From the sequence record NC_054910.1: a stretch of DNA of 64,000 bases, one strand, 5' to 3'. The translations under genes were made by a program, and so were the position numbers. Source of the stretch: Escherichia phage EcNP1. Below are positions 1 through 64,000 of the stretch, piece by piece; within the stretch, counting starts at the first letter, position 1; every line of letters starts with the position of its first letter. Below the pieces are notes generated by a model. That model was not told the DNA's origin, ran no database searches, and saw only the letters and a program-made list of their open reading frames with translations.

Positions 1-998
1 CATACACTGCCCAGTTTCCAACTGGGCGTGCTAGTGGTAATGACACTACAGGGGACTTCCAGGTAACAGATCTATATAAGAATGGATTATTATTTACTGC
101 ATACAATATGTCATCTAGGGATTCTGGAAGTCTTAGATCGATGAGATCTAACTACTCTTCTTCATCTTCGAGTATTTTACGCACAGCCAGAAACACTATC
201 AGTAATACAGTATCAAAACTGTCAAATGGATTAATATCAGATAATAATTCAGGAACAATAAGTAAAGCCCCTGTTGCAAATATTCTTTTACCAAGATCTA
301 AATCTGACGTTGATACGTCATCACATAGATTTAATGATGTTCAAGAAAGTCTTATCAGCAGAGGCGGAGGTACTGCTACTGGTGTGCTAAGTAATATTGC
401 TTCAACTGCAGTCTTTGGAGCACTGGAAAGTATAACACAAGGTATAATGGCTGATAATAATGAACAGATTTATACGACAGCCAGAAGTATGTATGGTGGT
501 GCTGAGAATAGAACTAAAGTGTTTACATGGGATTTGACTCCACGTTCCACAGAAGATTTAATGGCTATTATTAATATCTATCAATATTTTAACTATTTTT
601 CTTATGGTGAAACGGGTAAATCTCAATATGCTGCTGAAATAAAGGGGTATTTAGATGATTGGTATCGTTCTACGTTAATTGAACCTTTATCTCCGGAAGA
701 CGCAGCTAAAAATAAAACACTATTTGAGAAAATGACATCGAGTTTAACTAACGTTCTAGTAGTTTCAAACCCGACAATTTGGATGGTGAAAAACTTTGGT
801 GCAACATCTAAGTTTGATGGAAAAACTGAAATATTTGGTCCATGCCAAATACAGAGTATCAGATTTGATAAAACACCTAATGGTAACTTTAACGGATTAG
901 CTATTGCTCCAAACCTCCCTAGTACATTTACTCTTGAGATTACTATGAGAGAAATTATCACGTTAAACCGTGCTTCTTTATATGCGGGGACTTTTTAA
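1..998 (+). CDS. 48: baseplate/tail-tube protein gp48 (5' end upstream of window)
   Basis: Frame is open from the window start to the stop at 996-998, so track ORF 108..998 is an internal-Met remnant; stop overlaps next ATG; lies directly upstream of a gp54-sized ORF as in the T4 late operon. Confidence 0.65.
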   Translation, partial: YTAQFPTGRASGNDTTGDFQVTDLYKNGLLFTAYNMSSRDSGSLRSMRSNYSSSSSSILRTARNTISNTVSKLSNGLISDNNSGTISKAPVANILLPRSKSDVDTSSHRFNDVQESLISRGGGTATGVLSNIASTAVFGALESITQGIMADNNEQIYTTARSMYGGAENRTKVFTWDLTPRSTEDLMAIINIYQYFNYFSYGETGKSQYAAEIKGYLDDWYRSTLIEPLSPEDAAKNKTLFEKMTSSLTNVLVVSNPTIWMVKNFGATSKFDGKTEIFGPCQIQSIRFDKTPNGNFNGLAIAPNLPSTFTLEITMREIITLNRASLYAGTF

Positions 999-1963
999 TG
1001 TATTCTTTAGAGGAATTTAATAATCAAGCAATAAACGCAGATTTCCAACGTAATAATATGTTTAGCTGCGTTTTTGCGACAACTCCATCAACTAAAAGCT
1101 CTTCGTTGATAAGTTCAATTAGCAACTTTTCTTATAATAACTTGGGTCTAAATTCAGATTGGTTAGGATTGACTCAAGGCGATATTAATCAGGGAATTAC
1201 CACGCTAATTACTGCTGGCACACAAAAACTGATAAGAAAATCAGGAGTTAGTAAATATCTTATTGGTGCCATGAGTCAACGTACAGTTCAAAGTTTATTG
1301 GGCTCATTTACAGTTGGTACATATTTAATTGACTTCTTTAACATGGCATATAACTCATCTGGATTGATGATATATTCTGTAAAAATGCCAGAGAATAGAT
1401 TATCCTATGAAACTGACTGGAACTATAATTCTCCTAATATTCGTATAACTGGGAGAGAATTAGACCCTTTGGTTATTTCATTTAGAATGGATTCAGAAGC
1501 ATGTAATTATCGCGCAATGCAAGACTGGGTTAATGCTGTTCAAGACCCAGTAACTGGACTGCGTGCTTTGCCGCAAGATGTCGAGGCAGATATTCAGGTT
1601 AATCTTCATGCTCGTAATGGATTACCTCATACTGCAGTGATGTTCACCGGATGCATTCCAGTGTCAGTGAGCGCTCCTGAGTTATCATATGATGGAGATA
1701 ACCAAATAACTACATTTGATGTTACTTTTGCGTATAGAGTCATGCAGGCTGGAGCGGTTGATAGACAAGCTGCGCTTGAGTGGCTTGAATCTGCTGCTAT
1801 AAATGGCATTCAAAGCGTTCTCGGAAATAGTGGAGGCGTTACTGGACTATCTAATTCGCTTTCACGACTTAGTAGATTAGGAGGAACTGCGGGAAGCATT
1901 TCAAACATTAATACTATGACGGGAATTGTCAATTCGCAAAGTAAAATATTAGGAGCAATATAA
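998..1963 (+). CDS. 54: baseplate tail-tube initiator gp54
   Basis: 321 aa (T4 gp54 is 320 aa); position 48-54 next to alt as in T4; followed by a strong terminator. Confidence 0.7.
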   Translation: MYSLEEFNNQAINADFQRNNMFSCVFATTPSTKSSSLISSISNFSYNNLGLNSDWLGLTQGDINQGITTLITAGTQKLIRKSGVSKYLIGAMSQRTVQSLLGSFTVGTYLIDFFNMAYNSSGLMIYSVKMPENRLSYETDWNYNSPNIRITGRELDPLVISFRMDSEACNYRAMQDWVNAVQDPVTGLRALPQDVEADIQVNLHARNGLPHTAVMFTGCIPVSVSAPELSYDGDNQITTFDVTFAYRVMQAGAVDRQAALEWLESAAINGIQSVLGNSGGVTGLSNSLSRLSRLGGTAGSISNINTMTGIVNSQSKILGAI

Positions 1964-1967
1964 CAAT

Positions 1968-1997
1968 GGGGACCTTTCGGTCCCCATATTTTTATTT
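1968..1997 (+). terminator. intrinsic terminator after gene 54
   Basis: GGGGACC-TTTC-GGTCCCC perfect 7-bp stem followed by ATATTTTTATTT. Confidence 0.7.
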
Positions 1998-2282
1998 ACG
2001 GAATGAAATAAAAGCAGCAACTGAAGCAACTAAACTGTCTTCAATATAAACTTCAATTTTTACCGGAGCTTCTGACTCAAATTTACCTGTTACTACACCT
2101 TGGAAAATGCTTTCAGTCTGTTCTGGCTTTGAAAAATTTTCAGAAGGAAAAATTCCGAACTTTTTATCTGTTCCAAAAATTTTAATAAATTCATCGTAAA
2201 CTGCTTCATTAAAAGCGTTATCAGCAGGAATAACGCCTTCAACTACAAGTTCTTGACCTAAAAAGCGCAAAGAAGATTTCAT
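1992..2282 (-). CDS. hypothetical protein (96 aa)
   Basis: Track ORF between gene 54 terminator and alt paralog; preceded by an early-promoter-like element. Confidence 0.45.
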   Translation of the reverse strand: MKSSLRFLGQELVVEGVIPADNAFNEAVYDEFIKIFGTDKKFGIFPSENFSKPEQTESIFQGVVTGKFESEAPVKIEVYIEDSLVASVAAFISFRK

Positions 2283-2309
2283 TTTATGTTCCTCATGTTA
2301 TGTCAGTAA

Positions 2310-2344
2310 GATTATTATAACACAACACGAGGGACTTGTAAACT
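2310..2344 (-). promoter_or_regulatory. T4-type early (sigma70) promoter, copy A of a dispersed ~60-bp element
   Basis: On minus strand GTTTAC, ~18-nt spacer, TATAAT; flanked by imperfect 13-bp inverted repeat; coordinates approximate (+/-2). Confidence 0.5.
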
Positions 2345-4400
2345 ACATTTTGAACTTTTTAGACATTCCGTTGATATTAACCAAAGAAGCCAAGATTTGA
2401 GAAACTTCGTTTTCCTCTTCTTTTGATTCTTCTACAAGGAATTGGTTAAATCCAGTCATTGGACGAACTTCACCAGTTTCCATTAGATGGTCGCCATCAT
2501 ATACCGATTCTTCTAATTGTTCAGAAGGAGGAACGATTGTGCCTTCGATTAGATACTTGTTATAAGCAGTTTCTTTCATCATGTACGTACTCACTTTATT
2601 AATCTTCAGCAAAATTCCACGTGGTAAAATAACTTCAGCTTCTGATGGAAATCCTGATAAATGTCCTGGAACGATAACTTTGATTCGCTCAGCTCCTTTA
2701 ATTACCATACCCACGCTAGTTTCAGCATCTTCATTGGCATACGCAGAATGACTACCCATATGCATTAAATCTTCAGCGTCAACAGAACCTTCTCCTTCAC
2801 CAGAAAATACTGCACCGGAATCATCTAGAGCCATATAGTTTTTACCATACTCACCGAAGATATTTGGTTTAAGTGATGTGGATACGAAGTTCTTGAAATA
2901 GAACATTTTATTTTCAATATTATGACGTAAAGTTTTAAAGGTAACTTCTTGGCCACGGTAAAGCGTAGTTCCTGGAGGAAGAACTGATCCTTTGGCAAAA
3001 GCAGAATCCATCGTCTCGATGTGTTTAATAGCTCGTTCCATATATTCTTCACGAGTAGAATCCGGTTTACCTAAAAGGAACGAGTTCATTTCAACATATG
3101 AATCTGCACAATAATCTTCAATTACATCAGACTCAGCCTGAGTTAATCCTTTTGGAGTTACTTCAGTACTTGCATATTCATACGCTTGAGAAGCAGACTC
3201 ATTAATCAATTTATAAACGCCATTCATGACAAATTGAATAATAGCTACCTTTTCATCTGGCGTGGCTTTAGAACCTTTAACTAAATCATTGACGATTTTC
3301 TTAATAACATCAAAGCTATTAGAAATATTAATGTCAGCAAGATCGCTTAAAATTTTATCAGTTTTATAATCAAAAAATTCTTTATTCTTTAAATATTCTT
3401 GAGAACCTTGATATGTTATATCGCTCTGTAATTTAATAGATGGATCACGTAAACGCGCATGGGCCAATGCAATATGATTTCGGAAGCTTTCTAGTTCATA
3501 ATCACTAGATTTAAAACGAGAAGCACTCCTCATACTACCGATAGCTCCTTTGCTGAAGTTTGAACCAACCTGAATAACGCCGGAGTTCATTGGTCCTTCT
3601 GCTTTATATACTGGAACTTTAGATTCAAACTCTTGATATTTCTTAGCAGCGAAGCTATCACCCTGAAGTGAAGCATCGACAGTAGAGTATTGAGCTTGTG
3701 CTGCTAATCGACGACTAATTTTAGTTTTCTGAATAACAGCTTGATCCGTGCGCTTATCATTTTCTAAGGCAATAGAAGCAGCAACAGCAACAGCTTTAGG
3801 AACAGCATTGCCTGTTTTAACATCTACATAAACATCACCAACCTTTGATTCAACCTTTGTGAATAACTCAGTTGAAATAGGAGGTACACCTGGAATGTCT
3901 TCTAAATTGGCATTTTTACGGTAAACCATAATATATGCATACTTTTTATCATAATCCCAGATTTCCTTTAAAAGAACATATCGACCTGCTCCTTTAGTAC
4001 GTACTAAACGGTCGGCAATAACTTGCATTTGACGAGCAGCTCCATTTGTTTTGCTCTTTAGTACGCGGAATAAGCATGCATCAATTTTATACTGTTTCAT
4101 TGTTTGAAGAGCAGTATCAAAAACCGCATTAATGACACCAATTGGATTTCCACCTAAGTTTTTAAGTTTAACTAATGATAGCTTTTCATTGACACCTATC
4201 ATTACGATATGCATCATTTTATCGCCTGGCTTAACGTTTTTATTTGTATCACCGCCAGAGGTGTATGTACAAAATCTAAATCCAGGAAGCACGCTTTCTT
4301 CACCTGCTTGAATAGCAAAAATTTGAGGTATTTTATGCTTCGGGTTTAAGTTAACAACCGGCGCCGAAGCGCCGTCAAATAATTCTGTAATAAGTTCCAT
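2343..4400 (-). CDS. Alt-like mono-ADP-ribosyltransferase, paralog 2
   Basis: 685 aa; N-terminal ~230 aa collinear with the adjacent Alt (MELITELFD...); ART R-S-E motifs LYRGQ / FVSTSL / SEAEVILPRG; shared C-terminal YDGDHLMETGEV; central segment unrelated to paralog 1. Confidence 0.8.
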   Translation of the reverse strand: MELITELFDGASAPVVNLNPKHKIPQIFAIQAGEESVLPGFRFCTYTSGGDTNKNVKPGDKMMHIVMIGVNEKLSLVKLKNLGGNPIGVINAVFDTALQTMKQYKIDACLFRVLKSKTNGAARQMQVIADRLVRTKGAGRYVLLKEIWDYDKKYAYIMVYRKNANLEDIPGVPPISTELFTKVESKVGDVYVDVKTGNAVPKAVAVAASIALENDKRTDQAVIQKTKISRRLAAQAQYSTVDASLQGDSFAAKKYQEFESKVPVYKAEGPMNSGVIQVGSNFSKGAIGSMRSASRFKSSDYELESFRNHIALAHARLRDPSIKLQSDITYQGSQEYLKNKEFFDYKTDKILSDLADINISNSFDVIKKIVNDLVKGSKATPDEKVAIIQFVMNGVYKLINESASQAYEYASTEVTPKGLTQAESDVIEDYCADSYVEMNSFLLGKPDSTREEYMERAIKHIETMDSAFAKGSVLPPGTTLYRGQEVTFKTLRHNIENKMFYFKNFVSTSLKPNIFGEYGKNYMALDDSGAVFSGEGEGSVDAEDLMHMGSHSAYANEDAETSVGMVIKGAERIKVIVPGHLSGFPSEAEVILPRGILLKINKVSTYMMKETAYNKYLIEGTIVPPSEQLEESVYDGDHLMETGEVRPMTGFNQFLVEESKEEENEVSQILASLVNINGMSKKFKM

Positions 4401-4403
4401 GAT

Positions 4404-6500
4404 TTATCCTTGAACGAACTTGTAAGGCATGTTTGTAATATCTATGCAAGACGCAATAATTCCAAGAGATGATTCTACTTTCTGTTTAACGTTTGATGAA
4501 ACAAATGATGCAAAGTCAACTCTGTCTTCTATTTCAATATCACCTGTCATTGCAACTACTTCACCAGTTTCCATTAAATGGTCTCCATCATAAATTACTG
4601 ATTCGGTGAGTTCTTCTGTAGTCATAACTTCAGCTTGAATGAGTTTTGTATTATTAGATGTTGTTCCGTCATTATTAGAAGCATCAGTTATTTTATTAAC
4701 TTTGACCATCAATCCGCGCGGTAGAATAACTTCAGCTTCTGTTGCTATTCCGAGACTTCCTGGATATACAACATTAACTTTATGAGCTCCATCAATTGCC
4801 CATCCTATTTGAACTTTAACGTATTCAGGATTTTCTTTATACGCTCTTATTTCGTTTGGATTAATAGTTATTCCTTCTTCATTTTTATCAACTGTCAATT
4901 CATTACGAGCTTCTGGTTCTAAAAGACCAATACCAGCATGTGTAATTCCAAAACGTCCAAAAATGATAGGAGTTAAAGAAGTAGATACAAAATTTCTGAA
5001 ATAGAACACTTTATTTTTAACTAGTGCTTCGTATATAGGAGCAGTCATACTTTGAGCACGATAAACTGTAATGCCTTCTGGTATACGGTCACCATTTTCA
5101 AAAGCTGAATCTAAGTTATTTATAGCAGATTCAATTTCTTTTTCACTCATTACATCATATCGTTCTGGATTGTAGCGGCCTAAAAGAAGATTATTGATGT
5201 CAGTATATCCTGATCCACAATACTCTCTAATGCCGCGCTTTTGCGATGGAGTATATTTAGAACCATCGCGTGCAATGGTAATATCAATCATTGGACCTGC
5301 ACCAATTCCAGAAAAACTATAAATCATTCGTTTGAGGAATTTAGTTTTTGCTGCGTTCCAGGAATTTTTAGTTATTTCTTCCCAGACTTCATCTGGCTGT
5401 CCTTTACGGGTTTTATTATGTTTATCAAGCCATTTATCTTTGTATTCTTCAAAGAATTTATTAACAGCTGCTGCGTATTTCTCTAAACATTTTATTGAAG
5501 TAGTTGGTTCATTTTTAATCGCATTAAGAATTACATCTTTAATTTTTTCAGAAACTTCATTAACCTCACTTTTTGAAAAGAATTTATAGTCATAGTGAAG
5601 TTCATCTGCAGTTCCTTCAGCAATAATTTTTGCTGCCTTAGTTTTAGAAGCTAATGAATTAATTCCAAGCTTCATTTCTTCTGCTTCTGGAATTAAAGGA
5701 GCAGTAGCAGGTTTATTGAAATTAGCTGCAGTAGATTCATACTTCTGGAATAATTCGCTTTCAAATCTAGAAGATTCTAATGATTGACTTTGCGCAATTG
5801 CTCTACGGGAAATTTTAACTTTAACGATTACAGCTTGGTCAGAGCGTTTATCATTTTCTTGCGCAATAGATGCTGCAATTGCCTCATTTTTAGTTACTTG
5901 AGCACCAGTATCTTTATTGATATAAACATCGCCGACTTTTGATTCAACTTTAGTAAAGAGCTCGGTACTAATTTCCGGAACTCCCGGAATGTCTTCTAGT
6001 GATACATTTTTACGATGTATAAGAATATATGCATACTTTTTATCATAATCCCAGAGTTCCTTAAGAAGGACGTATCTGCCACCTGAACGACTACGGATAA
6101 GTCTATCAGCAATAACTTGAATTTGTCGAGCTTGACCAGCAGTTTTAGACTTAAGAATACGGAGCATACAGGCATCAATTTTATACTGACGCATCGTCTG
6201 CATTGCAACAGTAAAAACTGAATTGATATAATTAATTGGGCTTGGACCGAGACCTTTTAATTTAGCAATTGAACCTTTAGCAGTTAATGTAAAAGGAACA
6301 ATATGCATCATTTTATCGCCCATTTTTAAATCGCGATTAGTATCACCTCCAGATGTATAGGTACATAAACGAAAGCCTGGTTGTTCAATTGCGTCATCGA
6401 CATGAACTGAAAAAATTTGCGGTATTTTCTTCTTTGGATTTAAGTTTGTAATCGGAAGAGTAGTATCTTCGTCAAATAATTCTGTAATGAGTTCCATCAT
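4404..6500 (-). CDS. alt: Alt ADP-ribosyltransferase (head-packaged, injected)
   Basis: 698 aa (T4 Alt 682 aa); ART motifs VYRAQ / FVSTSL / TEAEVILPRG; position between gene 54 and gene 30 as in T4. Confidence 0.85.
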   Translation of the reverse strand: MMELITELFDEDTTLPITNLNPKKKIPQIFSVHVDDAIEQPGFRLCTYTSGGDTNRDLKMGDKMMHIVPFTLTAKGSIAKLKGLGPSPINYINSVFTVAMQTMRQYKIDACMLRILKSKTAGQARQIQVIADRLIRSRSGGRYVLLKELWDYDKKYAYILIHRKNVSLEDIPGVPEISTELFTKVESKVGDVYINKDTGAQVTKNEAIAASIAQENDKRSDQAVIVKVKISRRAIAQSQSLESSRFESELFQKYESTAANFNKPATAPLIPEAEEMKLGINSLASKTKAAKIIAEGTADELHYDYKFFSKSEVNEVSEKIKDVILNAIKNEPTTSIKCLEKYAAAVNKFFEEYKDKWLDKHNKTRKGQPDEVWEEITKNSWNAAKTKFLKRMIYSFSGIGAGPMIDITIARDGSKYTPSQKRGIREYCGSGYTDINNLLLGRYNPERYDVMSEKEIESAINNLDSAFENGDRIPEGITVYRAQSMTAPIYEALVKNKVFYFRNFVSTSLTPIIFGRFGITHAGIGLLEPEARNELTVDKNEEGITINPNEIRAYKENPEYVKVQIGWAIDGAHKVNVVYPGSLGIATEAEVILPRGLMVKVNKITDASNNDGTTSNNTKLIQAEVMTTEELTESVIYDGDHLMETGEVVAMTGDIEIEDRVDFASFVSSNVKQKVESSLGIIASCIDITNMPYKFVQG

Positions 6501-6533
6501 ATCCTCTCTAGTGTTTATTCTATTTATAAAATT

Positions 6534-6551
6534 AAAGGCCCGAAGGCCTTT
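6534..6551 (-). terminator. UUCG-tetraloop hairpin / terminator
   Basis: AAAGGCC-CGAA-GGCCTTT on plus strand, i.e. GGCC-UUCG-GGCC in minus-strand RNA, followed by U-rich tract. Confidence 0.55.
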
Positions 6552-6738
6552 AATAATCTAGTGGTAAGAGAGTACGGTATATTTCAAACTTCGGACCTTT
6601 TTCATAGGCATCAAATGTTTCTGTAAATTTATTATAAGCATATGCATCTACAAATTCAAGAACGATTTGTGATACAGAAGTAGAAACATCTCCACCTTCT
6701 TTTTGAGCAACGACAATTGTTTCTAAGTAAGCTTTCAT
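6550..6738 (-). CDS. hypothetical protein (62 aa)
   Basis: Track ORF, start overlaps ligase stop region; no recognisable motif. Confidence 0.45.
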   Translation of the reverse strand: MKAYLETIVVAQKEGGDVSTSVSQIVLEFVDAYAYNKFTETFDAYEKGPKFEIYRTLLPLDY

Positions 6739-8195
6739 AGACCAGTTACCTCATGAAAATCACCAAATACATCCTCGAATGTATTAGCTTTAGTTTTATC
6801 TTCACGTAAACGAATCGCAATTGGAAGAAATAATTTAACGTAATCAGTGCGGCCATCAGATTTTAACCAACCATTGCATTCGCACTCTAGAATTTTTCCA
6901 ATATAATAATTTTGGTTTTCCATAATGCGAGTACGGTCAAGTTCATGTGATTTTACACCAGCTTTATCTTTTAAACCTGAACCAGCGTTTACTTTAATTT
7001 TTCCGCATTCTGATTCAAGAATAAATCCACCTGCTTTAGTAGGGTCTTTACGGTGAGGATAAATTCCTACAATTTTTAAATCAACATCAATTACTTCTTT
7101 AAATTTATAGAGATTTTTTGAACGAGCATTTTCCCACAATCCATCGGTATTTTTGAGAATAATACCTTCAAGACCTCGGTCAATATATTTTTTATAAATT
7201 ACCTTAGCTTCATCTAGGTTATTTACTACCTGGTTTTCAATTAAAATTACTTTATCATATCCTGATGTCATTTGTTCTAGTTTAGAAAAACGTACATCAT
7301 ATTTTAAACGAAACGCCGGAAGACCGTATATTTCTACCAACGGGACATAATCCCAGACCTGAAACTTCATGCATTTGGCTTCTTTTTCAGAAATGGTTCC
7401 CTTTAAAGATTTATTGGCAATTCCATTAGAAGCAGTACGAGATTCAGCTACTTCGGCAAACTCTTTAGCTTTACTGATTTCAGGAGCATCAAAAAGAAAA
7501 TCTAGGCCTTCTGGTTCCTTTTCAACTTGCTCATGGTATACTAATTCGCCATCAATTAACACACCTTCTGGATGAATCTGGCGGGCTTCAGCAGTCATTT
7601 TGATTAACTCTTCCTTAAGAAGATCTAATCCTAGATATTCATTACCAGCTCGCGATAAAAGACGAACATCATCTAATTCATCGCCTCGGACTTCAGCAAA
7701 ACACCGAGCTCCATCTGCTTTTAACTGCGCAAAAGCTGGAAACTTGATATTCTTACTAATGCCTTTTTCATCATAAGAACTTGCCAGCATTTGAGGTTGT
7801 TCAGGAATTAAACCTGGCCAAACTTTGTTTGCAATAGATACTGAAGCACCACATTCAAGGTCTCGCATCATAACTCGACGCAAAACTTCAACATCATCCT
7901 TTTTACCATCGGTGATATATCCAGTTAATTCCTCAATTGCTGCATTGCCAGTTAATTTCCGAGTAGCTAACGTGAATTCAATGAAGTCAAGCATATCGGT
8001 AATAGTCAGCATTCCAAAACTCTGGGTAGCAATACCAGGTTTAGGCCATTTCTTGATATAATACTGTAACCCACGAGAATAAGTCAGACGATATACTCGT
8101 TTAAGCAATTCATTATCTTTATTCTTTTCAAGAATTGCTTGCTTCTGCTTAGTTGATCCGATAGATGCTATTTCATTCAGAATTTTAAGAATCAT
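6735..8195 (-). CDS. 30: ATP-dependent DNA ligase gp30
   Basis: 486 aa (T4 ligase 487 aa); adenylation motif KADGARC; T4-like N-terminus MILKILNEIASIGSTKQK. Confidence 0.95.
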   Translation of the reverse strand: MILKILNEIASIGSTKQKQAILEKNKDNELLKRVYRLTYSRGLQYYIKKWPKPGIATQSFGMLTITDMLDFIEFTLATRKLTGNAAIEELTGYITDGKKDDVEVLRRVMMRDLECGASVSIANKVWPGLIPEQPQMLASSYDEKGISKNIKFPAFAQLKADGARCFAEVRGDELDDVRLLSRAGNEYLGLDLLKEELIKMTAEARQIHPEGVLIDGELVYHEQVEKEPEGLDFLFDAPEISKAKEFAEVAESRTASNGIANKSLKGTISEKEAKCMKFQVWDYVPLVEIYGLPAFRLKYDVRFSKLEQMTSGYDKVILIENQVVNNLDEAKVIYKKYIDRGLEGIILKNTDGLWENARSKNLYKFKEVIDVDLKIVGIYPHRKDPTKAGGFILESECGKIKVNAGSGLKDKAGVKSHELDRTRIMENQNYYIGKILECECNGWLKSDGRTDYVKLFLPIAIRLREDKTKANTFEDVFGDFHEVTGL

Positions 8196-8461
8196 TGCTC
8201 ATCCTTCAAGGTTTGGTTTACAGCTCTATTATAAATCAATTCATCATTAAGCTCAGGCAAAGACTTATGATATGTAGTTCTAACTTTATTTCCTTGCATC
8301 CAGTGCTTGACGTAAATGAAACCTTGCTCTACACATTTTTTAAAAATTCGTTCGTCTTTTTGAGCTCGAAATTCTGGATTGCATCTAAAAAATTGATTTA
8401 CGTGACCGTAATCACGTGTAGTATTACCTTCATTTTCATAAATAGTGTGAACGACAAACAT
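8192..8461 (-). CDS. hypothetical protein (89 aa, 30.1-like position)
   Basis: Track ORF, 4-nt overlap with ligase start. Confidence 0.5.
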   Translation of the reverse strand: MFVVHTIYENEGNTTRDYGHVNQFFRCNPEFRAQKDERIFKKCVEQGFIYVKHWMQGNKVRTTYHKSLPELNDELIYNRAVNQTLKDEQ

Positions 8462-9300
8462 TAGAATGCTCCTTGAAAAATATTATCACCACTAGTAGGT
8501 CTATTATACAAATACTCTATGCCACCAGGTTTAATATAGTTCCATGTCTGAAACGGATGTGTCTGATATGGATGATATAGATGATTATAAGGATTTAATC
8601 CAAGCGTTCTCCAGGTAGTGTTCCAAGGAAAAGAATCGTTTTTAACCATCTTCTCAATTAAATCTTTTATAGCTTTTTCACTATCAAAACTTTCTTTATT
8701 TTCCTTCGGCGAAAAAAGCTTATTTTCTACATCATTCCATGTATAAACTCGCTGCGCAGTTTTTGGAATATTGTCACGCTCTCCTCGAGCCATCCAATAA
8801 ACTGGAACATTTAATATTTCACTCGCATGATCGCAGTGATGAGCGAGATCGTCAATATAACAAATTACGTTATATTTCTCTTTTGCCTTTTTGAACAGCT
8901 CTTCTTTTGAAGAATCATGACCACACATCATTACTTCTGAGAAGGCACCGGGAAAAAGAGCATTCAAATTAAATTGACGATTCAACAGAGCGTCAATAGA
9001 ATCACCCAATGCTGTAACAGCTACAAAATTATAATCTTCTTTTAATTTGTTAATTACACACAGGGCATCTTTATACGGAGACAAGTAACGAATAAAATCT
9101 GAACGATTGTATTTTTCAATTAACTTGACGCCAAGTTCTTCGTCACAATTAAAGAGTTTACCTGGAGAAATAAATTTCTCATCTTGGATCATTTTTAAAA
9201 TATGTTCTAATGGAAGATTATATTTTTGAGCAAAATAAGGAAGGCCTGATTGCCAGCTTAAACAAACTCCATCAATATCAGTTAAAATAGTTGGCTTCAT
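8461..9300 (-). CDS. HAD-superfamily hydrolase-like protein
   Basis: 279 aa; N-terminal ILTDIDGV matches HAD motif I (DxDGV). Confidence 0.55.
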   Translation of the reverse strand: MKPTILTDIDGVCLSWQSGLPYFAQKYNLPLEHILKMIQDEKFISPGKLFNCDEELGVKLIEKYNRSDFIRYLSPYKDALCVINKLKEDYNFVAVTALGDSIDALLNRQFNLNALFPGAFSEVMMCGHDSSKEELFKKAKEKYNVICYIDDLAHHCDHASEILNVPVYWMARGERDNIPKTAQRVYTWNDVENKLFSPKENKESFDSEKAIKDLIEKMVKNDSFPWNTTWRTLGLNPYNHLYHPYQTHPFQTWNYIKPGGIEYLYNRPTSGDNIFQGAF

Positions 9301-9761
9301 AGAGAGTCTCTTAATAGGTTTAACACATCAATAAATTCAGCTTCGGTTAGTATTGTATCATCTTTTGTTAGACCACTAGCCATGCTGTGCTTCAAAACTT
9401 TTCCTTTCGAGGCTTGTAATGCATCACGAAAGCCCCTGTTTTGGATCGCTGCTTCAAAATATGCATTTGTGTATAATTCTTTCCATGCTGGAGAGTATCT
9501 TGAAAATGGAACTCCAAGCCAGAACAACGTGCCACGGTCCTGAGCTCTAGCATAAGCTCGTCCAGCTTTTTGCGCGTCCAATCCGGACATCCCAAATATA
9601 CGTCTTTGCTGTTCAACATTTTTCACCTTACATCCTTGGAGGAATCCTTCGAGACCTCCAAATTGGATACCATCCATAACGAAAGGCCATTGGGCGAAAT
9701 TGCTTAATGCACATGATGGCCATCTAAAATTGCTTCTAATCTCTAGCTCAGACATTTTCAA
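9297..9761 (-). CDS. NADAR / YbiA-like (DUF1768) protein
   Basis: 154 aa; SNFAQWPFVMDGIQFGGLEGFLQGCK resembles the NADAR core SNF..PF..DG..F...E..FQ..K. Confidence 0.55.
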   Translation of the reverse strand: MKMSELEIRSNFRWPSCALSNFAQWPFVMDGIQFGGLEGFLQGCKVKNVEQQRRIFGMSGLDAQKAGRAYARAQDRGTLFWLGVPFSRYSPAWKELYTNAYFEAAIQNRGFRDALQASKGKVLKHSMASGLTKDDTILTEAEFIDVLNLLRDSL

Positions 9762-9954
9762 TACTTATAATTTCAACATCAGCCCAATGACCATAGCAAG
9801 GAAGACGAAATTCAATTGGCCAGTTAGGGTCCTTTTCTAATATAATAGACTTAACTTGCGGTTCTTCATGTTCATCGGTATACGGACCTTTATATGTTAC
9901 TTTATATGTAACCTTAATGTACTGAATTCCAAAAATCTTATTAATTATATTCAT
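9748..9954 (-). CDS. hypothetical protein (68 aa)
   Basis: Track ORF in overlapping co-directional array. Confidence 0.45.
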   Translation of the reverse strand: MNIINKIFGIQYIKVTYKVTYKGPYTDEHEEPQVKSIILEKDPNWPIEFRLPCYGHWADVEIISIENV

Positions 9955-10148
9955 ACTAATTCCTTTAATCCATAGATAGGAGATAATTCATCACCCATAC
10001 GAAGGTCTTCATTTCCATCTACCCAGGAAACAATATAAGCTTCTTTTATTTGAACGTCTCTCCATTTAAATGGAGGTAGAACCTTAGAAATTAATCCAGG
10101 TATACCGACTCCCTTTAATTCAACAGTTTGACCTAAAAAGAATTTCAT
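9951..10148 (-). CDS. hypothetical protein (65 aa)
   Basis: Track ORF in overlapping co-directional array. Confidence 0.45.
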   Translation of the reverse strand: MKFFLGQTVELKGVGIPGLISKVLPPFKWRDVQIKEAYIVSWVDGNEDLRMGDELSPIYGLKELV

Positions 10149-10486
10149 TAGAACCTCATCTGAAAACCGTGCGATTTAACATTACCGCCGCCAATGTCAG
10201 AAATGTTAATTTCACGCGCAATTGAAGGGTCAATGTCAATTTCACGATTGAGTTTAGTGATAGCTAGAGTATCACGCCCATTTACAGTACGGAACTCTAA
10301 GGGGCAGACTACATTGACGTAGTTTTTAATCGATTCACTGGTAGGTTGCAAATGAGCAGGAAGGTCTTTAGGCGCCTTAGAGAAAACTACTTCACAGAAA
10401 TTTTTGCGGGTATCAAAATAAGTAGTCATAAACACAGTATTTTCCTCAGTAAGGGGCCGAAGCCCCTGTTTTATTTTAAATATCAA
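10148..10486 (-). CDS. hypothetical protein (true start possibly internal Met near 10429)
   Basis: Track ORF; a GC hairpin with CGAA loop at ~10452-10470 lies inside the annotated 5' end, suggesting a later start. Confidence 0.45.
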   Translation of the reverse strand: MIFKIKQGLRPLTEENTVFMTTYFDTRKNFCEVVFSKAPKDLPAHLQPTSESIKNYVNVVCPLEFRTVNGRDTLAITKLNREIDIDPSIAREINISDIGGGNVKSHGFQMRF

Positions 10487-10841
10487 ATTCGTTAAGAACT
10501 ACATCAAAGATTGCTTCAAGATGCTCAGGTTTAGCTCTGTTACTCAGAATATGACGAATCCAAGTTTTAACCAGAAGCTTACGATTAACGCCGTTCCAGC
10601 AAGGATGGGTACCTAAATCACGTTGACGAAAATCATCATCTAATGCGATTTTAAAAGAAGAACCTTCTTTCGTGATTGAAACCGTGATGCCATTTTCAAA
10701 TCGCATATAAACGTAATTAGGAGTCATATACTGTTCAATTTCGCATACTGATCCATTTTGATGTTTCCAAAGGCAGATAGTATCAATAGAACCTGCAATA
10801 CCATTAGAAACATATTTACGTTCAAAGTTGATGTAGTTCAT
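10476..10841 (-). CDS. hypothetical protein (121 aa)
   Basis: Track ORF downstream of an early promoter. Confidence 0.5.
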   Translation of the reverse strand: MNYINFERKYVSNGIAGSIDTICLWKHQNGSVCEIEQYMTPNYVYMRFENGITVSITKEGSSFKIALDDDFRQRDLGTHPCWNGVNRKLLVKTWIRHILSNRAKPEHLEAIFDVVLNEFDI

Positions 10842-10867
10842 TTTTATTCTCCGAGATGTTTAATTGC

Positions 10868-10907
10868 GGTACAGGTATATAATATCATATCCTGTACCAA
10901 AGTAAAC
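10868..10907 (-). promoter_or_regulatory. T4-type early promoter with -10 inside an 8-bp inverted repeat
   Basis: Minus strand GTTTAC then GGTACAGG-(15 nt containing TATTAT)-CCTGTACC. Confidence 0.5.
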
Positions 10908-10909
10908 AA

Positions 10910-11242
10910 TTATTTTACTACTTTCCAGTGCTGCATGTCAAGTTTGCCAACTTTTTTCATCTTCTCAATTAAGCGTTCTGCACGTTGGCGAGCTGTAACA
11001 TAATACCATTCACCTAATTCATTTTGTTCAATTTTTCCAACGATTACTGTATTCAATTCATAAATCCAACCGGTAAAGAAATTATGAACTTGAATTGTAA
11101 AGGTGAAATCTGTTCCCATACCTTCTGTTGTTTCTACTTCAATAATATCACCTTCAACTGCCATTAAGAACCACATAGTTTCGTTATATTCACCATTGAA
11201 ACATTTAGCTTTAACCGCAGCGTTCAGATTAATCGTTTTCAT
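10910..11242 (-). CDS. hypothetical protein (110 aa)
   Basis: Track ORF. Confidence 0.5.
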   Translation of the reverse strand: MKTINLNAAVKAKCFNGEYNETMWFLMAVEGDIIEVETTEGMGTDFTFTIQVHNFFTGWIYELNTVIVGKIEQNELGEWYYVTARQRAERLIEKMKKVGKLDMQHWKVVK

Positions 11243-11269
11243 TTTATTCTCCTTTGTTTGTGTAAGATA

Positions 11270-11299
11270 ATATTATCACAAAGGAACCATACTGTAAAC
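11270..11299 (-). promoter_or_regulatory. T4-type early promoter
   Basis: Minus strand GTTTAC + ~18 nt + TAATAT-like -10. Confidence 0.45.
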
Positions 11300-11321
11300 A
11301 ACTTTGTGCAATCTTTGGAAA

Positions 11322-11347
11322 ATAAAAAAGGACTCCCGAAGGAGTCC
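11322..11347 (-). terminator. intrinsic terminator (UUCG tetraloop)
   Basis: GGACTCC-CGAA-GGAGTCC on plus; minus RNA has GGACUCC-UUCG-GGAGUCC followed by UUUUUU. Confidence 0.65.
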
Positions 11348-11352
11348 TCAAC

Positions 11353-11529
11353 TTATGCTTTCTGCTTACCAAAACGAGAAGCATCATCTCGAAGAACCGC
11401 ACGTGCTCGGCGCATGATCTTCTCAACAGTTTGATTGATACGAGAGTTCGACCCACGCTTGTAGCCAGCGCGTTTAGAATCACCAACTTTCTTTTCAACT
11501 GCTTTCTTTGCTTTAGCTTGTTTTGCCAT
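11353..11529 (-). CDS. small basic protein (58 aa; track ORF extended to 11571)
   Basis: ATG at 11527-11529 gives MAKQAKAKKAVEKK..., Lys/Arg rich. Confidence 0.45.
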   Translation of the reverse strand: MAKQAKAKKAVEKKVGDSKRAGYKRGSNSRINQTVEKIMRRARAVLRDDASRFGKQKA

Positions 11530-11649
11530 TATAAATTCTCTTTTAAATGAAAATGCAGGACTTATTGGCATTGCCTGCGCAAGCCCTCAAGGGGAACATA
11601 GGTTTTTGAATATTTAACGACCAGGATAACCATAAACCCGTCATCATAC

Positions 11650-11898
11650 TTACTTCAGTGTTACCACAAAGTGACGAACTGCTTTTCGTGCGGCAGAAGC
11701 CAAAGGCTTAGCATATTTAAGTTCATCTTTTTCCTGAAGCTCAGCAGCTAATGCAGTTTGAGCAGGATTCAGATGTTTGAAATAACGCAGGATTTCAAGA
11801 GCTTCGGCTTCAACATCAATAGATGCGCCATAGTTTTCGTGACCATTATTCCATGCGTTTCGTTGCAGTTCAAGAGCGTGTTGTAATTGTTTAATCAT
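11650..11898 (-). CDS. rIII: lysis-inhibition accessory protein RIII
   Basis: 82 aa (T4 RIII 82 aa); position between 30.x genes and gene 31. Confidence 0.7.
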   Translation of the reverse strand: MIKQLQHALELQRNAWNNGHENYGASIDVEAEALEILRYFKHLNPAQTALAAELQEKDELKYAKPLASAARKAVRHFVVTLK

Positions 11899-12045
11899 TT
11901 AAAAATTCTCGTTAGAGATTAAAACTCGGTAGTCACGTTCTTCTGAATTTCATCTTCTTTCGACAGATCTCTCAGTTGTAGACTACCACGTAGAATTGTT
12001 CGGTTAACTTATTATTCCGACACCCAATTCATATTATTATTTATA

Positions 12046-12381
12046 TCACTTATAAAGACACGGAATAGCTTTATAGTGACAGGTAACGAATTTTTGTTTA
12101 ATTTCTTTTGGCTGCTTAAGTCCCAGAGCTACAAAAGGATGCGGAACGTTTCGAATTTGACCAACTGGAAGAGAAGTCAAATCACCAACTTCGCAGAAAC
12201 CTTCAGGAACATCAGGACCAACGGAGTGAACTACACACAGTTCAGGAACTTCACCTTGAACACGTTTACCGATAATAAGTCCTGATTCTGTAACTTCTTC
12301 ATCACCGGCTTGCGCAGGTTCAGAAACTAAAATAACGTATTCACCGACAGCACGAATTGGTAGCTGTTGTACTTCAGACAT
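12046..12381 (-). CDS. 31: co-chaperonin gp31 (GroES analogue for capsid folding)
   Basis: 111 aa (T4 gp31 111 aa); position upstream of rIII. Confidence 0.85.
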
Positions 12382-12437
12382 CGTTTTTCCTTTTTGTTAA
12401 CAGATGAATTAATAATAACAAATAATTCTTAAAGCAT

Positions 12438-12746
12438 TTATTTACCAATAAATTGAAGCAAATGCTCAACTTTCATACCATTAACGGAAATCAATTTGTC
12501 AATAGAAAAACCTCGCCATGCACCAAGCTCAACATCAAATACTGGAATCATATCAGTAGATTCTTTCCGAGTAGATTCAGTCAATTTACCGGTTTGCATG
12601 GTTGGCATAAAATCGGCATCACGAGTACCTTTCATAGTACGAATAGTACCATCAGACTTTTCAAAAACTATGTTTGAAATACCCATGGACAATTTAGTTT
12701 TCAAAATTTCACGAATTGCTACTTTTTGTTCAGTTGTCAGTTTCAT
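12438..12746 (-). CDS. hypothetical protein (102 aa, 31.1-like)
   Basis: Track ORF. Confidence 0.5.
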   Translation of the reverse strand: MKLTTEQKVAIREILKTKLSMGISNIVFEKSDGTIRTMKGTRDADFMPTMQTGKLTESTRKESTDMIPVFDVELGAWRGFSIDKLISVNGMKVEHLLQFIGK

Positions 12747-12983
12747 TTATTTACCTATTACAGTTTTAATATGGGTTGTTCCACGTTCTTTAAGAGTGGA
12801 AAGCAATTTTTGGCATTTTTCTAAATCAGATTTCCAACTATACGGCCTATCAATACTAGTCCAATCAGTTTTATAATACTGTTTCCATTTAGAGAAAAAA
12901 TACTTCTTATACTCTACAGCAAATGAAATGTTCTCATTAGAATAAGAACTAATTGCTGTGAGCTGTACCAAACGAAATTTCAT
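12747..12983 (-). CDS. hypothetical protein (78 aa, 31.2-like)
   Basis: Track ORF; start overlaps cd stop. Confidence 0.5.
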   Translation of the reverse strand: MKFRLVQLTAISSYSNENISFAVEYKKYFFSKWKQYYKTDWTSIDRPYSWKSDLEKCQKLLSTLKERGTTHIKTVIGK

Positions 12984-13564
12984 TATTCACCACAGAATTC
13001 GTTGATATTTTCCCAGTTTAACTTATTTAAGTTTTTCTTAGGAACATTAAACACTTCAATACCTGCATTTCGCAGAATATCATCCCAGCCAGGTTTATTT
13101 TTATCGTATGTTTCGCAATAAACCAGCTTTTTAATACCAGATTGAGCTATCGCTTTTGCGCAATCTGGGCAAGGAGAAAGTGTTACATACATAATAGCAC
13201 CTTCAATTGAAGAACCGTTTCGTGCAGCAAACAAAATCGCATTTAGTTCAGCATGAATTTCATTTTTAGACGACCATTCAGAGTGCGCGCTACGGTGTTC
13301 TTTCGCCAAGACAAAACGATCAGTTGAACCAAACGATACACATTCAGGCTTATGACCTTGAATGATAGTATGTTTAGGCTTATTCAGCAACCAGCCTTGT
13401 TCAGCAGCATAATCACAGCAATTCACACCGCCTGCAGGCGAACCGTTATATCCAGTAGAAATAATACGTCCATTCTTTTCAATTACTGCTCCTACCTTCC
13501 AGGAGCAACATTTGGATTCTTGTGATACTAAATATGCAATTTGAAGTACTGTACTCGCTTTCAT
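12983..13564 (-). CDS. cd: dCMP deaminase
   Basis: 193 aa (T4 Cd 193 aa); zinc-deaminase motifs HAELNAI and SPCPDC. Confidence 0.92.
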   Translation of the reverse strand: MKASTVLQIAYLVSQESKCCSWKVGAVIEKNGRIISTGYNGSPAGGVNCCDYAAEQGWLLNKPKHTIIQGHKPECVSFGSTDRFVLAKEHRSAHSEWSSKNEIHAELNAILFAARNGSSIEGAIMYVTLSPCPDCAKAIAQSGIKKLVYCETYDKNKPGWDDILRNAGIEVFNVPKKNLNKLNWENINEFCGE

Positions 13565-13899
13565 TTCATAATCACCAGATAAGCAGATTTAGCAGTTTCA
13601 ACACGATAAATTTCATGACGAAGTTTAGTTATACTTTTAATAACAGAACTAATTATATTCTGCCCATCTTTAAAGCGGTTTTTCTTATCAATAAAAATTG
13701 CGCCAACCATCTTTTTGTGAAGCTCAACTGGATACTTCGTCACAATAATAGCATCATACACAGAAGGATGAATACTATTCACTAGAGTATCATTCATTAA
13801 AGTTATTCTAATGAACTGAGCTGTTTCAGAATCAAGCGCTCTATGATCGCCAGTATCATTTTCAAGACAATTATCAATTATATCAGTTAAATTCATCAT
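13561..13899 (-). CDS. hypothetical protein (112 aa)
   Basis: Track ORF, 4-nt overlaps with neighbours. Confidence 0.5.
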   Translation of the reverse strand: MMNLTDIIDNCLENDTGDHRALDSETAQFIRITLMNDTLVNSIHPSVYDAIIVTKYPVELHKKMVGAIFIDKKNRFKDGQNIISSVIKSITKLRHEIYRVETAKSAYLVIMK

Positions 13900-14132
13900 A
13901 GTACGCCATACACCCTTTGTGCTTCAACTAATCCATCAAAATCCAATTTGAGATGTGTTATTTGGTCACCATCGCCTGGATTCACAATTACTAATACTGA
14001 ACGAGGAGTTTCGGTAATAACACGAACCGACGTTTCAGGAAATCGTTCAGAAACCTTATTTACCAATTCTTGAGCAAATAGTTTAACTTTTTCTTGGAAT
14101 TCTTTAACAGTAATTGGTTTTTCACTTAGCAT
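13896..14132 (-). CDS. hypothetical protein (78 aa)
   Basis: Track ORF. Confidence 0.5.
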   Translation of the reverse strand: MLSEKPITVKEFQEKVKLFAQELVNKVSERFPETSVRVITETPRSVLVIVNPGDGDQITHLKLDFDGLVEAQRVYGVL

Positions 14133-14653
14133 GTTGATCCTAGCTCCTTACTTTCAACGTTTTTAACTAATTTGACAGAAACTAATTCAGCATCTTGAGT
14201 AATCATTACCGGACCTTCTTCATACTCTTCAAGATATTCTAGAGCTTTCTTTTTAGCTTCTTCCTTCGTATCAGTTTGAGCATAGATATAAAACATACAA
14301 CCAGTAATACCTACTACTTTCCACTTAATTTCTTTATCAGTTTTAATTTCAAATTTACTAACAGAATCATCTTTTTGAACTTCTTCGAAAAAAGAATATT
14401 CTAACATATAAGCAATTGAAAATAACGGACTAACTTTATAGGATTCACCCATTACATCAACAGCTTTATACCAACAATCATCAATTTCGCGTTTAATGCT
14501 AATAACATTTTTCGCAGGATCTATTTTTACTTTAAATGAATTTTCCCCAATAAACTGGGCAATTCGTTTATTAGCCCCGCAAGTTTCATTAAAAATATCT
14601 TTATATCCAGCTTTAAAGCGATAAACCTTATCTTCTTCAAACCATTCGCTCAT
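14126..14653 (-). CDS. hypothetical acidic protein (175 aa)
   Basis: Track ORF downstream of an early promoter. Confidence 0.5.
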   Translation of the reverse strand: MSEWFEEDKVYRFKAGYKDIFNETCGANKRIAQFIGENSFKVKIDPAKNVISIKREIDDCWYKAVDVMGESYKVSPLFSIAYMLEYSFFEEVQKDDSVSKFEIKTDKEIKWKVVGITGCMFYIYAQTDTKEEAKKKALEYLEEYEEGPVMITQDAELVSVKLVKNVESKELGSTC

Positions 14654-14675
14654 TTCAATTTCCTCATTTGTTTTT

Positions 14676-14714
14676 GGTAGAGCTATAATATCACAACTCT
14701 ACCGTAAAGTAAAC
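14676..14714 (-). promoter_or_regulatory. T4-type early promoter with -10 inside a 7-bp inverted repeat
   Basis: Minus strand GTTTAC then GGTAGAG-(TATTAT region)-CTCTACC. Confidence 0.5.
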
Positions 14715-14716
14715 TA

Positions 14717-14992
14717 TTAAATTGCCTTGAATTCTGATGTCTGTGATTCAAAGCGAATATCGCCTTTGATGACTAGCTCAGCATCAAGACCGAATACGAC
14801 GATGATATGCGCGGAACCTGGATACAGCGTAATTGCAATAGAATCCACTTGGTCTGGAAGCAAAGCGTTCAATACATGAGTCACTTGAGCGTGGATTCGA
14901 AGTTCAGCTGCATTATCAAGCTTTTCAAACATGTTATTAGCGATAATTTGGCTAAACACTACTTCTACGATTTTAGAGTAAGTCGGAAACAT
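14717..14992 (-). CDS. hypothetical protein (91 aa)
   Basis: Track ORF. Confidence 0.5.
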   Translation of the reverse strand: MFPTYSKIVEVVFSQIIANNMFEKLDNAAELRIHAQVTHVLNALLPDQVDSIAITLYPGSAHIIVVFGLDAELVIKGDIRFESQTSEFKAI

Positions 14993-14994
14993 AT

Positions 14995-15195
14995 TTACCT
15001 CACATAATTTTCTTCAAGCCAATCAATAACATCCAAAGCGTTATCAAAAATTGAACCATCTACTTTGTCTTCTGTTTCATAATCAAGAACATCTAAGCCT
15101 ACTCTTCCATCTACAATAGGCCATAAACAAAATAGATATTTCTTTTCTTTTTCAATTTTATCACAAAGTCGATAAATCTTTTCTAGATTATTCAT
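14995..15195 (-). CDS. hypothetical protein (66 aa)
   Basis: Track ORF. Confidence 0.45.
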   Translation of the reverse strand: MNNLEKIYRLCDKIEKEKKYLFCLWPIVDGRVGLDVLDYETEDKVDGSIFDNALDVIDWLEENYVR

Positions 15196-15384
15196 AAGTT
15201 TTCCATGGTAAAGGCAGTTTAGTTTTCTTTACTGTTAGTTCAACATCAGGATTCTTTTCTCTTAATTTAAGACATTCCTCCCAAGCTCTGTTTTCACTAG
15301 TGAAAACACAAAATTGCCCATTACTAGTACCAACTAAACCGCTATTTACAATAACAATAGACCAAGTTTCATGATGCCAAGCCA

Positions 15385-15385
<1 letters not shown>
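15188..15385 (-). CDS. hypothetical protein (65 aa)
   Basis: Track ORF; start adjoins pseT stop. Confidence 0.45.
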
Positions 15386-16603
<1,218 letters not shown>

Positions 16604-16607
<4 letters not shown>

Positions 16608-16834
16608 TTATTTTTCTCAACCAATGATTGAATATAATCATGCAGGTCTTTAGATGCTTTACCCCACTTATTTTGATATTCATTTTTAAGATTAGCCCGA
16701 GATTGAGCTAATAAAACGTCATTAGTTGGAGGTAAAGATTCTAATCGTTGAATCTGACGTCCATAAATCATTGCAGCCATCTCAGATTCATAAATCAATC
16801 CTTTGAGATGTTCAAATTGATGCCATGAAATCAT
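16604..16834 (-). CDS. hypothetical protein (76 aa)
   Basis: Track ORF. Confidence 0.5.
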
Positions 16835-17130
16835 TTACATTTATCCTCTTTTAGCTCTTGACGATAATAACATATCATAGTTTTTTGGTCATGTACATAT
16901 CGTTTTACATCATTAAGCCAAATACGAAATTCCTGGGAATCTTCAAATGGCATACCGACCCAAGCTTTACCATCAATAACTTTAACTTGCCAAGATAGTT
17001 TAGCTTCATCGTATGACTTTATTTGCACAGGCCAATTAGGATGAACTGTTTCTTTCTTTACTTCTAGAGGCTTTGTCGAACAACCAACTAGAAGACCAAT
17101 AGATAATATTACTGCTGATAGTTTAATCAT
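16831..17130 (-). CDS. o-spanin (outer-membrane lipoprotein, pseT.2-like)
   Basis: 99 aa; signal peptide with lipobox LLVGC; directly downstream of, and overlapping, an i-spanin-like ORF. Confidence 0.65.
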   Translation of the reverse strand: MIKLSAVILSIGLLVGCSTKPLEVKKETVHPNWPVQIKSYDEAKLSWQVKVIDGKAWVGMPFEDSQEFRIWLNDVKRYVHDQKTMICYYRQELKEDKCK

Positions 17131-17480
17131 TTAGAAAGGTCCTGGATGTCTTCTGCGAACTTGTTGAAGGAGTTGTTGATTTGTTTTTCAACCAATCCTG
17201 GCTTATGAGCCACCACATCCGCCTTCTTTGCATCTTTGCGCAGTTTTTCATTTTCACGCTCAATAGCAGCAATTGCCTCACGATTTTTATTATTCATCGC
17301 ATCAATATAATTATACTGAATTCGCAAATTATCTAATGCTAAAGCGTTTTCATTGGCCGTTTTTGTAATTTCTACAACAGACGTTTCTAATCTTTCAATT
17401 TTACTTTTTAAAATTAAAGAAGTTCCGCCCAATGCAATTACAATTAATAACAAGCCTGCTGTCGTATTACTTAATTGCAT
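17127..17480 (-). CDS. i-spanin (inner-membrane anchored, pseT.3-like)
   Basis: 117 aa; N-terminal TM helix AGLLLIVIALGGTSLIL then coiled-coil-like periplasmic region. Confidence 0.65.
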   Translation of the reverse strand: MQLSNTTAGLLLIVIALGGTSLILKSKIERLETSVVEITKTANENALALDNLRIQYNYIDAMNNKNREAIAAIERENEKLRKDAKKADVVAHKPGLVEKQINNSFNKFAEDIQDLSK

Positions 17481-17974
17481 AAAGTTTTAATAACCTCTAC
17501 AATATCGTCTTGAGAAAGACCGTTAATTAAAATATGATGTTCAGCCGGAGATTTAGAAATTTTAAAGCATGCCTCAACATCTTCTGCCATATCTGACGCG
17601 TTACGATTTGGATTACTAATTCCAAGACGATGTTTTCCCGTCAAAGGATTAACGATGATGTAGCATTTACAGTTGTTAATATGAACATTAGGTTGAGTCT
17701 GATTAATAAACACTTCACAATCATATTTAGCAAGCTGATTTTCTAAAAAGACTTTCATCTCCTCAACTGCATCAGGAAGCATATCACGGGCTTGCTCAAG
17801 ACGACGATTTCGATATTCTTTAATGGTCGTTTTCCGCTTGACTTGCTTAGCTAAATCTTTCTTAAGATCGGTGATATATCCAACTCGACGATTTCCTTTA
17901 AATACAGAAATCCCATCTGTAGTATCACCGTATGCTTCAACGACCATTTCAGTAGTAATAAGCTGTAAATCCAT
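17471..17974 (-). CDS. alc: Alc-like protein (transcription termination on dC-DNA), by position
   Basis: 167-168 aa matching T4 Alc size; position between gene 63 and the spanins as in T4. Confidence 0.55.
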   Translation of the reverse strand: MDLQLITTEMVVEAYGDTTDGISVFKGNRRVGYITDLKKDLAKQVKRKTTIKEYRNRRLEQARDMLPDAVEEMKVFLENQLAKYDCEVFINQTQPNVHINNCKCYIIVNPLTGKHRLGISNPNRNASDMAEDVEACFKISKSPAEHHILINGLSQDDIVEVIKTLCN

Positions 17975-17982
17975 CATAAAGT

Positions 17983-18035
17983 CCTCATGTTGTGTCAGTA
18001 AGTCTACTGTAACACAACATGAGGGACTTGTAAAC
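17983..18035 (-). repeat. copy B of dispersed ~60-bp element: 13-bp perfect inverted repeat plus GTTTAC box
   Basis: CCTCATGTTGTGT-(16 nt)-ACACAACATGAGG then GGACTTGTAAAC; near-identical to the element at 2285-2345. Confidence 0.7.
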
Positions 18036-18038
18036 AGC

Positions 18039-19626
<1,588 letters not shown>

Positions 19627-19653
19627 AATAAAATGGGCCTTGCGGCCCACTCC

Positions 19654-20823
19654 TTAAAAATATTTTTTAAAACTCATCATAACTTTATCATCAACATCAT
19701 TATCAATCTGTGCAACAAGGTAAGATGACAGTTCTACTTCTTGCGGCGCGGATTGAACATTATCAGAATTAAGATATTCACGAATCCAAGGATACGGATG
19801 TTTAACCGGAGCATCGGTAATTGGGCATGGAAGACCGCACTGTTTCATACGAGATACAGTTAAGTAATCAATAAAGCTCCACATGCTATTTGTATTTAAT
19901 CCAGGAACATCGCCATCTTTAAATAAATGAACTGCCCAGTCTTTTTCTTGGCGGTTAACTTCCATGAAAATATCAACTGCTTCTTGTTCACACTCTTGAG
20001 CAATTTTAACCCATTCATCACCATCTGTGCCAAGTTGAAGTTGACGAATAATATATTGGGTGCCTTTAAGGTGTAGCTGTTCATCACGTGCAATGAACTT
20101 CATAATCTTAGCATTACCTTCCATGATTTCCATGTTTTTATGGAAGTTAAAGGTGCATGCGAAAGATACATAAAAACGAATAGCTTCCAAGGCGTTGATT
20201 ACATGCAAGCAGAGGTAAAGAGATTTCATTAATGCTCGTTTAGTACATTCAACAACTTTGCCTAACTCTTCTTTACGAAATCCTTCTGATAAAATTCCTT
20301 CATAATCTTCAACCGCATTCTGATATTCACGAGTCTTAACTAGAACATCATCATAATAGCGACCAATGGACTCGGCACGTTTCATAATAGCTTTATCTAA
20401 TACAATCTCATCAAATACCTTTGACGGATCAGTATAAAGATTTCGCATGATATGAGTATATGAACGGCTGTGAATAGTTTCACTAAAAGTCCATGTAGCA
20501 ACCCATGTATCAAGACTTGGGTCTGAAATTAATGACATAAGTACAGCAGACGGTGCACGACCCTGAATGCTATCCAAAAGTGATTGATACTTCAGATTAT
20601 TAGTAAAAATATCTTGCTGATACTGAGGAAGCTTGTTAAATTGTGCAGCATCCATCATCAAGTTTACTTCTTCAGGACGCCAGAAAAATGACAACTGCTT
20701 TTCGGTTAAATCTTCAAAAACTTTATGACGTTGAATATCGTAACGCGCAATACCAAGACCTGAACCGAAGAACATAGGTTCTTTTAAAACATCAACTGGA
20801 TTTGTATTAAAAACTGTGCTCAT
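19654..20823 (-). CDS. nrdB: ribonucleotide reductase small subunit (uninterrupted)
   Basis: 389 aa (T4 NrdB 388 aa); continuous ORF, no intron. Confidence 0.93.
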   Translation of the reverse strand: MSTVFNTNPVDVLKEPMFFGSGLGIARYDIQRHKVFEDLTEKQLSFFWRPEEVNLMMDAAQFNKLPQYQQDIFTNNLKYQSLLDSIQGRAPSAVLMSLISDPSLDTWVATWTFSETIHSRSYTHIMRNLYTDPSKVFDEIVLDKAIMKRAESIGRYYDDVLVKTREYQNAVEDYEGILSEGFRKEELGKVVECTKRALMKSLYLCLHVINALEAIRFYVSFACTFNFHKNMEIMEGNAKIMKFIARDEQLHLKGTQYIIRQLQLGTDGDEWVKIAQECEQEAVDIFMEVNRQEKDWAVHLFKDGDVPGLNTNSMWSFIDYLTVSRMKQCGLPCPITDAPVKHPYPWIREYLNSDNVQSAPQEVELSSYLVAQIDNDVDDKVMMSFKKYF

Positions 20824-20874
20824 AAATTTTCCGCTTAGTTAATAGATAGTGACTCGTCCGTGAGTCAAATTATA

Positions 20875-23139
20875 TCATAATTTACAGGATGAACAATCTT
20901 CAGCTTTTGGAGTTTCTATTTCATAATCATCAGTACCAGAACCATCACGGGTATTATGATAATAGAAATTTTTTCCGCCAAAATACCAAAAGTACAAAAG
21001 GTCATCAATCATTACAGACATTGGAACCTTTCCTTTTGGAAAAATCTGCGGGTCATAATATGTATTCGCTGAAGCTGATTGACATACCCATTTCAGCATA
21101 ATAGCTACTTGCGTAAGATAAGGTTTATTACCTTTCTTAGCTAATTTCCATGTATAATCATAGAGGTCTATGTTATGTTCAATATTGGGCACGACTTGAT
21201 TAAAGGAACCCTCTTTTGATTCTTTAACCGAGACTGGTCCACGTGGAGGCTCGATACCGTTTGTACTGTTAGAAACTTGGGAAGATGACTCACATGGCAT
21301 AAGTGCTGATAATGTGCTATTACGGATGCCAAAGAGCTTAAGGTCTTCCCGCAGCGACGACCAGTCACAAACGTATTTTGGAGCTGCGATTTGGTCAATC
21401 TTTTTATTGTACCAGTCGATAGGTAATTCGCCTCGAGACCAACGAGTGTCTGAATAATATTCGCAAGGTCCTTTTTCTTTGGCGAGCTTAATGGATGCTT
21501 TGATGAGTCCATACTGTAATCTCTCAAATAGTTCATGTGTTAAATCGTTAGCATCTTCATAAGAAGCAAAGTTACTTGCCAGCCAAGCTGCATAGTTAGT
21601 AACACCTACACCAAGATTTCGACGCTTTTTAGCTTTTTCTGCTTCAGGAACTGGATATCCTTGGTAATCCAAAAGATTATCAAGAGCGCGAACTTGAACT
21701 TCTGCTAATTCATTAATTTTATCTTGGTCTTGCCAATCGAAGTTATCCAACACAAATGCAGATAACGTACACAATCCAATTTCAGCATCAGGGCTATTCA
21801 CATCATTTGTTGGAATAGCAATTTCACAACACAAGTTACTCTGACGAATAGGTGCCTTTTCACGAATAAATGGAGTATAGTTATTCGTATTATCAATGAA
21901 CTGCACATAAATCCTTGCTGTTCCTGAACGTTCAGTCATGAGTAATTCAAACAGTTCACGTGCTTTAATACGCTTTTTACGAATATTAGGGTCTTTTTCT
22001 GCGGCTTCATACAATTCACGGAAACGGTCTTGGTCTTTAAAATAAGAATAATAAAGTTCGCCACCCATTTCATGCGGACTGAACAAAGTAATGTAATCAT
22101 TCTTTCCGAATCGTTCCATCATTAGGTCATTCAGCTGGACGCCATAATCCATATGACGGATACGGTTTTCTTCTACACCTTTGTTATTTTTCAAAACGAG
22201 AAGATTTTCAACTTCCAAATGCCAAATAGGATAATAAGCAGTAGCAGCGCCGCCACGAATTCCACCCTGTGAACATGATTTAACAGCAGTCTGAAAATGT
22301 TTCCAAAAAGGAATAACACCAGTATGACGCACTTCACCTGTGCCAATCTTAGAACCTTCGGCACGAATCATACCAACGTTAATGCCGATTCCAGCTCGTT
22401 TGGAGATATATTCAACAATTGAAGCAGAAGCTTTGTTAATAGACTTCAGCGAATCACCTGCTTCAATAACAACGCATGAACTAAACTGTCGAGTTGGAGT
22501 ACGACATCCAGCCATAATAGGAGTTGGCAGTGAAATCTGTCGAGTAGATACTGCTTCATAAAAACGAATAACATGTTTTAATCTGTCAACAGGTTCATCT
22601 TGATGCAATGCCATTCCAATAGTCATAAATGCAAACTGCGGAGTTTCATAAATTTGACCAGTGGTTTTATCTTTAACGAGATATTTTTCTTTTAATTGCA
22701 TCGCCCCGGAATAAGTAAATTCCATATCCCGCTCGTGCTTAATTTTTGATTCTAAAAATGTAATTTCTTCTGCTGAATATTTTGACAACAGTTCAGGGTC
22801 GTATTTACCTTCATTTACACAGTAAGAAATATGGTCAATAAATGAACGCGGTTCATACTGTCCGTAAACATGCTTACGAAGAGCAAACATTAAACAGCGA
22901 GCGGCTACGTATTGATAATCAGGCTCTTCAACTGAAATAGAATTCGCAGCAGCCTTAATGACAATAGTCTGAATGTCGTCAGTTGTCATTCCATCACGGA
23001 GATATGATTTAATATTTTCATATAATTCATAAGGATCTACAGATGTTCCTTCAGCTGCCCAAGATAAAACTTTAATAATTTTTTGCGGGTAAAAGCTCTG
23101 AGAAACACCACTACTTTTGATAACATTAATTAATTGCAT
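20875..23139 (-). CDS. nrdA: ribonucleotide reductase large subunit
   Basis: 754 aa (T4 NrdA 754 aa); N-terminal ATP-cone, class I RNR active-site region CEIAIPT. Confidence 0.95.
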   Translation of the reverse strand: MQLINVIKSSGVSQSFYPQKIIKVLSWAAEGTSVDPYELYENIKSYLRDGMTTDDIQTIVIKAAANSISVEEPDYQYVAARCLMFALRKHVYGQYEPRSFIDHISYCVNEGKYDPELLSKYSAEEITFLESKIKHERDMEFTYSGAMQLKEKYLVKDKTTGQIYETPQFAFMTIGMALHQDEPVDRLKHVIRFYEAVSTRQISLPTPIMAGCRTPTRQFSSCVVIEAGDSLKSINKASASIVEYISKRAGIGINVGMIRAEGSKIGTGEVRHTGVIPFWKHFQTAVKSCSQGGIRGGAATAYYPIWHLEVENLLVLKNNKGVEENRIRHMDYGVQLNDLMMERFGKNDYITLFSPHEMGGELYYSYFKDQDRFRELYEAAEKDPNIRKKRIKARELFELLMTERSGTARIYVQFIDNTNNYTPFIREKAPIRQSNLCCEIAIPTNDVNSPDAEIGLCTLSAFVLDNFDWQDQDKINELAEVQVRALDNLLDYQGYPVPEAEKAKKRRNLGVGVTNYAAWLASNFASYEDANDLTHELFERLQYGLIKASIKLAKEKGPCEYYSDTRWSRGELPIDWYNKKIDQIAAPKYVCDWSSLREDLKLFGIRNSTLSALMPCESSSQVSNSTNGIEPPRGPVSVKESKEGSFNQVVPNIEHNIDLYDYTWKLAKKGNKPYLTQVAIMLKWVCQSASANTYYDPQIFPKGKVPMSVMIDDLLYFWYFGGKNFYYHNTRDGSGTDDYEIETPKAEDCSSCKL

Positions 23140-23456
23140 AAGTCCTCAACTTGAAAATCGTCTTTAAACAATCGGTTAACTATATGAGCTATTATATCAC
23201 CATGACACGGCTTTGGTTTACATGTGCATCCTAGCCTCATTCCACGTAAAGGCTCTAAATGTGCTTTAGTTATTTCTCCGGATTTAATTCGACGTATAAA
23301 ATCTTTTTTGAATAATTCAATGGCAGCCTCCCGGCTGCCAGCATCTTTACCGACGTAATTTCCCCAAAATGTACCACGGTGAATATTAACATCAAAGTCG
23401 GATTTATATTTATTCACTACCTGGCATAGACGGCCCGCGCGGTGATAATTCGTCAT
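23130..23456 (-). CDS. hypothetical protein (108 aa) with CxC...CH motif
   Basis: Track ORF between td and nrdA; motif [12 protein letters not shown]. Confidence 0.5.
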
Positions 23457-23673
23457 ATTGTTTTTCCGTTAAAACAGTAATATCATAGTAACAATCTGAA
23501 GAAGTTTTAACTGTAGAAATTTTATTATCAAAATACTCACGAGTCATTTTATGAGTATAATATTTTTTGCCGTAAATGATAATAGGCTGATTTGGTCCTG
23601 GAACTTCTAACTCACTTGGATTAGGAAGTGTAAAAAGAACTACACCAGAAGTATCTTTAAATCGTAAAATCAT
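23410..23673 (-). CDS. hypothetical protein (87 aa)
   Basis: Track ORF; 3' end overlaps next ORF. Confidence 0.45.
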
Positions 23674-23696
23674 ATATCCTCACAATTAATAATTAA

Positions 23697-24556
23697 TTAC
23701 ACCGCCATTTTTCCTTTAATAGGAGGGTGTGATTCGTAACCTTTAAGAACGAAATCTTTAGGCCTGAGTTTAAGAACATATTCCAATTGTTCTTTAGTAG
23801 AAAGATAGCGGAATTTATAAGGCAATCCGCCTATTACCAGTTCACAAAGCTCTTTAGGTTCACGACGCAAAATTTCTTTACATTGTTCTACGTGATTCAT
23901 ATAAATATGAGTATTACCGCCAGAAAATATCAAATCTCCTGGAATAAGATTACACATCTTAGCTACAATATGAACTAATGCAGCATATGATGCAATATTA
24001 AATGGAAGACCGAGGAAAACATCTACCGAACGTTGATACCACTGCAAATCCAAATAGCCATTACGCACATTAAACTGATAGAACATATGACAAGGCGGTA
24101 ATGCCATATATTTAAGTTCAGCTGGATTCCATGCAGAAACAATTTGACGCCTATCATTTGGTAGTTTTTTAATACGATCAACAACTTCTATAATTTGGTC
24201 TACACCGCCAAAATCACGCCATTGTTTTCCATAAATTGGACCAAGTTCACCACTATGATATCCTAAATCTTTTGCTTGATTTTCGTAATTTTCATCCCAG
24301 ACTGTTTTGCCTTGAATTAATGAATCATGTTGAATTAATCGCAAATCATTGACATTTATGCTTCCCGATAAAAACCAAAGGAGCTCAGCAATGCAAGCTT
24401 TCCAGGCGAGCTTCTTAGTTGTTACTGCAGGAAAACCTTTACTTAAATCCCAGCGCAATTTAGTACCAAACAAAGCAATTGTTCCTGTGCCTGTTCGGTC
24501 ATCGGTTTCGTAACCATTTTCCAGGATATCTTTAATTAAAAATTGGTATTGTTTCA

Positions 24557-24557
<1 letters not shown>
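23697..24557 (-). CDS. td: thymidylate synthase (intronless)
   Basis: 286 aa from ATG at 24557 (T4 Td 286 aa, MKQYQ...); catalytic region PPCH present; continuous reading frame. Confidence 0.95.
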
Positions 24558-25586
<1,029 letters not shown>

Positions 25587-25594
25587 ATTATCTC

Positions 25595-25930
25595 CTAATA
25601 TAAAGGATCGGGAACATATCCACTGGCTTTAATCATTTTAATTAACGTTAACATTCCTTTATTAACTGCTCGTGAGATTTCATCAAAAACTTCATCACTA
25701 AAAAGTTCTAACACGCCCTTCTGAACTTTTAATTTACAGCCAACAATTTCGTCATCGCCTATAGTAAATTCGTTTCCGCCAATTCCACCAAAAAACTTAA
25801 TTGCACCAGTCAACTGTCTTCCACGAGAATATGGGTCGTGTGATAAAGTAATATGAGTCACCCCAGGTACAGTTTTAAATTGGCAACGGATGTTTACTTG
25901 GGCAATTCCAGTTACGTGAATGTCAGACAT
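25595..25930 (-). CDS. hypothetical protein (111 aa)
   Basis: Track ORF. Confidence 0.5.
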   Translation of the reverse strand: MSDIHVTGIAQVNIRCQFKTVPGVTHITLSHDPYSRGRQLTGAIKFFGGIGGNEFTIGDDEIVGCKLKVQKGVLELFSDEVFDEISRAVNKGMLTLIKMIKASGYVPDPLY

Positions 25931-25940
25931 AATATTTTCC

Positions 25941-26183
25941 TCAAACAGACTTTTTCACAATTTTCCAATCAGCTTTAAACTGATCGACGTCAGAATGATA
26001 AATCCAGAATCCTGCGCTTTCTCCATCCTCATAAAGAGGGCATCCATCACATTCATCTTCCCATCCCATATCACGTAAAAGATGTTCAGCTTTTTCAACG
26101 AGTTCAGAATCTTTACCGATGATATTAAAATACCATTTACCTCTAACTTCTGAATCTTTGATGCTCTGGCGTTGTAATCTCAT
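25941..26183 (-). CDS. hypothetical protein (about 80 aa; track ORF extends to 26282)
   Basis: ATG at 26181-26183 follows GAGGAG RBS and lies downstream of an early promoter. Confidence 0.45.
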   Translation of the reverse strand: MRLQRQSIKDSEVRGKWYFNIIGKDSELVEKAEHLLRDMGWEDECDGCPLYEDGESAGFWIYHSDVDQFKADWKIVKKSV

Positions 26184-26212
26184 TTTTATTCTCCTCAGTA
26201 ATTGATAGGGTA

Positions 26213-26242
26213 ATAGTATCACACTACTACCCAGAAGTAAAC
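26213..26242 (-). promoter_or_regulatory. T4-type early promoter
   Basis: Minus strand GTTTAC + 18 nt + TACTAT. Confidence 0.5.
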
Positions 26243-26643
26243 TACTTTTTGAAAGTTTTTCGCAAAAGTTCAATGATTTCATCTACATTGTTTTCGTCTA
26301 CAATGCAGTGAATTTTTGTTACGCCAGAAATCTTATCTTCGACTTCATCTTCTTCAGAAGTTGGTTCTTTATACTCGCGGAAACAATAAAACTCTTCTTC
26401 ACTAAGTTCAAAATAATCATTACCCATACCATCATCATTATAGATTTCGCCATTAGCACAAATGATTTCAGTTACATAATCAAAGCCATCTAAACTTGAT
26501 ACTGATTTAACTTCAAACCAACCACCATTTTCTTGAATGATGCCGACCATATTAGCATTTGATGAACTAATATCAATGAAAGATTTAATACGATGTGGAT
26601 TTAACTCATATTTTTTGCCGATTTCCATTTTGATTTTCCTCAT
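26242..26643 (-). CDS. hypothetical acidic protein (133 aa)
   Basis: Track ORF. Confidence 0.5.
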   Translation of the reverse strand: MRKIKMEIGKKYELNPHRIKSFIDISSSNANMVGIIQENGGWFEVKSVSSLDGFDYVTEIICANGEIYNDDGMGNDYFELSEEEFYCFREYKEPTSEEDEVEDKISGVTKIHCIVDENNVDEIIELLRKTFKK

Positions 26644-26673
26644 TTTGATAGGGGCTTGACAGCCCCTTGATAA

Positions 26674-26901
26674 TTATTGTTCAATCAGTCCCATGTAAAA
26701 TTCTGCGTCTTCAGCATCCATACCATCACAATATTCATTAGCCATAAAGCGGGTGAGGTCTTCAAGAGGACCTTCAATAACAATTTGAATGCTCCAAAAC
26801 TTAGAATCTTGCACACTTGTAATACTAAGTTCAGGATAACGATTACGAATAATTTCTTCAATATACTCAAAATCAACGATGTCAATATCAACTTTAGCCA
26901 T
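26674..26901 (-). CDS. hypothetical acidic protein (75 aa)
   Basis: Track ORF just downstream of gene 32 terminator. Confidence 0.5.
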
Positions 26902-26984
26902 ATTATTTTCCTCTTTAATCGTCAGCAGTATTGCCGATAGTTGTATAGTACCATGGAAGAACAGGGATGTAAACTGTTTTGTGA

Positions 26985-27024
26985 AAAAATTTTTGAAATA
27001 AAAAAGGGGACCTCTAGGGTCCCC
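26985..27024 (-). terminator. gene 32 intrinsic terminator
   Basis: Minus RNA GGGGACC-CUAGA-GGUCCCC followed by UUUUUAUUU. Confidence 0.7.
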
Positions 27025-27046
27025 AATTAATTAGTAATATAATCTA

Positions 27047-27955
27047 TTAAAGGTCATTCAAAAGGTCATCCAGGTCCGTGTCATCAGCACTAGATGAACT
27101 GCTAGAGCTTGAGCTCATAAAATCATCTTCAGTTTTTGTTTTGAAGTCATCAACATTGAATGCATCCAAATCATCAGCAACTTTATCAGCTTTCTTAGCA
27201 GCAGTTGCTGCGGCACCACCCATAGCAGCAGTTCCCATAACTTGACTGAACTTAGTGCTCAGTTCTTCAAACGATTTGAATTTATCTTTAGAAGTCATTT
27301 CAGAAAGGTCAACCATCTGTTCAAACAGTTCTTTCTGGAAAGATTCATCATCAATGTTTGGAATCGCAGATTGATTCAGGAATTTAGATTCGTCGTAGTT
27401 ACTAAAACCAGAAACTTGTTTAACTTTCAGTACAAAGTTAGCACCTTCCCACGGACAAGTTACATCAACTGGGGTTTCACCCATTTCAACATCAACTGCA
27501 ATCATTGCGTTGATTTTATCCCAGATTTTCTTACCGAAACGATATTTAAATACTTTACCTTCATTTTCTGGAGCAGCTGGGTCTTTTACTACAAGAATGT
27601 TAGCCCAGTAAGAAGTTTTACGTTTAACAAGACCGTACTCTTTATTGTCAGTGTTATACAAATCATTTTTACTGATGTACTGACATACTGGACAAGAATC
27701 GTAATCACCGTGGGTAGATGAACAGTTTTCAATATACCATTTACCATTTTTCTTGAAACCGTGATTTACAAGAATTGCGAATGGTGCTTGTTCATCATTT
27801 TTAGACGGAAGAAAACGAATTACTGCTTGACCGTTACCCGCATTATCGAGTTTCAGTTTCCACTCGCCTTTATCTTCAGAAGAAAAACCACCTTTATTTC
27901 CAGCCAGTTTAGCCATTTGTGCAGCGAGTTCAGCAGTAGATTTACGTTTAAACAT
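27047..27955 (-). CDS. 32: single-stranded DNA-binding protein gp32
   Basis: 302 aa (T4 gp32 301 aa); T4-like N-terminus [17 protein letters not shown], acidic Ser/Asp-rich C-terminal tail. Confidence 0.97.
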
Positions 27956-28036
27956 TTTTATTTCCTTTTTAATTTAATTAACAGTTGGTGCTATGACGAT
28001 GTATGACCTCATAGCTGGTCAGTGAGATAATTATAA
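27956..28036 (-). promoter_or_regulatory. gene 32 leader: late promoter, pseudoknot and autoregulatory operator
   Basis: Minus strand TATAAATA at ~28029-28036; pseudoknot-forming UGACCAGCUAUGAGGUCAUACAUCGUCAUAGC at ~27980-28011; AU-rich unstructured stretch up to the ATG. Confidence 0.7.
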
Positions 28037-28054
28037 TCTATTTATAATAAGCAA

Positions 28055-28708
28055 TTAATACTTGCAAGATTTCACAGTTTCAATGAAAACACTTTTGGCT
28101 TTCTGTGAATCAATATTTAAAATTTTTCTATAAGCCTTTAACTTTATAGAATAATTATTCCAGACTAAATTATCAGTCTGTTCATCATGTTTATCAATTA
28201 TATTTAAAAACGAATCAAGCAAGATAAACGTCTCAAACGAAATTATATTCGATTGAAGTAGTTTAAAAATATAACTTGATTGAACTTTTGGATTATACTC
28301 AAAGATTTCTTTAAAAGCAGAAACTTCAACTTTTTTACTAAAATAATAAATGTTGCGAATATCTTCTTCAAACTTAAATTTAATTTGCTTTAAGCGTCCA
28401 ATATATTCACGATAAAATACAAGTGCATCAGCGTCAGAGATGTCACCAATCCAAGCATCTTGGTTAGCAACAAGATTGCTTATAAAGATTAAAGCAAGTT
28501 CCTTTAATTTATATTTTTCTGATAACTTCTGGAAAAAATACTTATCCCTTCGCTTTTGATAAGCGGCATCAGACACCCGCATGCACCAATTATACTTAAT
28601 TACATCATACTTTCCATTCATATGTTGTTTTATCATTAAGTATAATTTATAAACTGATTTACCATCAATGTATCTTTCACCACCAGCAGGCATGCGGAGT
28701 TTAATCAT
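28055..28708 (-). CDS. 59: helicase loader gp59
   Basis: 217 aa (T4 gp59 217 aa); position between 33 and 32. Confidence 0.88.
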   Translation of the reverse strand: MIKLRMPAGGERYIDGKSVYKLYLMIKQHMNGKYDVIKYNWCMRVSDAAYQKRRDKYFFQKLSEKYKLKELALIFISNLVANQDAWIGDISDADALVFYREYIGRLKQIKFKFEEDIRNIYYFSKKVEVSAFKEIFEYNPKVQSSYIFKLLQSNIISFETFILLDSFLNIIDKHDEQTDNLVWNNYSIKLKAYRKILNIDSQKAKSVFIETVKSCKY

Positions 28709-29043
28709 AATAGAAAATCTAATGTATTAGTTTTTTCACAACGAACAACAGAAGGACGTAAAAGATTTTCGTCAATAGCTTCTGACTGAATTTTTTCAAT
28801 TATACCCGAAGGAATAAATTTAGCAAATTGAGTTTCAGGAATAGAATTTTCTTCCAAGAATGCTGTTGTAGCTTCAAGATAACTCATTCCAAACTCTTCT
28901 ACCATTTTTTCGATAATAAATCCATTTTCTTGGCGGTCAAGAAGCTTTGCTATTTCATCCTTTTCTTTCTTAATTGAAAGTTCTTTTTCTGAAAGACCGG
29001 TCTCATCGACCGGACGAATATCATTTAGAGAAAACTGTGTCAT
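28705..29043 (-). CDS. 33: late transcription co-activator gp33
   Basis: 112 aa from ATG at 29043 (T4 gp33 112 aa, MTQFSLNDIRPVDE...); track ORF is 3 codons longer. Confidence 0.85.
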   Translation of the reverse strand: MTQFSLNDIRPVDETGLSEKELSIKKEKDEIAKLLDRQENGFIIEKMVEEFGMSYLEATTAFLEENSIPETQFAKFIPSGIIEKIQSEAIDENLLRPSVVRCEKTNTLDFLL

Positions 29044-29290
29044 AAAGTTCAACTACCTCTTCAGTTTCAGCTTCAAACACATCACGGTTATCTTTATGAT
29101 ACAAAGCTAACAGACGATTAAACATCTTACCATCAACGCCAAGTTCATCTTTGGCGCGAATTCGAATATCTTTAATCAATTCATTATAACCAGAAATTTT
29201 CAGTTTATGATCAGATGCTTCTTTAATAAATTTAGCCAAGTCTTCGCCATGGATAGCTTCATCAAATTCAACCATTTCTTTTTTAGCCAT
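29021..29290 (-). CDS. dsbA: dsDNA-binding protein DsbA
   Basis: 89 aa (T4 DsbA 89 aa); position between rnh and 33. Confidence 0.75.
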   Translation of the reverse strand: MAKKEMVEFDEAIHGEDLAKFIKEASDHKLKISGYNELIKDIRIRAKDELGVDGKMFNRLLALYHKDNRDVFEAETEEVVELYDTVFSK

Positions 29291-29298
29291 TATTCACC

Positions 29299-30216
29299 TC
29301 AAAATTCATTAATGCTATTAGTTAATTTAGAAAGACCCGCTTTTACAAAATATGAATAAATTTTGCCACGCGGTGGTAATTTATATGAATTATAGTAATT
29401 CACAATGTTTGAAGCAATATTATCAGGAATATAATCAAAATCAATTAGAACTAAATTTTCCTTATATCGATTATATTCAGATTCAGTGAGAAGCGCCTTA
29501 GCTTGCTCACGGTCATTAGCAATAGCTTCAACAATAGAAGTTTTCATTGAAGGAGTTCGTTCACCTTCAACTCTGGTAAACCAAAAGTCAGATCGTACTT
29601 TAACTGAAGCGACGTTATCCTTTTTATCACCCTTAAGAATTTTAGTCATGCAGTCAATTTCAGCAGAACCGCTTTTAATTTTAACCCATTTCTTGTGCAT
29701 CGGTGACCATTGCTTAACATTTGGATACTTATGAAGTTGGGTAAAGTCACCATCCGATGAAATGATTAAAATCTTATGTCCTTCTAAAGAAAACTTTTTA
29801 ACAAGAACAGCAATGTGATCATCTGCTTCATACTTATCAATATCCATAACAATGTATGGCATATAAGCTTTCAATTCATCTATAACTTTATGACTGGATT
29901 CAAAATAACCTTCCCAGTCCCAAGTAGATTCTTCTCGCGCTTTTCCACGGTTTTTCTTATAGTAATAAGCGAAATCACGACGCCAGTATCCAGATTTCGC
30001 GTTATCGATACACAGTATAATTTTAGTGTATCCAAGAGTTTTTGCTTTTTTGACATTAAACTTAATTGAGTTCAATATCAAATGACGAACCATTGATAAA
30101 TTAATTTTTTCTTTATCTGGGAAGTTTACCAAAGCAGTTGAAAGCGCAATTTGACTAAAGTCAATTAAGCAAATTCCTTCTTTGTAATCTTCATCCAGCA
30201 TCATTTCTAAATCCAT
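29299..30216 (-). CDS. rnh: RNase H / 5'-3' flap exonuclease
   Basis: 305 aa from ATG at 30216 (T4 RNase H 305 aa, MDLEMMLDED...); the track start at 30231 is a TTG codon. Confidence 0.9.
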   Translation of the reverse strand: MDLEMMLDEDYKEGICLIDFSQIALSTALVNFPDKEKINLSMVRHLILNSIKFNVKKAKTLGYTKIILCIDNAKSGYWRRDFAYYYKKNRGKAREESTWDWEGYFESSHKVIDELKAYMPYIVMDIDKYEADDHIAVLVKKFSLEGHKILIISSDGDFTQLHKYPNVKQWSPMHKKWVKIKSGSAEIDCMTKILKGDKKDNVASVKVRSDFWFTRVEGERTPSMKTSIVEAIANDREQAKALLTESEYNRYKENLVLIDFDYIPDNIASNIVNYYNSYKLPPRGKIYSYFVKAGLSKLTNSINEF

Positions 30217-30278
30217 ATGAACCTCGTTCAATTAGTGAGATTTCTATTATATACCATCCGAATCTTAAAGTAAACAAG

Positions 30279-30286
30279 TATAAATA
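30279..30286 (+). promoter_or_regulatory. late promoter (TATAAATA) for tail-fibre gene 34
   Basis: Exact TATAAATA ~35 nt upstream of the gene 34 ATG. Confidence 0.7.
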
Positions 30287-30320
30287 CTTATTATTGAAAA
30301 CACAATAGGAGCCCGGGAGA

Positions 30321-33300
30321 ATGGCCGAGATTAAAAGAAAGTTCAGAGCAGAAGACGGTCTGGACGCAGGTGGCGATAAAATAATCAACGTAGCTTTAGC
30401 TGATCGTACCGTAGGAACTGACGGTGTTAACGTTGATTACTTAATTCAAGAAAACACAGTTCAACAATATGATCCAACTCGTGGATATTTAAAAGATTTT
30501 GTAATCATTTATAATAATCGTTTTTGGGCAGCAACGGATAATATTCCAAAACCTGCTGGAAGTTTTAATAGAATTCGTTGGAAAGCATTACGTACTGATG
30601 CCGTATATACAACCGTATCATCTGGACCATATCAATTAAAATCCGGAGAAGCAATTTCAGTAGATACATCAGTTGGTAATGACATTGAGTTTAATTTACC
30701 ACCTTCTCCGCTTGATGGAGAAACCGTAATAATTCAAGATATTGGTGGAAAACCTGGTATAAATCAGGTTAAAATAAATTCTTCAAATCAGAGTATTGTT
30801 AATTTTAGAGGTGAACAAGTACGTTCAGTTCTAATGACTCATCCAAAGTCACAGATGATATTCATTTTTAATAATCGTTTGTGGCAAATGTATGTTGCTG
30901 ATTATAGCAGAGAAGCTGCGATTGTTACTCCATCGACTGCATATCAAGCACAATCTAATGATTTTATCGTGCGTAGATTTACTTCCGCTGCGCCGATTAA
31001 TATTAAACTTCCGAGATTTGCTAATCATGGCGATATTATTAATTTCGTTGATTTAGATAAATTAAATCCACTTTATCATACAATTGTCACGACATATGAT
31101 GAAACAACTTCAGTACAAGAAGTTGGAACTCATTCTATTGAAGGCCGTACATCAATTGACGGTTTCTTGATGTTTGATGATAATGAAAAATTATGGAGAT
31201 TGTTTGACGGGGATAGTAAAGCACGTTTACGCATTATAACAACTAATTCTAATATTCGTCCAAATGAAGAAGTTATGGTATTTGGTGCGAATAACGGAAC
31301 AGCCCAAACAATTGAACTTCAACTTCCAACCGATATTTCCATTGGTGATACTGTTAAAATTTCCATGAATTACATGAGAAAAGGACAAACAGTTAAAATC
31401 AAAGCTGCCGGTGAAGATAAAATTGCTTCTTCAGTTCAATTGCTGCAATTCCCAAAACGTTCAGAATATCCGCCTGAAGCTGAATGGGTGACTGTCCAAG
31501 AATTAGTTTTCAATGGTGAAACTAATTATGTTCCGGTTTTACAACTTGCTTATATAGAAGATTCTGACGGAAAATACTGGGTTGTACAACAAAACGTTCC
31601 AACGGTTGAAAGAGTCGATTCTTTAAATAATTCTACTAGAGCAAGATTAGGCGTAATTGCTTTAGCTACACAAGCTCAAGCTAACGTCGATTTAGAAAAT
31701 TCTCCACAAAAAGAATTAGCAATTACACCAGAAACATTAGCTAACCGTACTGCTACAGAAACTCGTAGAGGTATCGCAAGAATAGCAACTACTGCTCAAG
31801 TGAATCAGAACACCACATTCTCTTTTGCTGATGATATTATCGTCACTCCTAAAAAGCTGAATGAAAGAACTGCTACAGAAACTCGTAGAGGTGTTGCTGA
31901 AATTGCTACACAGCAAGAAACTAATGCAGGTACTGATGATACTACAATCATCACTCCTAAAAAGCTTCAAGCTCGTCAAGGTTCTGAATCATTATCTGGT
32001 ATTGTAACCTTTGTATCTACTGCAGGAGCTACTCCAGCTTCTAGTCGTGAATTAAATGGTACAAATGTTTATAATAAAAACACTAATAATTTAGTTGTTT
32101 CGCCTAAAGCTTTGGATCAGTATAAAGCTACTCCAACGCAACAAGGTGCAGTAATTTTAGCAGTTGAAAGTGAAGTAATTGCTGGACAAAGCCAAGAAGG
32201 ATGGGCAAATGCGGTTGTAACGCCAGAAACGTTACATAAAAAGACATCAACTGATGGAAGAATTGGTTTAATCGAAATTGCTACGCAAAGTGAAGTTAAT
32301 ACAGGAACTGATTATACTCGTGCAGTCACTCCTAAAACTTTAAATGACCGTAAAGCAACTGAAAGTTTAAGTGGTATAGCTGAAATTGCTACGCAAGTTG
32401 AATTCGACGCAGGCGTCGACGATACTCGTATCTCTACACCATTAAAAATTAAAACTAGATTTGATAGTACTGATCGTACTTCTGTTGTTGCTCTATCTGG
32501 ATTAGTTGAATCAGGAACTCTCTGGGACCATTATACCCTTAATATTCTTGAAGCAAATGAGACACAACGTGGTACACTTCGTGTAGCTACACAAGTTGAA
32601 GCTGCTGCAGGAACATTGGATAATGTTCTAATAACTCCTAAAAAGCTTTTAGGTACTAAATCTACCGAATCGCAGGAAGGTGTTATTAAAGTTGCAACTC
32701 GGTCTGAAACTGTAGCTGGAACGTCAGCAAATACTGCTGTATCTCCAAAAAATTTAAAATGGATTGTGCAGAGTGAACCTACTTGGGCAGCTACTACTGC
32801 GATAAGAGGTTTTGTTAAAACCTCATCTGGTTCAATTACGTTCGTTGGTAATGATACAGCGGGTTCTACGCAGGACTTAGAACTATATGAGAAAAATAAC
32901 TATGCAGTATCACCATATGAATTAAACCGCGTATTAGCAAATTATTTGCCGTTAAAAGCAAAAGCTGTAGATAGTAATTTATTAGATGGTTTAGATTCAC
33001 TCCAGTTCATTCGTAGGGATATTGCGCAGACGGTTAATGGTTCACTAACCTTAACGCAACAAACGAATCTGAGTGCCCCTCTTGTATCATCTAGTACTGC
33101 TACGTTTGGTGGATCAGTTTCGGCAAATAGTACATTAACTATTTCTAATACTGGAACGGCAACTCGTCTGATTTTTGAGAAAGGACCTCAAACTGGGACG
33201 AACCCAGCTCAAACGATGACAGTCAGAGTGTGGGGAAATCAATTCAGCGGTGAATCGGACACAACACGTTCTACTGTATTTGAAGTTAGTGATGAAACGT

Positions 33301-34190
33301 CTAGTCACTTTTATTCTCAGCGTAATAAAGCTGGTAATATAACATTTAATATCAATGGTACAGTAACACCGATAAATGTGAATGCTTCAGGCACATTGAA
33401 TGTGAATGGCGTAGCAACATTCGGCAGTTCGGTTACTGCTAATGGCGAATTTATCAGTAAATCATCGAATGCTTTTAGAGCAATAAACGGTGATTATGGA
33501 TTCTTTATTCGTAATGATGGTGCTAACACCTATTTTATGCTTACTGCATCGGGTGATCAGACCGGTGGATTTAATGGATTACGTCCTTTAACTATTAATA
33601 ATGCATCTGGTCAAGTAACGATTGGTGAAAGCTTAATCATTGCCAAAGGTGCTACTATAAGTTCAGGTGGTTTAACTGTTAACTCGAGAATTCGTTCTCA
33701 GGGTACTAAAACCTCTGATTTATATACCCGTGCGCCAACATCTGATACTGTAGGATTCTGGTCAATCGATATTAATGATTCAGCCACTTATAACCAGTTC
33801 CCGGGTTATTTTAAAATGGTTGAAAAAACTAATGAAGTGACTGGACTTCCATACTTAGAACGTGGCGAAGAAGTTAAATCTCCTGGTACATTGACTCAGT
33901 TTGGTAACACACTTGATTCGCTTTACCAAGATTGGATTACTTATCCAACTACCCCAGAAGCACGTACCACTCGCTGGACACGTACATGGCAGAAAACCAA
34001 AAACTCTTGGTCAAGTTTTGTTCAGGTATTTGACGGAGGTAACCCTCCTCAACCTTCAGATATAGGAGCGATCCCATCTGATAATGGAATAATAGGTAAT
34101 CTTACTATTCGCGATTTCTTGCGAATTGGTAATGTTCGCATTATTCCTGACCCAGTGAATAAAACTGTTAAATTTGAGTGGATTGAATAA
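30321..34190 (+). CDS. 34: long tail fibre proximal subunit gp34
   Basis: 1289 aa (T4 gp34 1289 aa); six tandem ~39-aa repeats (ITPETLANRTATETRRG... family); first gene of 34-35-36-37 operon. Confidence 0.97.
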   Translation: MAEIKRKFRAEDGLDAGGDKIINVALADRTVGTDGVNVDYLIQENTVQQYDPTRGYLKDFVIIYNNRFWAATDNIPKPAGSFNRIRWKALRTDAVYTTVSSGPYQLKSGEAISVDTSVGNDIEFNLPPSPLDGETVIIQDIGGKPGINQVKINSSNQSIVNFRGEQVRSVLMTHPKSQMIFIFNNRLWQMYVADYSREAAIVTPSTAYQAQSNDFIVRRFTSAAPINIKLPRFANHGDIINFVDLDKLNPLYHTIVTTYDETTSVQEVGTHSIEGRTSIDGFLMFDDNEKLWRLFDGDSKARLRIITTNSNIRPNEEVMVFGANNGTAQTIELQLPTDISIGDTVKISMNYMRKGQTVKIKAAGEDKIASSVQLLQFPKRSEYPPEAEWVTVQELVFNGETNYVPVLQLAYIEDSDGKYWVVQQNVPTVERVDSLNNSTRARLGVIALATQAQANVDLENSPQKELAITPETLANRTATETRRGIARIATTAQVNQNTTFSFADDIIVTPKKLNERTATETRRGVAEIATQQETNAGTDDTTIITPKKLQARQGSESLSGIVTFVSTAGATPASSRELNGTNVYNKNTNNLVVSPKALDQYKATPTQQGAVILAVESEVIAGQSQEGWANAVVTPETLHKKTSTDGRIGLIEIATQSEVNTGTDYTRAVTPKTLNDRKATESLSGIAEIATQVEFDAGVDDTRISTPLKIKTRFDSTDRTSVVALSGLVESGTLWDHYTLNILEANETQRGTLRVATQVEAAAGTLDNVLITPKKLLGTKSTESQEGVIKVATRSETVAGTSANTAVSPKNLKWIVQSEPTWAATTAIRGFVKTSSGSITFVGNDTAGSTQDLELYEKNNYAVSPYELNRVLANYLPLKAKAVDSNLLDGLDSLQFIRRDIAQTVNGSLTLTQQTNLSAPLVSSSTATFGGSVSANSTLTISNTGTATRLIFEKGPQTGTNPAQTMTVRVWGNQFSGESDTTRSTVFEVSDETSSHFYSQRNKAGNITFNINGTVTPINVNASGTLNVNGVATFGSSVTANGEFISKSSNAFRAINGDYGFFIRNDGANTYFMLTASGDQTGGFNGLRPLTINNASGQVTIGESLIIAKGATISSGGLTVNSRIRSQGTKTSDLYTRAPTSDTVGFWSIDINDSATYNQFPGYFKMVEKTNEVTGLPYLERGEEVKSPGTLTQFGNTLDSLYQDWITYPTTPEARTTRWTRTWQKTKNSWSSFVQVFDGGNPPQPSDIGAIPSDNGIIGNLTIRDFLRIGNVRIIPDPVNKTVKFEWIE

Positions 34191-34198
34191 GAGGTATT

Positions 34199-35314
34199 AT
34201 GGAAAAATTTATGGCAGAGTTTGGACAAGGATATGTCCAAACGCCATTTTTATCGGAAAGTAATTCAGTAAGATACAAAATAAGCATAGCGGGTTCTTGC
34301 CCGCTTTCTACAGCAGGACCATATGTTAAATTTCAGGATAACCCTGTCGGAAATCAAACATTTAGTGCAGGTCTTCATTTAAGAGTTTTTGACCCTTCAA
34401 CAGGAGCATTAGTTGATAGTAAGTCATATGCTTTTTCTACTTCAAATAATACTACATCAGCTGCTTTTGTTAGTTTCATGAATTCTTTGTCAAACAATAG
34501 ACTTGTTGCTATATTAACTAGCGGAAAGGTTAATTTTCCTCCTGAAGTGGTATCTTGGTTAAGGGGAGCAGGAACTTCAGTTTTTCCATCAGATTCAGTA
34601 TTGTCAAGATTTGACGTATCATATGCTGCTTTTTATACTTCTTCTAAAAGAGCTATTGCATTAGAGCATGTTAAACTAAGTAATAGAAAAAGCACAGATG
34701 ATTATCAAACTATTTTAGATGTTGTATTTGATAGTTTAGAAGACGTCGGAGCTACGGGATTTCCTAAAAGAACATATGAAAGTGTCGAGCAATTTATGTC
34801 AGCGGTTGGTGGAACTAATAACGAAATTGCGCGATTGCCAACTTCAGCTGCTATAAGTAAACTTTCTGACTATAATTTAATTCCTGGTGATGTTCTTTAT
34901 CTTAAAGCACAGTTATATGCTGATGCTGATTTACTTGATCTTGGAACTACAAACATATCCATTCGTTTTTATGATGCATCAAATGGTTATATTTCCTCTA
35001 CCCAAGCTGAATTTACTGGGCAAGCTGGGTCTTGGGAATTAAAGGAAGATTATGTAGTTGTTCCTGAAAATGCAGTCGGATTTACTATATATGCGCAGAG
35101 AACTGCTCAAGCTGGTCAAGGAGGAATGAGGAATTTAAGCTTTTCTGAAGTATCAAGAAATGGCGGCATTTCAAAACCTGCCGAATTTGGCGTCAACGGT
35201 ATTCGCGTTAATTATGTCTGTGAATCGGCTTCACCTCCAGATATAATGGTACTTCCTACACAAGCCTCTTCTAAAACTGGCAAAGTGTTTGGGCAAGAAT
35301 TTAGAGAAGTTTAA
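34199..35314 (+). CDS. 35: long tail fibre hinge protein gp35
   Basis: 371 aa (T4 gp35 372 aa); 8 nt after gene 34. Confidence 0.9.
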   Translation: MEKFMAEFGQGYVQTPFLSESNSVRYKISIAGSCPLSTAGPYVKFQDNPVGNQTFSAGLHLRVFDPSTGALVDSKSYAFSTSNNTTSAAFVSFMNSLSNNRLVAILTSGKVNFPPEVVSWLRGAGTSVFPSDSVLSRFDVSYAAFYTSSKRAIALEHVKLSNRKSTDDYQTILDVVFDSLEDVGATGFPKRTYESVEQFMSAVGGTNNEIARLPTSAAISKLSDYNLIPGDVLYLKAQLYADADLLDLGTTNISIRFYDASNGYISSTQAEFTGQAGSWELKEDYVVVPENAVGFTIYAQRTAQAGQGGMRNLSFSEVSRNGGISKPAEFGVNGIRVNYVCESASPPDIMVLPTQASSKTGKVFGQEFREV

Positions 35315-35319
35315 ACTGA

Positions 35320-35345
35320 GGGAGCCTTTGGGTTCCCTTTTTCTT
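35320..35345 (+). terminator. hairpin terminator after gene 35
   Basis: GGGAGCC-TTTG-GGTTCCC (one G-U pair) followed by TTTTTCTTT. Confidence 0.55.
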
Positions 35346-35353
35346 TATAAATA
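35346..35353 (+). promoter_or_regulatory. late promoter (TATAAATA) for gene 36
   Basis: Exact TATAAATA ~24 nt upstream of the gene 36 ATG. Confidence 0.65.
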
Positions 35354-35376
35354 ATATTAAAATAAAGGGGCATATA

Positions 35377-36027
35377 ATGGCTGATTTAAAAGTAGGTTCA
35401 ACTGTGGGTGGATCTGTCATTTGGCATCAAGGAAATTTTCCATTGAATTCAGCCGGTGACGATGTACTCTACAAATCATTTAAAATATATTCAGAATATA
35501 ATAAACCGCAGGCAGCTGATAACGATTTCGTTTCTAAAGCTAATGGTGGTACTTACACCGGTCCAATTACTATTAATTACGGGGTAAATAGTTATCTTCA
35601 ATTAAGTAATAATGAAACCCCTATCCGAATTCGTTCTGGTGGCGGCACCGGTAATACTCTTGTAATTGGTGGATCTTCTGGTGGTATTAGTTTTAGACCT
35701 GCAGGTAGTGAAATCACTACTGGACAAATTACTATTACGCCAGAAGGTTTGACAACATTCACCAAAGCTGTAAAGGCTCCATCTGTAACTGTTACATCTA
35801 CTCCTTCCGCAGCATCAGATGCTACTCGTAAAGATTATGTTGATGGAGCAATAAATACTGTTACAGCAAATGCAAACTCTAGAGTGTTACGATCTGGTGA
35901 CACCATGACAGGAAATTTAACTGCGCCAAACCTTTTTTCACAGAATCCTGCATCTCAACCTTCACACGTTCCACGATTTGACCAAATCGTAATTAAGGAT
36001 TCTGTTCAAGATTTCGGCTATTATTAA
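35377..36027 (+). CDS. 36: long tail fibre distal connector gp36
   Basis: 216 aa (T4 gp36 221 aa); N-terminus [24 protein letters not shown]. Confidence 0.9.
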
Positions 36028-36035
36028 GAGGACTT

Positions 36036-39020
36036 ATGGCTACTTTAAAACAAATACAATTTAAAAGAAGCAAAACTGCAGGTCAACTTCCTGCCGCTTC
36101 AGTATTAGCCGAAGGTGAATTGGCTATTAATTTAAAAGATAAAACAATTTTCACAAAAGATGACTCAGGCAATGTTATAGAATTAGGTTTAAAATATGGA
36201 GGAACAATTGATGGTTCTTTAACTGTTAATGGAAATATAATTGGAAATTTAACAGGTAACGCTGCAACTGCAACCAAATTAAAAACAGCACGAAAAATTA
36301 ATGGTATATCCTTTGATGGGTCAAAAGATATCACGCTAACTCCATCCGACATAAATGTCAATAGCACAACGTTTATAAAAAATAACGGCGAATTACCTGT
36401 TGATGCTAATTTAGATACGTATGGGCCTGTTGAAGAATATCTTGGAGTTTGGTCGAAAGCAACTTCAACCAACGCTCAACCAGCAAATAAATTTCCAGAA
36501 GACAATGCTGTAGGTGTGCTAGAAGTATTTGTGGCCGGTCAATTTGCTGGTACTCAGAGATATACAACTAGATACGGAAATGTTTATATTCGTTCCTTGA
36601 CTGCTACATGGAACGGAGTAAATGGTCCGTGGAGTGTGTGGCGAAATATTCAATCTGGTACTCGTCCACTGTCAACAACAATTGATCTTAATGATCTAGG
36701 AGGCGCTGAACACTTTGGTTTGTGGCGAAATAGTTCAAATTCCATTGCTACATTTGACAGAAATTTCCCAGAAGAGGGGTCGTCAGCTCAAGGTCTTTTG
36801 GAAGTATATGAAGGTGGAAACTATTCTCGTACACAAAGATATACAACCAGATTTGGTGTTGTTTATACTCGTTGTCTTGCTGCCGCGTGGGATTCTACTG
36901 CGCCTAAATGGGGACCGTGGCAACAAGTCGGTAATGTCACACCAGCGACTTTTTATGATGGAGATCTGAATGATTTTAAAACTCCTGGGTTATATAATAT
37001 TTTAGGCACTGATGCCGTTATTAATTGTCCTACAGGCGAAGGTTTACCAGCCGTTATTGTTGGTTTGCTGGAAGTTAAACAGCGTGCTTCTGGTGGTGCT
37101 ATTTTCCAAAAATTTACTACTGCCGGAACAGGTGCAACTACCCGCGATCGTATTTTTGAGCGCGCATATACCGGCGGTGTGTGGGGTGAATGGAACGAAG
37201 TATACACATCTTATTCTCTACCAATTACTTTGGGTATGGGCGGTATTAAATCTAACTTAGCAGAGTTAGACTGGCAAACATTTGATTTTGTTCCTGGTAG
37301 TATGTTTAGCGTTCCTTTGAACAAAATAAAGAACATGCCAGCTAATATGGATTGGGGTACGATTGACGGAAACTTAATTATGTTTTCTGTTGGTCCTAGC
37401 GAGCACACCAGCACAGGACGTACTGTTCAGGTTTGGCGTGGTACTGTATCCCAGACAAACTACCGTTATTTTGTCGTTCGTGTATTCGGTAATTCAGGAA
37501 ATAGAACTTGCACAGTTCGTCGCGTTGTTCTTGAAGATGGTCGCCACAAATGGACAGCGCAACAAGATTTTAATGGCGCAGTTAACTTCGGTGCTCCTAC
37601 CAATTTTAACTCTACTGTTAACCTTAATAACACTACCACTTTTAAAACAGAAGTTAAATTTCGCTCATTGAATGCATTCCGTATGTATGGCGGAAAATTT
37701 GGTACAATTTTCCGTAATGATGGAGAGAGTCTTTATATTCTTTCCACCGACGAAGATGACCAAGATGGAAACTTTAATACAAATAGACCTTTCCGTTATG
37801 AATTGAGAACTGGCGATGTTACTTTAGGCGGTACTAGTGGTGCTAACGTTTTAAAATTAAAACGTGATTCTCTCACCGCATTTTTTGGCGGTGATATTAA
37901 CATGAAAGGCGTGCTGACTTTTGACGCCGGACGTTTAGGATCACGAGATTATTTTAAATTTAACCATTGGGGTGATAGTAATAATGCGCGTGATAACATT
38001 ATTCAGTTAGAAGACAGCAAAGGCGCTCATTTTTCCACTGAACGTACTTTAGCGACTGGTGCAATTAAGACTAAATTTTTTGGTGAAATTGAATCCGATG
38101 GTAAATTGGTTATTAAACGTCCGGGTGATTCTATTGTATTATCAACAACTGCTAGTAATTCTTTGCATATTCGTGGTGACATAGACGGGACTGGTAACTG
38201 GTATATTGGTAAGGGTGGTGCTGATAATGGATTAGCGTTATATAGTTATGCTACTAATGCTGGTGTATACATTACAAACGCAGGAGATATCACGCTAAGT
38301 CCAAAAGGCGTCGAAATGGCTCATGTTAATAACGTTCGATTATATGTTCATGGTGAACGTTGGACTGCTAGTCAACCAGGTGATTGGGGTAGTCAGTGGC
38401 AAGTGGAAGCGCCAATATTCGTCGATCATGGTTATGTTTCACAGGATTGTTATTATCCAATTATTAAAGGAAGAAGTGTAATCACCAATCAAGGGTTTGT
38501 AACTGCCGTCGATCTTGGTATTCGTCGTGTCAATAACAATTGGGGACAAGCAATTATTCGTGTTGGATCTGCGGAGGCATCGCCAGCGGCTGGACACCCT
38601 AACGCGGTATTTGAATTTCATTACGACGGTACTTTCTATTCTCCTGGTAATGGTAACTTTAACGATGTGTATATTCGTTCCGATGGTCGACTTAAGATCA
38701 ATAAAGAAGAGTTAGAAAACGGAGCACTTGAAAAAGTTTGCCGACTGAAAGTTTATATTTACGATAAAGTTAAGTCTATTAAAGACCGTAGTGTTATTAA
38801 ACGTGAAGTTGGTATTATTGCTCAGGACCTTGAAAAGGAATTACCGGAAGCTGTATCTAAAGTTGAAGTTGATGGATCTGATGTTCTGACAATTTCTAAC
38901 TCTGCTGTGAATGCTCTTTTAATTAAGGCTATTCAGGAAATGAGTGAAGAAATTAAAGAATTGAAAACGCCTTTCTTCACTAAAATTGCTCGCAAAATTA
39001 GTAATTATTTTAAATTCTAA
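36036..39020 (+). CDS. 37: long tail fibre distal subunit gp37 with C-terminal intramolecular-chaperone-like domain
   Basis: 994 aa; conserved N-terminus [35 protein letters not shown]; C-terminal ~113 aa (from ~38679) has SDGRLK motif and [25 protein letters not shown] typical of autocleaving fibre/tailspike chaperone domains. Confidence 0.93.
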
Positions 39021-39052
39021 CAACAAGGGGCTTTGCCCCTTTGGAGAAAATT

Positions 39053-39853
39053 ATGGCAGTAGTTGGTGTTCCCGGCTGGATTGGAAGTTCATCCGTAAAT
39101 GAAACAGGACAACGATGGATGAGTCAAGCGGCTGGTCAATTAAGATTGGGTGTTCCTTGCTGGATGAGCCAATTCGCCGGACGCTCAAGAGAGATTATTC
39201 ATACCGTAACAGCAAACCATAACTTTAATGGTCAATGGTTCCGTGATAGGTGCTTTGAAGCTGGCGGTGCACCCATTGTATTCAATATTGTTGGTGATAT
39301 CGTTTCTTATTCTAAAGATGTGCCACTTTTCTTTATGTATGGGGATACGCCTAATGAATATGTTGTTCTTAATATTCATGGTGGTGTTCATATGTGGGGT
39401 CGTGGTGGTAATGGTGGATACACTCACTCAGGAGGCGACGGTAACGGTACACAAGGCGGTCATGTTATTCAAAATGATATCGGTGGACGGCTTCGTATTT
39501 GGAACTACGGTGTTATAGCTGCTGGGGGTGGCGGCGGCGGTGGTATTGCATATCGTCCACACTCAGGGGCAAACTGGCAAGATATCGGTGGCGGCGGCGG
39601 TCGACCTTTCGGTGGTGCTGGCGGTGGCGGTTATTCCGGTGGTGCTGCTTCGTATGAAGGTCCGGGTGGTGGTTATGACTATGGTAACGCACACTCCGGC
39701 GCAGGTGGTAATGCTGGTGCTGCTGGTCAGAATGCATGGTCTGACGGCGGTAAAGTTCTTAAAGTTGGTGTTGGTGGTGCGTCTGGTCATGCAGTGTTTG
39801 GGTCTTCTCCAACTTGGGGTGCTGTTGGAACAATTTACGGACCAAGAGTATAA
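39053..39853 (+). CDS. 38: T2-type receptor-binding adhesin gp38 (glycine-rich motifs + hypervariable segments)
   Basis: 266 aa from ATG 39053 (track start 39041 is TTG); N-terminus [13 protein letters not shown]; poly-Gly motifs [38 protein letters not shown] separated by short variable segments. Confidence 0.88.
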
Positions 39854-39857
39854 TTTG

Positions 39858-39865
39858 AATAAATA
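39858..39865 (+). promoter_or_regulatory. possible late promoter for holin gene t (AATAAATA)
   Basis: One mismatch to TATAAATA, ~20 nt upstream of the t ATG. Confidence 0.35.
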
Positions 39866-39883
39866 TCCTTAAAAGGAGGGTCT

Positions 39884-40540
39884 ATGGCAGCACCTAGAAT
39901 ATCATTTTCGCCCTCTGATATTCTGTTGGGTGTTCTAGATCGCTTGTTCAAAGATAATGCTACCGGGAAAGTTCTTGCTTCCCGGGTAGCTGTCGTAATT
40001 CTTTTGTTTATAATGGCGATTGTTTGGTATAGGGGAGATAGTTTCTTTGAGTACTATAAGCAATCAAAGTATGAAACATACAGCGAAATTATTGAAAAGG
40101 AAAGAAATGCACGCTTTGAATCTGTCGCCCTGGAACAACTCCAGATAGTTCATATATCATCTGAGGCAGACTTTAGTGCGGTGTATTCTTTCCGCCCTAA
40201 AAACTTAAACTATTTTGTTGATATTATAGCATATGAAGGAAAATTACCTTCAACAATAAGTGAAAAATCACTTGGAGGATATCCTGTTGATAAAACTATG
40301 GATGAATATGCAGTTCATTTAAATGGACGTCATTATTATTCCGACTCAAAATTTGCTTTTTTACCAACTAAAAAGCCTACTCCCGAAATAAATTACATGT
40401 ACAGTTGTCCATATTTCAATTTGGATAATATCTATGCTGGAACAATAACCATGTACTGGTATAGAAATGATCATATAAGTAATGACCGCCTTGAATCAAT
40501 ATGTTCTCAGGCGGCCAGAATATTAGGAAGGGCTAAATAA
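39884..40540 (+). CDS. t: holin T
   Basis: 218 aa (T4 holin 218 aa); N-terminus MAAPRISFSPSDIL, single TM segment VAVVILLFIMAIVWY. Confidence 0.95.
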   Translation: MAAPRISFSPSDILLGVLDRLFKDNATGKVLASRVAVVILLFIMAIVWYRGDSFFEYYKQSKYETYSEIIEKERNARFESVALEQLQIVHISSEADFSAVYSFRPKNLNYFVDIIAYEGKLPSTISEKSLGGYPVDKTMDEYAVHLNGRHYYSDSKFAFLPTKKPTPEINYMYSCPYFNLDNIYAGTITMYWYRNDHISNDRLESICSQAARILGRAK

Positions 40541-40813
40541 TTATTTGTTTGTATACATTTCTAGATATCGATATACACCCTCAAAACCCTCATTGAATTC
40601 GTCGATGAGGGTTTTCTTATCTTCTTGGGTTAATTCAGAAACAATTTTACGGAATGAATTCTGATTTAACTTTCTACCTTCATATGTTACTCCAATCTCA
40701 TTCAGAAATGCAATAAAATTAGCACGATTCTCAACAATATCTTCTCTGGAAAATTTAATCAAAATAGACGCAACAGTAATAATTTCACGAACTGTATCAA
40801 TGTTTTTATTCAT
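40541..40813 (-). CDS. asiA: anti-sigma70 protein AsiA
   Basis: 90 aa; sequence MNKNIDTVREIITVASILIKFSREDIVENRANFIAFLNEIGVTYEGRKLNQNSFRKIVSEL... matches T4 AsiA. Confidence 0.95.
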   Translation of the reverse strand: MNKNIDTVREIITVASILIKFSREDIVENRANFIAFLNEIGVTYEGRKLNQNSFRKIVSELTQEDKKTLIDEFNEGFEGVYRYLEMYTNK

Positions 40814-40825
40814 TAACTATACCAC

Positions 40826-40978
40826 TCAATTAGTTGACTTTATTATAATATCATCAGACACTTGATTTGTAAACTGGTCTGTGTTATTTTCTTCAAAAAT
40901 TTTTTCTGCGAATTCCTTGAACGACTCGCGTTCCTGAGCTACATTATGCTCGATTACCATTTCAAGATTATGACTCAT
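40826..40978 (-). CDS. small acidic ORF (~50 aa) containing the asiA promoter
   Basis: Not in track (<60 aa); ATG overlaps the upstream ORF stop (ATGA). Confidence 0.3.
   Translation of the reverse strand: MSHNLEMVIEHNVAQERESFKEFAEKIFEENNTDQFTNQVSDDIIIKSTN
40845..40874 (-). promoter_or_regulatory. T4-type early promoter for asiA
   Basis: Minus strand GTTTAC + 18 nt + TATTAT, ~30 nt upstream of the asiA ATG. Confidence 0.55.
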
Positions 40979-41253
40979 TCGAAATAATCTTCAATTTCGT
41001 AATCATGGACGTAAATCATTATAGTTTTTAATACATCATCAATACTTTTTCCTGGAGCTGGAATTACGTAAAAATATCCTGCTTTTGAGAGGTCTTTATA
41101 AGTTCCAACCAAGAAATCATTATTCTCGAGATGTAGTTCTTCAACTAATTCATTAACAATTGAGTGGTATAAATTTGGTAGAAGCTTATATAGCTTTTCT
41201 AGAATATCAATTTTGATTGTATATTGAACCACAGATTGAGAATCAATAATCAT
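40975..41253 (-). CDS. arn: Arn-like anti-restriction protein (McrBC inhibitor), by size and position
   Basis: 92 aa acidic protein (T4 Arn 92 aa) immediately upstream of asiA as in T4. Confidence 0.55.
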   Translation of the reverse strand: MIIDSQSVVQYTIKIDILEKLYKLLPNLYHSIVNELVEELHLENNDFLVGTYKDLSKAGYFYVIPAPGKSIDDVLKTIMIYVHDYEIEDYFE

Positions 41254-41336
41254 AGACCTTCCCCTTATGTTTCTGTTTGCGATTAGATTCTTTAAACGCT
41301 TTCTTCTTATCCTTATGGACAGAAGCTTTATTAAAA

Positions 41337-41555
41337 TTATGTTTTGCGACTAAATTGTTCATAGTGCTGAATTACCTCTCTTAAACATTTGCATGTGAAT
41401 GAAAACTTTTTAGCTACACCACATTCAAATATATGTTCTCTTAAATCACGTGTGTCAGTATATCCCATCTCAACAATAAAATGCCGTATTAGATTTTTAT
41501 CTTTATCATTGAGAGAGTTAAAATAATCGGATTTTGAATTAATTTCCCTGGCCAA
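41337..41555 (-). CDS. hypothetical protein (72 aa)
   Basis: Track ORF in the arn-motA interval. Confidence 0.45.
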   Translation of the reverse strand: MAREINSKSDYFNSLNDKDKNLIRHFIVEMGYTDTRDLREHIFECGVAKKFSFTCKCLREVIQHYEQFSRKT

Positions 41556-41835
41556 ATTGAATCACCTTCAGTTGACGTTTTAGTTCTTTTATCATTTCTT
41601 CGTTCATCGCAATATAAAGATCACGTAAAGCAGGTTTTAGCATTCCATTTATTGGGGAACTAAATGGACATACATAATCTTTTCCTACGAGCTTTTTAGT
41701 GAATTCCATATTACAGAACTGAAATGCCGGCTCATTGGCATAAATTCCCCATTTGGTTGACATCATTTTATTGGCATATTCCAATGCTTGGATTTGATTC
41801 ATAATTCCATCAATTTGAAACTTTTTAATATTCAT
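41539..41835 (-). CDS. hypothetical protein (98 aa)
   Basis: Track ORF. Confidence 0.5.
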   Translation of the reverse strand: MNIKKFQIDGIMNQIQALEYANKMMSTKWGIYANEPAFQFCNMEFTKKLVGKDYVCPFSSPINGMLKPALRDLYIAMNEEMIKELKRQLKVIQFGQGN

Positions 41836-42296
41836 TAGTAAAGGTCCTCAGAGTAAAGTTCTTTTTCACTACCGCCACGTTCAATACGTACTTGTCCAGC
41901 GTAAGTTGCAATAATCATTGCTTCTTCGCGGGTCCAATAATTACTATATTGGTCAATAAATCCTTGGTCATCATCACAAACTTGTTGAGTAACTAATTGA
42001 GGTTTAACTACATCTAAAACTTCTGCCATATCTTTAGAATAATGACGAGCACCTGGAATAACAAGAGTTCGTCCATCTTTTAATTTAAAACGGTTGGCTG
42101 CGCAAACAATTCGTCGTTGATATTTTTGATTTTCGTCCCAATATGCAGACTGCCAACAAATTTCAGGAACTTCATCTAAAACATTTTGTTCTGTGTATTC
42201 ACCACTGTAAGAAGCTAATTTAGCAGCCAAACTTTCTGGGGTCTCACGTGACAAAGCTTTATCTAACAGAGCTAAACGTTCTTTAAAAGTTTTCAT
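41835..42296 (-). CDS. hypothetical protein (153 aa)
   Basis: Track ORF. Confidence 0.5.
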
Positions 42297-42622
42297 TTAA
42301 ACCATCCTTTAATACGCTGCCACAAAGTTTTCTGTTGAGCTTTGTTAACACCAATTGAGCGAATAACTGGTTGAGATTCCTGGAATTCTTTATAATCAGC
42401 AAGGTAAATTTCGTAAGCTGAATCTGTAAAGGAACTTATCGCTGCCATGAAATTATTGCGAATACCTACTGGAGCATCTTTACTTTCACGAATAATCATG
42501 TATTTGCCAGTCTTAATCTTTACGATGGTTCCAAGATAAGCTCCATGGTACCAGATATCCCACCCCTCTTGAGTGGGTTCTGCACAACGACGAAGTTCAT
42601 TGATAATTTCTAACTTGTTCAT
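42293..42622 (-). CDS. hypothetical protein (109 aa)
   Basis: Track ORF. Confidence 0.5.
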
Positions 42623-42632
42623 TATTTATTCC

Positions 42633-43268
42633 TCACAGTTCAGATGCTACGGTGATTACAGCTTCAATGTTTTCTGCCGAGCGTTTAATGTCAAGATACA
42701 CATTACCATTTTTAGCGATTTTACATGACATTCCGATATCAGTAAATTTCTGAATATGATGTTCCATCATTTTGTATCCAAAAATTCGCATATTTCCATT
42801 GTTGTTAATTTCAAAATTACGAATTCCGTGAGTGCGTTTTTCTAAAATAGCAAGATAGTTACTACGATAAGTTTCAACCTTTTTAAGAACAAATCCATTT
42901 TCATCTAAAAGTTTTAGCATGAGGTCTTTATCTTCTTCCATATCGGAAGTAATCTCGCGAGCTTTACGAGTTGCTCGTTTTTTCAGCAGTTCCGGAGCAT
43001 TTTCCTGCGCGTATAAAGTTGCTGCATTTGAAATAATATCCTGAGCTTCACCAGTAATGATTAATCCATCACCAGATTTCTCCACCAGGCCTTTTTTAAT
43101 CAATACCCCAATATTACTATTAACTACTGCATTACCTAAATCTGGATGCACCTCACGAACTTCTGCAGCTGTAATGAAATCTTTCTTAGCAATGGTAATT
43201 AAAATCGCAGCAGTTTTTTCATTCAGAACATCGTTAGAAGCTTTGATGATGTAAGTTACTTTAGACAT
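42633..43268 (-). CDS. motA: middle-transcription activator MotA
   Basis: 211 aa (T4 MotA 211 aa); N-terminus MSKVTYIIKASNDVLNEKTAAILITIAKKDFITAAEV. Confidence 0.95.
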   Translation of the reverse strand: MSKVTYIIKASNDVLNEKTAAILITIAKKDFITAAEVREVHPDLGNAVVNSNIGVLIKKGLVEKSGDGLIITGEAQDIISNAATLYAQENAPELLKKRATRKAREITSDMEEDKDLMLKLLDENGFVLKKVETYRSNYLAILEKRTHGIRNFEINNNGNMRIFGYKMMEHHIQKFTDIGMSCKIAKNGNVYLDIKRSAENIEAVITVASEL

Positions 43269-43307
43269 TTTCTAATCTCCGTAATTCTGTATCAGTAGTT
43301 GATAGTT

Positions 43308-43339
43308 GTATAGTACCACAGTATGCTTTGGTTGTAAAC
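43308..43339 (-). promoter_or_regulatory. T4-type early promoter for motA
   Basis: Minus strand GTTTAC + ~18 nt + TACTAT, then conserved leader ACAACTATCAACTACTGATAC. Confidence 0.55.
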
Positions 43340-43357
43340 CGTTTTGTGAAAAAATTT

Positions 43358-43389
43358 TAAAATAAAAAAGGGAGAGCCGAGGCTCTCCC
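43358..43389 (-). terminator. intrinsic terminator
   Basis: GGGAGAGC-CGAG-GCTCTCCC 8-bp stem; minus RNA followed by UUUUUU. Confidence 0.65.
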
Positions 43390-43394
43390 TAAAA

Positions 43395-43544
43395 TTACTG
43401 CATGACTGTGATAACTGTCATGATAACACGTTGAATGCCGAACGCAAGAAGACCTCCTGCTACAGCTGGAACAACACCTAAACCCGCCAGTAAAATGCCA
43501 CCGGATACTAATGCAGCGCTTGTAATACCTATGAATGGACTCAT
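43395..43544 (-). CDS. small hydrophobic membrane peptide (49 aa, motA.1-like position)
   Basis: Not in track; ATG overlaps gene 52 stop; MSPFIGITSAALVSGGILLAGLGVVPAVAGGLLAFGIQRVIMTVITVMQ. Confidence 0.4.
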   Translation of the reverse strand: MSPFIGITSAALVSGGILLAGLGVVPAVAGGLLAFGIQRVIMTVITVMQ

Positions 43545-44869
43545 TTGATTTCCTCTAAATCTTTGGTGTATTCTGTAACTACATCAGTAGTTTTCCAATA
43601 TTCGTTTTCTTCTTTCTTAGCTTTAGCTTCTTCAGCAAGTTTCTTTGCTTCGTCGGAAGTCATATGAAAAATATTCATTCCGACTAGTTTATCAACATAA
43701 GAAGAATACATATCAATTTTAGAAAGTTCTTCGGTCAGTTCTTTGCGAGTTTTACCTTGTACAACAATTTCACCTGAAATTACTTTCTTAATGAAATGTG
43801 CCTTGGCAAAGGCTAAACGAAATGCTGATTCAGTTTCTTTGATTTTGTTATCAATTCGTTTTTGGACATAAGTTTTACGAACTTCAACGAAGTCTTTGAT
43901 TAAATCAACTACGTTATCGTAAACTTGTAGCTTTCCTTTCTCGTTGATGACTGTAATATTTTGGGAACGACGCTCAATCAACCCGAAGTCTTTCATGATT
44001 TTTGCATGGCGTTCTTCTTCGTTATCACTCAAAGAGTATTCTTTGCGGAATTTAACTTTAAAGCCAAAACCATGCTCACCACAAGCATCATCCCATGTAA
44101 TGAAGCCTTTATCTTCAAGCGGGTCTAAGATTTTACTCACATAAGTTTCACGATCATACTTATACGGAATCTCAGTGATATTCATTTGAGTTCGTGAAGT
44201 AAACTTGTACGTTCCACGAATTTCATATTGGCCATCAATTTCAACGACTTCACCACGAAATTCTGGAAATTCTACCTTCGGTTTAGTTACTTTCTTTCCT
44301 TGAAGAGCTTGTAGTACAGCTTTCTTGACAGAAGAAACACTATGAGGAAGAATGTAAGTTGCATAACCAGTTGCAATACCGGAAACACCATTAAGAAGAA
44401 CAGTAGGAATAATAGGCAAATAGAAAGCAGGAGGAATGTGTTCTTTATCTTGATGTACCGGAGCATATTCAGTATCTTTATATACGTTATAGAAATTTTT
44501 ACTTACACGAGCAAAAATATAACGACTCGCCGCTGCTTTTTGAACGGTACGAGAACCAAAGTTTCCTTGACCATCTAACAAAGGAAAGTTATTATTCCAA
44601 GTGTTAGCCATCAAAGCCCCCGCATCTTGTGCAGAGTTTTCACCATGATGATATCCAAGGTCAGCTACACCACCTGCAATAGAAGCAAGTTTGTGAAACT
44701 TATCTTTATTTCCTCGCGCCAAATCAAGAGCTCGAGCAATAACAAATCGTTGAACTGGCTTAAATCCATCAATCATATTTGGAATAGCACGATTTTCAAC
44801 CGTGTACATAGCATAAGCCAGTGCTTCATTATCAATGATACTTTTTAAATCGCGATTATTCAGTTGCAT
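43541..44869 (-). CDS. 52: DNA topoisomerase II medium subunit gp52
   Basis: 442 aa (T4 gp52 442 aa); GyrA-like N-terminus with PNMIDGFKPVQRFV. Confidence 0.95.
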   Translation of the reverse strand: MQLNNRDLKSIIDNEALAYAMYTVENRAIPNMIDGFKPVQRFVIARALDLARGNKDKFHKLASIAGGVADLGYHHGENSAQDAGALMANTWNNNFPLLDGQGNFGSRTVQKAAASRYIFARVSKNFYNVYKDTEYAPVHQDKEHIPPAFYLPIIPTVLLNGVSGIATGYATYILPHSVSSVKKAVLQALQGKKVTKPKVEFPEFRGEVVEIDGQYEIRGTYKFTSRTQMNITEIPYKYDRETYVSKILDPLEDKGFITWDDACGEHGFGFKVKFRKEYSLSDNEEERHAKIMKDFGLIERRSQNITVINEKGKLQVYDNVVDLIKDFVEVRKTYVQKRIDNKIKETESAFRLAFAKAHFIKKVISGEIVVQGKTRKELTEELSKIDMYSSYVDKLVGMNIFHMTSDEAKKLAEEAKAKKEENEYWKTTDVVTEYTKDLEEIK

Positions 44870-44873
44870 AAAT

Positions 44874-45014
44874 TTACCATACTAGTGAATGTAGTGCCAT
44901 AATAACATCAGAAATGAAAAGCACGACTTGAATTAATCCGAACATTACTCCATAATATAGCGCTACCAATAAAGTAGCAAGGGCTAATGAATAGCCCAAG
45001 ATTTTCTTAATCAT
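44874..45014 (-). CDS. small membrane peptide (46 aa, 52.1-like)
   Basis: Not in track; hydrophobic MIKKILGYSLALATLLVALYYGVMFGLIQVVLFISDVIMALHSLVW. Confidence 0.4.
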   Translation of the reverse strand: MIKKILGYSLALATLLVALYYGVMFGLIQVVLFISDVIMALHSLVW

Positions 45015-45165
45015 TGGTAGATAACAACACAAATGTTAAATATGCACACATACCCTGGGCTAAAGCTTGTGAAAACACACTGCTAGCATCGATACAGATA
45101 GTTAAAACACATGCTACTATCCAACAAATAAATGAAATAACTCCTAATAATTTTGCGATATTCAT
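45007..45165 (-). CDS. ac: small membrane peptide (52 aa), candidate Ac (acridine sensitivity)
   Basis: Not in track; hydrophobic; position between 52 and stp as in T4 (Ac 51 aa). Confidence 0.4.
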   Translation of the reverse strand: MNIAKLLGVISFICWIVACVLTICIDASSVFSQALAQGMCAYLTFVLLSTND

Positions 45166-45172
45166 ATTTTCC

Positions 45173-45253
45173 TCACTGGCGTCCGAAGACGCCTTTAGTT
45201 TTAAGATTGTTACGATAGAACTGCATTACATGTTCGTTATGGAAATTACTCAT
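45173..45253 (-). CDS. stp: Stp peptide (26 aa), activator of the host PrrC anticodon nuclease
   Basis: Not in track; translation [26 protein letters not shown] matches T4 Stp as I recall it; ATG overlaps ndd stop. Confidence 0.75.
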
Positions 45254-45708
45254 TAATATGCCTGCAAAACAAATTTAAAGTTATCAGCCAACATACGATT
45301 CATTTCTTCAAGCGTTTGATACTCAGAATGATGATTACGAGTAAACGCTAAAGCTAACTGACCTTTTCCAAATCCCGTCGTCAGAGGTTTCATCTTAGAA
45401 GCAGGTAGATAAAATACCGTGTATGGAACATTGTTATTTGCAATAGTACGCGCAAGCTGAGATCGACGCTGGCGAATATGACTTAGAACTGCACTGAATC
45501 CTTGCTTAGAACGCTGATTACCTACATAAAATCGCGCAGATACACACGGACTATCAAATGGACCACCAAATTTGCTTACTAAAAAGTAAAATCCAGGGTT
45601 AGACAAAATGTCTTTATGTGGAGTTCCAAAAACCCATTCACCGCCTTTGATTGTACCAATAACAGTTGCGCCTGCATTATTCAAATCAGTAACAGTCATA
45701 TATTTCAT
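45253..45708 (-). CDS. ndd: nucleoid disruption protein Ndd
   Basis: 151 aa (T4 Ndd 151 aa); position between denB-side ORFs and stp. Confidence 0.75.
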
Positions 45709-45767
45709 GTTATTTTCCTCTAATTATTTTCTACTCCAAGGCCGCATGAATACACACGGCCGATAAA

Positions 45768-45983
45768 TTAATCGTCGCAGTCGACGCTCAATTCCCAGAA
45801 CTCTTCTACAGTATAAGTTTTAGTATCATTTTCAATACAGAAACGTTCATTACTGTTATTTGCTAAAGTAGCGTTAACTGTCATTTTCTCGCTAGTGCTT
45901 TTAAGAGGTGAAATACGAATTAACTGATCACCATTATCTAAACAGAAAATTTCACCGACCTTTACATCTTTAAAAATTTTCAT
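45768..45983 (-). CDS. hypothetical protein (71 aa)
   Basis: Track ORF. Confidence 0.45.
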   Translation of the reverse strand: MKIFKDVKVGEIFCLDNGDQLIRISPLKSTSEKMTVNATLANNSNERFCIENDTKTYTVEEFWELSVDCDD

Positions 45984-46098
45984 AATTCACCTCAAGGAGT
46001 ATAAAATCCAAACGCAGTTGTTGACCATCCCATCCAGTATGGGAAATTTGCACCAATGTAAAACATAAGAATATAAAACCAAATGCTTAGTAAATTCA

Positions 46099-46317
46099 TT
46101 ATTTTACACCATTCCAAATTGTTTCAACCACAGATTTTAAGCCATTTTGATGAATGTCCATTCCGACAACCGTCATCAAATAGATTCCAACCACAACTGA
46201 ACCCAAGGCGAAAATCAGCCAGAAAATGAATAAAGCTGGAAAAATATTATCGAAAAACCATTCAATAAATGTAAAAGCACTACGTTTACGCTTCATATTT
46301 TCCTCACATAAATCCAA
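46099..46317 (-). CDS. hypothetical membrane protein (72 aa)
   Basis: Track ORF; two hydrophobic helices. Confidence 0.45.
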   Translation of the reverse strand: MDLCEENMKRKRSAFTFIEWFFDNIFPALFIFWLIFALGSVVVGIYLMTVVGMDIHQNGLKSVVETIWNGVK

Positions 46318-46445
46318 AGTAAGCGTTTAATACATCAATCATTAAAACGATTGGGAATATACTCAAAACTACTAGTATTATAACTACATTCCATATAGCT
46401 TTAACAATCTTTTTCATTTTCTGTTCCTCCGTAGTTGATAGAGTA

Positions 46446-46475
46446 ATAATACCACAGAGGAACAGTCTTGTAAAC
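46446..46475 (-). promoter_or_regulatory. T4-type early promoter
   Basis: Minus strand GTTTAC + 18 nt + TATTAT. Confidence 0.5.
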
Positions 46476-46664
46476 AACTTTTTTTTTTAAAAATATTCGT
46501 AATAAATGTGAATACCAATCACCACTGCCGAAACTTGCGCAACCCACCACGCACAAGCAATAAGTACAGAATTCAAAATTTTCATAATAACCTCATCACA
46601 AAAGTAAATGTTAAACAAATTAATGGAATACTAATTAACCAAACGAAACACCACCATAATGAAC

Positions 46665-46937
46665 TCATAGTTCAATCTCAGCGATTTTCATTTCATTACT
46701 ATTAATAGCCGCTTTAAGACTATCTGAAAGAATTACATTCCAGTGGTCATTCATATGACCATTAACTAAGCGTGTAATTTCTTCGGGAGTTGAAAAATAA
46801 GGCGTATCAGACTCCCAGTGCGATAGTCCCAAGCGAGTATAAATCATACCTTCATCATCGATAGAATATTCAACTGACACAAACTCATCAGTTATTTTAT
46901 GTTTAGCGTAATAAAATTTAAATTTCATTTTACTCAA
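46665..46937 (-). CDS. hypothetical protein (90 aa)
   Basis: Track ORF. Confidence 0.5.
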   Translation of the reverse strand: MSKMKFKFYYAKHKITDEFVSVEYSIDDEGMIYTRLGLSHWESDTPYFSTPEEITRLVNGHMNDHWNVILSDSLKAAINSNEMKIAEIEL

Positions 46938-47140
46938 TAATCCGCTAAAAGATCGACAATTGCATCACGAAGACACTTATTCGCAATACGTTTAAGAGCA
47001 ATTTCAGTTTCTGGAGCATTTTGAATAATCATTGAATTCAATTCAGCCTCAGCAAACTGAAGTTCTTTAACTAATTCAGCTTTATATTTTCCTTGCCCTT
47101 TCTTAGCTTTTGCTCGTTTTAATTCAGCTGTAGTAAACAT
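46934..47140 (-). CDS. hypothetical protein (68 aa; track ORF extends to 47239)
   Basis: ATG at 47138-47140 lies downstream of the early promoter at 47175-47204. Confidence 0.45.
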   Translation of the reverse strand: MFTTAELKRAKAKKGQGKYKAELVKELQFAEAELNSMIIQNAPETEIALKRIANKCLRDAIVDLLADY

Positions 47141-47174
47141 TTTATTCTCCAAATCCGTATCAGTTGATAGTTGT

Positions 47175-47204
47175 ATAGTACCACAGTCCTTGTGGTATGT
47201 AAAC
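47175..47204 (-). promoter_or_regulatory. T4-type early promoter
   Basis: Minus strand GTTTAC + 18 nt + TACTAT with ACCACA/TGTGGT inverted repeat in the spacer. Confidence 0.5.
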
Positions 47205-47220
47205 TGTTTTGTGAAAATTT

Positions 47221-47778
47221 TTAAATGGAAAGATACCATCCGCTGTAGTTGCTTTTTCTTACAACCTTACGAAGGTCTTCTCTATCACCGATGAACTTCG
47301 GAGTGTACTGGATGACACCTGGATGAATTTCTTTAGTGTTGAATATAATTATACAGTCAGCGACTTGATGATTTAGAATGGGCCCTAGATTTATTCCAGA
47401 ACCGTATGGATACTCTCCGCTGCATCCGGTTGTTACCGAAATCCAACGTGAGTCAGTTTGATGTGTTTTGACTTCTACACGAAGCCCGCAGTATTTTGGA
47501 TGCGCCAGTACATCCCACGCATATGTATACGGGTCATTAACATCCTCTTGGCCTTTGTTAACATACCCGCTTAGCCAATCTGCTACAAAAAACTCTGCGT
47601 ACACCGCGATACGGCATCTTTCGATAACTTCTGCTTTATCCTGATTTGGATTTTGTTTTAAAGAGTATCTTGCTGTATCAGCAATTTTGACCTTCATTTC
47701 ACTAGTCAAGTCACTGTTCGATAGGGTAAATGTCGGAATCTGAAATAGTCTCTGTAAACCCGGATTCGTTTTCTGCAT
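47221..47778 (-). CDS. denB: endonuclease IV (DenB), by size and position
   Basis: 185 aa (T4 DenB 185 aa); between ndd cluster and rIIB. Confidence 0.7.
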   Translation of the reverse strand: MQKTNPGLQRLFQIPTFTLSNSDLTSEMKVKIADTARYSLKQNPNQDKAEVIERCRIAVYAEFFVADWLSGYVNKGQEDVNDPYTYAWDVLAHPKYCGLRVEVKTHQTDSRWISVTTGCSGEYPYGSGINLGPILNHQVADCIIIFNTKEIHPGVIQYTPKFIGDREDLRKVVRKSNYSGWYLSI

Positions 47779-48031
47779 TTAGACTTTCCTTTTTACCGCT
47801 GAGATAAGCGTTATATACTTTAAGAGTACCATAATAAATTCTGTCATTTTCATCTAAAGACTCACGGTCGAGTTCCTTTTTATCCATGACTATAACATCA
47901 TTACAGTAAAGAAACCCAAGTTTTTCGTGACCAAACTCAAATTTATTGCAGTACACAATATTAGCGTGATGATTTCCGTGTAGATTAATCTCTTTTATGT
48001 CGGAATCACCGATATTCATACAATAAATCAT
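47711..48031 (-). CDS. hypothetical protein (106 aa)
   Basis: Track ORF; 68-nt overlap with denB start suggests one of the two starts is misplaced. Confidence 0.4.
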   Translation of the reverse strand: MIYCMNIGDSDIKEINLHGNHHANIVYCNKFEFGHEKLGFLYCNDVIVMDKKELDRESLDENDRIYYGTLKVYNAYLSGKKESLNAENESGFTETISDSDIYPIEQ

Positions 48032-48039
48032 AATTTCCC

Positions 48040-48064
48040 TTAAAACAAAAGGGCCGAAGCCCTT
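48040..48064 (-). terminator. UUCG-tetraloop hairpin terminator
   Basis: GGGC-CGAA-GCCC on plus; minus RNA followed by UUUUGUUUU. Confidence 0.55.
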
Positions 48065-48067
48065 ATT

Positions 48068-48262
48068 TTATTTGAATTGTGCAATTCTTTTCTCTAAACA
48101 ATCTGCGTAAGATTTCATTGAGATAAATTGTGAAAGCAACAGTTCTTGTTCAACTTCATTAATCGTTATAAACTTTGTGCTTTCTAAAAATTTGCTCAGT
48201 GCATTAATTTTGAGCATTAATTGATCGTATTCTTCTTTTACTCGTGCTTGATAACCTAACAT
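48068..48262 (-). CDS. hypothetical protein (64 aa)
   Basis: Track ORF bracketed by two UUCG hairpins. Confidence 0.45.
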   Translation of the reverse strand: MLGYQARVKEEYDQLMLKINALSKFLESTKFITINEVEQELLLSQFISMKSYADCLEKRIAQFK

Positions 48263-48290
48263 AATTTTCCTTAGTTAAGGGCCGAAGCCC

Positions 48291-49229
48291 TTATTTGAAT
48301 TGTTCAGTAACGTCTTCAATTACTTCGTATTGGCAGGTACGCATTTTAGCATCGTTGTAATCAATCGGAATTGATACTACATCGCGAGGATGTACTTTAA
48401 CTTTTACAACTCGGCTGGTTGAACTGCCAAAGTGACGAATATAAGATTTAGAACACACATGCAGACCACGAGAACAAGTTTGTGTATCATCGTCATTCAC
48501 ACGAGTACGTGGCATTTTAACTACTTTGCCAGGACTGTTATCAAAAGTATTTGAATGACAGTCAAAGTAATTACTGCGAACTACTTTCCAAGCATAGAAG
48601 TAACCGTCTTCTGTAATTTCAATATCGTTTGCTACCAAGAAATCAAAGAGTCGAGATACCGCTTTTTGGCTCGGGTTTTCCAACAGATTTTCCAAGAACG
48701 GAAAATAAAATTCAAAGTTTTCACCTTTTTCCATCGAATCGAGAATACGATCAACTAAACCAGACCGCAATTCAATATTTTGATAGAACAAGCTTCCACC
48801 TTCAATTCGAACATCACCGGAAATATATTTTTCAACAGCGCGACGAACGTTAATTTTTTGCGCTGCTTCTTCCAATTTATCTGCAACAAGCAGATTAAGA
48901 ATTTCCTGGAAGTTTGAATGAGTATTAGGAGTTGCGTTATAAGTTACACCGTCAACAGTAATTGAAATGAATTTTTTAGATGCATTCCAAATAATGTCAG
49001 ATTTAGCAACTGGAGCAATAGCTGCATCACTCTTAACTGTAACTGTAATGTCACCGCTAATGGTAACTTTGGAGCGCTCAGCTTCTTCAGCATTTTTCAA
49101 AACACGACGGATTGTGTCCACCGATACACCTTGCCAATCAGCCAATTCCTGTTGGGTATAATTACCGCTTGAATACAATTTAACAATTTCAGCTTGTTCG
49201 TTTTTGGTCAGGCATTTAATATTGTACAT
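48291..49229 (-). CDS. rIIB: RIIB (rapid-lysis / Rex exclusion-related)
   Basis: 312 aa (T4 RIIB 312 aa); directly downstream of rIIA. Confidence 0.9.
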   Translation of the reverse strand: MYNIKCLTKNEQAEIVKLYSSGNYTQQELADWQGVSVDTIRRVLKNAEEAERSKVTISGDITVTVKSDAAIAPVAKSDIIWNASKKFISITVDGVTYNATPNTHSNFQEILNLLVADKLEEAAQKINVRRAVEKYISGDVRIEGGSLFYQNIELRSGLVDRILDSMEKGENFEFYFPFLENLLENPSQKAVSRLFDFLVANDIEITEDGYFYAWKVVRSNYFDCHSNTFDNSPGKVVKMPRTRVNDDDTQTCSRGLHVCSKSYIRHFGSSTSRVVKVKVHPRDVVSIPIDYNDAKMRTCQYEVIEDVTEQFK

Positions 49230-49240
49230 AATTTTCCTTA

Positions 49241-51418
49241 TTAGGCCGCAAGGGCCTTCATAGTTTTAGCGATTTGGGAAACTTCATCATCACTTAAAGA
49301 ATTGCGATAACCGATGAAGTCGGAAACAATACGGAATTTCTTGGTAAACTCAGCAACCATTTTATCACTGTTTTTTGAAGCATTATTTGATAATACATCA
49401 AAAAGATTAGTTACCGTCCAGATGTCATGACCGATGGTATCTTTTCCACCGTTGAAATATACACCCTGTAATGAACTAACCATATTAGCGAGTCGTGTAT
49501 ATTCTTCGGAAACTTCATCTACACTGAAGTACTTCATCATAAAATCTAACTCAGGATACTTGATAATTTTATCAATATATCGTTTAGCTGAACTTGAATA
49601 ACCTACATACTTATCATAATCTACATCATCAAAAGCATCTACATATAAATCACGCAAAGTTTCAAAAATACATTGACACTGACCAAGTTCTTTTACCTTT
49701 TTCTGTAAAAGTGGACGAATAACATAAAATTCATTAATGCCAATAAGATTAGCCATACGAGTCAAAATACTCGTAGATGGATGACAAAGCGATGTAGTAC
49801 CATCCATAGAGAAAATATCAGAACGATGCATGTATGCTACATAACCAGTAATTTCATCTGCTTCTGATGTGAGCGTAAACAATTCCTCTTTTTCCCAGCG
49901 CCCGTCTTTAATTTCAAACTTAAATGCAGTAGCAGTTTTAGGACGAGGAGCTGTACTTTTTACTGCCTTTGGAATATAACTTTTAACTAAAGCTTCAATT
50001 TCTGACAGATAATGAATGTTAACTTCATCACTTTCAAACATTGCGATAATATCAGGAAGCAAATCAATCTGCGATTCTACTTCCGGATTAATAAACAGAA
50101 GACGCTCATTGTGATGAATATTCAAAGTGTTATTAAATTCACTATCATCTAATGCACGTGCTAATCCACGGACAATATTAACACGATTTTTAATATTATC
50201 AATGACGATATTAATTTTTGTTGTGTTAATACCAAACAGACGATAACTTGATGCAACGGCTGAAGTTTCATGGCTTTGCTTAATGCGTTTCAGTCGAGGG
50301 TCAAGATTTACTTCATACACAACCCCTGCATTGCATAACTTACTATCAGGCTCAAACATGCTTTGCATCTTCTTATATGACAGATTTTTAGTCGTGAATT
50401 TGACCGAATTACTAATCATATAATCTCGAGCAGAATATCCCATCTTCATCAATTCACGGTATGTATGACGAGGAGATGTAGATTCTTTAAATCGTTTTAC
50501 ATCTTCATTGAATGCCTTCTCACTAAGCTCTTTAACACGCTCAATAATATTTTTACGAGTACGATCATCTAGTGAAAGAGCCTCACGCGATGGAGCAATA
50601 TCAAGTGAACCCATTGGAAACTTAATATAATTCACTTCATTGCGAATGCTTAACCAGTTACGGTCTCTAATAACACCATCGATAGGATAAACAATACCGC
50701 CATAGATAGCGTACAATCCACCACGATCTGGCCAGTATCTTTCTGGATTTACACCGTAATAGTCATCAAAATCCGGAAAATAATCAATTTCGCGGTCAAG
50801 ACCATTAATGATAGCCAAATCTTTGAATGGTCGCATGATATAAGAAACTTCATAAGCAAAGTTTCTAAAGTCTTTTTCTTCAACTGGAACTACGATTTCA
50901 ATACCAGTTTTATCATCTGGATCCATTTCTTTTACGAATGTAGGTTTAATCTGCGGACCATCACCATCCATGTAAGCTACATAACCGCGAATTTCACCTT
51001 TATGGTACGAAGTAATACTAAACGTATCAGTATAACTAAACGGAGATTTAGAACCTAAACCAAATCCACCAATGAAATCGTTAGATTCAGCCTTAGATGA
51101 ACTGAAGTATGAATTATACAACCCAGGAGAATTATCATCACCCTGAATATCAAAATCGCTCATACCCGGACCAAAATCTCGGCAAACAAATCGCGGATCT
51201 AATCGTCCTGGAACTTGAATGATAAATTTTTCAGGATTTCCATTGAGAGCATGGGCATCAATCATGTTGGTAATCAATTCACGTACTACTGCGCGAATCT
51301 TGTTTGTGTACAAATCAGATGATAGAATTTTAAATACTTTAGGAGATGCTGTGATGCTAAATGCTTTTGATTTAGAACCATTACCAAGAATTGTTTCTTT
51401 TTCAGTGGTGATAATCAT
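49241..51418 (-). CDS. rIIA: RIIA
   Basis: 725 aa (T4 RIIA 725 aa); N-terminal GHKL/HSP90-like ATPase fold motifs. Confidence 0.93.
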
Positions 51419-51428
51419 AATTTCCTCA

Positions 51429-51632
51429 TTAATTCATATTGCGTTTAATAACTTCAGCAACTTCTAGTAGTTCATCTTTAGTTGCGGTGTCGGATTGAAT
51501 TTTATCTCTAATATCCTTAAAGCGGTTTTTAAACTCTTCGGCTTCTCCCATATCGAAAAAGCGTTGAATGATTCTATATTCTCGATGAACTGCTTTATCA
51601 AAAAGTTCTAAATTTACTCTATATGATTTCAT
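51429..51632 (-). CDS. hypothetical protein (67 aa, rIIA.1-like)
   Basis: Track ORF between promoter and rIIA. Confidence 0.55.
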
Positions 51633-51657
51633 TTCAATATCCTCATTTGCCCAATTA

Positions 51658-51687
51658 ATTATACCACATCCTTGTGGTAAAGTAAAC
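51658..51687 (-). promoter_or_regulatory. T4-type early promoter for the rIIA operon
   Basis: Minus strand GTTTAC (overlapping gene 39 stop) + 18 nt + TATAAT with TGG extended -10; CCACA/TGTGG inverted repeat in spacer. Confidence 0.6.
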
Positions 51688-53507
51688 TATTGGCTCATCC
51701 ATTCTTTACGAAGGTCAGCATTATCTCCCATGAGCATTTCAAAAAGCTCTTTCCAGTTCTCAGGAAGTTTAACAACATCATATACTGGGTTTTGAATCAT
51801 CTCACGATATTCAGATTTTTCCAAAGAGCCAAGTCCCTTAATATAACGGATGCTATGTTTAGGTAGAGCATCTTTAGCACTCTCATATTCAGCGACTGTA
51901 TAAAACCATTCTTGTTTTTTACCGACCTGAGCGATGATTACAGGAGTTTTGACAAAGCGAATTCTTCCTTGTTCAAACAGTTCTGGCCAATTACTAAAAA
52001 ATCCGAGCAGAGAAGGATAAATGCTTCCTAGACCATCATGGTCAGCATCAGTCATAATAGCAATATTATGATAATTCAAGTTTTCGGCTTTTTCACCAAG
52101 AACTAATCCAGTGATTGCGCAAATATCAAACAGCTCTTTGTTTTTAAGCATATCAGCATATGACATACCCCAGCTGTTAAGAACTTTACCACGCAATGGA
52201 TAACCGCCATGAAGTTCTTTATCACGAACATCAATAAGATATCCGATAGCAGAATCACCCTCAGTCAAGAAAAGAGTAGTGTCAGCATCTTTACCACAAA
52301 GATTCGCTTTAATATGTTTATGAACCTTAGCTTTAGAGGCCTTTTTAGCTGCTTTAGTTTCTGCTGCTTTTTCTGCCGCCAATTTACGAGCCAAGGCAGC
52401 TTCAATGATTGGCATTAAAATTGCTTCATTATTTAAAATAGCACGTGAAATCTTTTTAGCATCAAGCTGAATATGACTACGAATTTCACCAAATGGAGAA
52501 GTCAAACGCTCTTTAGTTTGAGAATCAAATCGCATGTTTTTCATATCACGAACAAACATAACGATAGTCAAACATTCTTTAACACGTGCTTTAGTTACAT
52601 CAATTTTGAATTTACGTTTGATTTGTGGAATAAGGTCTTCACAAATATCATCCATAACACAATCAATATGATGGCCACCATTCTTGGTATGAATGTTATT
52701 GACGTATGTTAATTGACGAAAACCATCCGGTGAACGACCGACCGCAATAGAACAATTTTCTTGTTCTTGAACGATAGCATGTTCATCATATTGGCGTGCA
52801 TATTTCTTAAAATTACCCTGAACCTTTTTACCATTAAAGGTAAATTGAATATCAGGATAAACTACTGCAAGTGTCTGGAGACGATCCAGTGTAATGTCAA
52901 GATAAACTTGAGATAGCTCATTAGTTTCAAATGACATAAAATCAGGAATAAAAGTAACGCGAGTTCCTTTCCATTTTCCAGGAATATCTTCCCATGATTT
53001 ATTTTCCATGCCATTCGAGCAGCGAACTACAATATTATTTTGACCGTCGCCAGTTTCACCGACAAACATCACAGAAAAAATGTTAGTTAAACTAGAACCA
53101 ACACCGTTCATACCGCCAGTGACGCGTTCTTTATCATCACCAAAGTTACCACCTGCTTTTGGAATAGTCCATGCAGCAACAGGACCAGGAATTTCTTCAC
53201 CGGTAGGTGTTTTAACCATCGCCTGTGGAATACCACGACCGTTATCTTCAACTGTTACTTGATTGTTTTTGATAGTAACATTAATTTTATTTGCGAATTT
53301 AAACTTAGTACGAATACCTTCATCTACTGAGTTATCAATAATTTCATCAATAAGCTTAACAAGACCAGGTACATACTGAACACTTTCCCATTTACCAAAC
53401 AGAAAGCGCTCATGCATTTCATTAGCAGAAGAGCCAATATACATGCCGCTACGCTTTTTGATATGTTCAATATCGCTCAGAATTTTAATTTCATTCTTAA
53501 TCATCAC
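51687..53507 (-). CDS. 39: DNA topoisomerase II large subunit, unsplit (T4 gp39 + gp60 equivalent)
   Basis: 606 aa single ORF; GyrB-type ATPase motif VEDNGRGIP; no internal stop, bypass gap or inserted gene. Confidence 0.92.
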   Translation of the reverse strand: MMIKNEIKILSDIEHIKKRSGMYIGSSANEMHERFLFGKWESVQYVPGLVKLIDEIIDNSVDEGIRTKFKFANKINVTIKNNQVTVEDNGRGIPQAMVKTPTGEEIPGPVAAWTIPKAGGNFGDDKERVTGGMNGVGSSLTNIFSVMFVGETGDGQNNIVVRCSNGMENKSWEDIPGKWKGTRVTFIPDFMSFETNELSQVYLDITLDRLQTLAVVYPDIQFTFNGKKVQGNFKKYARQYDEHAIVQEQENCSIAVGRSPDGFRQLTYVNNIHTKNGGHHIDCVMDDICEDLIPQIKRKFKIDVTKARVKECLTIVMFVRDMKNMRFDSQTKERLTSPFGEIRSHIQLDAKKISRAILNNEAILMPIIEAALARKLAAEKAAETKAAKKASKAKVHKHIKANLCGKDADTTLFLTEGDSAIGYLIDVRDKELHGGYPLRGKVLNSWGMSYADMLKNKELFDICAITGLVLGEKAENLNYHNIAIMTDADHDGLGSIYPSLLGFFSNWPELFEQGRIRFVKTPVIIAQVGKKQEWFYTVAEYESAKDALPKHSIRYIKGLGSLEKSEYREMIQNPVYDVVKLPENWKELFEMLMGDNADLRKEWMSQ

Positions 53508-53573
53508 TTATCCTCGTTTGGTTTCGGGAATATTATACTCCAGTAATCATAAAGCTAAAGGCCCGAAGGCCTT

Positions 53574-53843
53574 TTATTTAAAACGGATAGTCGAATCCTT
53601 GAAGAATAGACCAGAACATACTGTTCCTTCTACTTTCTGCCCGGTAGGTCCAATAGCACGAAATCCAGTGTGTTGGAAATCATTTTCAGAGCAACCGAAC
53701 CAATTATATCCAGTGATTTCAATATTAGTAAAACCACTTGAAGACAAAACTTTGGTTGCATTATCGGCATCAGTACATCCTACTAAAGATACTGCTAATA
53801 CTAATGCCGCGATAGAACGATTAACATATTTCATAATTTTCAC
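53574..53843 (-). CDS. predicted lipoprotein (89 aa)
   Basis: Signal peptide with lipobox AVSLVGC; Cys-containing mature region. Confidence 0.6.
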   Translation of the reverse strand: MKIMKYVNRSIAALVLAVSLVGCTDADNATKVLSSSGFTNIEITGYNWFGCSENDFQHTGFRAIGPTGQKVEGTVCSGLFFKDSTIRFK

Positions 53844-54217
53844 TTAAATTTAATGGCTTGAAGGAGACTAATAATTCTCAAGCGACTTCTTTCATCTTTA
53901 ACTGTAAAAGAAAGAGGGTCACCAGATTTCATAGTGATGGTGCATCCAAAATCAAAATCTTCTGTAACTTCTTCGAATAGGTCAAATTCTTCATCATAAA
54001 TTAGAACATTACTCTGAAAACTGTGAAGAATTTTTCCATCATTTCCAGATGCTGTACTAATCATTGTAACATTATTACCCTTCATATCTTCAACGATAAA
54101 TTCGCCTGTAGATATTACATTACTAATAGAACCATTCCTATAAATAGCAGAAAATAGATATTTCTTTTCTTCACCTTCGCGAATGCGATATTTCTTACCG
54201 ATTTTAAACATAATCAT
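53840..54217 (-). CDS. hypothetical protein (125 aa)
   Basis: Track ORF. Confidence 0.5.
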   Translation of the reverse strand: MIMFKIGKKYRIREGEEKKYLFSAIYRNGSISNVISTGEFIVEDMKGNNVTMISTASGNDGKILHSFQSNVLIYDEEFDLFEEVTEDFDFGCTITMKSGDPLSFTVKDERSRLRIISLLQAIKFK

Positions 54218-54390
54218 CCTTTAAGTAAGTCGTAAAATCCACCATTCACATGCTTAGGAGCAGAAGGCCGACGAGTAGACAAACGATGACATTTAGGGCA
54301 AACATCATTTTCTCGTTCAGAAATCTTTTTAATTTTTTCATATTCATGCCCGCAATCTTCGGATTGGCATTTATAATCATACATTGGCAT
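54214..54390 (-). CDS. zinc-ribbon protein (58 aa, FmdB-like CxxC...CPxC)
   Basis: Not in track; MPMYDYKCQSEDCGHEYEKIKKISERENDVCPKCH...; ATGA overlaps with both neighbours. Confidence 0.5.
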   Translation of the reverse strand: MPMYDYKCQSEDCGHEYEKIKKISERENDVCPKCHRLSTRRPSAPKHVNGGFYDLLKG

Positions 54391-54392
54391 AA

Positions 54393-54812
54393 TTATTCCT
54401 TAAAGTGTGCTTTCAACATCTGATACAAGGACCATGCCTGTTCATTATTTTCAATAGTAACTTTCATTACCGGGAATTCTGTGAAATCTTCTATTTGTTC
54501 TTGCTCTTCCTGCTCTTGTTCTTCAGCAGCCTGATATGGATTTTCCACTTCATCAAAGAACCTAGCTTCACTTTTTGAAAGCCAAATAAAGTCTTCATCC
54601 AAAACATCTTTACCAGAAGATAGTACTAAATTTCCAGTAGATGACAAAATTTTAATAGGACGCCCAAGAGCGTCCACATCTAAAATTTTAAAAGGATACA
54701 TTCGTAAACGTCGCGCATAGATTCCGTTATCAGTATGGTCTTTAATAAAATTTTCTTGAGCTTGTTTATTTTTAAATTGATACCATTTATTAACTTCAAA
54801 TTTAATAGCCAT
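54393..54812 (-). CDS. hypothetical protein (139 aa; possibly goF-like by size/position)
   Basis: Track ORF; acidic Glu/Gln-rich segment. Confidence 0.45.
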
Positions 54813-55027
54813 TAATAAATTTCCTTCCAGTAAGTTGTGCCATCTTCAGTAATTTCACGAAATACACCGTAAATTGGCTGTTTATCACCAACCTTTTCAT
54901 ACACATAAACCGAAGTCAAGTGAGTAAACTTAACGGTATGTTCCTTTTGAACCACTACCAAATCTGGATCGAATAATACATCTTCAAATTCGTCATTAGT
55001 GCAGTTCTGAACAATTTTACGTTTCAT
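54812..55027 (-). CDS. hypothetical protein (71 aa; possibly cef-like by size/position)
   Basis: Track ORF. Confidence 0.4.
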
Positions 55028-55040
55028 TACAATTTCCTCA

Positions 55041-55322
55041 TTAATTGAACAGTGGAGCGATGCGTTTCAGAAGAGTAGCAGCACCTTTGGCAAATTTTAC
55101 ATCATGAAAAACAGTTTCTTCTTCCGTTACAACACGAACTTTAATGTTTTCACAATCCCAATTTTTGCGAACAATCTTCAAAAGCTGCAGTAAATCTTTA
55201 CATTCAGCAATATCGATAACACACCCACGAGAATCTTCCATTATCGCACGATAACCGTAAGCCATACCATAATCGTTGAAAGATTGCTCGATGATAATTA
55301 AGTTTTCCATTTTATTCTCCAA
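55041..55322 (-). CDS. hypothetical protein (93 aa)
   Basis: Track ORF. Confidence 0.5.
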   Translation of the reverse strand: MENKMENLIIIEQSFNDYGMAYGYRAIMEDSRGCVIDIAECKDLLQLLKIVRKNWDCENIKVRVVTEEETVFHDVKFAKGAATLLKRIAPLFN

Positions 55323-55407
55323 GTTGTTTTCTGTATCAGTAGTTGATATTGATATAGTACCATAATCAACTACTGATGTATATAGTTTTATGAAAAAATT
55401 TTAAACT

Positions 55408-55896
55408 TTATGCATAGAGAGCTTTGCTATAGTGTTTAATCCAACTTTCAGGAATGACTTTGTATGTTCCTAAAAATACCACGTTATACAACTTAACGCC
55501 ATCTTCTACCCACTGATCGGTAATGTATGCGCACATAGCACGAGTATAAACAGCCGCTCCATCATCTTTGATAAATTTAAATTCACAAGGAGAAACGAAC
55601 TTAATAGCCTGACCGAGTTTCCACTTAAAATCTACACCTACATGTGAAGTATCAATCGTTTCAATTCCTTTAGCAGGAACAGCTTTCAAAAACGCAGATT
55701 CAAGAAATTTCGCACGAACATAGCCAAACTGAGGTTTAGACTTTCCATCTTTAGGAATGATACGCACTTTTACTTCAGAATCTTCATCTTTAACGCCATG
55801 TTTAAGCTGAATGCTTACAATTTCGACCAATTTTCCTGCTGCTTTAGAACGGGATTTATCAGATACACGAGCAATTTCACCAATATTAATAATCAT
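55408..55896 (-). CDS. motB: MotB-like protein
   Basis: 162 aa (T4 MotB 162 aa); position between gene 39 side and dexA. Confidence 0.55.
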   Translation of the reverse strand: MIINIGEIARVSDKSRSKAAGKLVEIVSIQLKHGVKDEDSEVKVRIIPKDGKSKPQFGYVRAKFLESAFLKAVPAKGIETIDTSHVGVDFKWKLGQAIKFVSPCEFKFIKDDGAAVYTRAMCAYITDQWVEDGVKLYNVVFLGTYKVIPESWIKHYSKALYA

Positions 55897-55940
55897 AGTT
55901 ATCTCTCACTTGTTAAAAAGATTTTATACTCCACGGGACC

Positions 55941-55970
55941 ATTATACTCTGGTCCCAAGAGTTTGTAAAC
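55941..55970 (-). promoter_or_regulatory. T4-type early promoter
   Basis: Minus strand GTTTAC + 18 nt + TATAAT flanked by GGGACC/GGTCCC inverted repeat. Confidence 0.55.
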
Positions 55971-55972
55971 TA

Positions 55973-56512
55973 TTAATTTAAAATAGCTACCACTGCACTA
56001 CGAGGTACTACACTAAAATCACCTGCATGAACAACGTTCAGAAGTTCAACACCATCTTCAATCCACTGGTCTGTTACCCAACCACAGACCGAAATAAATG
56101 GAGTCTTGATAGCTACCGCACGAGTCAAAAGGTCAGTAGGATCGCATTCTTGGAAGAGGATGAACTCTGCTTCAAAGACTATAGTTTTAATTACTTCATC
56201 ATTATCTAAACGGTGTACTCGAATCACGTAAGCTTTATTCTTATCATGCCAGTTACTTTTTGAAAAGCTTTTAACCACAAACTCGCCTTCACCAAAAACA
56301 TTAGTCAATGCTTTATAACCCAAATTTAGTTCAGTAGTTTTAATTTCAGTTTCAACCAGTTTGTAGATTTTGCCGATTTCAATAGCGGTAGTCATAGTAG
56401 GTTCCTTAATTTCCAGTGGTTTAACAGGGCATACATAAGTGCTTACAACATCAAAATCAATCAGTTTAGCTACCGGATTCGGTGTGTATTCAGGATTATA
56501 ATTAAATTTCAT
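55973..56512 (-). CDS. MotB paralog (179 aa)
   Basis: C-terminal (I/V)TDQW(V/I)EDGV.L.NVV segment shared with the adjacent MotB-like ORF. Confidence 0.5.
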   Translation of the reverse strand: MKFNYNPEYTPNPVAKLIDFDVVSTYVCPVKPLEIKEPTMTTAIEIGKIYKLVETEIKTTELNLGYKALTNVFGEGEFVVKSFSKSNWHDKNKAYVIRVHRLDNDEVIKTIVFEAEFILFQECDPTDLLTRAVAIKTPFISVCGWVTDQWIEDGVELLNVVHAGDFSVVPRSAVVAILN

Positions 56513-56514
56513 AA

Positions 56515-57015
56515 TTATCTCATTTCAATAAAATCTACGAGTTCAGCATGGGATTTGCGGAACATTACTTGGTGTCCACCAATGACAACTTGATCATCTG
56601 GCACTTCGTATACAGCAAGATAAAATCCTTTAGAAGATAATTCTTCACGCTCTTCTCGTGTGAACCATCTCATCATATCATATTCGCTAGCGAAAGCAAA
56701 ATGATAAAGAGCTATAAACCATCCTGGAATATGATATTCTACTCCAACATAATCTTTCTTGAACTTAGTATTAATTACTATATTAGCGTTTTTAACTAAT
56801 AGTTTATCTTCGTGTGGTAAAGGAATTCTTTTATTATTATCGCTATGATGCATAAAATTAGGTCTGTCATAACCTACGTGTAATAGCCACTCTTCGCTCC
56901 ATGAATCTATTATACTCCTGTACGGCGTTATTTGAACACAAAGATTTCGACGTATTGTTATAGCATCTTCATAATCAAGAATACTAAACGATGACTCAAC
57001 ACGATAAATTTTCAT
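56515..57015 (-). CDS. hypothetical protein (about 166 aa; track ORF extends to 57054)
   Basis: ATG at 57013-57015 lies downstream of the early promoter at 57043-57072. Confidence 0.45.
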   Translation of the reverse strand: MKIYRVESSFSILDYEDAITIRRNLCVQITPYRSIIDSWSEEWLLHVGYDRPNFMHHSDNNKRIPLPHEDKLLVKNANIVINTKFKKDYVGVEYHIPGWFIALYHFAFASEYDMMRWFTREEREELSSKGFYLAVYEVPDDQVVIGGHQVMFRKSHAELVDFIEMR

Positions 57016-57042
57016 TTTATTATCCTCAGTAGCTATGGTGTT

Positions 57043-57072
57043 ATAATACCACAACTAACCGAGGAAGTAAAC
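57043..57072 (-). promoter_or_regulatory. T4-type early promoter
   Basis: Minus strand GTTTAC + 18 nt + TATTAT. Confidence 0.5.
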
Positions 57073-57078
57073 AACTTT

Positions 57079-57762
57079 TTATCGTTTTGTTGGAAGAGAT
57101 AGAGGATCGCATTCTTCCTCTGACGGAGCATCTTCAAGACCCATAGCATATCGCAAAGCATACTTCATCATCAGGATGTCTTTCGCACAGTCATGAATAG
57201 AATCATGTGCAACGAATCCATCCAAAGTTCCCTTTGGAAGAGGACACGTGGTCATATCACGAACAAGGAGAAGTGCTTCAATTCTGGTACGAATATCACG
57301 CTGATTCCAGAATTTACATGGTTCTAACTTAAATGTGTCAAGCTCATTCTCAGAAACGCCATTAAGACGTTGAATATCACGAATGAGATCGACTAAAATT
57401 GGAAAATCAAACGACATTCCACGGCACCAGCCATGAGATTTCCAAGGATCGATGTTATGTGCATTGATGTAATCATTAAATTTTACAATACCATCGATAG
57501 TGCTTACATCTTCATCTGATGATGCAATATTTTTTCGAGCTTCAGGAGACTGATTTTTCCACCATTCAATAGTGCTTTTAGTAAAAAGACGATGTCCTTT
57601 TTGGCTTTTTAAATCAAACTTGATTTTAATGCCGCGTGAAACTAATTCATCGAATGTTTCAACTACTTCTGGATTAGGGTCAAAGGCAATAACAGCCAAA
57701 TCAATAACAGCTGCCTTTTCACCGCTTCCCATTGTTTCAAAATCTATAATAAAATCAAACAT
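57079..57762 (-). CDS. dexA: exonuclease A (DEDD 3'-5' exonuclease)
   Basis: 227 aa (T4 DexA 227 aa); N-terminal exo motif I FDFIIDFETMG. Confidence 0.88.
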   Translation of the reverse strand: MFDFIIDFETMGSGEKAAVIDLAVIAFDPNPEVVETFDELVSRGIKIKFDLKSQKGHRLFTKSTIEWWKNQSPEARKNIASSDEDVSTIDGIVKFNDYINAHNIDPWKSHGWCRGMSFDFPILVDLIRDIQRLNGVSENELDTFKLEPCKFWNQRDIRTRIEALLLVRDMTTCPLPKGTLDGFVAHDSIHDCAKDILMMKYALRYAMGLEDAPSEEECDPLSLPTKR

Positions 57763-58037
57763 TAAATTTTCCTCGCTAAATCACGAATTTGACCTACAGT
57801 ATAATCTTGGATATAAACTTTATTAATGGGCTCATCAATAAATTTTGCCATAGATTCAATATCTTTTTGTATCTCTTCAAGACTGTATACTATCTTTAAA
57901 GCTTTTTCGCGAATAGTAACATTATCAAGTCCTGAATTTTCTTGAATGACAGCTTTAACATTTGCCATAAGAGATTTAAACTGATGCAAACTTAATTCAA
58001 TCATTAATAACCGCCTTATAAAGATGGCTAATTTCAC
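57762..58037 (-). CDS. hypothetical protein (91 aa)
   Basis: Track ORF; weak similarity to the next ORF. Confidence 0.45.
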   Translation of the reverse strand: MKLAIFIRRLLMIELSLHQFKSLMANVKAVIQENSGLDNVTIREKALKIVYSLEEIQKDIESMAKFIDEPINKVYIQDYTVGQIRDLARKI

Positions 58038-58242
58038 CTAAAACATAATCACTGATTGTAACAGTTTTCACTTCACCGCAAAAGAATTCTAATGCAATCA
58101 AATCTCGTTCAATTTCTTCCAATTGAAGCATTAACTTTCCCGATTCAATTTTCACGTTTTTGCGATTTTTACTATAAGCTATTTCATAAATTTCGCTCAC
58201 TTTATCTTGAAGTAGATAAAACTGGTCTTTAGTTATTTCCAC
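57997..58242 (-). CDS. hypothetical protein (81 aa)
   Basis: Track ORF. Confidence 0.45.
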   Translation of the reverse strand: MEITKDQFYLLQDKVSEIYEIAYSKNRKNVKIESGKLMLQLEEIERDLIALEFFCGEVKTVTISDYVLGEISHLYKAVIND

Positions 58243-58263
58243 GAATAGCTTCCTCGAATTTAA

Positions 58264-59583
58264 TCATACGTAAAACACATCATAACGACCACGAGTGACA
58301 CCAACATAAAGAAGCTGCTGAGCTAGTTCAGCATCTGCATAATGGATACAAGGCGTATAGATAAAAGCACGGTCTACAGACATGCCCTGAGCTTTATGGA
58401 ATGTTGATGCAGGAAGTGCTTTCACTTTACTAAACTGCGATTTAGCATCCCAAAAATCACTCCACGGAGCTTTTCCACCTTTATTCCAATTTTTATAAGT
58501 TTCTGCCGTTTTACCTAAAAATAAGTTAAACTTATACAGCTCTTCATCAGATGAAATTATTTTAATCTTTTCACGATAATATTCATCATCGCCGTAAGTT
58601 TCTACTGTTAAATCCCAATGACGAATTAGATATTCTCCAGAAACACCACGAGCTTTAACAAACGTCGATGTATACTCTGCTTCTATAATACGAACTAATT
58701 GTCCATTATTAAAAATAATTTCTGACACAGGCTTTCCATCAATTTTATATGTTTTAATTAATGGTTCCTGCATTACAATAATTTCACCAACGATAAAATC
58801 TTTATCAGTTTCAAAAATCTTTTTGCGAATAATGCTATTTAACTTATCAACAGATTTATTCGTAAATGCCATTACACGATTTTCAAACAAATCATCTAGT
58901 GATTTTACGATTGAAAAATAATTTACCATAAAATCGCGTAAAGCGGTATCACCAGTAAATCCACGTACTCCATGCCCGTCAACAACTTTATCATAAATCC
59001 ACTTACCGTTGCGAACATCAGTAGCTACATCAATAATAGGAGCATTACTGCGTTTAACTTCAGTGAGTTCACACTGATAAAAATCTTTGTGCGTAAAGAA
59101 TGGACTGATATAAGCAGTGTTTTCTCCTGGGTCAACAGGTCTAATTTGCTTATTATCGCCTATTCCAATTATAGTACACCAAGGTGGAATAGTTGAAAGC
59201 AGAATTTTAAATAGCTTTCTATCGTACATTGACACTTCGTCGCAGATTAATACTCTACATTTAGCCAAATCCGGTACTTCTTTTTGTTCAAAAAGAACGT
59301 TTTCTTCATATGTTACTGGGTTAATTTTAAGAATACTGTGAATAGTACTCGCTTCTTTCCCTGATAGTTTTGAAAGAATCTTTTTAGCTGCATGTGTAGG
59401 AGCTGCTAAAATAATGCCAGTTTCGCCTGTAGATATTAAAGCTTCAATGATGAACTTGGTAAGAGTAGTCTTACCGGTACCAGCAGGTCCATTAATAGTT
59501 ACATGATGTTTCTTTTCTTTAATAGCCCTCATAACGATGTTAAAGGCATTTTTCTGGCCTTCAGTCAAATCATCAAATGTCAT
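58264..59583 (-). CDS. dda: Dda DNA helicase (SF1B)
   Basis: 439 aa (T4 Dda 439 aa); Walker A GPAGTGKTT, Walker B LICDEVSM. Confidence 0.93.
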   Translation of the reverse strand: MTFDDLTEGQKNAFNIVMRAIKEKKHHVTINGPAGTGKTTLTKFIIEALISTGETGIILAAPTHAAKKILSKLSGKEASTIHSILKINPVTYEENVLFEQKEVPDLAKCRVLICDEVSMYDRKLFKILLSTIPPWCTIIGIGDNKQIRPVDPGENTAYISPFFTHKDFYQCELTEVKRSNAPIIDVATDVRNGKWIYDKVVDGHGVRGFTGDTALRDFMVNYFSIVKSLDDLFENRVMAFTNKSVDKLNSIIRKKIFETDKDFIVGEIIVMQEPLIKTYKIDGKPVSEIIFNNGQLVRIIEAEYTSTFVKARGVSGEYLIRHWDLTVETYGDDEYYREKIKIISSDEELYKFNLFLGKTAETYKNWNKGGKAPWSDFWDAKSQFSKVKALPASTFHKAQGMSVDRAFIYTPCIHYADAELAQQLLYVGVTRGRYDVFYV

Positions 59584-59891
59584 CGTAAATTCCCTGCAAT
59601 TGGTATACTAACAATACGCCCAGTATCTAAAATTCGTCGATATAATCTTTGTGTGTCTACATCAGGCTTAACATGTTTAACTTCTATTTTATTAAACCAA
59701 AACTTGCGTGGAGTCTCGACTAATCTCGGAATTCCCATACCTAAAGCTAGTCGATACTGATCTTTAAGAGTTGTAAATACTTTATCAGCAATCTCCCTTT
59801 CAAAAAATACAGCAGGACGATGTTCATCAAGAGGAACAGGCACCGCAAATCCATCTTTATCTCTATACACTATCGCATATACATAAAACAT
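59580..59891 (-). CDS. hypothetical protein (103 aa, dda.1-like)
   Basis: Track ORF; 4-nt overlap with dda start. Confidence 0.5.
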   Translation of the reverse strand: MFYVYAIVYRDKDGFAVPVPLDEHRPAVFFEREIADKVFTTLKDQYRLALGMGIPRLVETPRKFWFNKIEVKHVKPDVDTQRLYRRILDTGRIVSIPIAGNLR

Positions 59892-59892
59892 A

Positions 59893-60639
59893 TTATCCTC
59901 GGATAAGTTTAAAAATTGAACAATTTAGCGGGTATCCTCTTTTCAGTTTAAGTTTATCAATAAAAGACAAATTTTGATACCGCTCTACACCTTGAATAAT
60001 TTTATCACACATATCATATTGCATTTCTGCTTCTGACAATTTTTTCACAGTTTTCCAATCCGAGCCTTTAAGAAGAACGTTTAGTTTAACAACTTCAGCG
60101 CCTTCTGCTATACGAGAACCATCAATACGAGCTTTAAGTGCTATAATCGTTAGCTTAACGTCAGAAGTTTGTTTTGATTTAGAAAGCTGAGAAATATGCT
60201 CAATTCGGTTTTCACGTTTTTTCTGTATAGCTTTAATTTGATTATAAGTCTTTTTGATTTTAGCCCATTTCTTTTCATCTAAATTTAGTTTATGAACTTT
60301 TTTCGCAGATGAACGACCAATTCGCAAAGCAAATAAATCACGCTTTTCAATCAACTCTTCTAAAGTATAATCAGAACGAAATGTATTATACTTTTTCTTT
60401 ACTGCAATAACATTCCCTTTAATGTATCCAACGTTATTATCAAAACGTTCTAACGATAATTTCTCTCCTTCAATACGATTATCAAAAGGTTCTCCTGAGT
60501 AAGCGCAAACTTTCTGATCTAAAATGTTCTTAATGTAATTGAAGTCTAAGTTAAAATCTTTAGAACGTCTTTTAGCTGATGCCTGAGTGTGCTCTAAACG
60601 ACGTGTAATTTTACGAATTTGATTTTTAGACAGTTTCAT
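59893..60639 (-). CDS. srd: Srd-like protein, by size and position
   Basis: 248 aa basic protein between dda.1 and modA as in T4. Confidence 0.45.
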   Translation of the reverse strand: MKLSKNQIRKITRRLEHTQASAKRRSKDFNLDFNYIKNILDQKVCAYSGEPFDNRIEGEKLSLERFDNNVGYIKGNVIAVKKKYNTFRSDYTLEELIEKRDLFALRIGRSSAKKVHKLNLDEKKWAKIKKTYNQIKAIQKKRENRIEHISQLSKSKQTSDVKLTIIALKARIDGSRIAEGAEVVKLNVLLKGSDWKTVKKLSEAEMQYDMCDKIIQGVERYQNLSFIDKLKLKRGYPLNCSIFKLIRG

Positions 60640-60668
60640 ATTTTTCTCACGGACGGGTAACTACTTAT

Positions 60669-60698
60669 ACTATAACATTTTTACTTCAGCTTGTAAAC
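60669..60698 (-). promoter_or_regulatory. T4-type early promoter
   Basis: Minus strand GTTTAC + 18 nt + TATAGT. Confidence 0.45.
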
Positions 60699-60754
60699 AA
60701 CTTTATGAAAAATGCTTTAAAACTTTCATGGTATAATGAATCTAAGTCCTTCCA

Positions 60755-61357
60755 TTATAGATTAAATCCTTCAAAATCAAGAGTATAGATAGTGTATGTT
60801 GAATACTTTTTATACTCATATCTATCTGCAATTCTAAATACACTTCCAGCTGGTATCATTACTTCTTGTTCATCTGAAACTAATTCCATATTACGATAGC
60901 GATGGCTATCTGGAAATTTAAAACTCGGACTATATTCTTTACAACGTAAAGCTTTTATAGCATACTCCTGGAAATTAAATACCATAGGAGCTTTGAATTC
61001 AAAAATAACTTGCGTGTTGTATTCTAATCCAGAAGCAAAATGCAGAGCTATATTTTTATCATATGAAGCTGATACTACTTTATCAAATGTAATAATATCA
61101 ATTCCTTGATTTAATACCTGCTTAGTCTCAACTGGAACACCTCTCCAAAGAGGTTTATCGTTTGGAACCAAACGAGATTTGATTATTTCATTTAACCAAG
61201 AATGATCGTCTGGCTTATTAGTAATACAATGAATTAAAAGTTCAATTTCAGATAAATTAAATCCTTCAGAAAGTAATTCTTCACGAATAGAAGCACGCAC
61301 CGATGCATCCATTGATTTGATTTTAAAATCTTTTAATTGCATTGCTGAATATTTCAT
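60755..61357 (-). CDS. modA: ModA-like ADP-ribosyltransferase
   Basis: 200 aa (T4 ModA 200 aa); ART-like elements LWRG, SASYD, QEVMIPAG. Confidence 0.65.
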   Translation of the reverse strand: MKYSAMQLKDFKIKSMDASVRASIREELLSEGFNLSEIELLIHCITNKPDDHSWLNEIIKSRLVPNDKPLWRGVPVETKQVLNQGIDIITFDKVVSASYDKNIALHFASGLEYNTQVIFEFKAPMVFNFQEYAIKALRCKEYSPSFKFPDSHRYRNMELVSDEQEVMIPAGSVFRIADRYEYKKYSTYTIYTLDFEGFNL

Positions 61358-61989
61358 TCAACTACCTCAATATCATACACTTTAAATGTTCCAAATGAAT
61401 CGTGTAATTTTTCTTTTGAAATAGAAGTTATTTTATACTTTCCAATTGGAATCATCCATTCTTGTTCACGTACAATCATCATTAAGTTATCAGTACGTTC
61501 TGAATCTAATCCATCAGTATCTTCATATGTATACTTAAACTCAGTATTAGGAGAAGAAAGTATAATATCGCTGATATGGTCAGAGTAATTAAAAGCTTTA
61601 TCAGTTTTTAAGCGAAATATTATTTCAGTGGAATATTCAACATAAGAAAAACCGCATGCTGTGTGCAAACTAGTAGTAAATGAATCTACTCTGTTCGTTG
61701 AAAACACTTCTCCAACTTGTAAATCTTTAATGAGTTCTTTTGTCGATTTTGATATACCACGATATAACTGATAAGGTGATTCAGTTAAATGCTTTTTAAC
61801 GATTTTATTCAACTGCCGATGAAGAGCTTCATTCTTTTTGGCTTCCATACATTGCCAAAGAACTGACTGTTCAAAGTCAGTAAATTTTTCACAGACCTTT
61901 TTATACATATCATATTGAAAATCAACACTTTCAGCTTTTATAGATAACTGTTCAACATCTGCAAGATTAATAATCATGATAGCCTCCAT
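61354..61989 (-). CDS. modB: ModB-like ADP-ribosyltransferase
   Basis: 211 aa (T4 ModB 207 aa); LYRG, FST, QEWMIPIG; tandem with modA. Confidence 0.65.
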   Translation of the reverse strand: MEAIMIINLADVEQLSIKAESVDFQYDMYKKVCEKFTDFEQSVLWQCMEAKKNEALHRQLNKIVKKHLTESPYQLYRGISKSTKELIKDLQVGEVFSTNRVDSFTTSLHTACGFSYVEYSTEIIFRLKTDKAFNYSDHISDIILSSPNTEFKYTYEDTDGLDSERTDNLMMIVREQEWMIPIGKYKITSISKEKLHDSFGTFKVYDIEVVE

Positions 61990-62003
61990 ATACTTCAGAA
62001 GCT

Positions 62004-62033
62004 ATCATATCATTGTTAGGAAGGAAAGTAAAC
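62004..62033 (-). promoter_or_regulatory. T4-type early promoter for modB-modA
   Basis: Minus strand GTTTAC + 18 nt + TATGAT. Confidence 0.45.
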
Positions 62034-62044
62034 AACTTTTTGAA

Positions 62045-62227
62045 TTATTTTGCCCAGGGAGCCCAGGGCGGAGGGTCAAGATGGTATGAAGCTAGTTCTT
62101 CTAGAAGAGCATCTGGGGCTTCAATTCCATAATTCTGTAATACTATACGGTACTCTTTCTTATAATCACTAGAATCATTCTGGATATTCGTAGAATGATT
62201 ATCTTCTAACATCTCAAATAAATCCAT
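62045..62227 (-). CDS. hypothetical protein (60 aa)
   Basis: Track ORF. Confidence 0.4.
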   Translation of the reverse strand: MDLFEMLEDNHSTNIQNDSSDYKKEYRIVLQNYGIEAPDALLEELASYHLDPPPWAPWAK

Positions 62228-62235
62228 ATTAATTC

Positions 62236-62718
62236 CTAGCGATAAAAACCAAAATAACGATTAGCTTCAATAATTTTTCTTTCTTCTTCGGACATTCTCC
62301 AGCGTAGTCCAACATCAAAATGAGCCCAGACCATCTTAACAAATGCATTTATATCTTTAATATCTTCAATAATGAATGTTTTACTTTTAGAAGGTTGACC
62401 TGCTAAATTAAGTGCTAATTTAACGTTATCATCTTCAAACAGGTCAAAAAGACCATATTCATGAGCTCTTTTATAGCCTTTGATAGTTAAAGCTTCAGAA
62501 GAAGAAAATGGTGAATCAGTATTCTGCAAAATATCTTCAGTATGCTTTATAATTAGAATAACATTTTCTGGATATTTTCTTTCTTTTATATCTTTAATTA
62601 AAATATCCGGATTTTCTGCTAAAGGAATAATTAATGAGCATTTTTTATCAAGTGTATTTACTGATTTACCTTCTTTAGACATAAATTCTATTGAATAATG
62701 TTTTGCTACTTCAATCAT
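62236..62718 (-). CDS. hypothetical protein (160 aa)
   Basis: Track ORF. Confidence 0.5.
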
Positions 62719-62871
62719 GTGATTTCCTCTTGCCTACTAACGGGCCGTCAGGAATTTTGTTTTCCTGGATATATTTCTCATTTTCTTCCATCATTTTACT
62801 ACCGATTTTAAGAAGCAAATCCAATGCTTCATTTGCTTTAGCCTTGGCCTCTTCTAGCGTCATATCTCTGT

Positions 62872-63075
62872 TCATGATTTATCCCCATAGATGTCTCTCA
62901 TCAATTTAAGTACTGAGCGTTCTAGTTTCTTTTCTTTCTCAGCACTAATCATTGATTTCATCCATTCTTCTGATTCATTCTGCATTTCTTTATTTGCTTG
63001 TTCAACCCAACCATCGTCAATGTACATTGAGTTTGGTCTATTGAACCATTCAAACATTTTCTTCAGAACTTTCAT
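62872..63075 (-). CDS. hypothetical protein (67 aa)
   Basis: Track ORF. Confidence 0.45.
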
Positions 63076-63547
63076 TTGTTTTACCTAAAACAACAGTAGG
63101 AGCATCATCAAATTCATGAATTTTTAGCAAATTTGGATGTAAACTATTCCATATAGAAGAAATAAAGTATGATAAAGCATCTTCACTTGCAATTATAAAT
63201 TTATTTCCTTTATCTATTTTCCAGTTATATACTGAATCGTACGAATAAAAAGATAAAGGCTTATCATTATATTGTTCTGCGCTAACATTAATGTATTCGG
63301 ATTTAGTAAATGCTTCAATTGCTCTAAACGGAATATTTGGTACAGTTTCAATAATACCAATCTTTTTAAGTTTTATTTCAGCATCTTCTGGAACTGGCAT
63401 TGAAACGAAATTTTCTACGAGATACATTGGGTCACAATAACCCTTATCAATCATTACTGCTACTGTAATTGGAACATCTTTAGCAAACGACATACTATTA
63501 CTGCTAATATACATTTCAAACAAAATCGCTTCCATAATTTTCCTCAA
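63050..63547 (-). CDS. hypothetical protein (165 aa)
   Basis: Track ORF. Confidence 0.5.
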
Positions 63548-63876
63548 TCACAAGATGTAGATGAACAACTAGAATCACAAGAACTTCCACATGAATCGCC
63601 CGCCCATACATGAACAGGAACATTAGTGTCATATGAATCAGAACTAGACTGTGTATTAGATGATGCAGTAGGTGTTGACCAGCGCCAAGGATTTTTATAA
63701 TATTCTTGGGCTTCTTCATAAGTCATAGTAACTGCTTCTACTGTTCCATCTCCCATATAAACATATTCAACTACAGTTAAAGGAAGGTAGTCGTTTGAAA
63801 TAGGAACTACACCTTCTCCAGGAGCTGTAGAGAAAAAATCCGTAAAGAAATTTTTAAACCAATTAAAGATAAACAT
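63544..63876 (-). CDS. hypothetical protein with Cys/Ser-rich C-terminal tail (110 aa)
   Basis: Track ORF; C-terminus [19 protein letters not shown]. Confidence 0.5.
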
Positions 63877-64000
63877 TACAAAAAGCCTCTCTTGAATTCA
63901 ACTTGCTTCTCGCCATAATCATATCGAATCTCTGCATTAAATTCGACAGAACCATCTGCGTACATCATAAATGAATGCACAACAACTTCTGTAGACCATG
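63877..64000 (-). CDS. hypothetical protein, 3' end only (5' end beyond window)
   Basis: Open minus-strand frame from window end to TAA at 63877-63879, directly upstream of the next ATG. Confidence 0.35.

Follow-up and report, generated by a model that had tools for sequence, protein, structure and literature searches.

Bacteriophage T4 serves as the reference for how phages control gene expression in time, and the end of early protein production is usually ascribed to promoter shut-off together with mRNA decay. Two described kinds of element are close to the one reported here. At the T4 genes e, soc, 49 and I-TevI, hairpins sequester the Shine-Dalgarno sequence and/or the AUG on transcripts that come from upstream, and a late promoter (TATAAATA) in or near the 5′ part of the hairpin gives rise to translatable transcripts that lack the 5′ arm (PMC3014915). 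Translation is thereby gated in time, as late-only, and no trans-acting factor is involved. The genes alc and alt.-3 are not among these nested-promoter examples (PMC3014915, section 29). In the second kind, the PeSLs (PMC2839356, PMC4122927), a stop codon, an early promoter with a stem-loop, a Shine-Dalgarno sequence and a start codon follow each other in this order, and the stem-loop may overlap the -35 and -10 boxes or sit between them. PeSLs are dispersed, recombining repeats that match the T4/PST consensus TTTACW-N17-TAYWAT. Their stems are G/C-rich (RB49/phi1), of the AGNA...TCNT form (PST/T4 pair) or located just upstream of the promoter, and have been read as terminators; neither of the two PeSL papers addresses pairing of the Shine-Dalgarno sequence or an effect on translation. 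T4 early promoters carry their -35 element at -36 to -31 (PMC1524935) and are shut off a few minutes post infection (PMC2988021).

The window, a stretch of 64 kb that was analysed in full, is assigned to Tequatrovirus, and phage Nami is 100% identical across the stretch compared. An earlier note had placed two copies of a ~60-bp element in it, each between a gene stop and the next start codon. Both copies were recovered at these places and refined to 54-bp core cassettes, and their position between stop and start was confirmed; the strand was corrected, as the genes are read on the minus strand. Copy A (GTTTAC...GAGGA, 2290..2343, minus) lies between the second alt paralog (2343..4400, minus; 685 aa, ADP-ribosyltransferase), which serves as the source of read-through, and alt.-3 (1992..2282, minus; 96 aa, DUF5498; start codon 2282-2280). 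Copy B (17982..18035, minus) lies between rnlA, or gene 63 (18039..19163, minus; RNA ligase 1), and alc (17471..17977, minus; 168 aa, Pfam ALC; start codon 17977-17975). The two copies differ by 6 mismatches over the 54-bp core. Searches of the 64 kb with half-elements, allowing up to 3 mismatches, returned copies A and B as the sole matches, with a chance expectation of zero. The search for further copies, as proposed earlier, was extended to other phages. A pattern scan of IMG/VR yielded 8 loci, and GenBank phage records were taken instead; both copies were found in 497 of the 498 matching records. As a control for generic promoters we used the 24 TTTAC[A/T]-N16-18-TAnnnT sites within the window. 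Copies A and B agree at 49 of 58 positions, compared with a mean of 22.7 (sd 5.4) for all pairs of these promoter-like sites and 39 for the runner-up pair. Their likeness therefore far exceeds the generic early-promoter consensus, and the condition under which the earlier note would have given up its observation, a similarity limited to that consensus, does not apply.

Each cassette carries a predicted early promoter on the minus strand. In copy A, the stop codon TAG of the alt paralog (2345-2343) contributes its last base as the G of the -35 element GTTTAC (2338..2343). The -10 element TATAAT (2314..2319) follows TGT, forming an extended -10 (11/12 against the sigma-70 consensus), and the predicted start is an A at ~2307. 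In copy B, GTTTAC (18030..18035) lies 3 nt past the rnlA stop codon TAA (18041-18039), TACAGT (18006..18011) follows TGT (9/12 against the sigma-70 consensus), and the predicted start is an A at ~17999. The TATAAT previously noticed in the loop of copy A was thus verified, and the loop of copy B has TACAGT in its place. A spacer of 17 nt and TGn are present in both copies (TTTACA-17-TATAAT and TTTACA-17-TACAGT), in agreement with T4-type early promoters, which likewise have GTTTAC at -36 to -31, TGn, and T, A and T at -12, -11 and -7. Upstream of the -35 element, a run of AAAA occupies -41 to -44 in copy A and may correspond to the A-rich stretch of T4 early promoters at about these positions, and copy B is only moderately A/T-rich; both stretches are coding. 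When 12 cassette sequences from 9 genera were aligned (the T2 alt.-3 copy and 11 cassettes from upstream of alc), the -35 element and the -10 positions -12, -11 and -7 proved invariant and the remainder variable. A MotA-dependent middle promoter was rejected due to the absence of a TGCTT box at -30, and the middle-promoter table of PMC2988021 has no entry at either cassette position. The late-promoter consensus is absent at both cassettes, and the nested promoter is of the early sigma-70 type. The T4 GenBank records annotate no promoter or stem-loop features at these sites. Literature searches by sequence (ACAAGTCCCTCGTG and related strings) returned nothing relevant, and those on T4 start mapping and early-promoter ribosome-site hairpins returned no paper on these sites; the T4 literature may already note both promoters.

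In the minus-strand RNA, the promoter of each cassette is enclosed in a predicted hairpin. The -35 element is located just 5′ of the stem, the promoter spacer forms the 5′ arm, the TGn/-10 and the predicted start lie in the loop, and the 3′ arm contains the Shine-Dalgarno sequence GAGG, 5-8 nt upstream of the AUG. In copy A, the 5′ arm CCTCGTGTTGTGT (2320..2332, minus) carries the anti-Shine-Dalgarno sequence CCUC, and the 3′ arm ACATAACATGAGG (2291..2303, minus) holds the alt.-3 Shine-Dalgarno sequence (2294-2291). In copy B, the arms are CCTCATGTTGTGT (18012..18024, minus) and ACACAACATGAGG (17983..17995, minus), the latter holding the alc Shine-Dalgarno sequence (17986-17983), and a lower stem is formed on the same strand by AAGT (18029-18026) and ACTT (17982-17979). 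As had been claimed, copy B has a perfect 13-bp inverted repeat; that of copy A includes two G.U wobbles in the minus-strand RNA. The stem sequence CCUC(G/A)UGUUGUG is A/U-rich and contains G.U pairs. In copy B and the T4 copies a long helix of 13 bp, a 2-nt bulge and 5 bp is found, plus a lower stem of 4-5 bp; the inner helix is broken in copies with TATAAT or TACAAT.

Folding of the read-through RNA, a check that had also been proposed, gave minus-strand hairpins of -21.4 kcal/mol (z -4.5) for copy A and -31.3 kcal/mol (z -6.1) for copy B. On the opposite strand, copy A folds less stably (-16.0 kcal/mol, z -2.2), as A-C mismatches there take the place of the G.U pairs. For the Nami and T4 copies, unfolding of positions -14 to +3 is predicted to require 14.5 to 19.2 kcal/mol when the RNA reads through from upstream, compared with 0.9 to 3.8 kcal/mol when it starts at the nested promoter. 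By these predictions, the Shine-Dalgarno sequence would be buried in read-through RNA and exposed in promoter-initiated RNA, which lacks the 5′ arm. Promoter use and translational repression at the two cassettes are both inferred. The idea of a promoter/hairpin cassette, one of several offered in the earlier note, holds in that GTTTAC is a T4 early -35 element and the loop contains an extended -10. The minus strand and the Shine-Dalgarno arm had been missed, and it is these two points, genes and RNA on the minus strand and a 3′ arm that is the downstream Shine-Dalgarno region, that define the mechanism.

At alc, the same layout is found in 8 genera with different, mutually complementary stem sequences. 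In all 8, the Shine-Dalgarno sequence forms the end of the 3′ arm, and the anti-Shine-Dalgarno sequence is part of the 5′ arm. Duplexes between a spacer and its own 5′-UTR have a mean energy of -19.7 kcal/mol, compared with -10.1 kcal/mol when the UTRs of other genera are used (8 genera; permutation p = 5e-5). In the cross-genus MAFFT alignment the helices are out of column register, as the 5′ arm begins 1-4 nt past the -35 element depending on the genus, and covariation is therefore argued from the duplex-energy permutation instead of counts per column. In Tequatrovirus, standard pairs make up 97.9% of pair cells. Five pairs vary yet are still paired; all of these changes are one-sided, mostly via wobbles that pair on the sense RNA only, and no double compensatory changes were observed within this genus. 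A GTTCCTT variant, present in copy A only, lengthens the helix onto the A-specific flank GGAAC. Natural mismatches occur in T6 copy B (U.U) and in Gelderlandvirus (A-C). In three alc-bearing lineages, Gaprivervirus, NHEP10 and Tegunavirus, the ribosome-site pairing is absent, and the gate is therefore dispensable. A RegB site was rejected as a general explanation, since the Tequatrovirus copies have GAGG and not GGAG.

It seems reasonably probable to us, with a good deal of room for error, that an early promoter nested in a Shine-Dalgarno-hiding hairpin restricts the translation of alc and alt.-3 to early transcripts of their own. During the first minutes after infection, initiation by host RNA polymerase would take place in the hairpin loop, and the resulting short-leader mRNAs, lacking the 5′ arm, would allow free translation of alc and alt.-3. 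A transcript begun at copy A would end at a terminator-like hairpin between alt.-3 and gene 54 (1966..1987, called on both strands). Transcripts from upstream, either middle and late ones through rnlA or those from a late promoter before alt, would contain both arms and fold the 13-18 bp hairpin, leaving the downstream gene largely untranslated. For copy A, the likely source of late read-through transcripts is a T4 late-promoter consensus sequence (6521..6528, minus) that precedes the first alt gene by ~20 nt. One may speculate that the untranslated read-through RNA undergoes Rho-dependent polarity. Translation would thereby be gated in an 'early-only' manner, the mirror of the 'late-only' gating of e, soc, 49 and I-TevI in T4. 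The T4 genes alt.-3 and alc belong to the early class for RNA as well as protein, the RNA of alt, alt.-1 and alt.-2 is middle and the Alt protein late, and rnlA has early RNA and late protein (PMC9697503 supplement). As the rnlA RNA is itself early, the T4 RNA data do not separately demonstrate the copy B promoter. Only tentatively do we extend this reading to a general design across T4-like genera, in which nested early promoters would leave many early genes silent on middle and late read-through and the cassette would be mobile via gene conversion; we regard this extension as possible and somewhat doubtful. In the window, 6 of 17 early promoters have a spacer complementary to the downstream ribosome site (opening-cost difference of at least 8 kcal/mol).

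Following the original reading of PeSLs, each element could instead be a terminator or attenuator with a restart promoter, the overlap with the ribosome site being incidental. Each element is placed precisely between a stop codon and the start codon that follows it, the T4 transcript class switches across copy A, and PeSL stem-loops of RB49/phi1 cut downstream lacZ about as much as rrnB T1 does (PMC2839356). However, neither stem is followed by a U-tract and a terminator scan called neither site, and an intrinsic terminator was therefore rejected as the primary reading. The A/U-rich stems with G.U pairs are also unlike G/C-rich PeSL stems, and the constant Shine-Dalgarno and anti-Shine-Dalgarno arms in 8 genera are not needed for termination. 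We consider it unlikely that termination accounts for the cassettes.

The close spacing of the upstream stop codon brings in translational coupling. In every genus this stop overlaps or abuts the -35 element (TAG-TTTAC or TAA-N2-4-GTTTAC), and in all cassettes 4 to 13 nt separate it from the base at which pairing begins. Ribosomes that terminate there might open part of the stem, which would lead to coupled translation; by melting the stem base, a ribosome that finishes the upstream gene would hold the output of alc and alt.-3 at a low and constant ratio to that of rnlA and alt. On the other hand, the 13-bp core stem of copy B begins 14 nt past the stop codon, or 17 nt if counted from the first base of this codon, a distance that is probably out of the ribosome's reach. 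The conserved promoter in the loop would be superfluous for coupling alone, and the T4 proteins that flank the element differ in temporal class. Coupling as the explanation of the cassettes thus appears improbable, while being compatible with an early-only gate.

Comparison of the two copies among genomes bears on their history. The same cassette at both loci is confined to Tequatrovirus. Among 11 genomes there are no fixed differences between copies A and B, polymorphisms at three positions are common to both, and the A-B distance is 2.27 within a genome compared with 2.76 between genomes (p = 0.019, n = 11). The identity of A and B stops exactly at the -35 element and at the Shine-Dalgarno sequence. 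NHEP10 carries an alt.-3-type cassette at alc, and cassette types appear swapped between the loci across genera. No crossover product between the copies was seen. These sequence comparisons suggest that gene conversion keeps copies A and B alike. In the history we propose, the alc cassette would be ancient, and in the Tequatrovirus lineage a copy of it would have entered the promoter site of alt.-3, bounded by the GTTTACA and ATGAGGA motifs that the two sites have in common. The same observations, together with the PeSL-mediated exchange documented in relatives, favour the view that the repeat is mainly a recombination substrate, a mobile cassette or hotspot conserved by gene conversion and not by functional selection. 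We think this very unlikely. The alc architecture is kept with covariation in 8 genera that have a single copy, and the structure itself is therefore under selection. Crossing over between the direct repeats would remove 13-16 kb including ligase, gene 31 and cd, so that only non-crossover conversion would be viable. Moreover, the site of copy A beside the alt duplication is ancestral and no breakpoint: a ~60-bp spacer with a promoter is found between alt and alt.-3 in genera in which alt is directly upstream in the stretch examined. A link to a breakpoint of the alt duplication was therefore rejected, and the position of copy A at the edge of the duplication, to which attention had been drawn, is incidental. 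What remains of the earlier suggestion of a recombination hotspot is an evolutionary history in which the cassette may have been copied or converted between the loci; as the function of the element it is not retained.

Cleavage of a near-continuous helix of 18-24 bp by host RNase III, or shielding of the upstream mRNA 3′ end by this helix, would set the two cistrons apart and would fit the long helix in copy B and the T4 copies, but we hold such a role in RNA processing or stability, which the earlier note had also offered, to be highly improbable, since Rfam gave no family match at the copy A or copy B sites (E <= 1), a review of T4 mRNA decay has nothing that ties these sites to processing, the inner helix is broken in the TATAAT or TACAAT copies, and the constant Shine-Dalgarno location in the stem would be left unexplained.

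If the early-only gate operates as proposed, a factor-free cis hairpin would confine Alc, the terminator of host transcription, and similar products to the first minutes despite continued upstream transcription. The hairpin gate also offers a testable functional reason for PeSLs across T4-like genomes, and if it were general, PeSL 'terminator' activity would in part be translational occlusion, possibly with polarity. The two copies provide a clear natural case of short regulatory cassettes that appear to have been moved and homogenised between distant loci. For annotators and engineers, removing or relocating the upstream promoter spacer is expected to alter downstream translation.

The closest relatives of the element are the hairpins of T4 e, soc, 49 and I-TevI and the PeSL cassettes, and the element is a variation on a known T4 theme. 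Like the T4 hairpins (PMC3014915), the cassettes are predicted to sequester initiation signals on transcripts from upstream, to provide translatable transcripts without the 5′ arm from a promoter in or near the 5′ part, and to gate translation in time without a trans-acting factor. The difference lies in the nested promoter, which in the cassettes is of the early sigma-70 type (GTTTAC-N17-TGnTAnnnT) instead of late; the predicted outcome is therefore early-only. With the PeSLs (PMC2839356, PMC4122927) the cassettes share the order of their parts, the intergenic composite of promoter and stem-loop, the promoter consensus and the nature of dispersed repeats that may recombine. A G-run/C-run or AGNA...TCNT stem is absent, and unlike in PeSLs, an A/U-rich stem extends over the entire promoter core, with the ribosome-binding site as its 3′ arm. 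In an ordinary early promoter the spacer need not be complementary to the downstream 5′-UTR, whereas in the cassettes it is.

The window belongs to a Tequatrovirus. Over positions 1900-2800 it matches Escherichia phage vB_EcoM_Nami at 100% identity and many T4 relatives at 97-98%. Both copies of the cassette lie between minus-strand genes. Pfam confirmed the flanking genes, which are the second alt paralog (ADP-ribosyltransferase) and then alt.-3 (DUF5498) at copy A, and rnlA/gene 63 (T4 RNA ligase 1) and then alc (ALC) at copy B. The shared core comprises 54 bp at 2290-2343 and 17982-18035, both minus strand. On this strand, copy A reads (TA)GTTTAC-AAGT-CCCTCGTGTTGTGT-TATAAT-AATCTTACTG-ACATAACATGAGG-AACATAAA-ATG and copy B reads GTTTAC-AAGT-CCCTCATGTTGTGT-TACAGT-AGACTTACTG-ACACAACATGAGG-ACTTT-ATG. 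The earlier note had described a two-copy element, and the search for further copies bore this out. Each half, searched in the window with up to three mismatches, matched at these two sites only (0 expected by chance), and an 81-nt query hit two sites per record in 497 of the 498 phage records that it matched, virtually all of them T4-like. The alternative that the two copies share only the generic early-promoter consensus fails. Among 24 TTTAC[A/T]-N16-18-TAnnnT sites in the window, 17 of them GTTTAC-type on the minus strand, copies A and B were alike at 49 of 58 positions, compared to an all-pair mean of 22.7 (sd 5.4) and 39 for the next best pair.

GTTTAC is the -35 element of T4 early promoters, located at -36 to -31 (PMC1524935). 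Both copies gave sigma-70-like promoter calls with TTTACA, a 17-nt spacer and TGn before the -10, which is TATAAT in copy A (11/12) and TACAGT in copy B (9/12); the copy A score is the second best within the first 20 kb of the window. In both copies the promoter spacer is the 5′ arm of the inverted repeat. The loop holds the -10 and the predicted start (the A of CTTAC, ~2307 in copy A and ~17999 in copy B), and the Shine-Dalgarno sequence GAGG lies inside the 3′ arm, with the start codon 5-8 nt further on. Folding of the minus-strand RNA gives -21.4 kcal/mol (z-score -4.5) for copy A and -31.3 kcal/mol (z-score -6.1) for copy B. The opposite strand of copy A folds more weakly (-16.0 kcal/mol, z -2.2) because two G.U pairs turn into A-C mismatches, and this asymmetry suggests that the structure that matters forms in the sense RNA. 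Accessibility was computed for the Nami and T4 copies as the ensemble free energy needed to open positions -14 to +3. This cost is 14.5 to 19.2 kcal/mol in read-through RNA starting 120 nt upstream and 0.9 to 3.8 kcal/mol in RNA from the predicted +1. RNA initiated at the nested promoter necessarily lacks the 5′ arm, whatever its exact start.

The comparison within Tequatrovirus covered 13 distinct sequences, taken from 11 genomes with both copies, plus singletons. Standard pairs occupy 97.9% of pair cells. Five pairs vary one-sidedly and stay paired (C-G to U.G, G.U to A-U, G.U to G-C, U.G to C-G or U-A); double compensatory changes are absent from this set, and its low divergence would lead one to expect none. 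GTTCCTT, a variant specific to the A copy, adds pairs with the A-specific flank GGAAC. The G-to-A change that yields a perfect TATAAT disrupts one inner pair, suggesting that promoter strength is traded off against helix stability.

The rnlA-alc spacer measures 57-64 bp in 11 fetched lineages, Gaprivervirus having an extra ORF there. Its layout is alike in eight genera and the stems differ, the 5′ and 3′ arms being CCUCGUGUUGUG / CAUAACAUGAGG in Tequatrovirus, UCUCCGUUUAGUU / AACCAAACGGAGA in Gelderlandvirus, UCUCCAUUUGGUU / AACCAAAUGGAGA in Karamvirus and Moonvirus, UCCUCAUCAG / CUGAUGAGGA in Klebsiella phage Shark_ER15, ACCUCUCAUUUUU / AAAAAUGAGAGGU in Bragavirus, ACCUCGUUUGUU / AACAAACGAGG in Marfavirus, UCCUCAUUUCGUU / AACGAAAUGAGGA in Winklervirus and UCUCCUCAU / AUGAGGAGA in Dhakavirus. 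On average, promoter spacers pair at -19.7 kcal/mol with their own 5′ UTR and at -10.1 kcal/mol with UTRs of other genera (permutation p = 5e-5). In the alignment, the -35 and the -10 positions -12, -11 and -7 are invariant amid variable stems; therefore, promoter and structure are both conserved. Read-through RNA costs 7.8 to 15.6 kcal/mol more to open than promoter-initiated RNA in genera with this layout. In two lineages that lack ribosome-site pairing the difference is smaller, at 1.6 kcal/mol (Tegunavirus) and 4.6 kcal/mol (NHEP10), and in Gaprivervirus an extra ORF and a terminator replace the cassette. The predicted gate is widespread, not universal. In Gaprivervirus EAWsc9 (L017, 386-700) the ORF encodes 77 aa, is annotated as PRC-domain and has a G/C-rich terminator-like hairpin (AAAAAGGGGTGTACAAGCCCCTTCTTT) on its 5′ side, in the place of the promoter/hairpin cassette.

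Published T4 time-course omics (Wolfram-Schauerte et al., PMC9697503, supplement) class both RNA and protein of alt.-3 and alc as early. RNA is middle and protein late for alt and denA, RNA is middle for alt.-1 and alt.-2 (protein class not given), and rnlA has early RNA and late protein. Therefore, the temporal class switches exactly across copy A, and the protein class switches across copy B. The late-promoter consensus TATAAATA occurs at 6521-6528 (minus strand), ~20 nt upstream of the first alt start codon, so late read-through into copy A is expected; this fits Alt being a late, head-packaged protein. Early promoters are turned off a few minutes post infection (PMC2988021). Downstream, a 9-bp G/C-rich hairpin (ATGGGGACC-TTTC-GGTCCCCAT, 1966-1987), called terminator-like on both strands, separates the convergent genes alt.-3 and 54, and the short alt.-3 transcript probably ends there. 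Upstream, the window carries two full-length tandem alt paralogs (2343-6500, minus strand; 698 and 685 aa), as do T2, T6, RB51 and others. In T4 (L002, 4066-4451) the second paralog is reduced to alt.-1, alt.-2 and the last codons KKFKM* before copy A, and the annotated alt.-2 frame enters the cassette, with its TAG stop within the hairpin loop.

What the analysis shows is the anatomy of the sequence, the predicted energetics, the covariation, the conservation of the promoter and the fit with published temporal classes; the regulatory cassette is real and conserved. The best reading, which we regard as moderately probable, places an early promoter within a hairpin that masks the ribosome-binding site, giving early-only translation. 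Directly after infection, host RNA polymerase would initiate in the loop and produce mRNAs with a free ribosome site. RNA entering from upstream would fold the hairpin and be poorly translated at alc or alt.-3; as a speculation, it may then be open to Rho-dependent polarity. The actual start sites, the biological benefit and how strong the repression is are our inference.

An opening-cost difference of at least 8 kcal/mol was found at 6 of the 17 minus-strand early-promoter-like sites in the window (62033, 57072, 46475, 18035, 11299 and 2343), and others have hairpins limited to the spacer or spanning the -10. Copies A and B are thus the most conspicuous pair of a broader class. At 46475, 57072, 62033 and 11299 (minus strand; G of GTTTAC) the spacer is complementary to the downstream Shine-Dalgarno region (at 46475, CTGTTCCTCTGT / ACGGAGGAACAG), with differences of 8-16 kcal/mol; such complementarity seems common among the early promoters of the window. 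A second cassette type, found at several early promoters in the window, has a small spacer-confined hairpin, CCACAAGGA(C)TGTGG, with an AAGGA-like loop (51687 and 47204, minus strand; ~440-500 in the fetched stretches L019-L024). It also occurs at the alt.-3 promoter of Karamvirus, Dhakavirus, Marfavirus, Gaprivervirus and NHEP10. A weak Rfam match to the Rhizobiales sRNA Atu_C8 at 11314-11397 (minus strand; 31.4 bits vs gathering score 50, E = 0.0066) overlaps a terminator-like hairpin (11328-11349) and is probably due to chance.

In other genera, the alt/alt.-3 spacer likewise carries a GTTTAC/TGn/-10 promoter, with a small hairpin within the promoter spacer (e.g. CACAAGGAAGTG) and no ribosome-site pairing. 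Identity between alc and alt.-3 cassettes is 89% in Tequatrovirus and 66-79% in each other lineage compared (all cross-comparisons, 62-83%); near-identical cassettes at both loci occur only in Tequatrovirus among these lineages. The identity runs from GTTTACA to ATGAGGA, motifs common to the ancestral cassettes of both loci. From these sequences we infer that the alc-type cassette took over from the alt.-3 cassette in the Tequatrovirus ancestor. In NHEP10 (L018, 641-705), the rnlA-alc spacer holds an alt.-3-type cassette with the spacer hairpin ACACC-AAGGAA-GGTGT and without ribosome-site pairing. This cassette shares 79-81% identity with alt.-3 cassettes from other genera, which suggests a swap in the opposite direction. 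Across 11 genomes there is no fixed A-versus-B difference, and three polymorphisms are common to both paralogs. The mean A-B distance is 2.27 within and 2.76 between genomes, not above orthologous A-A (2.95) and not much over B-B (1.87), and pairs of one genome are slightly closer than cross-genome pairs (permutation p = 0.019). Concerted evolution through gene conversion characteristically leaves such a pattern. The data set is small, and the pattern could also stem from recurrent mutation. Our verdict is that the cassette was probably duplicated between the two loci and homogenised in Tequatrovirus.

Rfam contains no family matching copy A or copy B, and the alc and alt.-3 promoters may have been noticed in earlier literature. 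Taken loosely, the cassette also falls under the definition of PeSLs, recombining composites of an early promoter and a stem-loop (PMC2839356, PMC4122927). Those papers treat other stems, read as terminators, and never mention ribosome-site pairing. The T4 genes e, soc, 49 and I-TevI follow a like logic: early transcripts sequester the translation initiation region, and a nested late promoter provides translatable RNA (PMC3014915). Neither alc nor alt.-3 appears among the examples named there. In the cassette described here, the nested promoter is of the opposite class, which inverts the timing.

Follow-up and report, generated by a model that had tools for sequence, protein, structure and literature searches.

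The Alt protein of bacteriophage T4 is carried in the phage head and ADP-ribosylates host proteins, and its short propeptide is regarded as a capsid-targeting sequence. About 40 copies are present in each capsid and are ejected with the DNA, a presence shown for T4 Alt only (PMC9958956); the protein is cut by gp21 at ITE-6 and LTE-619, and its last 63 residues are removed (PMC5694885). Paralogy of Alt in T-even-type phages was noted already in 2006 (PMC1524935). The copy number in other phages of this type ranges from 1 to at least 3, and tandem Alt-family genes are found at the same locus, from DNA ligase to gp54, in the Dhakavirus phages JS10, IME08, and SP18 (“alta”), in 44RR (ORF187c), and in phage 04086, which has three in tandem. 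The annotation of some Acinetobacter phages lists a “split” Alt. Alt shares the PF03496 family of R-S-ExE mono-ADP-ribosyltransferases (ARTs) with C3, iota (Ia), CDTa, VIP2, and Vis, but these are bacterial exotoxins that are delivered through binary-toxin pores or secretion systems and are without the Alt N-domain, gp21 processing, and capsid delivery. ModA and ModB are also R-S-ExE phage ARTs, with host transcription and translation proteins as targets but, unlike Alt, they are products of early genes that comprise only the catalytic domain (~200 residues), are made in the cell, and are unpackaged. In MuF-fused head effectors, a conserved head-associated N-terminal part is joined to a variable C-terminal enzyme, often an ART of the Alt/VIP2 type, that is delivered together with the DNA (PMC9503650; PMC5512222). 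Alt resembles MuF-type and polymorphic-toxin-like effectors in combining a conserved part with an effector part that differs from one closely related genome to another but has a C-terminal propeptide, unlike the MuF type, and Pfam searches with the full proteins and with the N-domain alone gave no MuF head domain (phage Mu F/SPP1 gp7) at the Alt N terminus. In contrast to polymorphic-toxin-like systems, no immunity gene is apparent beside the alt pair described here, the neighbors of which are alt.1 and alt.-3.

The window analyzed in this study, a stretch of 64,000 nucleotides from Escherichia phage EcNP1 (NC_054910.1), matches Escherichia phage vB_EcoM_Nami with 100% identity. It contains two adjacent alt genes, designated copy A and copy B (Table 1); both are annotated as Alt in the Nami GenBank record, so that the two-gene arrangement is already known and is not unusual. 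As in the Alt family, the pair lies between gene 30 (ligase) and the baseplate gene 54, and the gene order, gene 30 - alt.1 - alt - alt - alt.-3 - 54, matches that of T4. The product of alt.1 is a Phage_blade protein (Pfam) and that of alt.-3 belongs to DUF5498; the latter gene has its own sigma70-like promoter at 2342..2314 (promoter scan), a bidirectional terminator was located at 1966-1987 (terminator scan), and alt.-3 is a neighbor, outside the Alt pair. The open reading frame of copy B reaches position 6500 (698 residues), at an in-frame ATG one codon upstream of the MELITE Met at 6497. When aligned over their full length by BLASTP, copies A and B are 42% identical (E 4e-166), a similarity far above chance expectation that bears out the two adjacent Alt paralogs of the initial annotation. 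The only Pfam family that matches the full-length proteins is PF03496 (ADPrib_exo_Tox), with 73 bits for copy A and 129 bits for copy B relative to a gathering score of 23.4 bits, and both match PHROG 802 over the full length (852 and 909 bits, respectively). Together with ModA (60755..61357) and ModB (61354..61989), which match PHROG 832, “RNA polymerase ADP-ribosylase,” the two copies make up four ART-type proteins in the window, the number originally proposed.

Table 1. Features of the alt locus, with positions numbered from the first nucleotide of the window
Feature	Position	Strand	Remarks
alt.-3 (DUF5498, 96 aa), next gene downstream of copy A	1992..2282	-	PF17602, 215 bits; aligns with the T4 alt.-3 region
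Copy A (second alt paralog)	2343..4400	-	685-aa ORF; stop codon 2343-2345
Copy A C-terminal propeptide (aa 632-685), with YDGDHLMETGE	2346..2507	-	LEES alignment with T4
CTAAAAAG, downstream copy of the 8-bp repeat	2355..2362	-	Codon 680 of copy A; 1,699 bp from CTAAAGAG
Copy A ART domain (aa 413-631)	2508..3164	-	R482, S507-T-S509, E587-A-E589; ends at predicted gp21 site LEE-631
Copy A helical middle, A-type (aa 239-412)	3165..3686	-	All-helical in AF2, pLDDT 75-93
Copy A N-terminal propeptide (aa 1-6, ITE-6) and N-domain (aa 7-238)	3687..4400	-	
CTAAAGAG, upstream copy of the 8-bp imperfect direct repeat	4054..4061	-	Codon 114 of copy A; alignment with T4 alt.-3..alt.-1
Copy B stop/copy A start junction TAAATCATG	4398..4406	-	3 nt non-coding; AAGGA upstream of copy A ATG
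Copy B (positional ortholog of T4 alt)	4404..6497	-	697 aa from the MELITE Met; stop codon 4404-4406
Copy B C-terminal propeptide (aa 633-697), with YDGDHLMETGE	4407..4601	-	Corresponds by homology to the 63-residue piece cleaved off T4 Alt; 92% identity with T4
Copy B ART domain (aa 414-632)	4602..5258	-	R480, S505-T-S507, E587-A-E589; ends at predicted gp21 site LTE-632
Copy B helical middle, B-type (aa 239-413)	5259..5783	-	All-helical in AF2, pLDDT 73-91 beyond aa ~250
Copy B N-terminal propeptide (aa 1-6, ITE-6) and N-domain (aa 7-238)	5784..6497	-	99.6% identity with T4 Alt
T4-type late promoter box TATAAATA	6521..6528	-	24 nt upstream of copy B start; pattern search

Comparison by segment (BLASTP) shows 67.6% identity between the two copies over residues 1–238 (E 1e-122), which agrees with the ~230 common N-terminal residues described at the outset, 35% over the ART domain (residues 413–631, E 1.5e-38), and 42% over the C-terminal tails (E 4e-14). 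A C-terminal catalytic domain is shared, as first described, insofar as PF03496 and the R-S-ExE residues are present in both proteins (YRGQ-481, STS-507, and EAE-587 in copy A; YRAQ-479, STS-505, and EAE-587 in copy B), but with only 35% identity it is not a closely conserved one. The R-S-ExE residues are 98–100% conserved among 62 family members, and the catalytic Glu-x-Glu is lacking in neither copy. As judged from these alignments, the N-domain is what copies A and B really have in common, the ART domains having diverged strongly. AF2 models of the two proteins, built on a shallow alignment of 21 sequences, reached moderate quality (mean pLDDT ~76, pTM 0.57–0.60); the N-domain of copy B is modeled as an α/β domain (pLDDT ~70–88). 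Close homologs of copies A and B have precomputed matches to PF26846, and the N-domain alone gave zero Pfam families at E ≤ 10 in a scan of a Pfam set without PF26846.

Motifs of the gp21 type are found at homologous positions in the two proteins, ITE-6 and LEE-631 in copy A and ITE-6 (residues 4–6) and LTE-632 in copy B, and the LEES motif of copy A (residues 629–632) is aligned with LTE|S of T4. E6 is 96% conserved and E631 98% conserved among the 62 family members. The sequence YDGDHLMETGEV, which had been listed with the catalytic motifs, is outside the catalytic domain: it is located just after the position homologous to LTE-619 of T4 Alt, within the C-terminal propeptide. AF2 confidence is low in copy B from residue 652 onward and in copy A over residues 629–675 (pLDDT <50). 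Upstream of copy B, the late promoter box TATAAATA is preceded by the hairpin AAGGCC-TTCG-GGCCTT (6535-6550); the region upstream of T4 alt has the same hairpin and TATAAATA box, with an extra GAATA in the spacer to the ATG. The junction TAAATCATG is identical between alt and alt.-1 of T4. A minus-strand scan gave no terminator-like site between copy B and copy A, and pattern and promoter scans gave no promoter-like box belonging to copy A itself; the two copies appear to be co-transcribed late from one predicted promoter.

The initial annotation described the copies as paralogs with swapped central segments, which would mean that, after the duplication, the central ~175 residues of one copy were replaced by unrelated sequence through recombination, whereas the N-domain and ART frame remained shared. 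The middles are dissimilar as described, although they are ~175 residues in length rather than 200–250: no significant BLASTP match was found between them (best E = 10), hhalign of the copy A middle with a B-type profile gave a probability of 11–15%, barely above reversed-sequence controls, and recombination at domain borders does happen in the Alt family. However, the flanking ART domain and C-terminal tail are also deeply diverged and, because they track paralog type across genera as the middle does, the middle, ART domain, and tail are better read as one old unit than as a shared frame holding an insert. Hypervariability of the middle extends to all branches of the family, with 62 sequences falling into 36 unlinked groups, yet its length stays similar, at ~120–195 residues. 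That of copy B shares 32% identity with the middle of T4 Alt, which illustrates the drift possible among orthologous middles, and 65% with its counterpart in Dhakavirus 04086 gene 2; that of copy A is linked by BLAST to A-type relatives only (e.g. JS10 P0132, 48%). In the structure predictions, both middles are all-α with a near-matching order and length of helices (residues 250–260, 273–281, 286–295, 301–318, 328–355, 362–374, and 381–409 in copy A; residues 248–260, 272–280, 282–302, 309–327, 335–362, and 369–399 in copy B). Replacement of the middle is therefore unlikely. The wider proposal of duplication followed by diversification of target recognition is supported in part, without the central swap: the copies are paralogs and, with the greatest divergence lying between the N-domain and the catalytic core, it is reasonable to suppose that the effector part or its target recognition has diversified.

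The two parts of the protein have separate histories across the phages. Contrary to the initial picture, the N-domain is the segment that is alike in one genome (67%) and unlike from genus to genus. N-domains are 63–67% identical within a genus versus 42–47% between genera (identity matrices), the latter range including those of other T-even-type phages compared with the window, where the B-type ART reaches 94%. The middle, ART domain, and C-terminal tail of A-type proteins are 46, 55, and 60% identical across genera, and copy B compared with 04086 gene 2 is 46% identical in the N-domain, 65% in the middle, 94% in the ART domain, and ~50% in the C-terminal part. By these comparisons, N-domains cluster by genus, whereas the middle, ART domain, and tail follow paralog type; A-type and B-type effector parts are recognizable across T-even genera, are shared between them, and can be exchanged. 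T4 Alt (682 residues, NP_049811) and copy B have the same neighbors (alt.1 and gene 30), late promoter box, and hairpin, and both contain the R-S-ExE residues, ITE-6, and LTE. They are 70% identical overall but represent different alleles, with 99.6% identity in the N-domain and 92% in the C-terminal propeptide compared with 32% in the middle and 63% in the ART domain; at the nucleotide level, identity is ~97% over nucleotides 1–720, 27–80% (mostly 40–75%) over 721–1860, and 83–98% thereafter. T4 Alt is 42% identical to copy A (67% in the N-domain), with a middle that cannot be aligned. Modular exchange thus does occur, but its unit differs from the middle segment alone. The clustering of N-domains by genus could reflect old gene conversion or import of the effector part, which are not distinguishable because the synonymous sites of copies A and B are saturated.

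The pair was initially contrasted with a single alt in T4. Comparison of alt loci shows that the arrangement is not special: copy A is intact in ~400 of ~500 Tequatrovirus records, the full locus is present at ≥80% coverage in 361, and the two-copy arrangement is the majority state and the standard alt locus of the genus. A standard pair is half of the combined outcome, the other half being structural homology of the middles, that the initial annotation had named as speaking against it. T4 keeps, in place of the intact copy A, the two short open reading frames alt.-1 and alt.-2 (NP_049810 and NP_049809), which correspond nearly nucleotide by nucleotide to the 114 opening codons of copy A (~347 nucleotides) and then to its last codons (~20 nucleotides). 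One nucleotide is lost in an A-run, and the deletion junction is inside CTAAA(G/A)AG, at the imperfect direct repeat formed by CTAAAGAG and CTAAAAAG. PHROGs 23015 and 15247, to which alt.-1 and alt.-2 belong, score 138 and 131 bits on copy A versus 78 and 70 bits on copy B. The T4 record attributes alt.-1 and alt.-2 to an old duplication of the initial portion of alt; alignment with the window shows them to be what is left of a full-length second gene that underwent a 1,699-bp deletion and a 1-nucleotide frameshift, and T4 has a single alt because 1.7 kb of copy A was deleted. The deletion allele of the T4 type is present in 91 records (~18%), wild isolates included. Copy B is of the Nami type in 333 records and of the T4 type in 175, and each copy B allele occurs both with an intact and with a deleted copy A, giving four combinations.

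Purifying selection on copy A is strong, with an overall dN/dS of 0.040 (dS ~0.24, 5 phages) and values of 0.012 for the N-domain, 0.073 for the middle, and 0.043 for the ART domain, and an A-type ortholog is kept in Dhakavirus. From the gp21 motifs, the single late promoter, and this selection, the locus is read as probably encoding two old, functional Alt paralogs, co-transcribed late, that are packaged and injected ARTs with different effector parts. Each protein is made up of a predicted 6-residue N-terminal propeptide, a conserved N-domain of ~230 residues, an effector part composed of a helical segment of ~175 residues and an arginine-type R-S-ExE ART domain, and a predicted C-terminal propeptide of ~55–65 residues. 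If both proteins behave like T4 Alt, they would be incorporated into the prohead core, cut by the gp21 protease behind ITE-6 and LxE-631/632, and ejected with the DNA to ADP-ribosylate host proteins ahead of all phage gene expression. Since the whole effector part differs between the copies, their host targets, or the way in which these are recognized, most likely differ too, as suggested by the divergence of the middle and the ART loops.

A packaging role for the N-domain is an assumption in this scheme. Because processing leaves this domain in place and its constraint is tighter than that of the ART domain, the N-domain may do something other than packaging, and a bifunctional Alt, with the N-domain as a second enzyme or ligand-binding module of GNAT-like acyl-CoA N-acyltransferase fold, a fold typified by the β4-α3 pyrophosphate-binding motif Q/R-x-x-G-x-G/A, is a distinctly improbable form of such a role. 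It is very improbable that copy A is an active ART that is neither packaged in the head nor injected and that either acts late during infection within the cell or has phage proteins as targets. Packaging was demonstrated for T4 Alt, the copy B ortholog, only, the literature search brought up neither a virion proteome nor a biochemical study covering copy A, and ModA and ModB show that phage ARTs are able to act from inside the cell; however, copy A has the MELITE propeptide, the highly constrained N-domain, the LxE motif, and a conserved C-terminal propeptide and follows copy B by 3 nucleotides, downstream of the late promoter and without a promoter-like box of its own. That copy A is a redundant, decaying duplicate without its own function, heading to the T4 state, is disfavored as scarcely credible, since, although the gene was lost in T4 and the other deletion records with no obvious harm and T4 alt itself is non-essential (PMC9958956), its 685-residue frame is intact in most records, evolves under strong constraint, retains all catalytic and processing residues, and has the Dhakavirus ortholog. 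The statement that T4 carries a single alt is true only as a description of a derived state: a full-length second alt is common among its close relatives, in about four fifths of them.

Two adjacent genes of the Alt family, designated copy A (685 aa) and copy B (697 aa, the positional ortholog of T4 alt), lie between the DNA ligase gene and alt.-3 in the order found in T4, with the convergent baseplate genes 54 and 48 beyond alt.-3. The pair is an ordinary genome feature that has been annotated before. Escherichia phage vB_EcoM_Nami (MZ502380.1, genus Tequatrovirus) matches bases 1900-6800 of the window at 100% identity, and two adjacent 'RNA polymerase-ADP-ribosyltransferase' genes are marked in its record; Alt paralogs were noted as early as 2006 (PMC1524935). 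Mutants with C-terminal extensions of T4 alt.-3, the ortholog of the gene directly downstream of copy A, escape the CmdTAC defence system (PMC11618068).

Features of the alt locus and related sites in the window
Feature	Position	Strand	Remarks
DNA ligase (gene 30)	6735..8195	-	
alt.1	6550..6738	-	62 aa; Pfam PF24647 'Phage_blade', 103 bits; between ligase gene and copy B
T4 late-promoter box TATAAATA	6528..6521		with hairpin, upstream of copy B
copy B	4404..6497/6500	-	
32-nt word, copy B	~6024-6055		gene nt 443-474
internal box TATAAATA	5117-5124	-	exact; in copy B middle segment
copy A	2343..4400	-	
A-run, one A fewer in T4	4250..4235		
direct repeat CTAAAGAG	4061..4054		
32-nt word, copy A	~3930-3961		gene nt 440-471
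direct repeat CTAAAAAG	2362..2355		
promoter-like site of alt.-3	2342..2314		strong, sigma70-like; 11/12 with TG
alt.-3	1992..2282	-	DUF5498
bidirectional terminator	1966-1987		near alt.-3
248-aa ORF	59893-60639	-	directly downstream of modA

Over their full length, copies A and B are 42% identical (E 4e-166). Identity is 67.6% in the N-domain (aa 1-238), 35% in the ADP-ribosyltransferase (ART) domain (aa ~413-631) and 42% in the C-terminal tail, and nothing significant was obtained for the middle (aa 239-412/413; best E = 10). Both proteins have above-threshold matches to Pfam ADPrib_exo_Tox and match PHROG 802 'Alt-like RNA polymerase ADP-ribosyltransferase' from end to end. The segment identities and profile matches confirm the adjacent Alt paralogs with shared N-domain and ART and a middle that cannot be aligned, as described in the initial annotation, and ModA and ModB were also found in the window; the observation thus holds, subject to two corrections. 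The catalytic domain of both copies falls in the C3/iota/VIP2/Vis group, with an ExE signature that points to arginine specificity, as in T4 Alt. No solved Alt structure is present in the PDB, where the best sequence matches, obtained for copy B only, are CdtA and iota Ia (E ~1e-4).

The two-copy arrangement, taken at first to be rare, proved to be the norm. The copy A segment missing from T4 occurs in 400 phage records at a coverage of at least 80% and 92-100% identity, and tblastn with the copy A N-domain gave 395 records at 95% identity or more, typically with two matches per Tequatrovirus genome. The pair is found in T2, RB3, RB7, RB18, RB68, AR1 and PP01; in RB7 the full-length copy A is labelled 'alt.-2'. 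About four fifths of sequenced T4 relatives, including many therapeutic-candidate isolates, have an intact and strongly constrained second Alt gene, and T4 is in the ~18% minority of its own genus without it.

In T4 the interval from alt to alt.-3 consists of alt.-1 and alt.-2, which the T4 record itself attributes to an ancient duplication of the beginning of alt. Apart from one A missing in an A-run, this stretch is nearly identical in nucleotide sequence to the first ~347 nt of copy A, after which the alignment skips to copy A's final ~20 nt; the skip occurs within an 8-bp imperfect direct repeat whose two copies are spaced by 1,699 bp. Copy A is also the better match to the PHROG models of alt.-1 (138 bits; copy B, 78) and alt.-2 (131 bits; copy B, 70). 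On the strength of the alignment, the repeat and these scores, alt.-1 and alt.-2 are the remains of a full-length second alt gene orthologous to copy A. The ortholog of T4 alt is copy B, which has the commoner effector allele. The same deletion is found as a contiguous allele in 91 records out of 500, among them those of wild isolates such as FJ1, ESh30, Lutter, fPS-2 and Lv5cm, and is a natural minority allele rather than a laboratory artefact.

Among five Tequatroviruses (dS ~0.24), the dN/dS of copy A is 0.040 overall, 0.012 in the N-domain, 0.073 in the middle, 0.043 in the ART domain and 0.031 in the C-tail. The catalytic residues, whose loss in one copy had been considered, are intact in copy A, and together with the low ratios this rules out a decaying duplicate. 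T4 Alt is trimmed by the prohead protease gp21, losing six residues after ITE-6 and 63 after LTE-619, as determined by mass spectrometry (PMC5694885, PMC9026906). The predicted gp21 sites are ITE-6 and LTE-632 in copy B and ITE-6 and LEE-631 in copy A, the latter consistent with the L/I-x-E pattern, and the glutamates of the two predicted sites are 96% and 98% conserved across the Alt family. The motif YDGDHLMETGEV, initially listed as catalytic, is non-catalytic and belongs to the conserved C-propeptide: YDGDHLMETGE begins two or three residues past the predicted C-terminal site and is therefore part of this propeptide, which is predicted by AF2 with low confidence in both copies.

The late-promoter box upstream of copy B is accompanied by a hairpin directly after the alt.1 stop codon, and T4 alt is preceded by the same hairpin and box, with one extra GAATA in the spacer to the ATG. 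Only 3 nt separate the copy B stop from the copy A start, and no terminator-like site was seen between the two genes on their strand. The exact box within the copy B middle may mean nothing because such boxes occur in the window about as often as expected by chance (8 found vs 9.5 expected). Both genes would thus be transcribed late on one transcript, and both proteins would enter the prohead core, be trimmed at both ends and be ejected together with the DNA; each T4 head contains ~40 copies of Alt (PMC9958956). The second Alt enzyme, copy A, is probably injected. Literature searches found no study of a second Alt paralog or its targets and no virion proteome containing one.

Copy B occurs as two alleles within Tequatrovirus. 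Compared with T4 alt, its nucleotide identity is ~97% over gene nt 1-720, 27-80% (mostly 40-75%) over nt 721-1860 and 83-98% from nt 1861 to the end, so that the divergent block corresponds to the middle and ART domain, between N-domain and C-propeptide. Of the two versions of this block, the Nami/T2 type occurs in 333 records and the T4 type in 175. All four combinations with the state of copy A exist: intact copy A with the Nami-type allele (Nami) or the T4-type allele (AR1), deleted copy A with the T4-type allele (T4), and lost copy A with the Nami-type allele (Lv5cm and SG1, the T4-type deletion being directly seen in Lv5cm).

Dhakavirus phage 04086 carries a tandem array of three alt-family genes at the corresponding locus (8995-15546), flanked by the genes for ligase and gp54. 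The protein of the second is 46% identical to copy B in the N-domain, 65% in the middle, 94% in the ART domain (mostly 90-97% at the nucleotide level) and ~50% in the C-tail. The ART block has thus been exchanged recently between the two genera, and the limits of the exchange coincide with the domain edges. The third gene is an ortholog of copy A. Its 5' region appears to be interrupted as recorded: one base is ambiguous, partial N-domain matches at 12984-13553 and 13512-14145 overlap, and a gap at 12980-13720 is without annotation. N-domains are 67% identical between copies A and B in Tequatrovirus and 63-66% among the Dhakavirus paralogs, as compared with 42-47% between genera irrespective of type; the middle, ART domain and C-tail cluster by type across genera (46, 55 and 60% for the A-type). 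Recent gene conversion between copies A and B as the source of the 67% identity was rejected, since synonymous sites are saturated throughout (pS 0.5-0.8); homogenization of the N-domain or import of effectors would therefore be old, the recent ART transfer excepted. The single oddity is an exact 32-nt word common to the two copies in the WDYDKKYAYI region of the N-domain, which is unlikely by chance (roughly 1e-3) because synonymous sites are otherwise saturated and the nucleotide identity is ~65%; it could represent a short conversion tract or a constraint at the nucleotide level. Some phages carry the annotation 'split RNA polymerase ADP-ribosylase' (Acinetobacter phages ZZ1 and Henu6, BFVD matches), and numerous metagenomic proteins have matches limited to the N-domain or to the ART domain plus C-tail; Alt modules, this suggests, can exist as separate genes.

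The middle segments cannot be aligned with each other, as first reported, but their length is ~175 aa rather than ~200-250. The first homolog search returned mostly near-identical T4-type Alts and added little diversity. Neither segment BLASTP nor profile methods linked the copy A and copy B middles, and when 62 middle segments were compared all against all by BLASTP, they formed two unconnected families and 30-odd singletons, and no chain of matches joined A to B. In hhalign, A-type and B-type profiles were paired with 11-15% probability (reversed controls, 0.3-1.8%), and the A-type middle was linked only to a third group (96%). The stretch between the N-domain and ART domain is 119-195 residues long in all 62 diverse Alt proteins, with a column identity of 0-0.22 as compared with 0.45-0.67 in the flanking domains, and the middles fall into about 36 groups without linkage. 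Within a lineage the middle is constrained (dN/dS 0.07-0.085). The middle is hypervariable across the whole family, and a specific swap between copies A and B, as initially proposed, is not supported for this pair. AF2 models (mean pLDDT 75.6 and 75.7) predict confident all-helical middles with very similar helix order and lengths, the last helix, of 29-31 residues, running into the ART helices. Full-length distant Alts align in Foldseek searches of BFVD with low TM because the domains are differently placed. Pfam searches of the N-domain and both middles at E <= 10 gave nothing meaningful, and an NCBIfam search gave 0 matches.

A variable effector joined to a conserved head-associated part is a design reminiscent of MuF-fused ARTs and of polymorphic toxins (PMC9503650); the Alt N-domain, however, is not MuF. 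New here are the exact origin of T4 alt.-1 and alt.-2 and the population frequencies of the alleles, together with sequence evidence that copy A is functional and keeps all packaging and processing motifs, and the mosaicism at domain borders, including ART transfer between genera. In the boldest joint reading, to which we give somewhat less than even weight, most T-even phages inject two different ADP-ribosyltransferases, the second hidden in T4 by deletion. Copy A would have host targets of its own, perhaps a component of defence or translation instead of RNA polymerase alpha; the Alt locus would be a polymorphic effector system in which cassettes of helical segment plus ART move between phage genera and are fitted to genus-specific delivery frames; and the constrained N-domain may be more than a packaging handle. 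An ART domain that is 94% identical within a 46% identical frame shows exchangeable parts and is useful for the engineering of capsid-delivered proteins. Knowledge of injected phage ADP-ribosyltransferases rests on T4, which represents a minority state in its genus. If copy A is packaged and active, the first seconds of host takeover differ between T4 and most T-even phages, and such a difference could contribute to different behavior on hosts and defence systems.

Follow-up and report, generated by a model that had tools for sequence, protein, structure and literature searches.

The stretch of 64,000 nucleotides from Escherichia phage EcNP1 (NC_054910.1) that we have analysed, referred to here as the window, carries an intact gene 30.3 that we read as an orthologue of adfN (anti-DarT factor NADAR) countering the bacterial defence DarTG1, and beside it a gene, 30.2, with a separate function of the capped HAD phosphatase type; we place the probability of this reading at roughly 0.92. 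In the course of an infection, the host DarT1 toxin would put ADP-ribose on guanine bases of the phage DNA, and gp30.3, as a stand-alone N-glycosidase of the NADAR fold, would cleave the guanine-linked ADP-ribose, by which replication would be restored and the DarTG1 toxin-antitoxin defence neutralised. The function of AdfN is already known and has been characterised experimentally in T4, and what the window adds is only another intact allele. Counter-defence by removal of ADP-ribose from DarT-modified guanine, which a preliminary description of this DNA had proposed, has been published for the T4 orthologue (PMC11825919, PMC11125620 and the HIDEN-SEQ preprint), and the case of a lytic phage with an orphan antitoxin-like enzyme that undoes a DNA-modifying defence had already been made for T4.

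The window has a GC content of about 35%, and nearly all of the genes in its first 30 kb lie on the minus strand. At the DNA level, positions 8000-10200 share 99.5% identity with Escherichia phage vB_EcoM_Nami, and with hundreds of Tequatrovirus genomes the identity is 95-98%; the T4 gene order is kept, running through alt, alt.1, gene 30, 30.1, 30.2, 30.3, 30.4 and 30.5 and on to gene 31 and cd. Neither 30.3 nor 30.2 is a chance reading frame, since the 30.3 ORF matches Pfam PF08010 at model positions 1-138 of 138 (231.5 bits against a cut-off of 36, E=3.2e-69) and the 30.2 ORF matches PHROG 420 (E=7e-92); by tblastn, 1509 phage records contain a match to the former and 1437 a match to the latter. 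The 30.2 stop and the 30.1 start share the sequence TAATG, 30.4 and 30.3 share 8 nt at the stop of the one and the ATG of the other, and the arrangement of the 30.3 stop and the 30.2 start as ATGA is compatible with translational coupling, as far as sequence can suggest it. A scan of positions 6400-12500 for sigma-70 promoters and terminators returned 23 sites, as compared to 20.7 +/- 4.3 in shuffled sequence, and so does not inform the assignment of transcription units. A mechanical ORF call begins 30.3 with the TTG at 9761, which gives 154 aa, whereas in the annotations of T4 (GT7) and phage Nami it begins with the ATG at 9755 and has 152 aa. We have chosen the ATG because the published numbering of residues E36 and K43 fits that start only; the two extra codons, TTG AAA, are probably outside the translated gene. 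Both ORFs of the preliminary description lie, on the minus strand, at the coordinates that it gave; the 154-aa ORF at 9297-9761 needs correction at its start, and both parts of the NADAR signature that it quoted, SNFAQWPFVMDGIQF and EGFLQGCK, are found in that ORF.

Table 1. Positions in the window of the genes and sequence features discussed in the text.
Feature	Positions	Strand	Basis or remark
alt, 698-aa Alt ADP-ribosyltransferase gene	4404-6500	(-)	
DNA ligase gene 30	6735-8195		
30.1, small gene between gene 30 and 30.2	8192-8461		
30.2, 279 aa, probable HAD-superfamily phosphatase with predicted C1-type helical cap and disordered C-terminal tail	8461-9300	(-)	
gp30.2 C-terminal tail, about 80 aa	8461-8700	(-)	residues about 230-279 predicted disordered
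gp30.2 HAD motif IV, D150-D151	8848-8853	(-)	end of strand 145-150 in model
gp30.2 HAD motif III, K132	8905-8907	(-)	just before helix 133-142 in model
gp30.2 HAD motif II, T96	9013-9015	(-)	end of strand 91-96 in model
gp30.2 HAD motif I, D8-I-D10-G-V12 (nucleophile Asp, general acid/base Asp)	9265-9279	(-)	end of strand 1 (residues 4-7) in model
ATGA overlap, 30.3 stop and 30.2 start	9297-9300	(-)	read directly from sequence
30.3 / adfN, 152 aa, predicted phage-type NADAR DNA ADP-ribosylglycohydrolase	9297-9755	(-)	stop codon 9297-9299
gp30.3 C-terminal segment, residues 138-152, last helix	9300-9344	(-)	helix 138-151 in model; identical to T4
gp30.3 H123, third catalytic position	9387-9389	(-)	invariant (73/73); directly after last strand (residues 120-122) in model
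30.3' (T4 annotation), 75-aa ORF in another frame inside 30.3	9392-9619	(-)	
gp30.3 catalytic helix motif E36-G-F-L-Q-G-C-K43	9627-9650 (K43 9627-9629, E36 9648-9650)	(-)	conservation, YbiA alignment, published mutants
30.4, 68 aa	9748-9954	(-)	PHROG 2042 (function unassigned)
TTG AAA, extra codons of the mechanical ORF call upstream of the ATG	9756-9761	(-)	

At equal length, gp30.3 is identical to T4 gp30.3 in 146 of 152 residues (96%). The six differences (M56, D60, K63, A67, R107 and M125 here; L, A, Q, S, K and I in T4) are conservative or surface-type substitutions that all fall outside the conserved positions of the family, and all 19 of the invariant family positions are kept. All of 73 family members have E36 and at least 90% of them K43, and the motif that holds these residues lines up with the 'sEhyfQaqKf' of E. 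coli YbiA. The presence of His in place of the third catalytic acidic residue is a hallmark of the phage gp30.3 subfamily of NADAR proteins (PMC11125620). The protein is full length and has the C-terminal helix that is lost in the RB69 allele. Single-sequence searches of PDB sequences with gp30.3 and gp30.2 gave nothing meaningful, so that profiles or structure models were needed: a profile of 74 gp30.3 homologues matches E. coli YbiA (E=0.002) across the SNF...E...Q..K motif, and the predicted structure of gp30.3 matches the NADAR fold, at 20% identity to YbiA. Structures were compared by Foldseek against the PDB, and the alignment for the structure model was made without the T4 GT7 row; a search of gp30.3 against NCBIfam returned no match. 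The NADAR/YbiA-like identity first proposed for this ORF is borne out by its fold, by the presence of E36, K43 and H123, by the PF08010 match and by its near identity to T4 gp30.3. Failure of profile or structure searches to place the protein among the NADARs, or loss of its catalytic residues, would have spoken against that proposal, and we have found the placement made and the residues present.

What gp30.3 is expected to do can be drawn from experiments with T4 and its relatives. [quoted passage not shown] Purified AdfN strips ADP-ribose from DarT1-modified DNA, most of the activity of T4 AdfN is lost in the E36A and K43A mutants, and truncation at the C-terminus impairs the protein, as exemplified by the inactive allele of DarTG1-sensitive RB69, which lacks the last 15 aa (PMC11825919). 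AdfN counters DarTG1, which ADP-ribosylates guanine, but not DarTG2, which acts on thymidine (PMC11825919); in vitro, the phage NADAR hydrolyses guanine-linked and not thymidine-linked ADP-ribose on DNA (Toxins 2024, PMC11125620). A transposon screen of T4 (HIDEN-SEQ) has independently shown 30.3/adfN to be conditionally essential on DarTG1 (bioRxiv 10.1101/2025.11.20.689424). T4 AdfN fails to rescue the toxicity of DarT1, or to replace the antitoxin, in uninfected E. coli (PMC11125620, PMC11825919), and a T-even-specific factor is required for its full activity, non-T-even phages being rescued only partly (PMC11825919). Because of this lack of rescue in uninfected cells and the partial rescue of non-T-even phages, the activity of AdfN is taken to need a T-even-specific context, for which the modified cytosine of T-even DNA may be a candidate potentiating factor. 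From the sequence we infer that the window allele behaves like T4 AdfN despite the six differences at non-conserved positions.

It has also to be considered whether gp30.3 might mainly degrade soluble immune signals derived from ADP-ribose, or reverse the modifications made by Alt, ModA and ModB, a role that the location of alt only 3 kb from adfN in the window would suit. We regard this as improbable, since direct experiments have demonstrated de-ADP-ribosylation of DNA guanine together with a strong phenotype specific to DarTG1 (PMC11825919, PMC11125620, HIDEN-SEQ preprint), and since 30.3 is dispensable on E. coli K-12 without DarTG1, with insertions recovered at 27 of 28 sites in T4 Tn-seq. 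It is possible that gp30.3 has an additional substrate besides the guanine-linked ADP-ribose of DNA. As an observation on gene arrangement, alt lies downstream of adfN on the same strand in one early-region cluster, which therefore brings together a writer and an eraser of ADP-ribose.

The preliminary description further implied a functional pairing between the NADAR protein and its HAD neighbour, and one can picture gp30.2 and gp30.3 as a two-enzyme module in which the HAD enzyme either processes the product of the NADAR enzyme or is itself the T-even factor that potentiates AdfN. Such a module would accord with the ATGA overlap of the two genes in the window phage, with their wide occurrence in the same phage groups (the 1509 and 1437 records noted above) and similar host distributions, and with the reported need of T4 AdfN for a T-even factor (PMC11825919). 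The wider record of loci makes it very unlikely: among 80 viral loci anchored on 30.3, in which we looked for 30.2 homologues by HMM search of all ORFs, such a homologue is adjacent in only 14 and elsewhere within 5 kb in another five, and it is absent in 61, while in 78 loci anchored on 30.2 it is with the ligase gene, and not with 30.3, that 30.2 stays together. The published genetics point the same way. In T4 Tn-seq on DarTG1, insertions in 30.2 had a log2FC of -0.12 (p=0.61) as against -7.25 (adjusted p 0) for insertions in 30.3, the data sheet being assigned by order and by the depletion of 30.3 rather than by its header, and the rescue of RB69 required only adfN on a plasmid (PMC11825919), though RB69 carries its own 30.2. 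On the basis of the locus counts and Tn-seq, 30.2 is apparently dispensable for the counter-defence to DarTG1. The implied pairing is thus not supported, adjacency being limited to some lineages and insertions in 30.2 conferring no DarTG1 sensitivity; synteny and the published Tn-seq led us to reject gp30.2 as the potentiating factor of AdfN, and that factor appears to be something other than 30.2. Both 30.2 and 30.3 are non-essential on E. coli K-12 in the published T4 Tn-seq. In the same DarTG1 data (the sheet assigned otherwise than by header), insertions in 30.4 were moderately depleted (log2FC -1.79, adjusted p 0.014), for which the simplest reading is a polar or coupling effect on adfN, because the 3' end of 30.4 overlaps the start of 30.3.

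Among the NADAR proteins described to date, T4 gp30.3, i.e., AdfN (PF08010, Phage_30_3), is the orthologue of the window protein, which occupies the same position between 30.4 and 30.2 and shares its three catalytic residues and C-terminal helix. The DarG1 antitoxin (the DarT1-associated NADAR of the BC4488 family, represented by the Geobacter lovleyi NADAR, PDB 8bat) differs from gp30.3 in several ways. The flanks of 30.3 are 30.4 and the HAD gene 30.2 and not a DarT toxin gene, and adfN has been described as an orphan (PMC11825919). With its 152 aa, gp30.3 is without the N-terminal extension of the 219-aa 8bat protein, its third catalytic position is His123 where NADARs linked to DarT have Asp and YbiA has Glu (PMC11125620), and T4 AdfN cannot stand in for DarG1 in uninfected cells (PMC11825919, PMC11125620). 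Identity is only about 20% with E. coli YbiA and the Phytophthora NADAR (PDB 2b3w, 8bau), and YbiA has been tied to N-glycosidase activity on riboflavin intermediates and to a DNA-damage operon rather than to phage counter-defence (PMC11125620). That the window allele is non-functional, as in RB69, or is a housekeeping N-glycosidase of the YbiA type acting on riboflavin intermediates is hardly credible for a full-length protein with its C-terminal helix and all 19 invariant positions, a phage-specific His in place of the YbiA-family Glu, and so low an identity to YbiA.

Some further observations concern the family of adfN genes at large. In a subgroup of Tequatrovirus 30.3 alleles the alignment stops at residue 144 of 152; the ORF stays open, but the last eight residues of the C-terminal helix, which matters for function, are different. 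The PADLOC model PDC-M42C, a candidate defence component, is weakly matched by 56 of the 73 gp30.3-family proteins in an alignment of members from metagenomes (best E=3.4e-5), and is not matched by the window protein; this is a hint, at the level of sequence, that the phage enzymes have relatives in a candidate defence system containing a NADAR. The frame annotated in T4 as 30.3' is 64-82% conserved among 13 relatives, as compared to 84-95% for the 30.3 frame; its first Met codon is Thr or Ile in seven of the 13, most of which have a Met one codon downstream, and in one relative it contains an internal stop. By this comparison 30.3' seems to be under no constraint of its own, a by-product of the 30.3 frame rather than a gene.

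The assignment of the 279-aa neighbour to the HAD proteins, made initially from the DIDGV motif, stands: the motif is found at residues 8-12 of the ORF at 8461-9300, all four HAD motifs are present, and the predicted structure of gp30.2 has the Rossmann-like HAD core fold. All of 65 homologues have D8, D10, K132, D150 and D151, and at least 90% of them have T96. The helices between motifs I and II (residues about 16-86) form a C1-type cap in the model. Such a cap usually goes with a small-molecule substrate. On the model and its conserved motifs, gp30.2 is probably active as an Mg-dependent phosphatase of the capped HAD type, and small-molecule substrates are favoured because of the predicted cap and the closest structural neighbours. 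Several weak lines of evidence suggest that the nearest relatives of gp30.2 are the 5'(3')-deoxyribonucleotidases (NT5C family, PF06941; cdN/mdN, PDB 2jao, 2i7d and 1q92, and the S. epidermidis protein 3bwv), a likeness that falls short of establishing membership in NT5C. The best target-normalised TM-scores from a Foldseek search of the PDB with the gp30.2 model (0.62-0.70) point towards deoxyribonucleotidases, the gp30.2 profile matches mouse cdN 2jao at E=0.035, and PF06941 is matched, weakly, by 12 of the 65 homologues (best E=1.2e-4); the window protein itself matches no Pfam family at E<=1, PF06941 included, and none in NCBIfam. Our literature search found no functional study of gp30.2. 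We have also entertained a DNA 3'-phosphatase similar to the domain of T4 Pnk, in view of a weak match to PHROG 415 (E=0.002) and the linkage to ligase, and have set this speculative candidate aside, as the predicted C1 cap and the structural neighbours favour small-molecule substrates.

The more constant neighbour of 30.2 is the DNA ligase gene. Of the 78 loci anchored on 30.2, 72 have it downstream of 30.2 and on the same strand, in 64 cases within 400 bp, as compared to 38 of these loci with 30.3 upstream and 21 with 30.3 adjacent; the loci are not phylogenetically independent. Across very divergent T4-like phages 30.2 is almost always found directly upstream of the ligase gene, whether or not the small gene 30.1 intervenes, and by gene order it has clearly stayed with ligase rather than with adfN in evolution. 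A hitherto undescribed role for gp30.2 as an accessory to DNA ligase or to nucleotide metabolism is a tentative proposal that we consider rather unlikely as it stands; its substrate could be a specific (deoxy)nucleotide monophosphate, the pool of which it would edit, or a phosphorylated by-product that matters for the sealing of nicks and that it would clear. The conserved pairing of 30.2 with ligase offers a modest lead on one of the approximately 100 T4 genes without a known function. The C-terminal tail of gp30.2 is rich in Trp, Pro, Tyr and Asn and varies between lineages, being absent or different in many homologues. Near its end it reads G-I-E-Y-L-x-x-x-P-T here and GTGIEYLNRQPT in a group of homologues that includes the one from Klebsiella phage vB_KpnM_VPA32, and this GIEY(L)xxxPT motif, common to several lineages, may be a docking motif, one that could bring the phosphatase onto a partner.

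Follow-up and report, generated by a model that had tools for sequence, protein, structure and literature searches.

The window, the whole 64-kb stretch of phage EcNP1 DNA analysed here, carries a family of early-promoter elements on the early-gene strand, 25-44 nt upstream of an SD and ATG (Table 1). The motif GTTTAC-N16-20-TAYWAT has 13 matches in the window, on the minus strand only, against 0.48 +/- 0.67 expected from shuffles. With the -10 loosened to TANNNT, where 4.35 matches would be expected, the minus strand has 18 distinct elements and the plus strand a single match; one of the 18, reported in two registers, is counted once. A PWM scan of the window adds a degenerate copy at 55354-55383 with the -35 ATATAC, so that the total is 19 elements, 18 with GTTTAC and one degenerate. 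The generic sigma-70 consensus is not enriched (72 found vs 74 expected; 76 vs 79), and the signal is therefore specific to the T4-type motif. All 14 promoter positions of the original prediction are present, 10868 and 14676 being the outer ends of 3' dyad arms. That list was real but incomplete: the GTTTAC sites 18006-18035, 26945-26974 and 30246-30275 are absent from it and, with the degenerate copy, bring the sites beyond the 14 to four.

The TGn element is present in 16 of the 18 elements, and the A+T content upstream of the -35 is 60-88%. Element-by-element comparison with T4 intergenic sites finds a T4 orthologue for 17 of 19, including those upstream of alt.-3, 30.7, 30.8, alc, frd.1, frd.3, rnh, asiA, motA, ndd.4, rIIA.1, motB, motB.2, srd and modB. 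In the 8-kb comparison, which covered positions 40000-48000, identity is 99.8% with phage Nami and ~96% with the other Tequatroviruses listed; by this similarity the window is a Tequatrovirus. T4 early promoters (Pe; 'über' UP/-35/TGn/-10 sigma-70 promoters; Hinton 2010, PMC2988021; Nolan 2006, PMC1524935) are alike in GTTTAC, spacing, TGn, TAnnnT -10 and A/T-rich upstream region, and the genomic positions match, including Pe133295 of AF158101 and the T4 8218 orthologue upstream of motB.2. There is no essential difference from T4, apart from a few cassette-level gene differences in EcNP1, which fall exactly at the promoters 14714, 26242, 47204 and 55383. The T4-type early promoter reading thus stands on the -35, TGn, upstream composition, SD+ATG spacing and orthologues together. 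Owing to the orthology with T4, it is essentially certain that these elements are the well-known T4-like early promoters: very strong host sigma-70 promoters (UP / -35 GTTTAC / TGn / -10) that fire immediately after infection and serve minus-strand early genes. The leader said to be shared by several sites, ACAACTATCAACTACTGATAC, is real but exact only once (43289-43309), so that 'several' was somewhat generous; there are one 3-mismatch copy at 55333-55353, one copy with a 3-nt deletion at the 47204 site and several further partial copies.

Table 1. Early promoters, associated hairpins and intrinsic terminators in the window
Feature	Position	Strand	Remarks
Early promoter, upstream of alt.-3 (ATG 2282)	2314..2343	-	T4 orthologue at 123093
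Hairpin at alt.-3 promoter	2288-2335	-	z -5.36; SD GAGG inside 3' arm
Early promoter, upstream of 30.7 (ATG 10841)	10879..10907	-	motif scan, folding
Hairpin at 30.7 promoter, arms around -10	GGTACAGG (10891-10898) / CCTGTACC (10868-10875)	-	z -4.76
Early promoter, upstream of 30.8 (ATG 11242)	11270..11299	-	motif scan; fold vs shuffles not significant, z -1.07
Intrinsic terminator hairpin + T-run, just upstream of 30.8 promoter	11328..11349	-	
Early promoter, T4 Pe133295 orthologue, upstream of 175-aa ORF	14685..14714	-	
Hairpin at 14714 promoter, GGTAGAG/CTCTACC arms around -10	14676-14703	-	z -4.05
Early promoter, upstream of alc (ATG 17977)	18006..18035	-	motif scan
Hairpin at alc promoter	17979-18029	-	z -6.75; 13 perfect pairs CCTCATGTTGTGT/ACACAACATGAGG over SD
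Early promoter, upstream of frd.1 (ATG 26183)	26213..26242	-	motif scan
Hairpin at frd.1 promoter, moderate, core GGGTA/TACCC	26191-26237	-	z -2.46
Early promoter, upstream of frd.3 (ATG 26901)	26945..26974	-	hairpin not significant, z -0.26
Intrinsic terminator, ~25-50 nt upstream of frd.3 promoter	approx. 26998-27024	-	
Early promoter, upstream of rnh (ATG 30216)	30246..30275	-	no hairpin, z +1.0
Early promoter, upstream of asiA (ATG 40813)	40845..40874	-	no hairpin, z 0.0
Early promoter upstream of motA (43310-43339) + leader ACAACTATCAACTACTGATAC	43289..43339	-	no hairpin, z +0.3
Intrinsic terminator, just upstream of motA promoter	43369..43390	-	
Early promoter, upstream of 37-aa ndd.4-like ORF (ATG 46417)	46446..46475	-	motif scan
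Hairpin at ndd.4-like promoter	46421-46465	-	z -5.98; 3' arm ACGGAGGAACAG over SD
Early promoter, upstream of 68-aa ORF	47175..47204	-	only spacer-internal stem ACCACA/TGTGGT, z -0.83
Early promoter, upstream of rIIA.1	51658..51687	-	only spacer-internal stem ACCACA/TGTGGT, z -0.63
Degenerate early-promoter copy + leader, -35 ATATAC, -10 TACTAT, upstream of ~89-aa ORF	55335..55383	-	PWM scan; z -4.24
Early promoter upstream of motB (55941-55970) + hairpin	55928..55970	-	motif scan
Hairpin at motB promoter, core GGGACC/GGTCCC around -10	55928-55962	-	z -3.57
Early promoter upstream of motB.2 (57043-57072) + hairpin	57023..57072	-	T4 orthologue starts at 8218, which we take to be, perhaps, P8.1 of the literature
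Hairpin at motB.2 promoter, 17-bp	57023-57065	-	z -5.68; SD within 3' arm AGCUACUGAGG
Early promoter, upstream of srd	60669..60698	-	no hairpin, z +1.2
Early promoter upstream of modB (62004-62033) + hairpin	61975..62033	-	motif scan
Hairpin at modB promoter	61975-62009	-	z -2.98, 1/200 shuffles folds as well

About half of the elements (10/19) sit inside an inverted repeat, with the 5' arm in the -35/-10 spacer. This spacer is the only part of a promoter that RNA polymerase leaves unread. Eight of the 18 folded elements have a hairpin z of -3.6 or lower (range to -6.8), and two more are moderate. The dyads pointed out originally, GGTACAGG/CCTGTACC, GGTAGAG/CTCTACC and GGGACC/GGTCCC, are present with z of -4.8, -4.1 and -3.6 and are matched by 0/200 shuffles; CCACA/TGTGG is also present (51687, 47204) but is no better than shuffles (z -0.6 and -0.8). 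Strong dyads missed before are found at 57072, 46475, 18035, 2343 and 55383 (z -4.2 to -6.8). At the degenerate copy, the spacer ATCAGTAGTTGAT complements the conserved leader ATCAACTACTGAT exactly; at 30.8 the spacer TCCTTTGT pairs weakly with ACAAAGGA, SD included (-11.3 kcal). The mean spacer:leader duplex is -11.8 kcal for cognate and -7.5 kcal for non-cognate pairs (permutation p<5e-5). In divergent lineages 18/44 promoters have a duplex of -14 kcal or stronger, a level attained by 3.2% of non-cognate pairs; orthologous promoters across lineages are not independent, and p-values are inflated for this pairing test as for the sense/antisense and terminator-exclusion tests below. It is hardly credible that the complementarity has no function and is chance, or a side effect of promoter duplication and of spacers rich in pyrimidines pairing with SD regions rich in purines. 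CCTC or CTCC does occur in many spacers, so foreign spacers also pair with the SD, and promoters 2343 and 18035 are paralogous copies. Such an origin, already disfavoured by the fold z down to -6.8, would not give pairing specific to the cognate pair, nor compensatory substitutions that persist in relatives at 46-62% protein identity.

The arms change together in relatives. In the motB hairpin (alignment A3) 70/70 cells are paired, with G.U in 10/70 and 5/7 pairs changed on both sides (compensatory), and slid controls are 34-51% paired. The alc hairpin is 96.9% paired with 4 compensatory pairs; its arms are completely different in four lineages and cover the SD in all. The frd.1 arms covary as GGGTTAT/ATAACCC, GGGCTAT/ATAGCCT and GGTCTAT/ATAGACC. 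All three T4/window differences in the ndd.4-like arms keep pairing via G.U, the 30.7 hairpin has a G.U-preserving variant in one relative (L007), and the motB.2 hairpin has different arms, TTCTCCTCATG/CATGAGGAGAA, in the L023/L030-L036 lineage. These patterns argue that selection acts on structure, not sequence. Over 32 strong hairpins the MFE is -19.6 for sense and -16.2 for antisense, a difference that shuffles lack (p=8e-5, inflated as noted). The excess of G:T over A:C mismatches within gapless stems is slight, only 11 to 5 (p=0.105). An element acting at the DNA level, with the dyads as operators for a dimeric regulator (e.g. early-promoter shut-off) or as cruciforms exposing the -10, is very improbable. 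The dyads do overlap the core promoter, and the mechanism of early-promoter shut-off is incompletely understood (review PMC3014915). However, the arms share no half-site (they include GGTACAGG, GGTAGAG, GGGACC, CCTCATGTTGTGT and CTGTTCCTC), the dyads differ in centre and in loop size, their register is not constant from lineage to lineage, and the arms covary rather than stay conserved. Many of the pairs are G.U and would become A.C mismatches on the other strand, which folds less well, and the absence of dyads wherever an upstream terminator exists has no rationale in DNA. With no common arm sequence, variable geometry, covariation and strand asymmetry, the DNA-binding regulator site of the original prediction is not supported.

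Its other suggestion, that early transcripts carry an RNA structure at their 5' end, is impossible as worded. With start sites assumed ~7 nt after the -10, the spacer-borne 5' arm precedes the point where transcription is expected to begin; the own-promoter transcript would thus lack it, and the hairpin would therefore be found only in RNA from an upstream promoter. We infer that the inverted repeat is a hairpin in the sense RNA, formed only when RNA starts upstream and reads through. On comparative grounds, selection for such a sense-RNA hairpin on read-through transcripts is highly probable.

Strong dyads and an upstream intrinsic terminator never occur together (0/37 vs 18/57, p=7e-5, again inflated), in keeping with hairpins that act in read-through RNA. 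This exclusivity equally suits a 'terminator substitute', as in the reading proposed for PeSL cassettes (Arbiol et al. 2010, PMC2839356; Comeau et al. 2014, PMC4122927), in which the stem-loops attenuate or terminate incoming transcription, the SD overlap is incidental, and the ~100-bp cassette is also a recombination patch, the homology of its promoter, stem-loop and SD shuffling small genes. For the window this is possible but rather doubtful. In RB49/phi1 most stem-loops fall in the -35/-10 interval or overlap the -10, and one PeSL lowered lacZ expression downstream of it to the same extent as rrnB T1 does; from the sole experiment on such a stem-loop, RB49 PeSL211/210, the authors infer transcription termination (PMC2839356). 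The PST/T4 PeSL promoter consensus TTTACW-N17-TAYWAT is the motif found here, although in the PST/T4 figure legend the stem-loops sit outside the promoter, on its upstream side (PMC4122927). The promoters 14714, 26242, 47204 and 55383, exactly at gene-content differences, also fit. Against it, no promoter-embedded hairpin has a U-tract or a terminator-like call, whereas the two true upstream terminators were called, and recombination homology leaves the compensatory changes and sense-strand bias unexplained. Termination and masking of the SD can hold together.

The SD lies in the 3' arm at six or seven of the promoters (alt.-3, alc, ndd.4-like, motB.2, modB and, weakly, 30.8 and frd.1). In modB, the -10 hexamer and start region form the 5' arm (UAUGAUAGCUUCU), and both SD and AUG lie in the 3' arm (GGAGGCUAUCAUG). 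Read-through RNA would be translationally masked, or dependent on coupling to the upstream gene, and the short own-promoter RNA would be open for translation. A masked SD (unpaired probability <0.1, equal-length contexts) is predicted for 41% of the genes that have an early promoter to themselves and 12% of other window genes; in T4 the fractions at <0.1 are 42% and 10%. Predicted SD accessibility is 0.23 in long RNA and 0.54 in own-promoter RNA. Swapping in foreign spacers does not raise it overall (0.28 vs 0.29), because many spacers carry CCTC/CTCC. At 30.7, the cd.2-position promoter, motB and the degenerate copy 55383, the stem brackets only the -10 and start site and leaves the SD untouched; on read-through RNA such stems may cause pausing or attenuation, or protect RNA ends. 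Since these four strong hairpins miss the SD, masking cannot be the whole story, and SD coverage could simply follow from the geometry of a long stem, since the middle of a stem falls near the -10 and leaders are short. That SD masking is the selected function is, from these folding models, an even bet.

Translational coupling, in which a ribosome terminating 0-10 nt before the -35 would melt the 5' arm and downstream translation on polycistronic RNA would depend on upstream translation instead of being shut off altogether, seems unlikely as the explanation. In the sequence geometry, stops lie directly before or overlap the -35 at 2343 (TAG overlapping), 55970, 14714, 10907 and 18035, with 5' arms beginning 8-20 nt past them, but the distance to the stop is longer at 46475 and 57072, and the SD is uninvolved in hairpins that only bracket the -10. 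We place the probability of the whole chain (early promoters, sense-RNA hairpin on read-through RNA and SD masking) at roughly 0.6.

Earlier work has described stem-loops at promoters of this kind, and the finding is real but largely ordinary and already known. The nearest known systems are the PeSL promoter/stem-loop cassettes and the hairpins of T4 e, soc, 49 and I-TevI. PeSL cassettes likewise combine an early promoter with a stem-loop, which can fall in the -35/-10 spacer or overlap the -10, finish with an SD/ATG on the 3' side, and are tied to small variable genes (PMC2839356; PMC4122927). As relayed in PMC2839356, the T-even 'IP-associated elements' (Repoila et al. 1994) are analogous, the T-even versions being described as T4 early promoters with stem-loops that are weaker, richer in AT and variable in size. 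The published PeSL function is that of terminator/attenuator and recombination site; unlike in the PeSL descriptions, the stems in the window are without U-tracts, show RNA-type covariation and include the SD in 6-7 cases. SD inclusion is left undiscussed in both papers, and the words 'translation' and 'ribosome' are not found in the text of PMC2839356. In the TIR-sequestering hairpins of T4 e, soc, 49 and I-TevI (PMC3014915), long transcripts likewise sequester the SD and/or AUG in a duplex with a strand further upstream, and an internal promoter within the 5'-strand region gives short translatable transcripts without that strand, the same logic as here. There the internal promoter is late (TATAAATA) and expression is delayed to late times, whereas here the promoter is early. 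An early promoter within the hairpin would confine translation to the first minutes and to RNA from the gene's own promoter.

The motif GTTTAC-N16-20-TAYWAT occurs 13 times in the window, always on the minus strand, against 0.48 matches expected. A looser -10, TANNNT, raises the minus-strand set to 18 distinct elements and adds a single plus-strand match, which lies in gene 34 (4.35 matches expected). All 18 minus-strand elements have a -35 GTTTAC(W) separated by 17-18 nt from a TAnnnT -10. All 14 positions of the original prediction are real; the shifted-looking 10868 and 14676 correspond to outer ends of 3' dyad arms. The alc, frd.3 and rnh promoters had been overlooked, and the proposed scan with a position weight matrix built from the sites adds one copy, before an ORF of ~89 aa, with the degenerate -35 ATATAC. 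A-rich positions are conserved in the matrix consensus. Scanning the window with the generic sigma-70 consensus TTGACA/TATAAT gives no enrichment and cannot single out these promoters, therefore the signal resides in the T4-specific motif. The extended -10 TGn is present in 16/18 elements, and over the 25 nt that precede the -35, A+T content is 60-88% (window mean 64%; 16/18 at or above it). A Shine-Dalgarno sequence (SD) and ATG follow every element at 25-44 nt on the early-gene strand. T4 orthologues exist for 17/19 elements, at the positions of T4 Pe sites, and the genes behind the 14714 and 47204 elements (named by the coordinate of their -35-side end) are unlike those of T4. In the T4 GenBank record AF158101, the 14714 element has an orthologue annotated as 'early promoter Pe133295'. 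Textbook T4 biology includes both the GTTTAC consensus of early promoters and their UP and TGn features (PMC2988021, PMC1524935). The promoter interpretation, borne out by motif, TGn, A/T-rich upstream DNA and T4 orthology, is right and already known; on it, unmodified host RNA polymerase would use these elements immediately after infection, placing transcript 5' ends beyond the -10. The leader said to be shared by several sites is so only in part: ACAACTATCAACTACTGATAC is exact at a single place, with one copy of three mismatches and another, at the 47204 site, lacking 3 nt.

Table. Coordinates of promoter elements and other features in the window. Single coordinates are the -35-side ends of elements; fold z compares the region from -35 to AUG with shuffles (n.d., no different from shuffles).
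Position (strand)	Feature or downstream gene	Fold z	SD and stem
2343 (-)	alt.-3	-5.36	SD in 3' arm
10868-10907 (-)	30.7	-4.76	stem only brackets -10 and start site; SD free
11299 (-)	30.8	n.d.	SD in 3' arm, weaker
14714 (-)	175-aa ORF (cd.2 in T4)	-4.05	stem only brackets -10 and start site; SD free
18006-18035 (-)	alc	-6.75	SD in 3' arm
26242 (-)	frd.1	-2.46	SD in 3' arm, weaker
26945-26974 (-)	frd.3	n.d.	
30246-30275 (-)	rnh	n.d.	
40874 (-)	asiA	n.d.	
43339 (-)	motA	n.d.	
46475 (-)	ndd.4-like 37-aa ORF	-6.0	SD in 3' arm
47204 (-)	68-aa ORF	n.d.	
51687 (-)	rIIA.1	n.d.	
55354-55383 (-)	~89-aa ORF (degenerate copy)	-4.24	stem only brackets -10 and start site; SD free
55970 (-)	motB	-3.6	stem only brackets -10 and start site; SD free
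57072 (-)	motB.2	-5.7	SD in 3' arm
60698 (-)	srd	n.d.	
62033 (-)	modB	-2.98	SD and AUG in 3' arm
43289-43309 (-)	leader, exact		
55333-55353	leader, 3 mismatches		
14676-14703	hairpin of 14714 element		
14685-14698	orthologue of corrected T4 segment		
14126-14653 (-)	175-aa ORF		
26183-26242 (-)	promoter joined to frd.1		
55041-55383 (-)	degenerate promoter and ~89-aa ORF		
51687-53507 (-)	606-aa ORF		
19654-20823 (-)	nrdB		
23697-24569 (-)	td		
30.3-40.5 kb (+)	tail-fibre genes 34-38 and t		
1966-1987	GC-rich hairpin, gene 54 / alt.-3 boundary		
48049-48064	GC-rich hairpin, denB.1 / denB boundary		

RNA folding of each element from the -35 to the AUG gives strong values for part of the set, moderate ones for modB and frd.1, and none distinguishable from shuffles for the rest (Table). 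At 10/19 elements a hairpin takes in the spacer and/or the -10. Spacers form better duplexes with their own leaders (-11.8 kcal) than with leaders of other promoters (-7.5 kcal; permutation p<5e-5). Three of the four dyads originally quoted are significant against shuffled sequence and CCACA/TGTGG is not; the latter stems, at the rIIA.1 promoter and the 47204 element, fold no better than shuffles and are regarded as a side effect of the extended -10, TGTGG.

The same arrangement is found in T4 and in divergent relatives, sampled as about 25 distinct contigs, where GenBank has over 900 genomes of related phages. In T4, the spacer:leader duplex reaches -10 kcal or better in 18/37 scorable GTTTAC promoters (those with SD and ATG downstream), including regB, denV, ipI, ipII, ipIII and nrdC.8. 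In contigs whose Alc or MotB is only 37-62% identical to the window proteins, cognate duplexes of -14 kcal or better are present in 18/44 distinct promoters vs 3.2% of non-cognate pairs (p<2e-4). In ten distinct sequences of the motB promoter, 70/70 cells of the 7-bp stem that surrounds the -10 are paired, with both-sided changes in 5/7 pairs (GGGACC/GGTCCC, GGGAGC/GCTCCC, GGGGTC/GACCCC, GAGAGCC/GGCTCTC); the covariation score is 0.80 vs 0.38 +/- 0.06 in shuffles, and slid registers leave only 34-51% of cells paired. The alc promoter has arms in the spacer and SD region, CCTCATGTTGTGT/ACACAACATGAGG in the window and CTCCGTTTAGTT/AACCAAACGGAG, CTCCATTTGGTT/AACCAAATGGAG, CCTCGTTTGTT/AACAAACGAGG and CCTCATTTCGTT/AACGAAATGAGG in other lineages. 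Because the T4 group and the others differ by 3 nt in hairpin register, one alignment of all alc promoters does not support a single consensus structure, and the non-T4 lineages were analysed separately; five such sequences show 96.9% of cells paired and compensatory changes in four pairs. The motB.2 promoter of another lineage has the arms TTCTCCTCATG/CATGAGGAGAA. Between T4 and the window, all arm differences in the hairpins of the ndd.4-like and alc promoters swap G.U with G-C or A-U, in either direction. As judged from these alignments, the conserved feature is structure, not sequence. The dyads are real and conserved, and they most likely belong to the RNA level.

The 30.7 promoter has different hairpin types in different lineages: the stem of the T4 group encloses the -10 only (GGTACAGG/CCTGTACC), while in contig L010 of a related phage (position 17032) the spacer CTCCGTTGTAT pairs with ATACAACGGAG, SD included.

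Dyad symmetry around a -10 had suggested a site for a DNA-binding regulator. An operator would be expected to repeat a half-site at fixed spacing, and none is shared here: the arms have no sequence common to the promoters, register, centre and loop size are variable, and the folds of the two strands are asymmetric, so the operator reading is rejected. In the motB stem, 10/70 cells are G.U, which would be A.C mismatches on the opposite strand. For 32 strong hairpins, sense RNA folds at -19.6 kcal and antisense at -16.2 kcal, with mononucleotide shuffles at -6.8 vs -6.6, a sense-over-antisense excess of -3.1 kcal (p=8e-5). The ratio of G:T to A:C mismatches in gapless stems is 9:1 in T4 alone and 11:5 in a larger set, the latter in the same direction and not significant (p=0.105); the RNA-level claim is based on the energy test and the motB alignment, not on this count. 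From these comparisons we consider, with fair confidence, that selection acts on the sense RNA.

The other original suggestion, a structure at the 5' end of the promoter's own transcript, keeps the RNA and is contradicted by the geometry. The 5' arm is always within the -35/-10 spacer, and for modB within the -10 itself. A sigma-70 start site is expected ~7 nt after the -10. Because the 5' arm lies upstream of this assumed start, the local transcript should be unable to form the hairpin; therefore only RNA from an upstream promoter could. A strong embedded dyad and an intrinsic terminator at most 75 nt upstream never occur together (0/37 vs 18/57, Fisher p=7e-5) among 94 distinct promoters of the window, T4 and relatives, with orthologues inflating the effective sample size. 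The terminator-shielded promoters in the window are those of 30.8, frd.3 and motA. Neither original reading, operator or 5'-end structure of the local transcript, holds for the dyads.

In many cases the 3' arm includes the SD (Table). In the long RNA, the predicted SD unpaired probability is 0.00-0.06 for modB, motB.2, ndd.4-like, alc, 30.8 and alt.-3. In RNA from the own promoter, with assumed start sites, predicted accessibility is 0.45-0.77 in five cases and stays at 0.01 for alt.-3. In equal-length contexts, the SD is masked in 41% of window genes that have an early promoter of their own vs 12% of the other window genes, and in T4 the values are 42% and 10%. The informative measure is the SD only, as the unpaired probability averaged over the whole TIR (SD to AUG) does not separate promoters with and without dyads. 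Swapping in foreign spacers leaves mean SD accessibility unchanged (0.28 vs 0.29, p=0.56), because many spacers carry anti-SD-like CCTC/CTCC, and this comparison is unusable as support. The hairpin in read-through RNA may mask the SD, and RNA from the own promoter, without the 5' arm, would be open. Stems that enclose no more than the -10 and start site may cause pausing or attenuation, or may protect RNA ends. None of the embedded hairpins in the window is followed by a U-tract or called terminator-like. Regarding the spacer as otherwise unconstrained and the hairpin as a conserved sense-RNA structure, we tentatively propose, at a probability of roughly 0.4, that ~40% of T4-like early promoters carry a hairpin 5' strand in their spacer, which would mask the ribosome-binding site on read-through RNA where no terminator shields the promoter from upstream transcription, a genome-wide system of promoter-embedded translational insulation.

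Earlier papers have already described stem-loops at early promoters of the T4 type, as PeSLs or PeSL-like elements. The PeSLs of RB49 and phi1 are promoter and stem-loop cassettes, with the stem-loop mostly between -35 and -10 or over the -10, and were interpreted as terminators or attenuators and as recombination sites (PMC2839356); they were later extended to PST and T4 with the promoter consensus TTTACW-N17-TAYWAT (PMC4122927). Repoila et al. 1994, as related in PMC2839356, described elements with T4 early promoters and weaker, AT-rich stem-loops at internal-protein loci, and the T4 ipI, ipII and ipIII promoters are among those with -10-bracketing hairpins. Like PeSLs, 10/19 EcNP1 elements combine early promoter, stem-loop and SD/ATG at the 3' end, and gene content behind the 14714, frd.1, 47204 and degenerate elements differs from T4, with junctions at the leader or SD. 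However, RB49 and phi1 PeSLs have Gn-loop-Cn stems and a near-perfect TTGACA -35, whereas EcNP1 has mixed or AT-rich stems and GTTTAC; its elements match the T-even 'analogs', not homologs, in the terms of the PeSL authors. The embedded hairpins lack the U-tract of a terminator, yet they are mutually exclusive with true terminators. A second parallel is offered by the T4 genes e, soc, 49 and I-TevI, whose hairpin 5' strand contains a late promoter (PMC3014915). In EcNP1, pairing of SD and/or AUG in the long transcript is predicted as well, and the 5' arm lies in the promoter spacer, but the internal promoter is T4 late (TATAAATA) in those genes and early sigma-70 type in EcNP1. Full-text searches found no paper on SD masking by early-promoter spacers, although older T4 literature may hold an earlier description, and the literature searched has no mention of stems that contain the SD and act as selected sense-RNA structures.

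The 175-aa ORF directly behind the 14714 promoter and leader has no Pfam match; T4 has cd.2 there, and the two sequences part right at the SD/ATG, the pattern that shuffling of genes as cassettes should leave. In T4 (146083-146143) and contig L007 of a related phage, a 22-codon ORF (MFAPYIMAAVMLVCLYLLIKAC) lies between leader and frd.1, and in EcNP1 the promoter is joined directly to frd.1 without it. The spacer of the degenerate promoter is a perfect 13-nt complement of the conserved leader ATCAACTACTGAT, and the ~89-aa ORF behind it has no Pfam match; T4 (about 6485-6665) has kept promoter and leader, with the ORF reduced to an 11-codon remnant. Within the hairpin of the 14714 element lies the orthologue of T4 AF158101 133300-133313, 14 nt annotated as 'inverted complement of previously reported sequence; corrects the early promoter Pe133295'. 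The corrected nucleotides are exactly the loop TTGTGATATTATAG between 7-bp arms GGTAGAG/CTCTACC; the discrepancy is either a hairpin-caused sequencing artefact or a real loop inversion, which would destroy the -10. Contigs L043, L044 and L051 carry a partial alc duplicate preceded by a GTGTAC-type promoter, and a GGGG-TGTACAA-GCCCC hairpin that is reminiscent of the Gn-loop-Cn PeSLs of RB49 overlaps the -35 of this promoter; in this lineage no promoter immediately precedes alc itself, which follows a 79-aa fragment similar to the Alc N-terminus.

The window is T4-like in gene order, from gene 48/54 and alt through rIIB, then rIIA to mrh, with early and middle genes on the minus strand and a plus-strand tail-fibre block. 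Positions 40000-48000 are 99.8% identical to Escherichia phage vB_EcoM_Nami and ~96% to many other Tequatroviruses. One 606-aa ORF, with the domains GyrB, HATPase and Toprim, encodes the large subunit of topoisomerase II in one piece, equivalent to T4 gp39 + gp60; because this counterpart is unsplit, EcNP1 has neither the mobA insertion nor the translational bypass of 50 nt in gene 60. nrdB and td appear as uninterrupted ORFs, and EcNP1 seemingly lacks mobE and the group I introns that in T4 contain I-TevIII and I-TevI. Two GC-rich hairpins at gene boundaries, flanked by T-runs on both strands, look like bidirectional terminators (Table). No Rfam family matched anywhere in the window.

In its present form the finding adds little, as it recovers the known early promoters of T4 and known promoter-associated stem-loops. 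Its added value is a sharper, testable reading, namely selected sense-RNA structures (compensatory changes, G.U pairs, strand asymmetry) that occur only where upstream transcription is unterminated and cover the SD in many cases. The remaining interest is low to moderate and lies only in the possibility of systematic translational insulation. If this is confirmed, the 'promoter inside a hairpin' mechanism of e, soc and 49 would widen from a few late genes to many early genes, and in phage engineering, cargo placed behind these promoters or deletion of a spacer could alter translation of neighbours. If true, genes such as alc, motB.2, modB and ndd.4, and in T4 also regB, would be 'own-promoter-only' genes. 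Transcription through such genes may persist from promoters further upstream despite early shut-off, and the insulation could be part of the reason that many early proteins cease to be made once early promoters are shut off.
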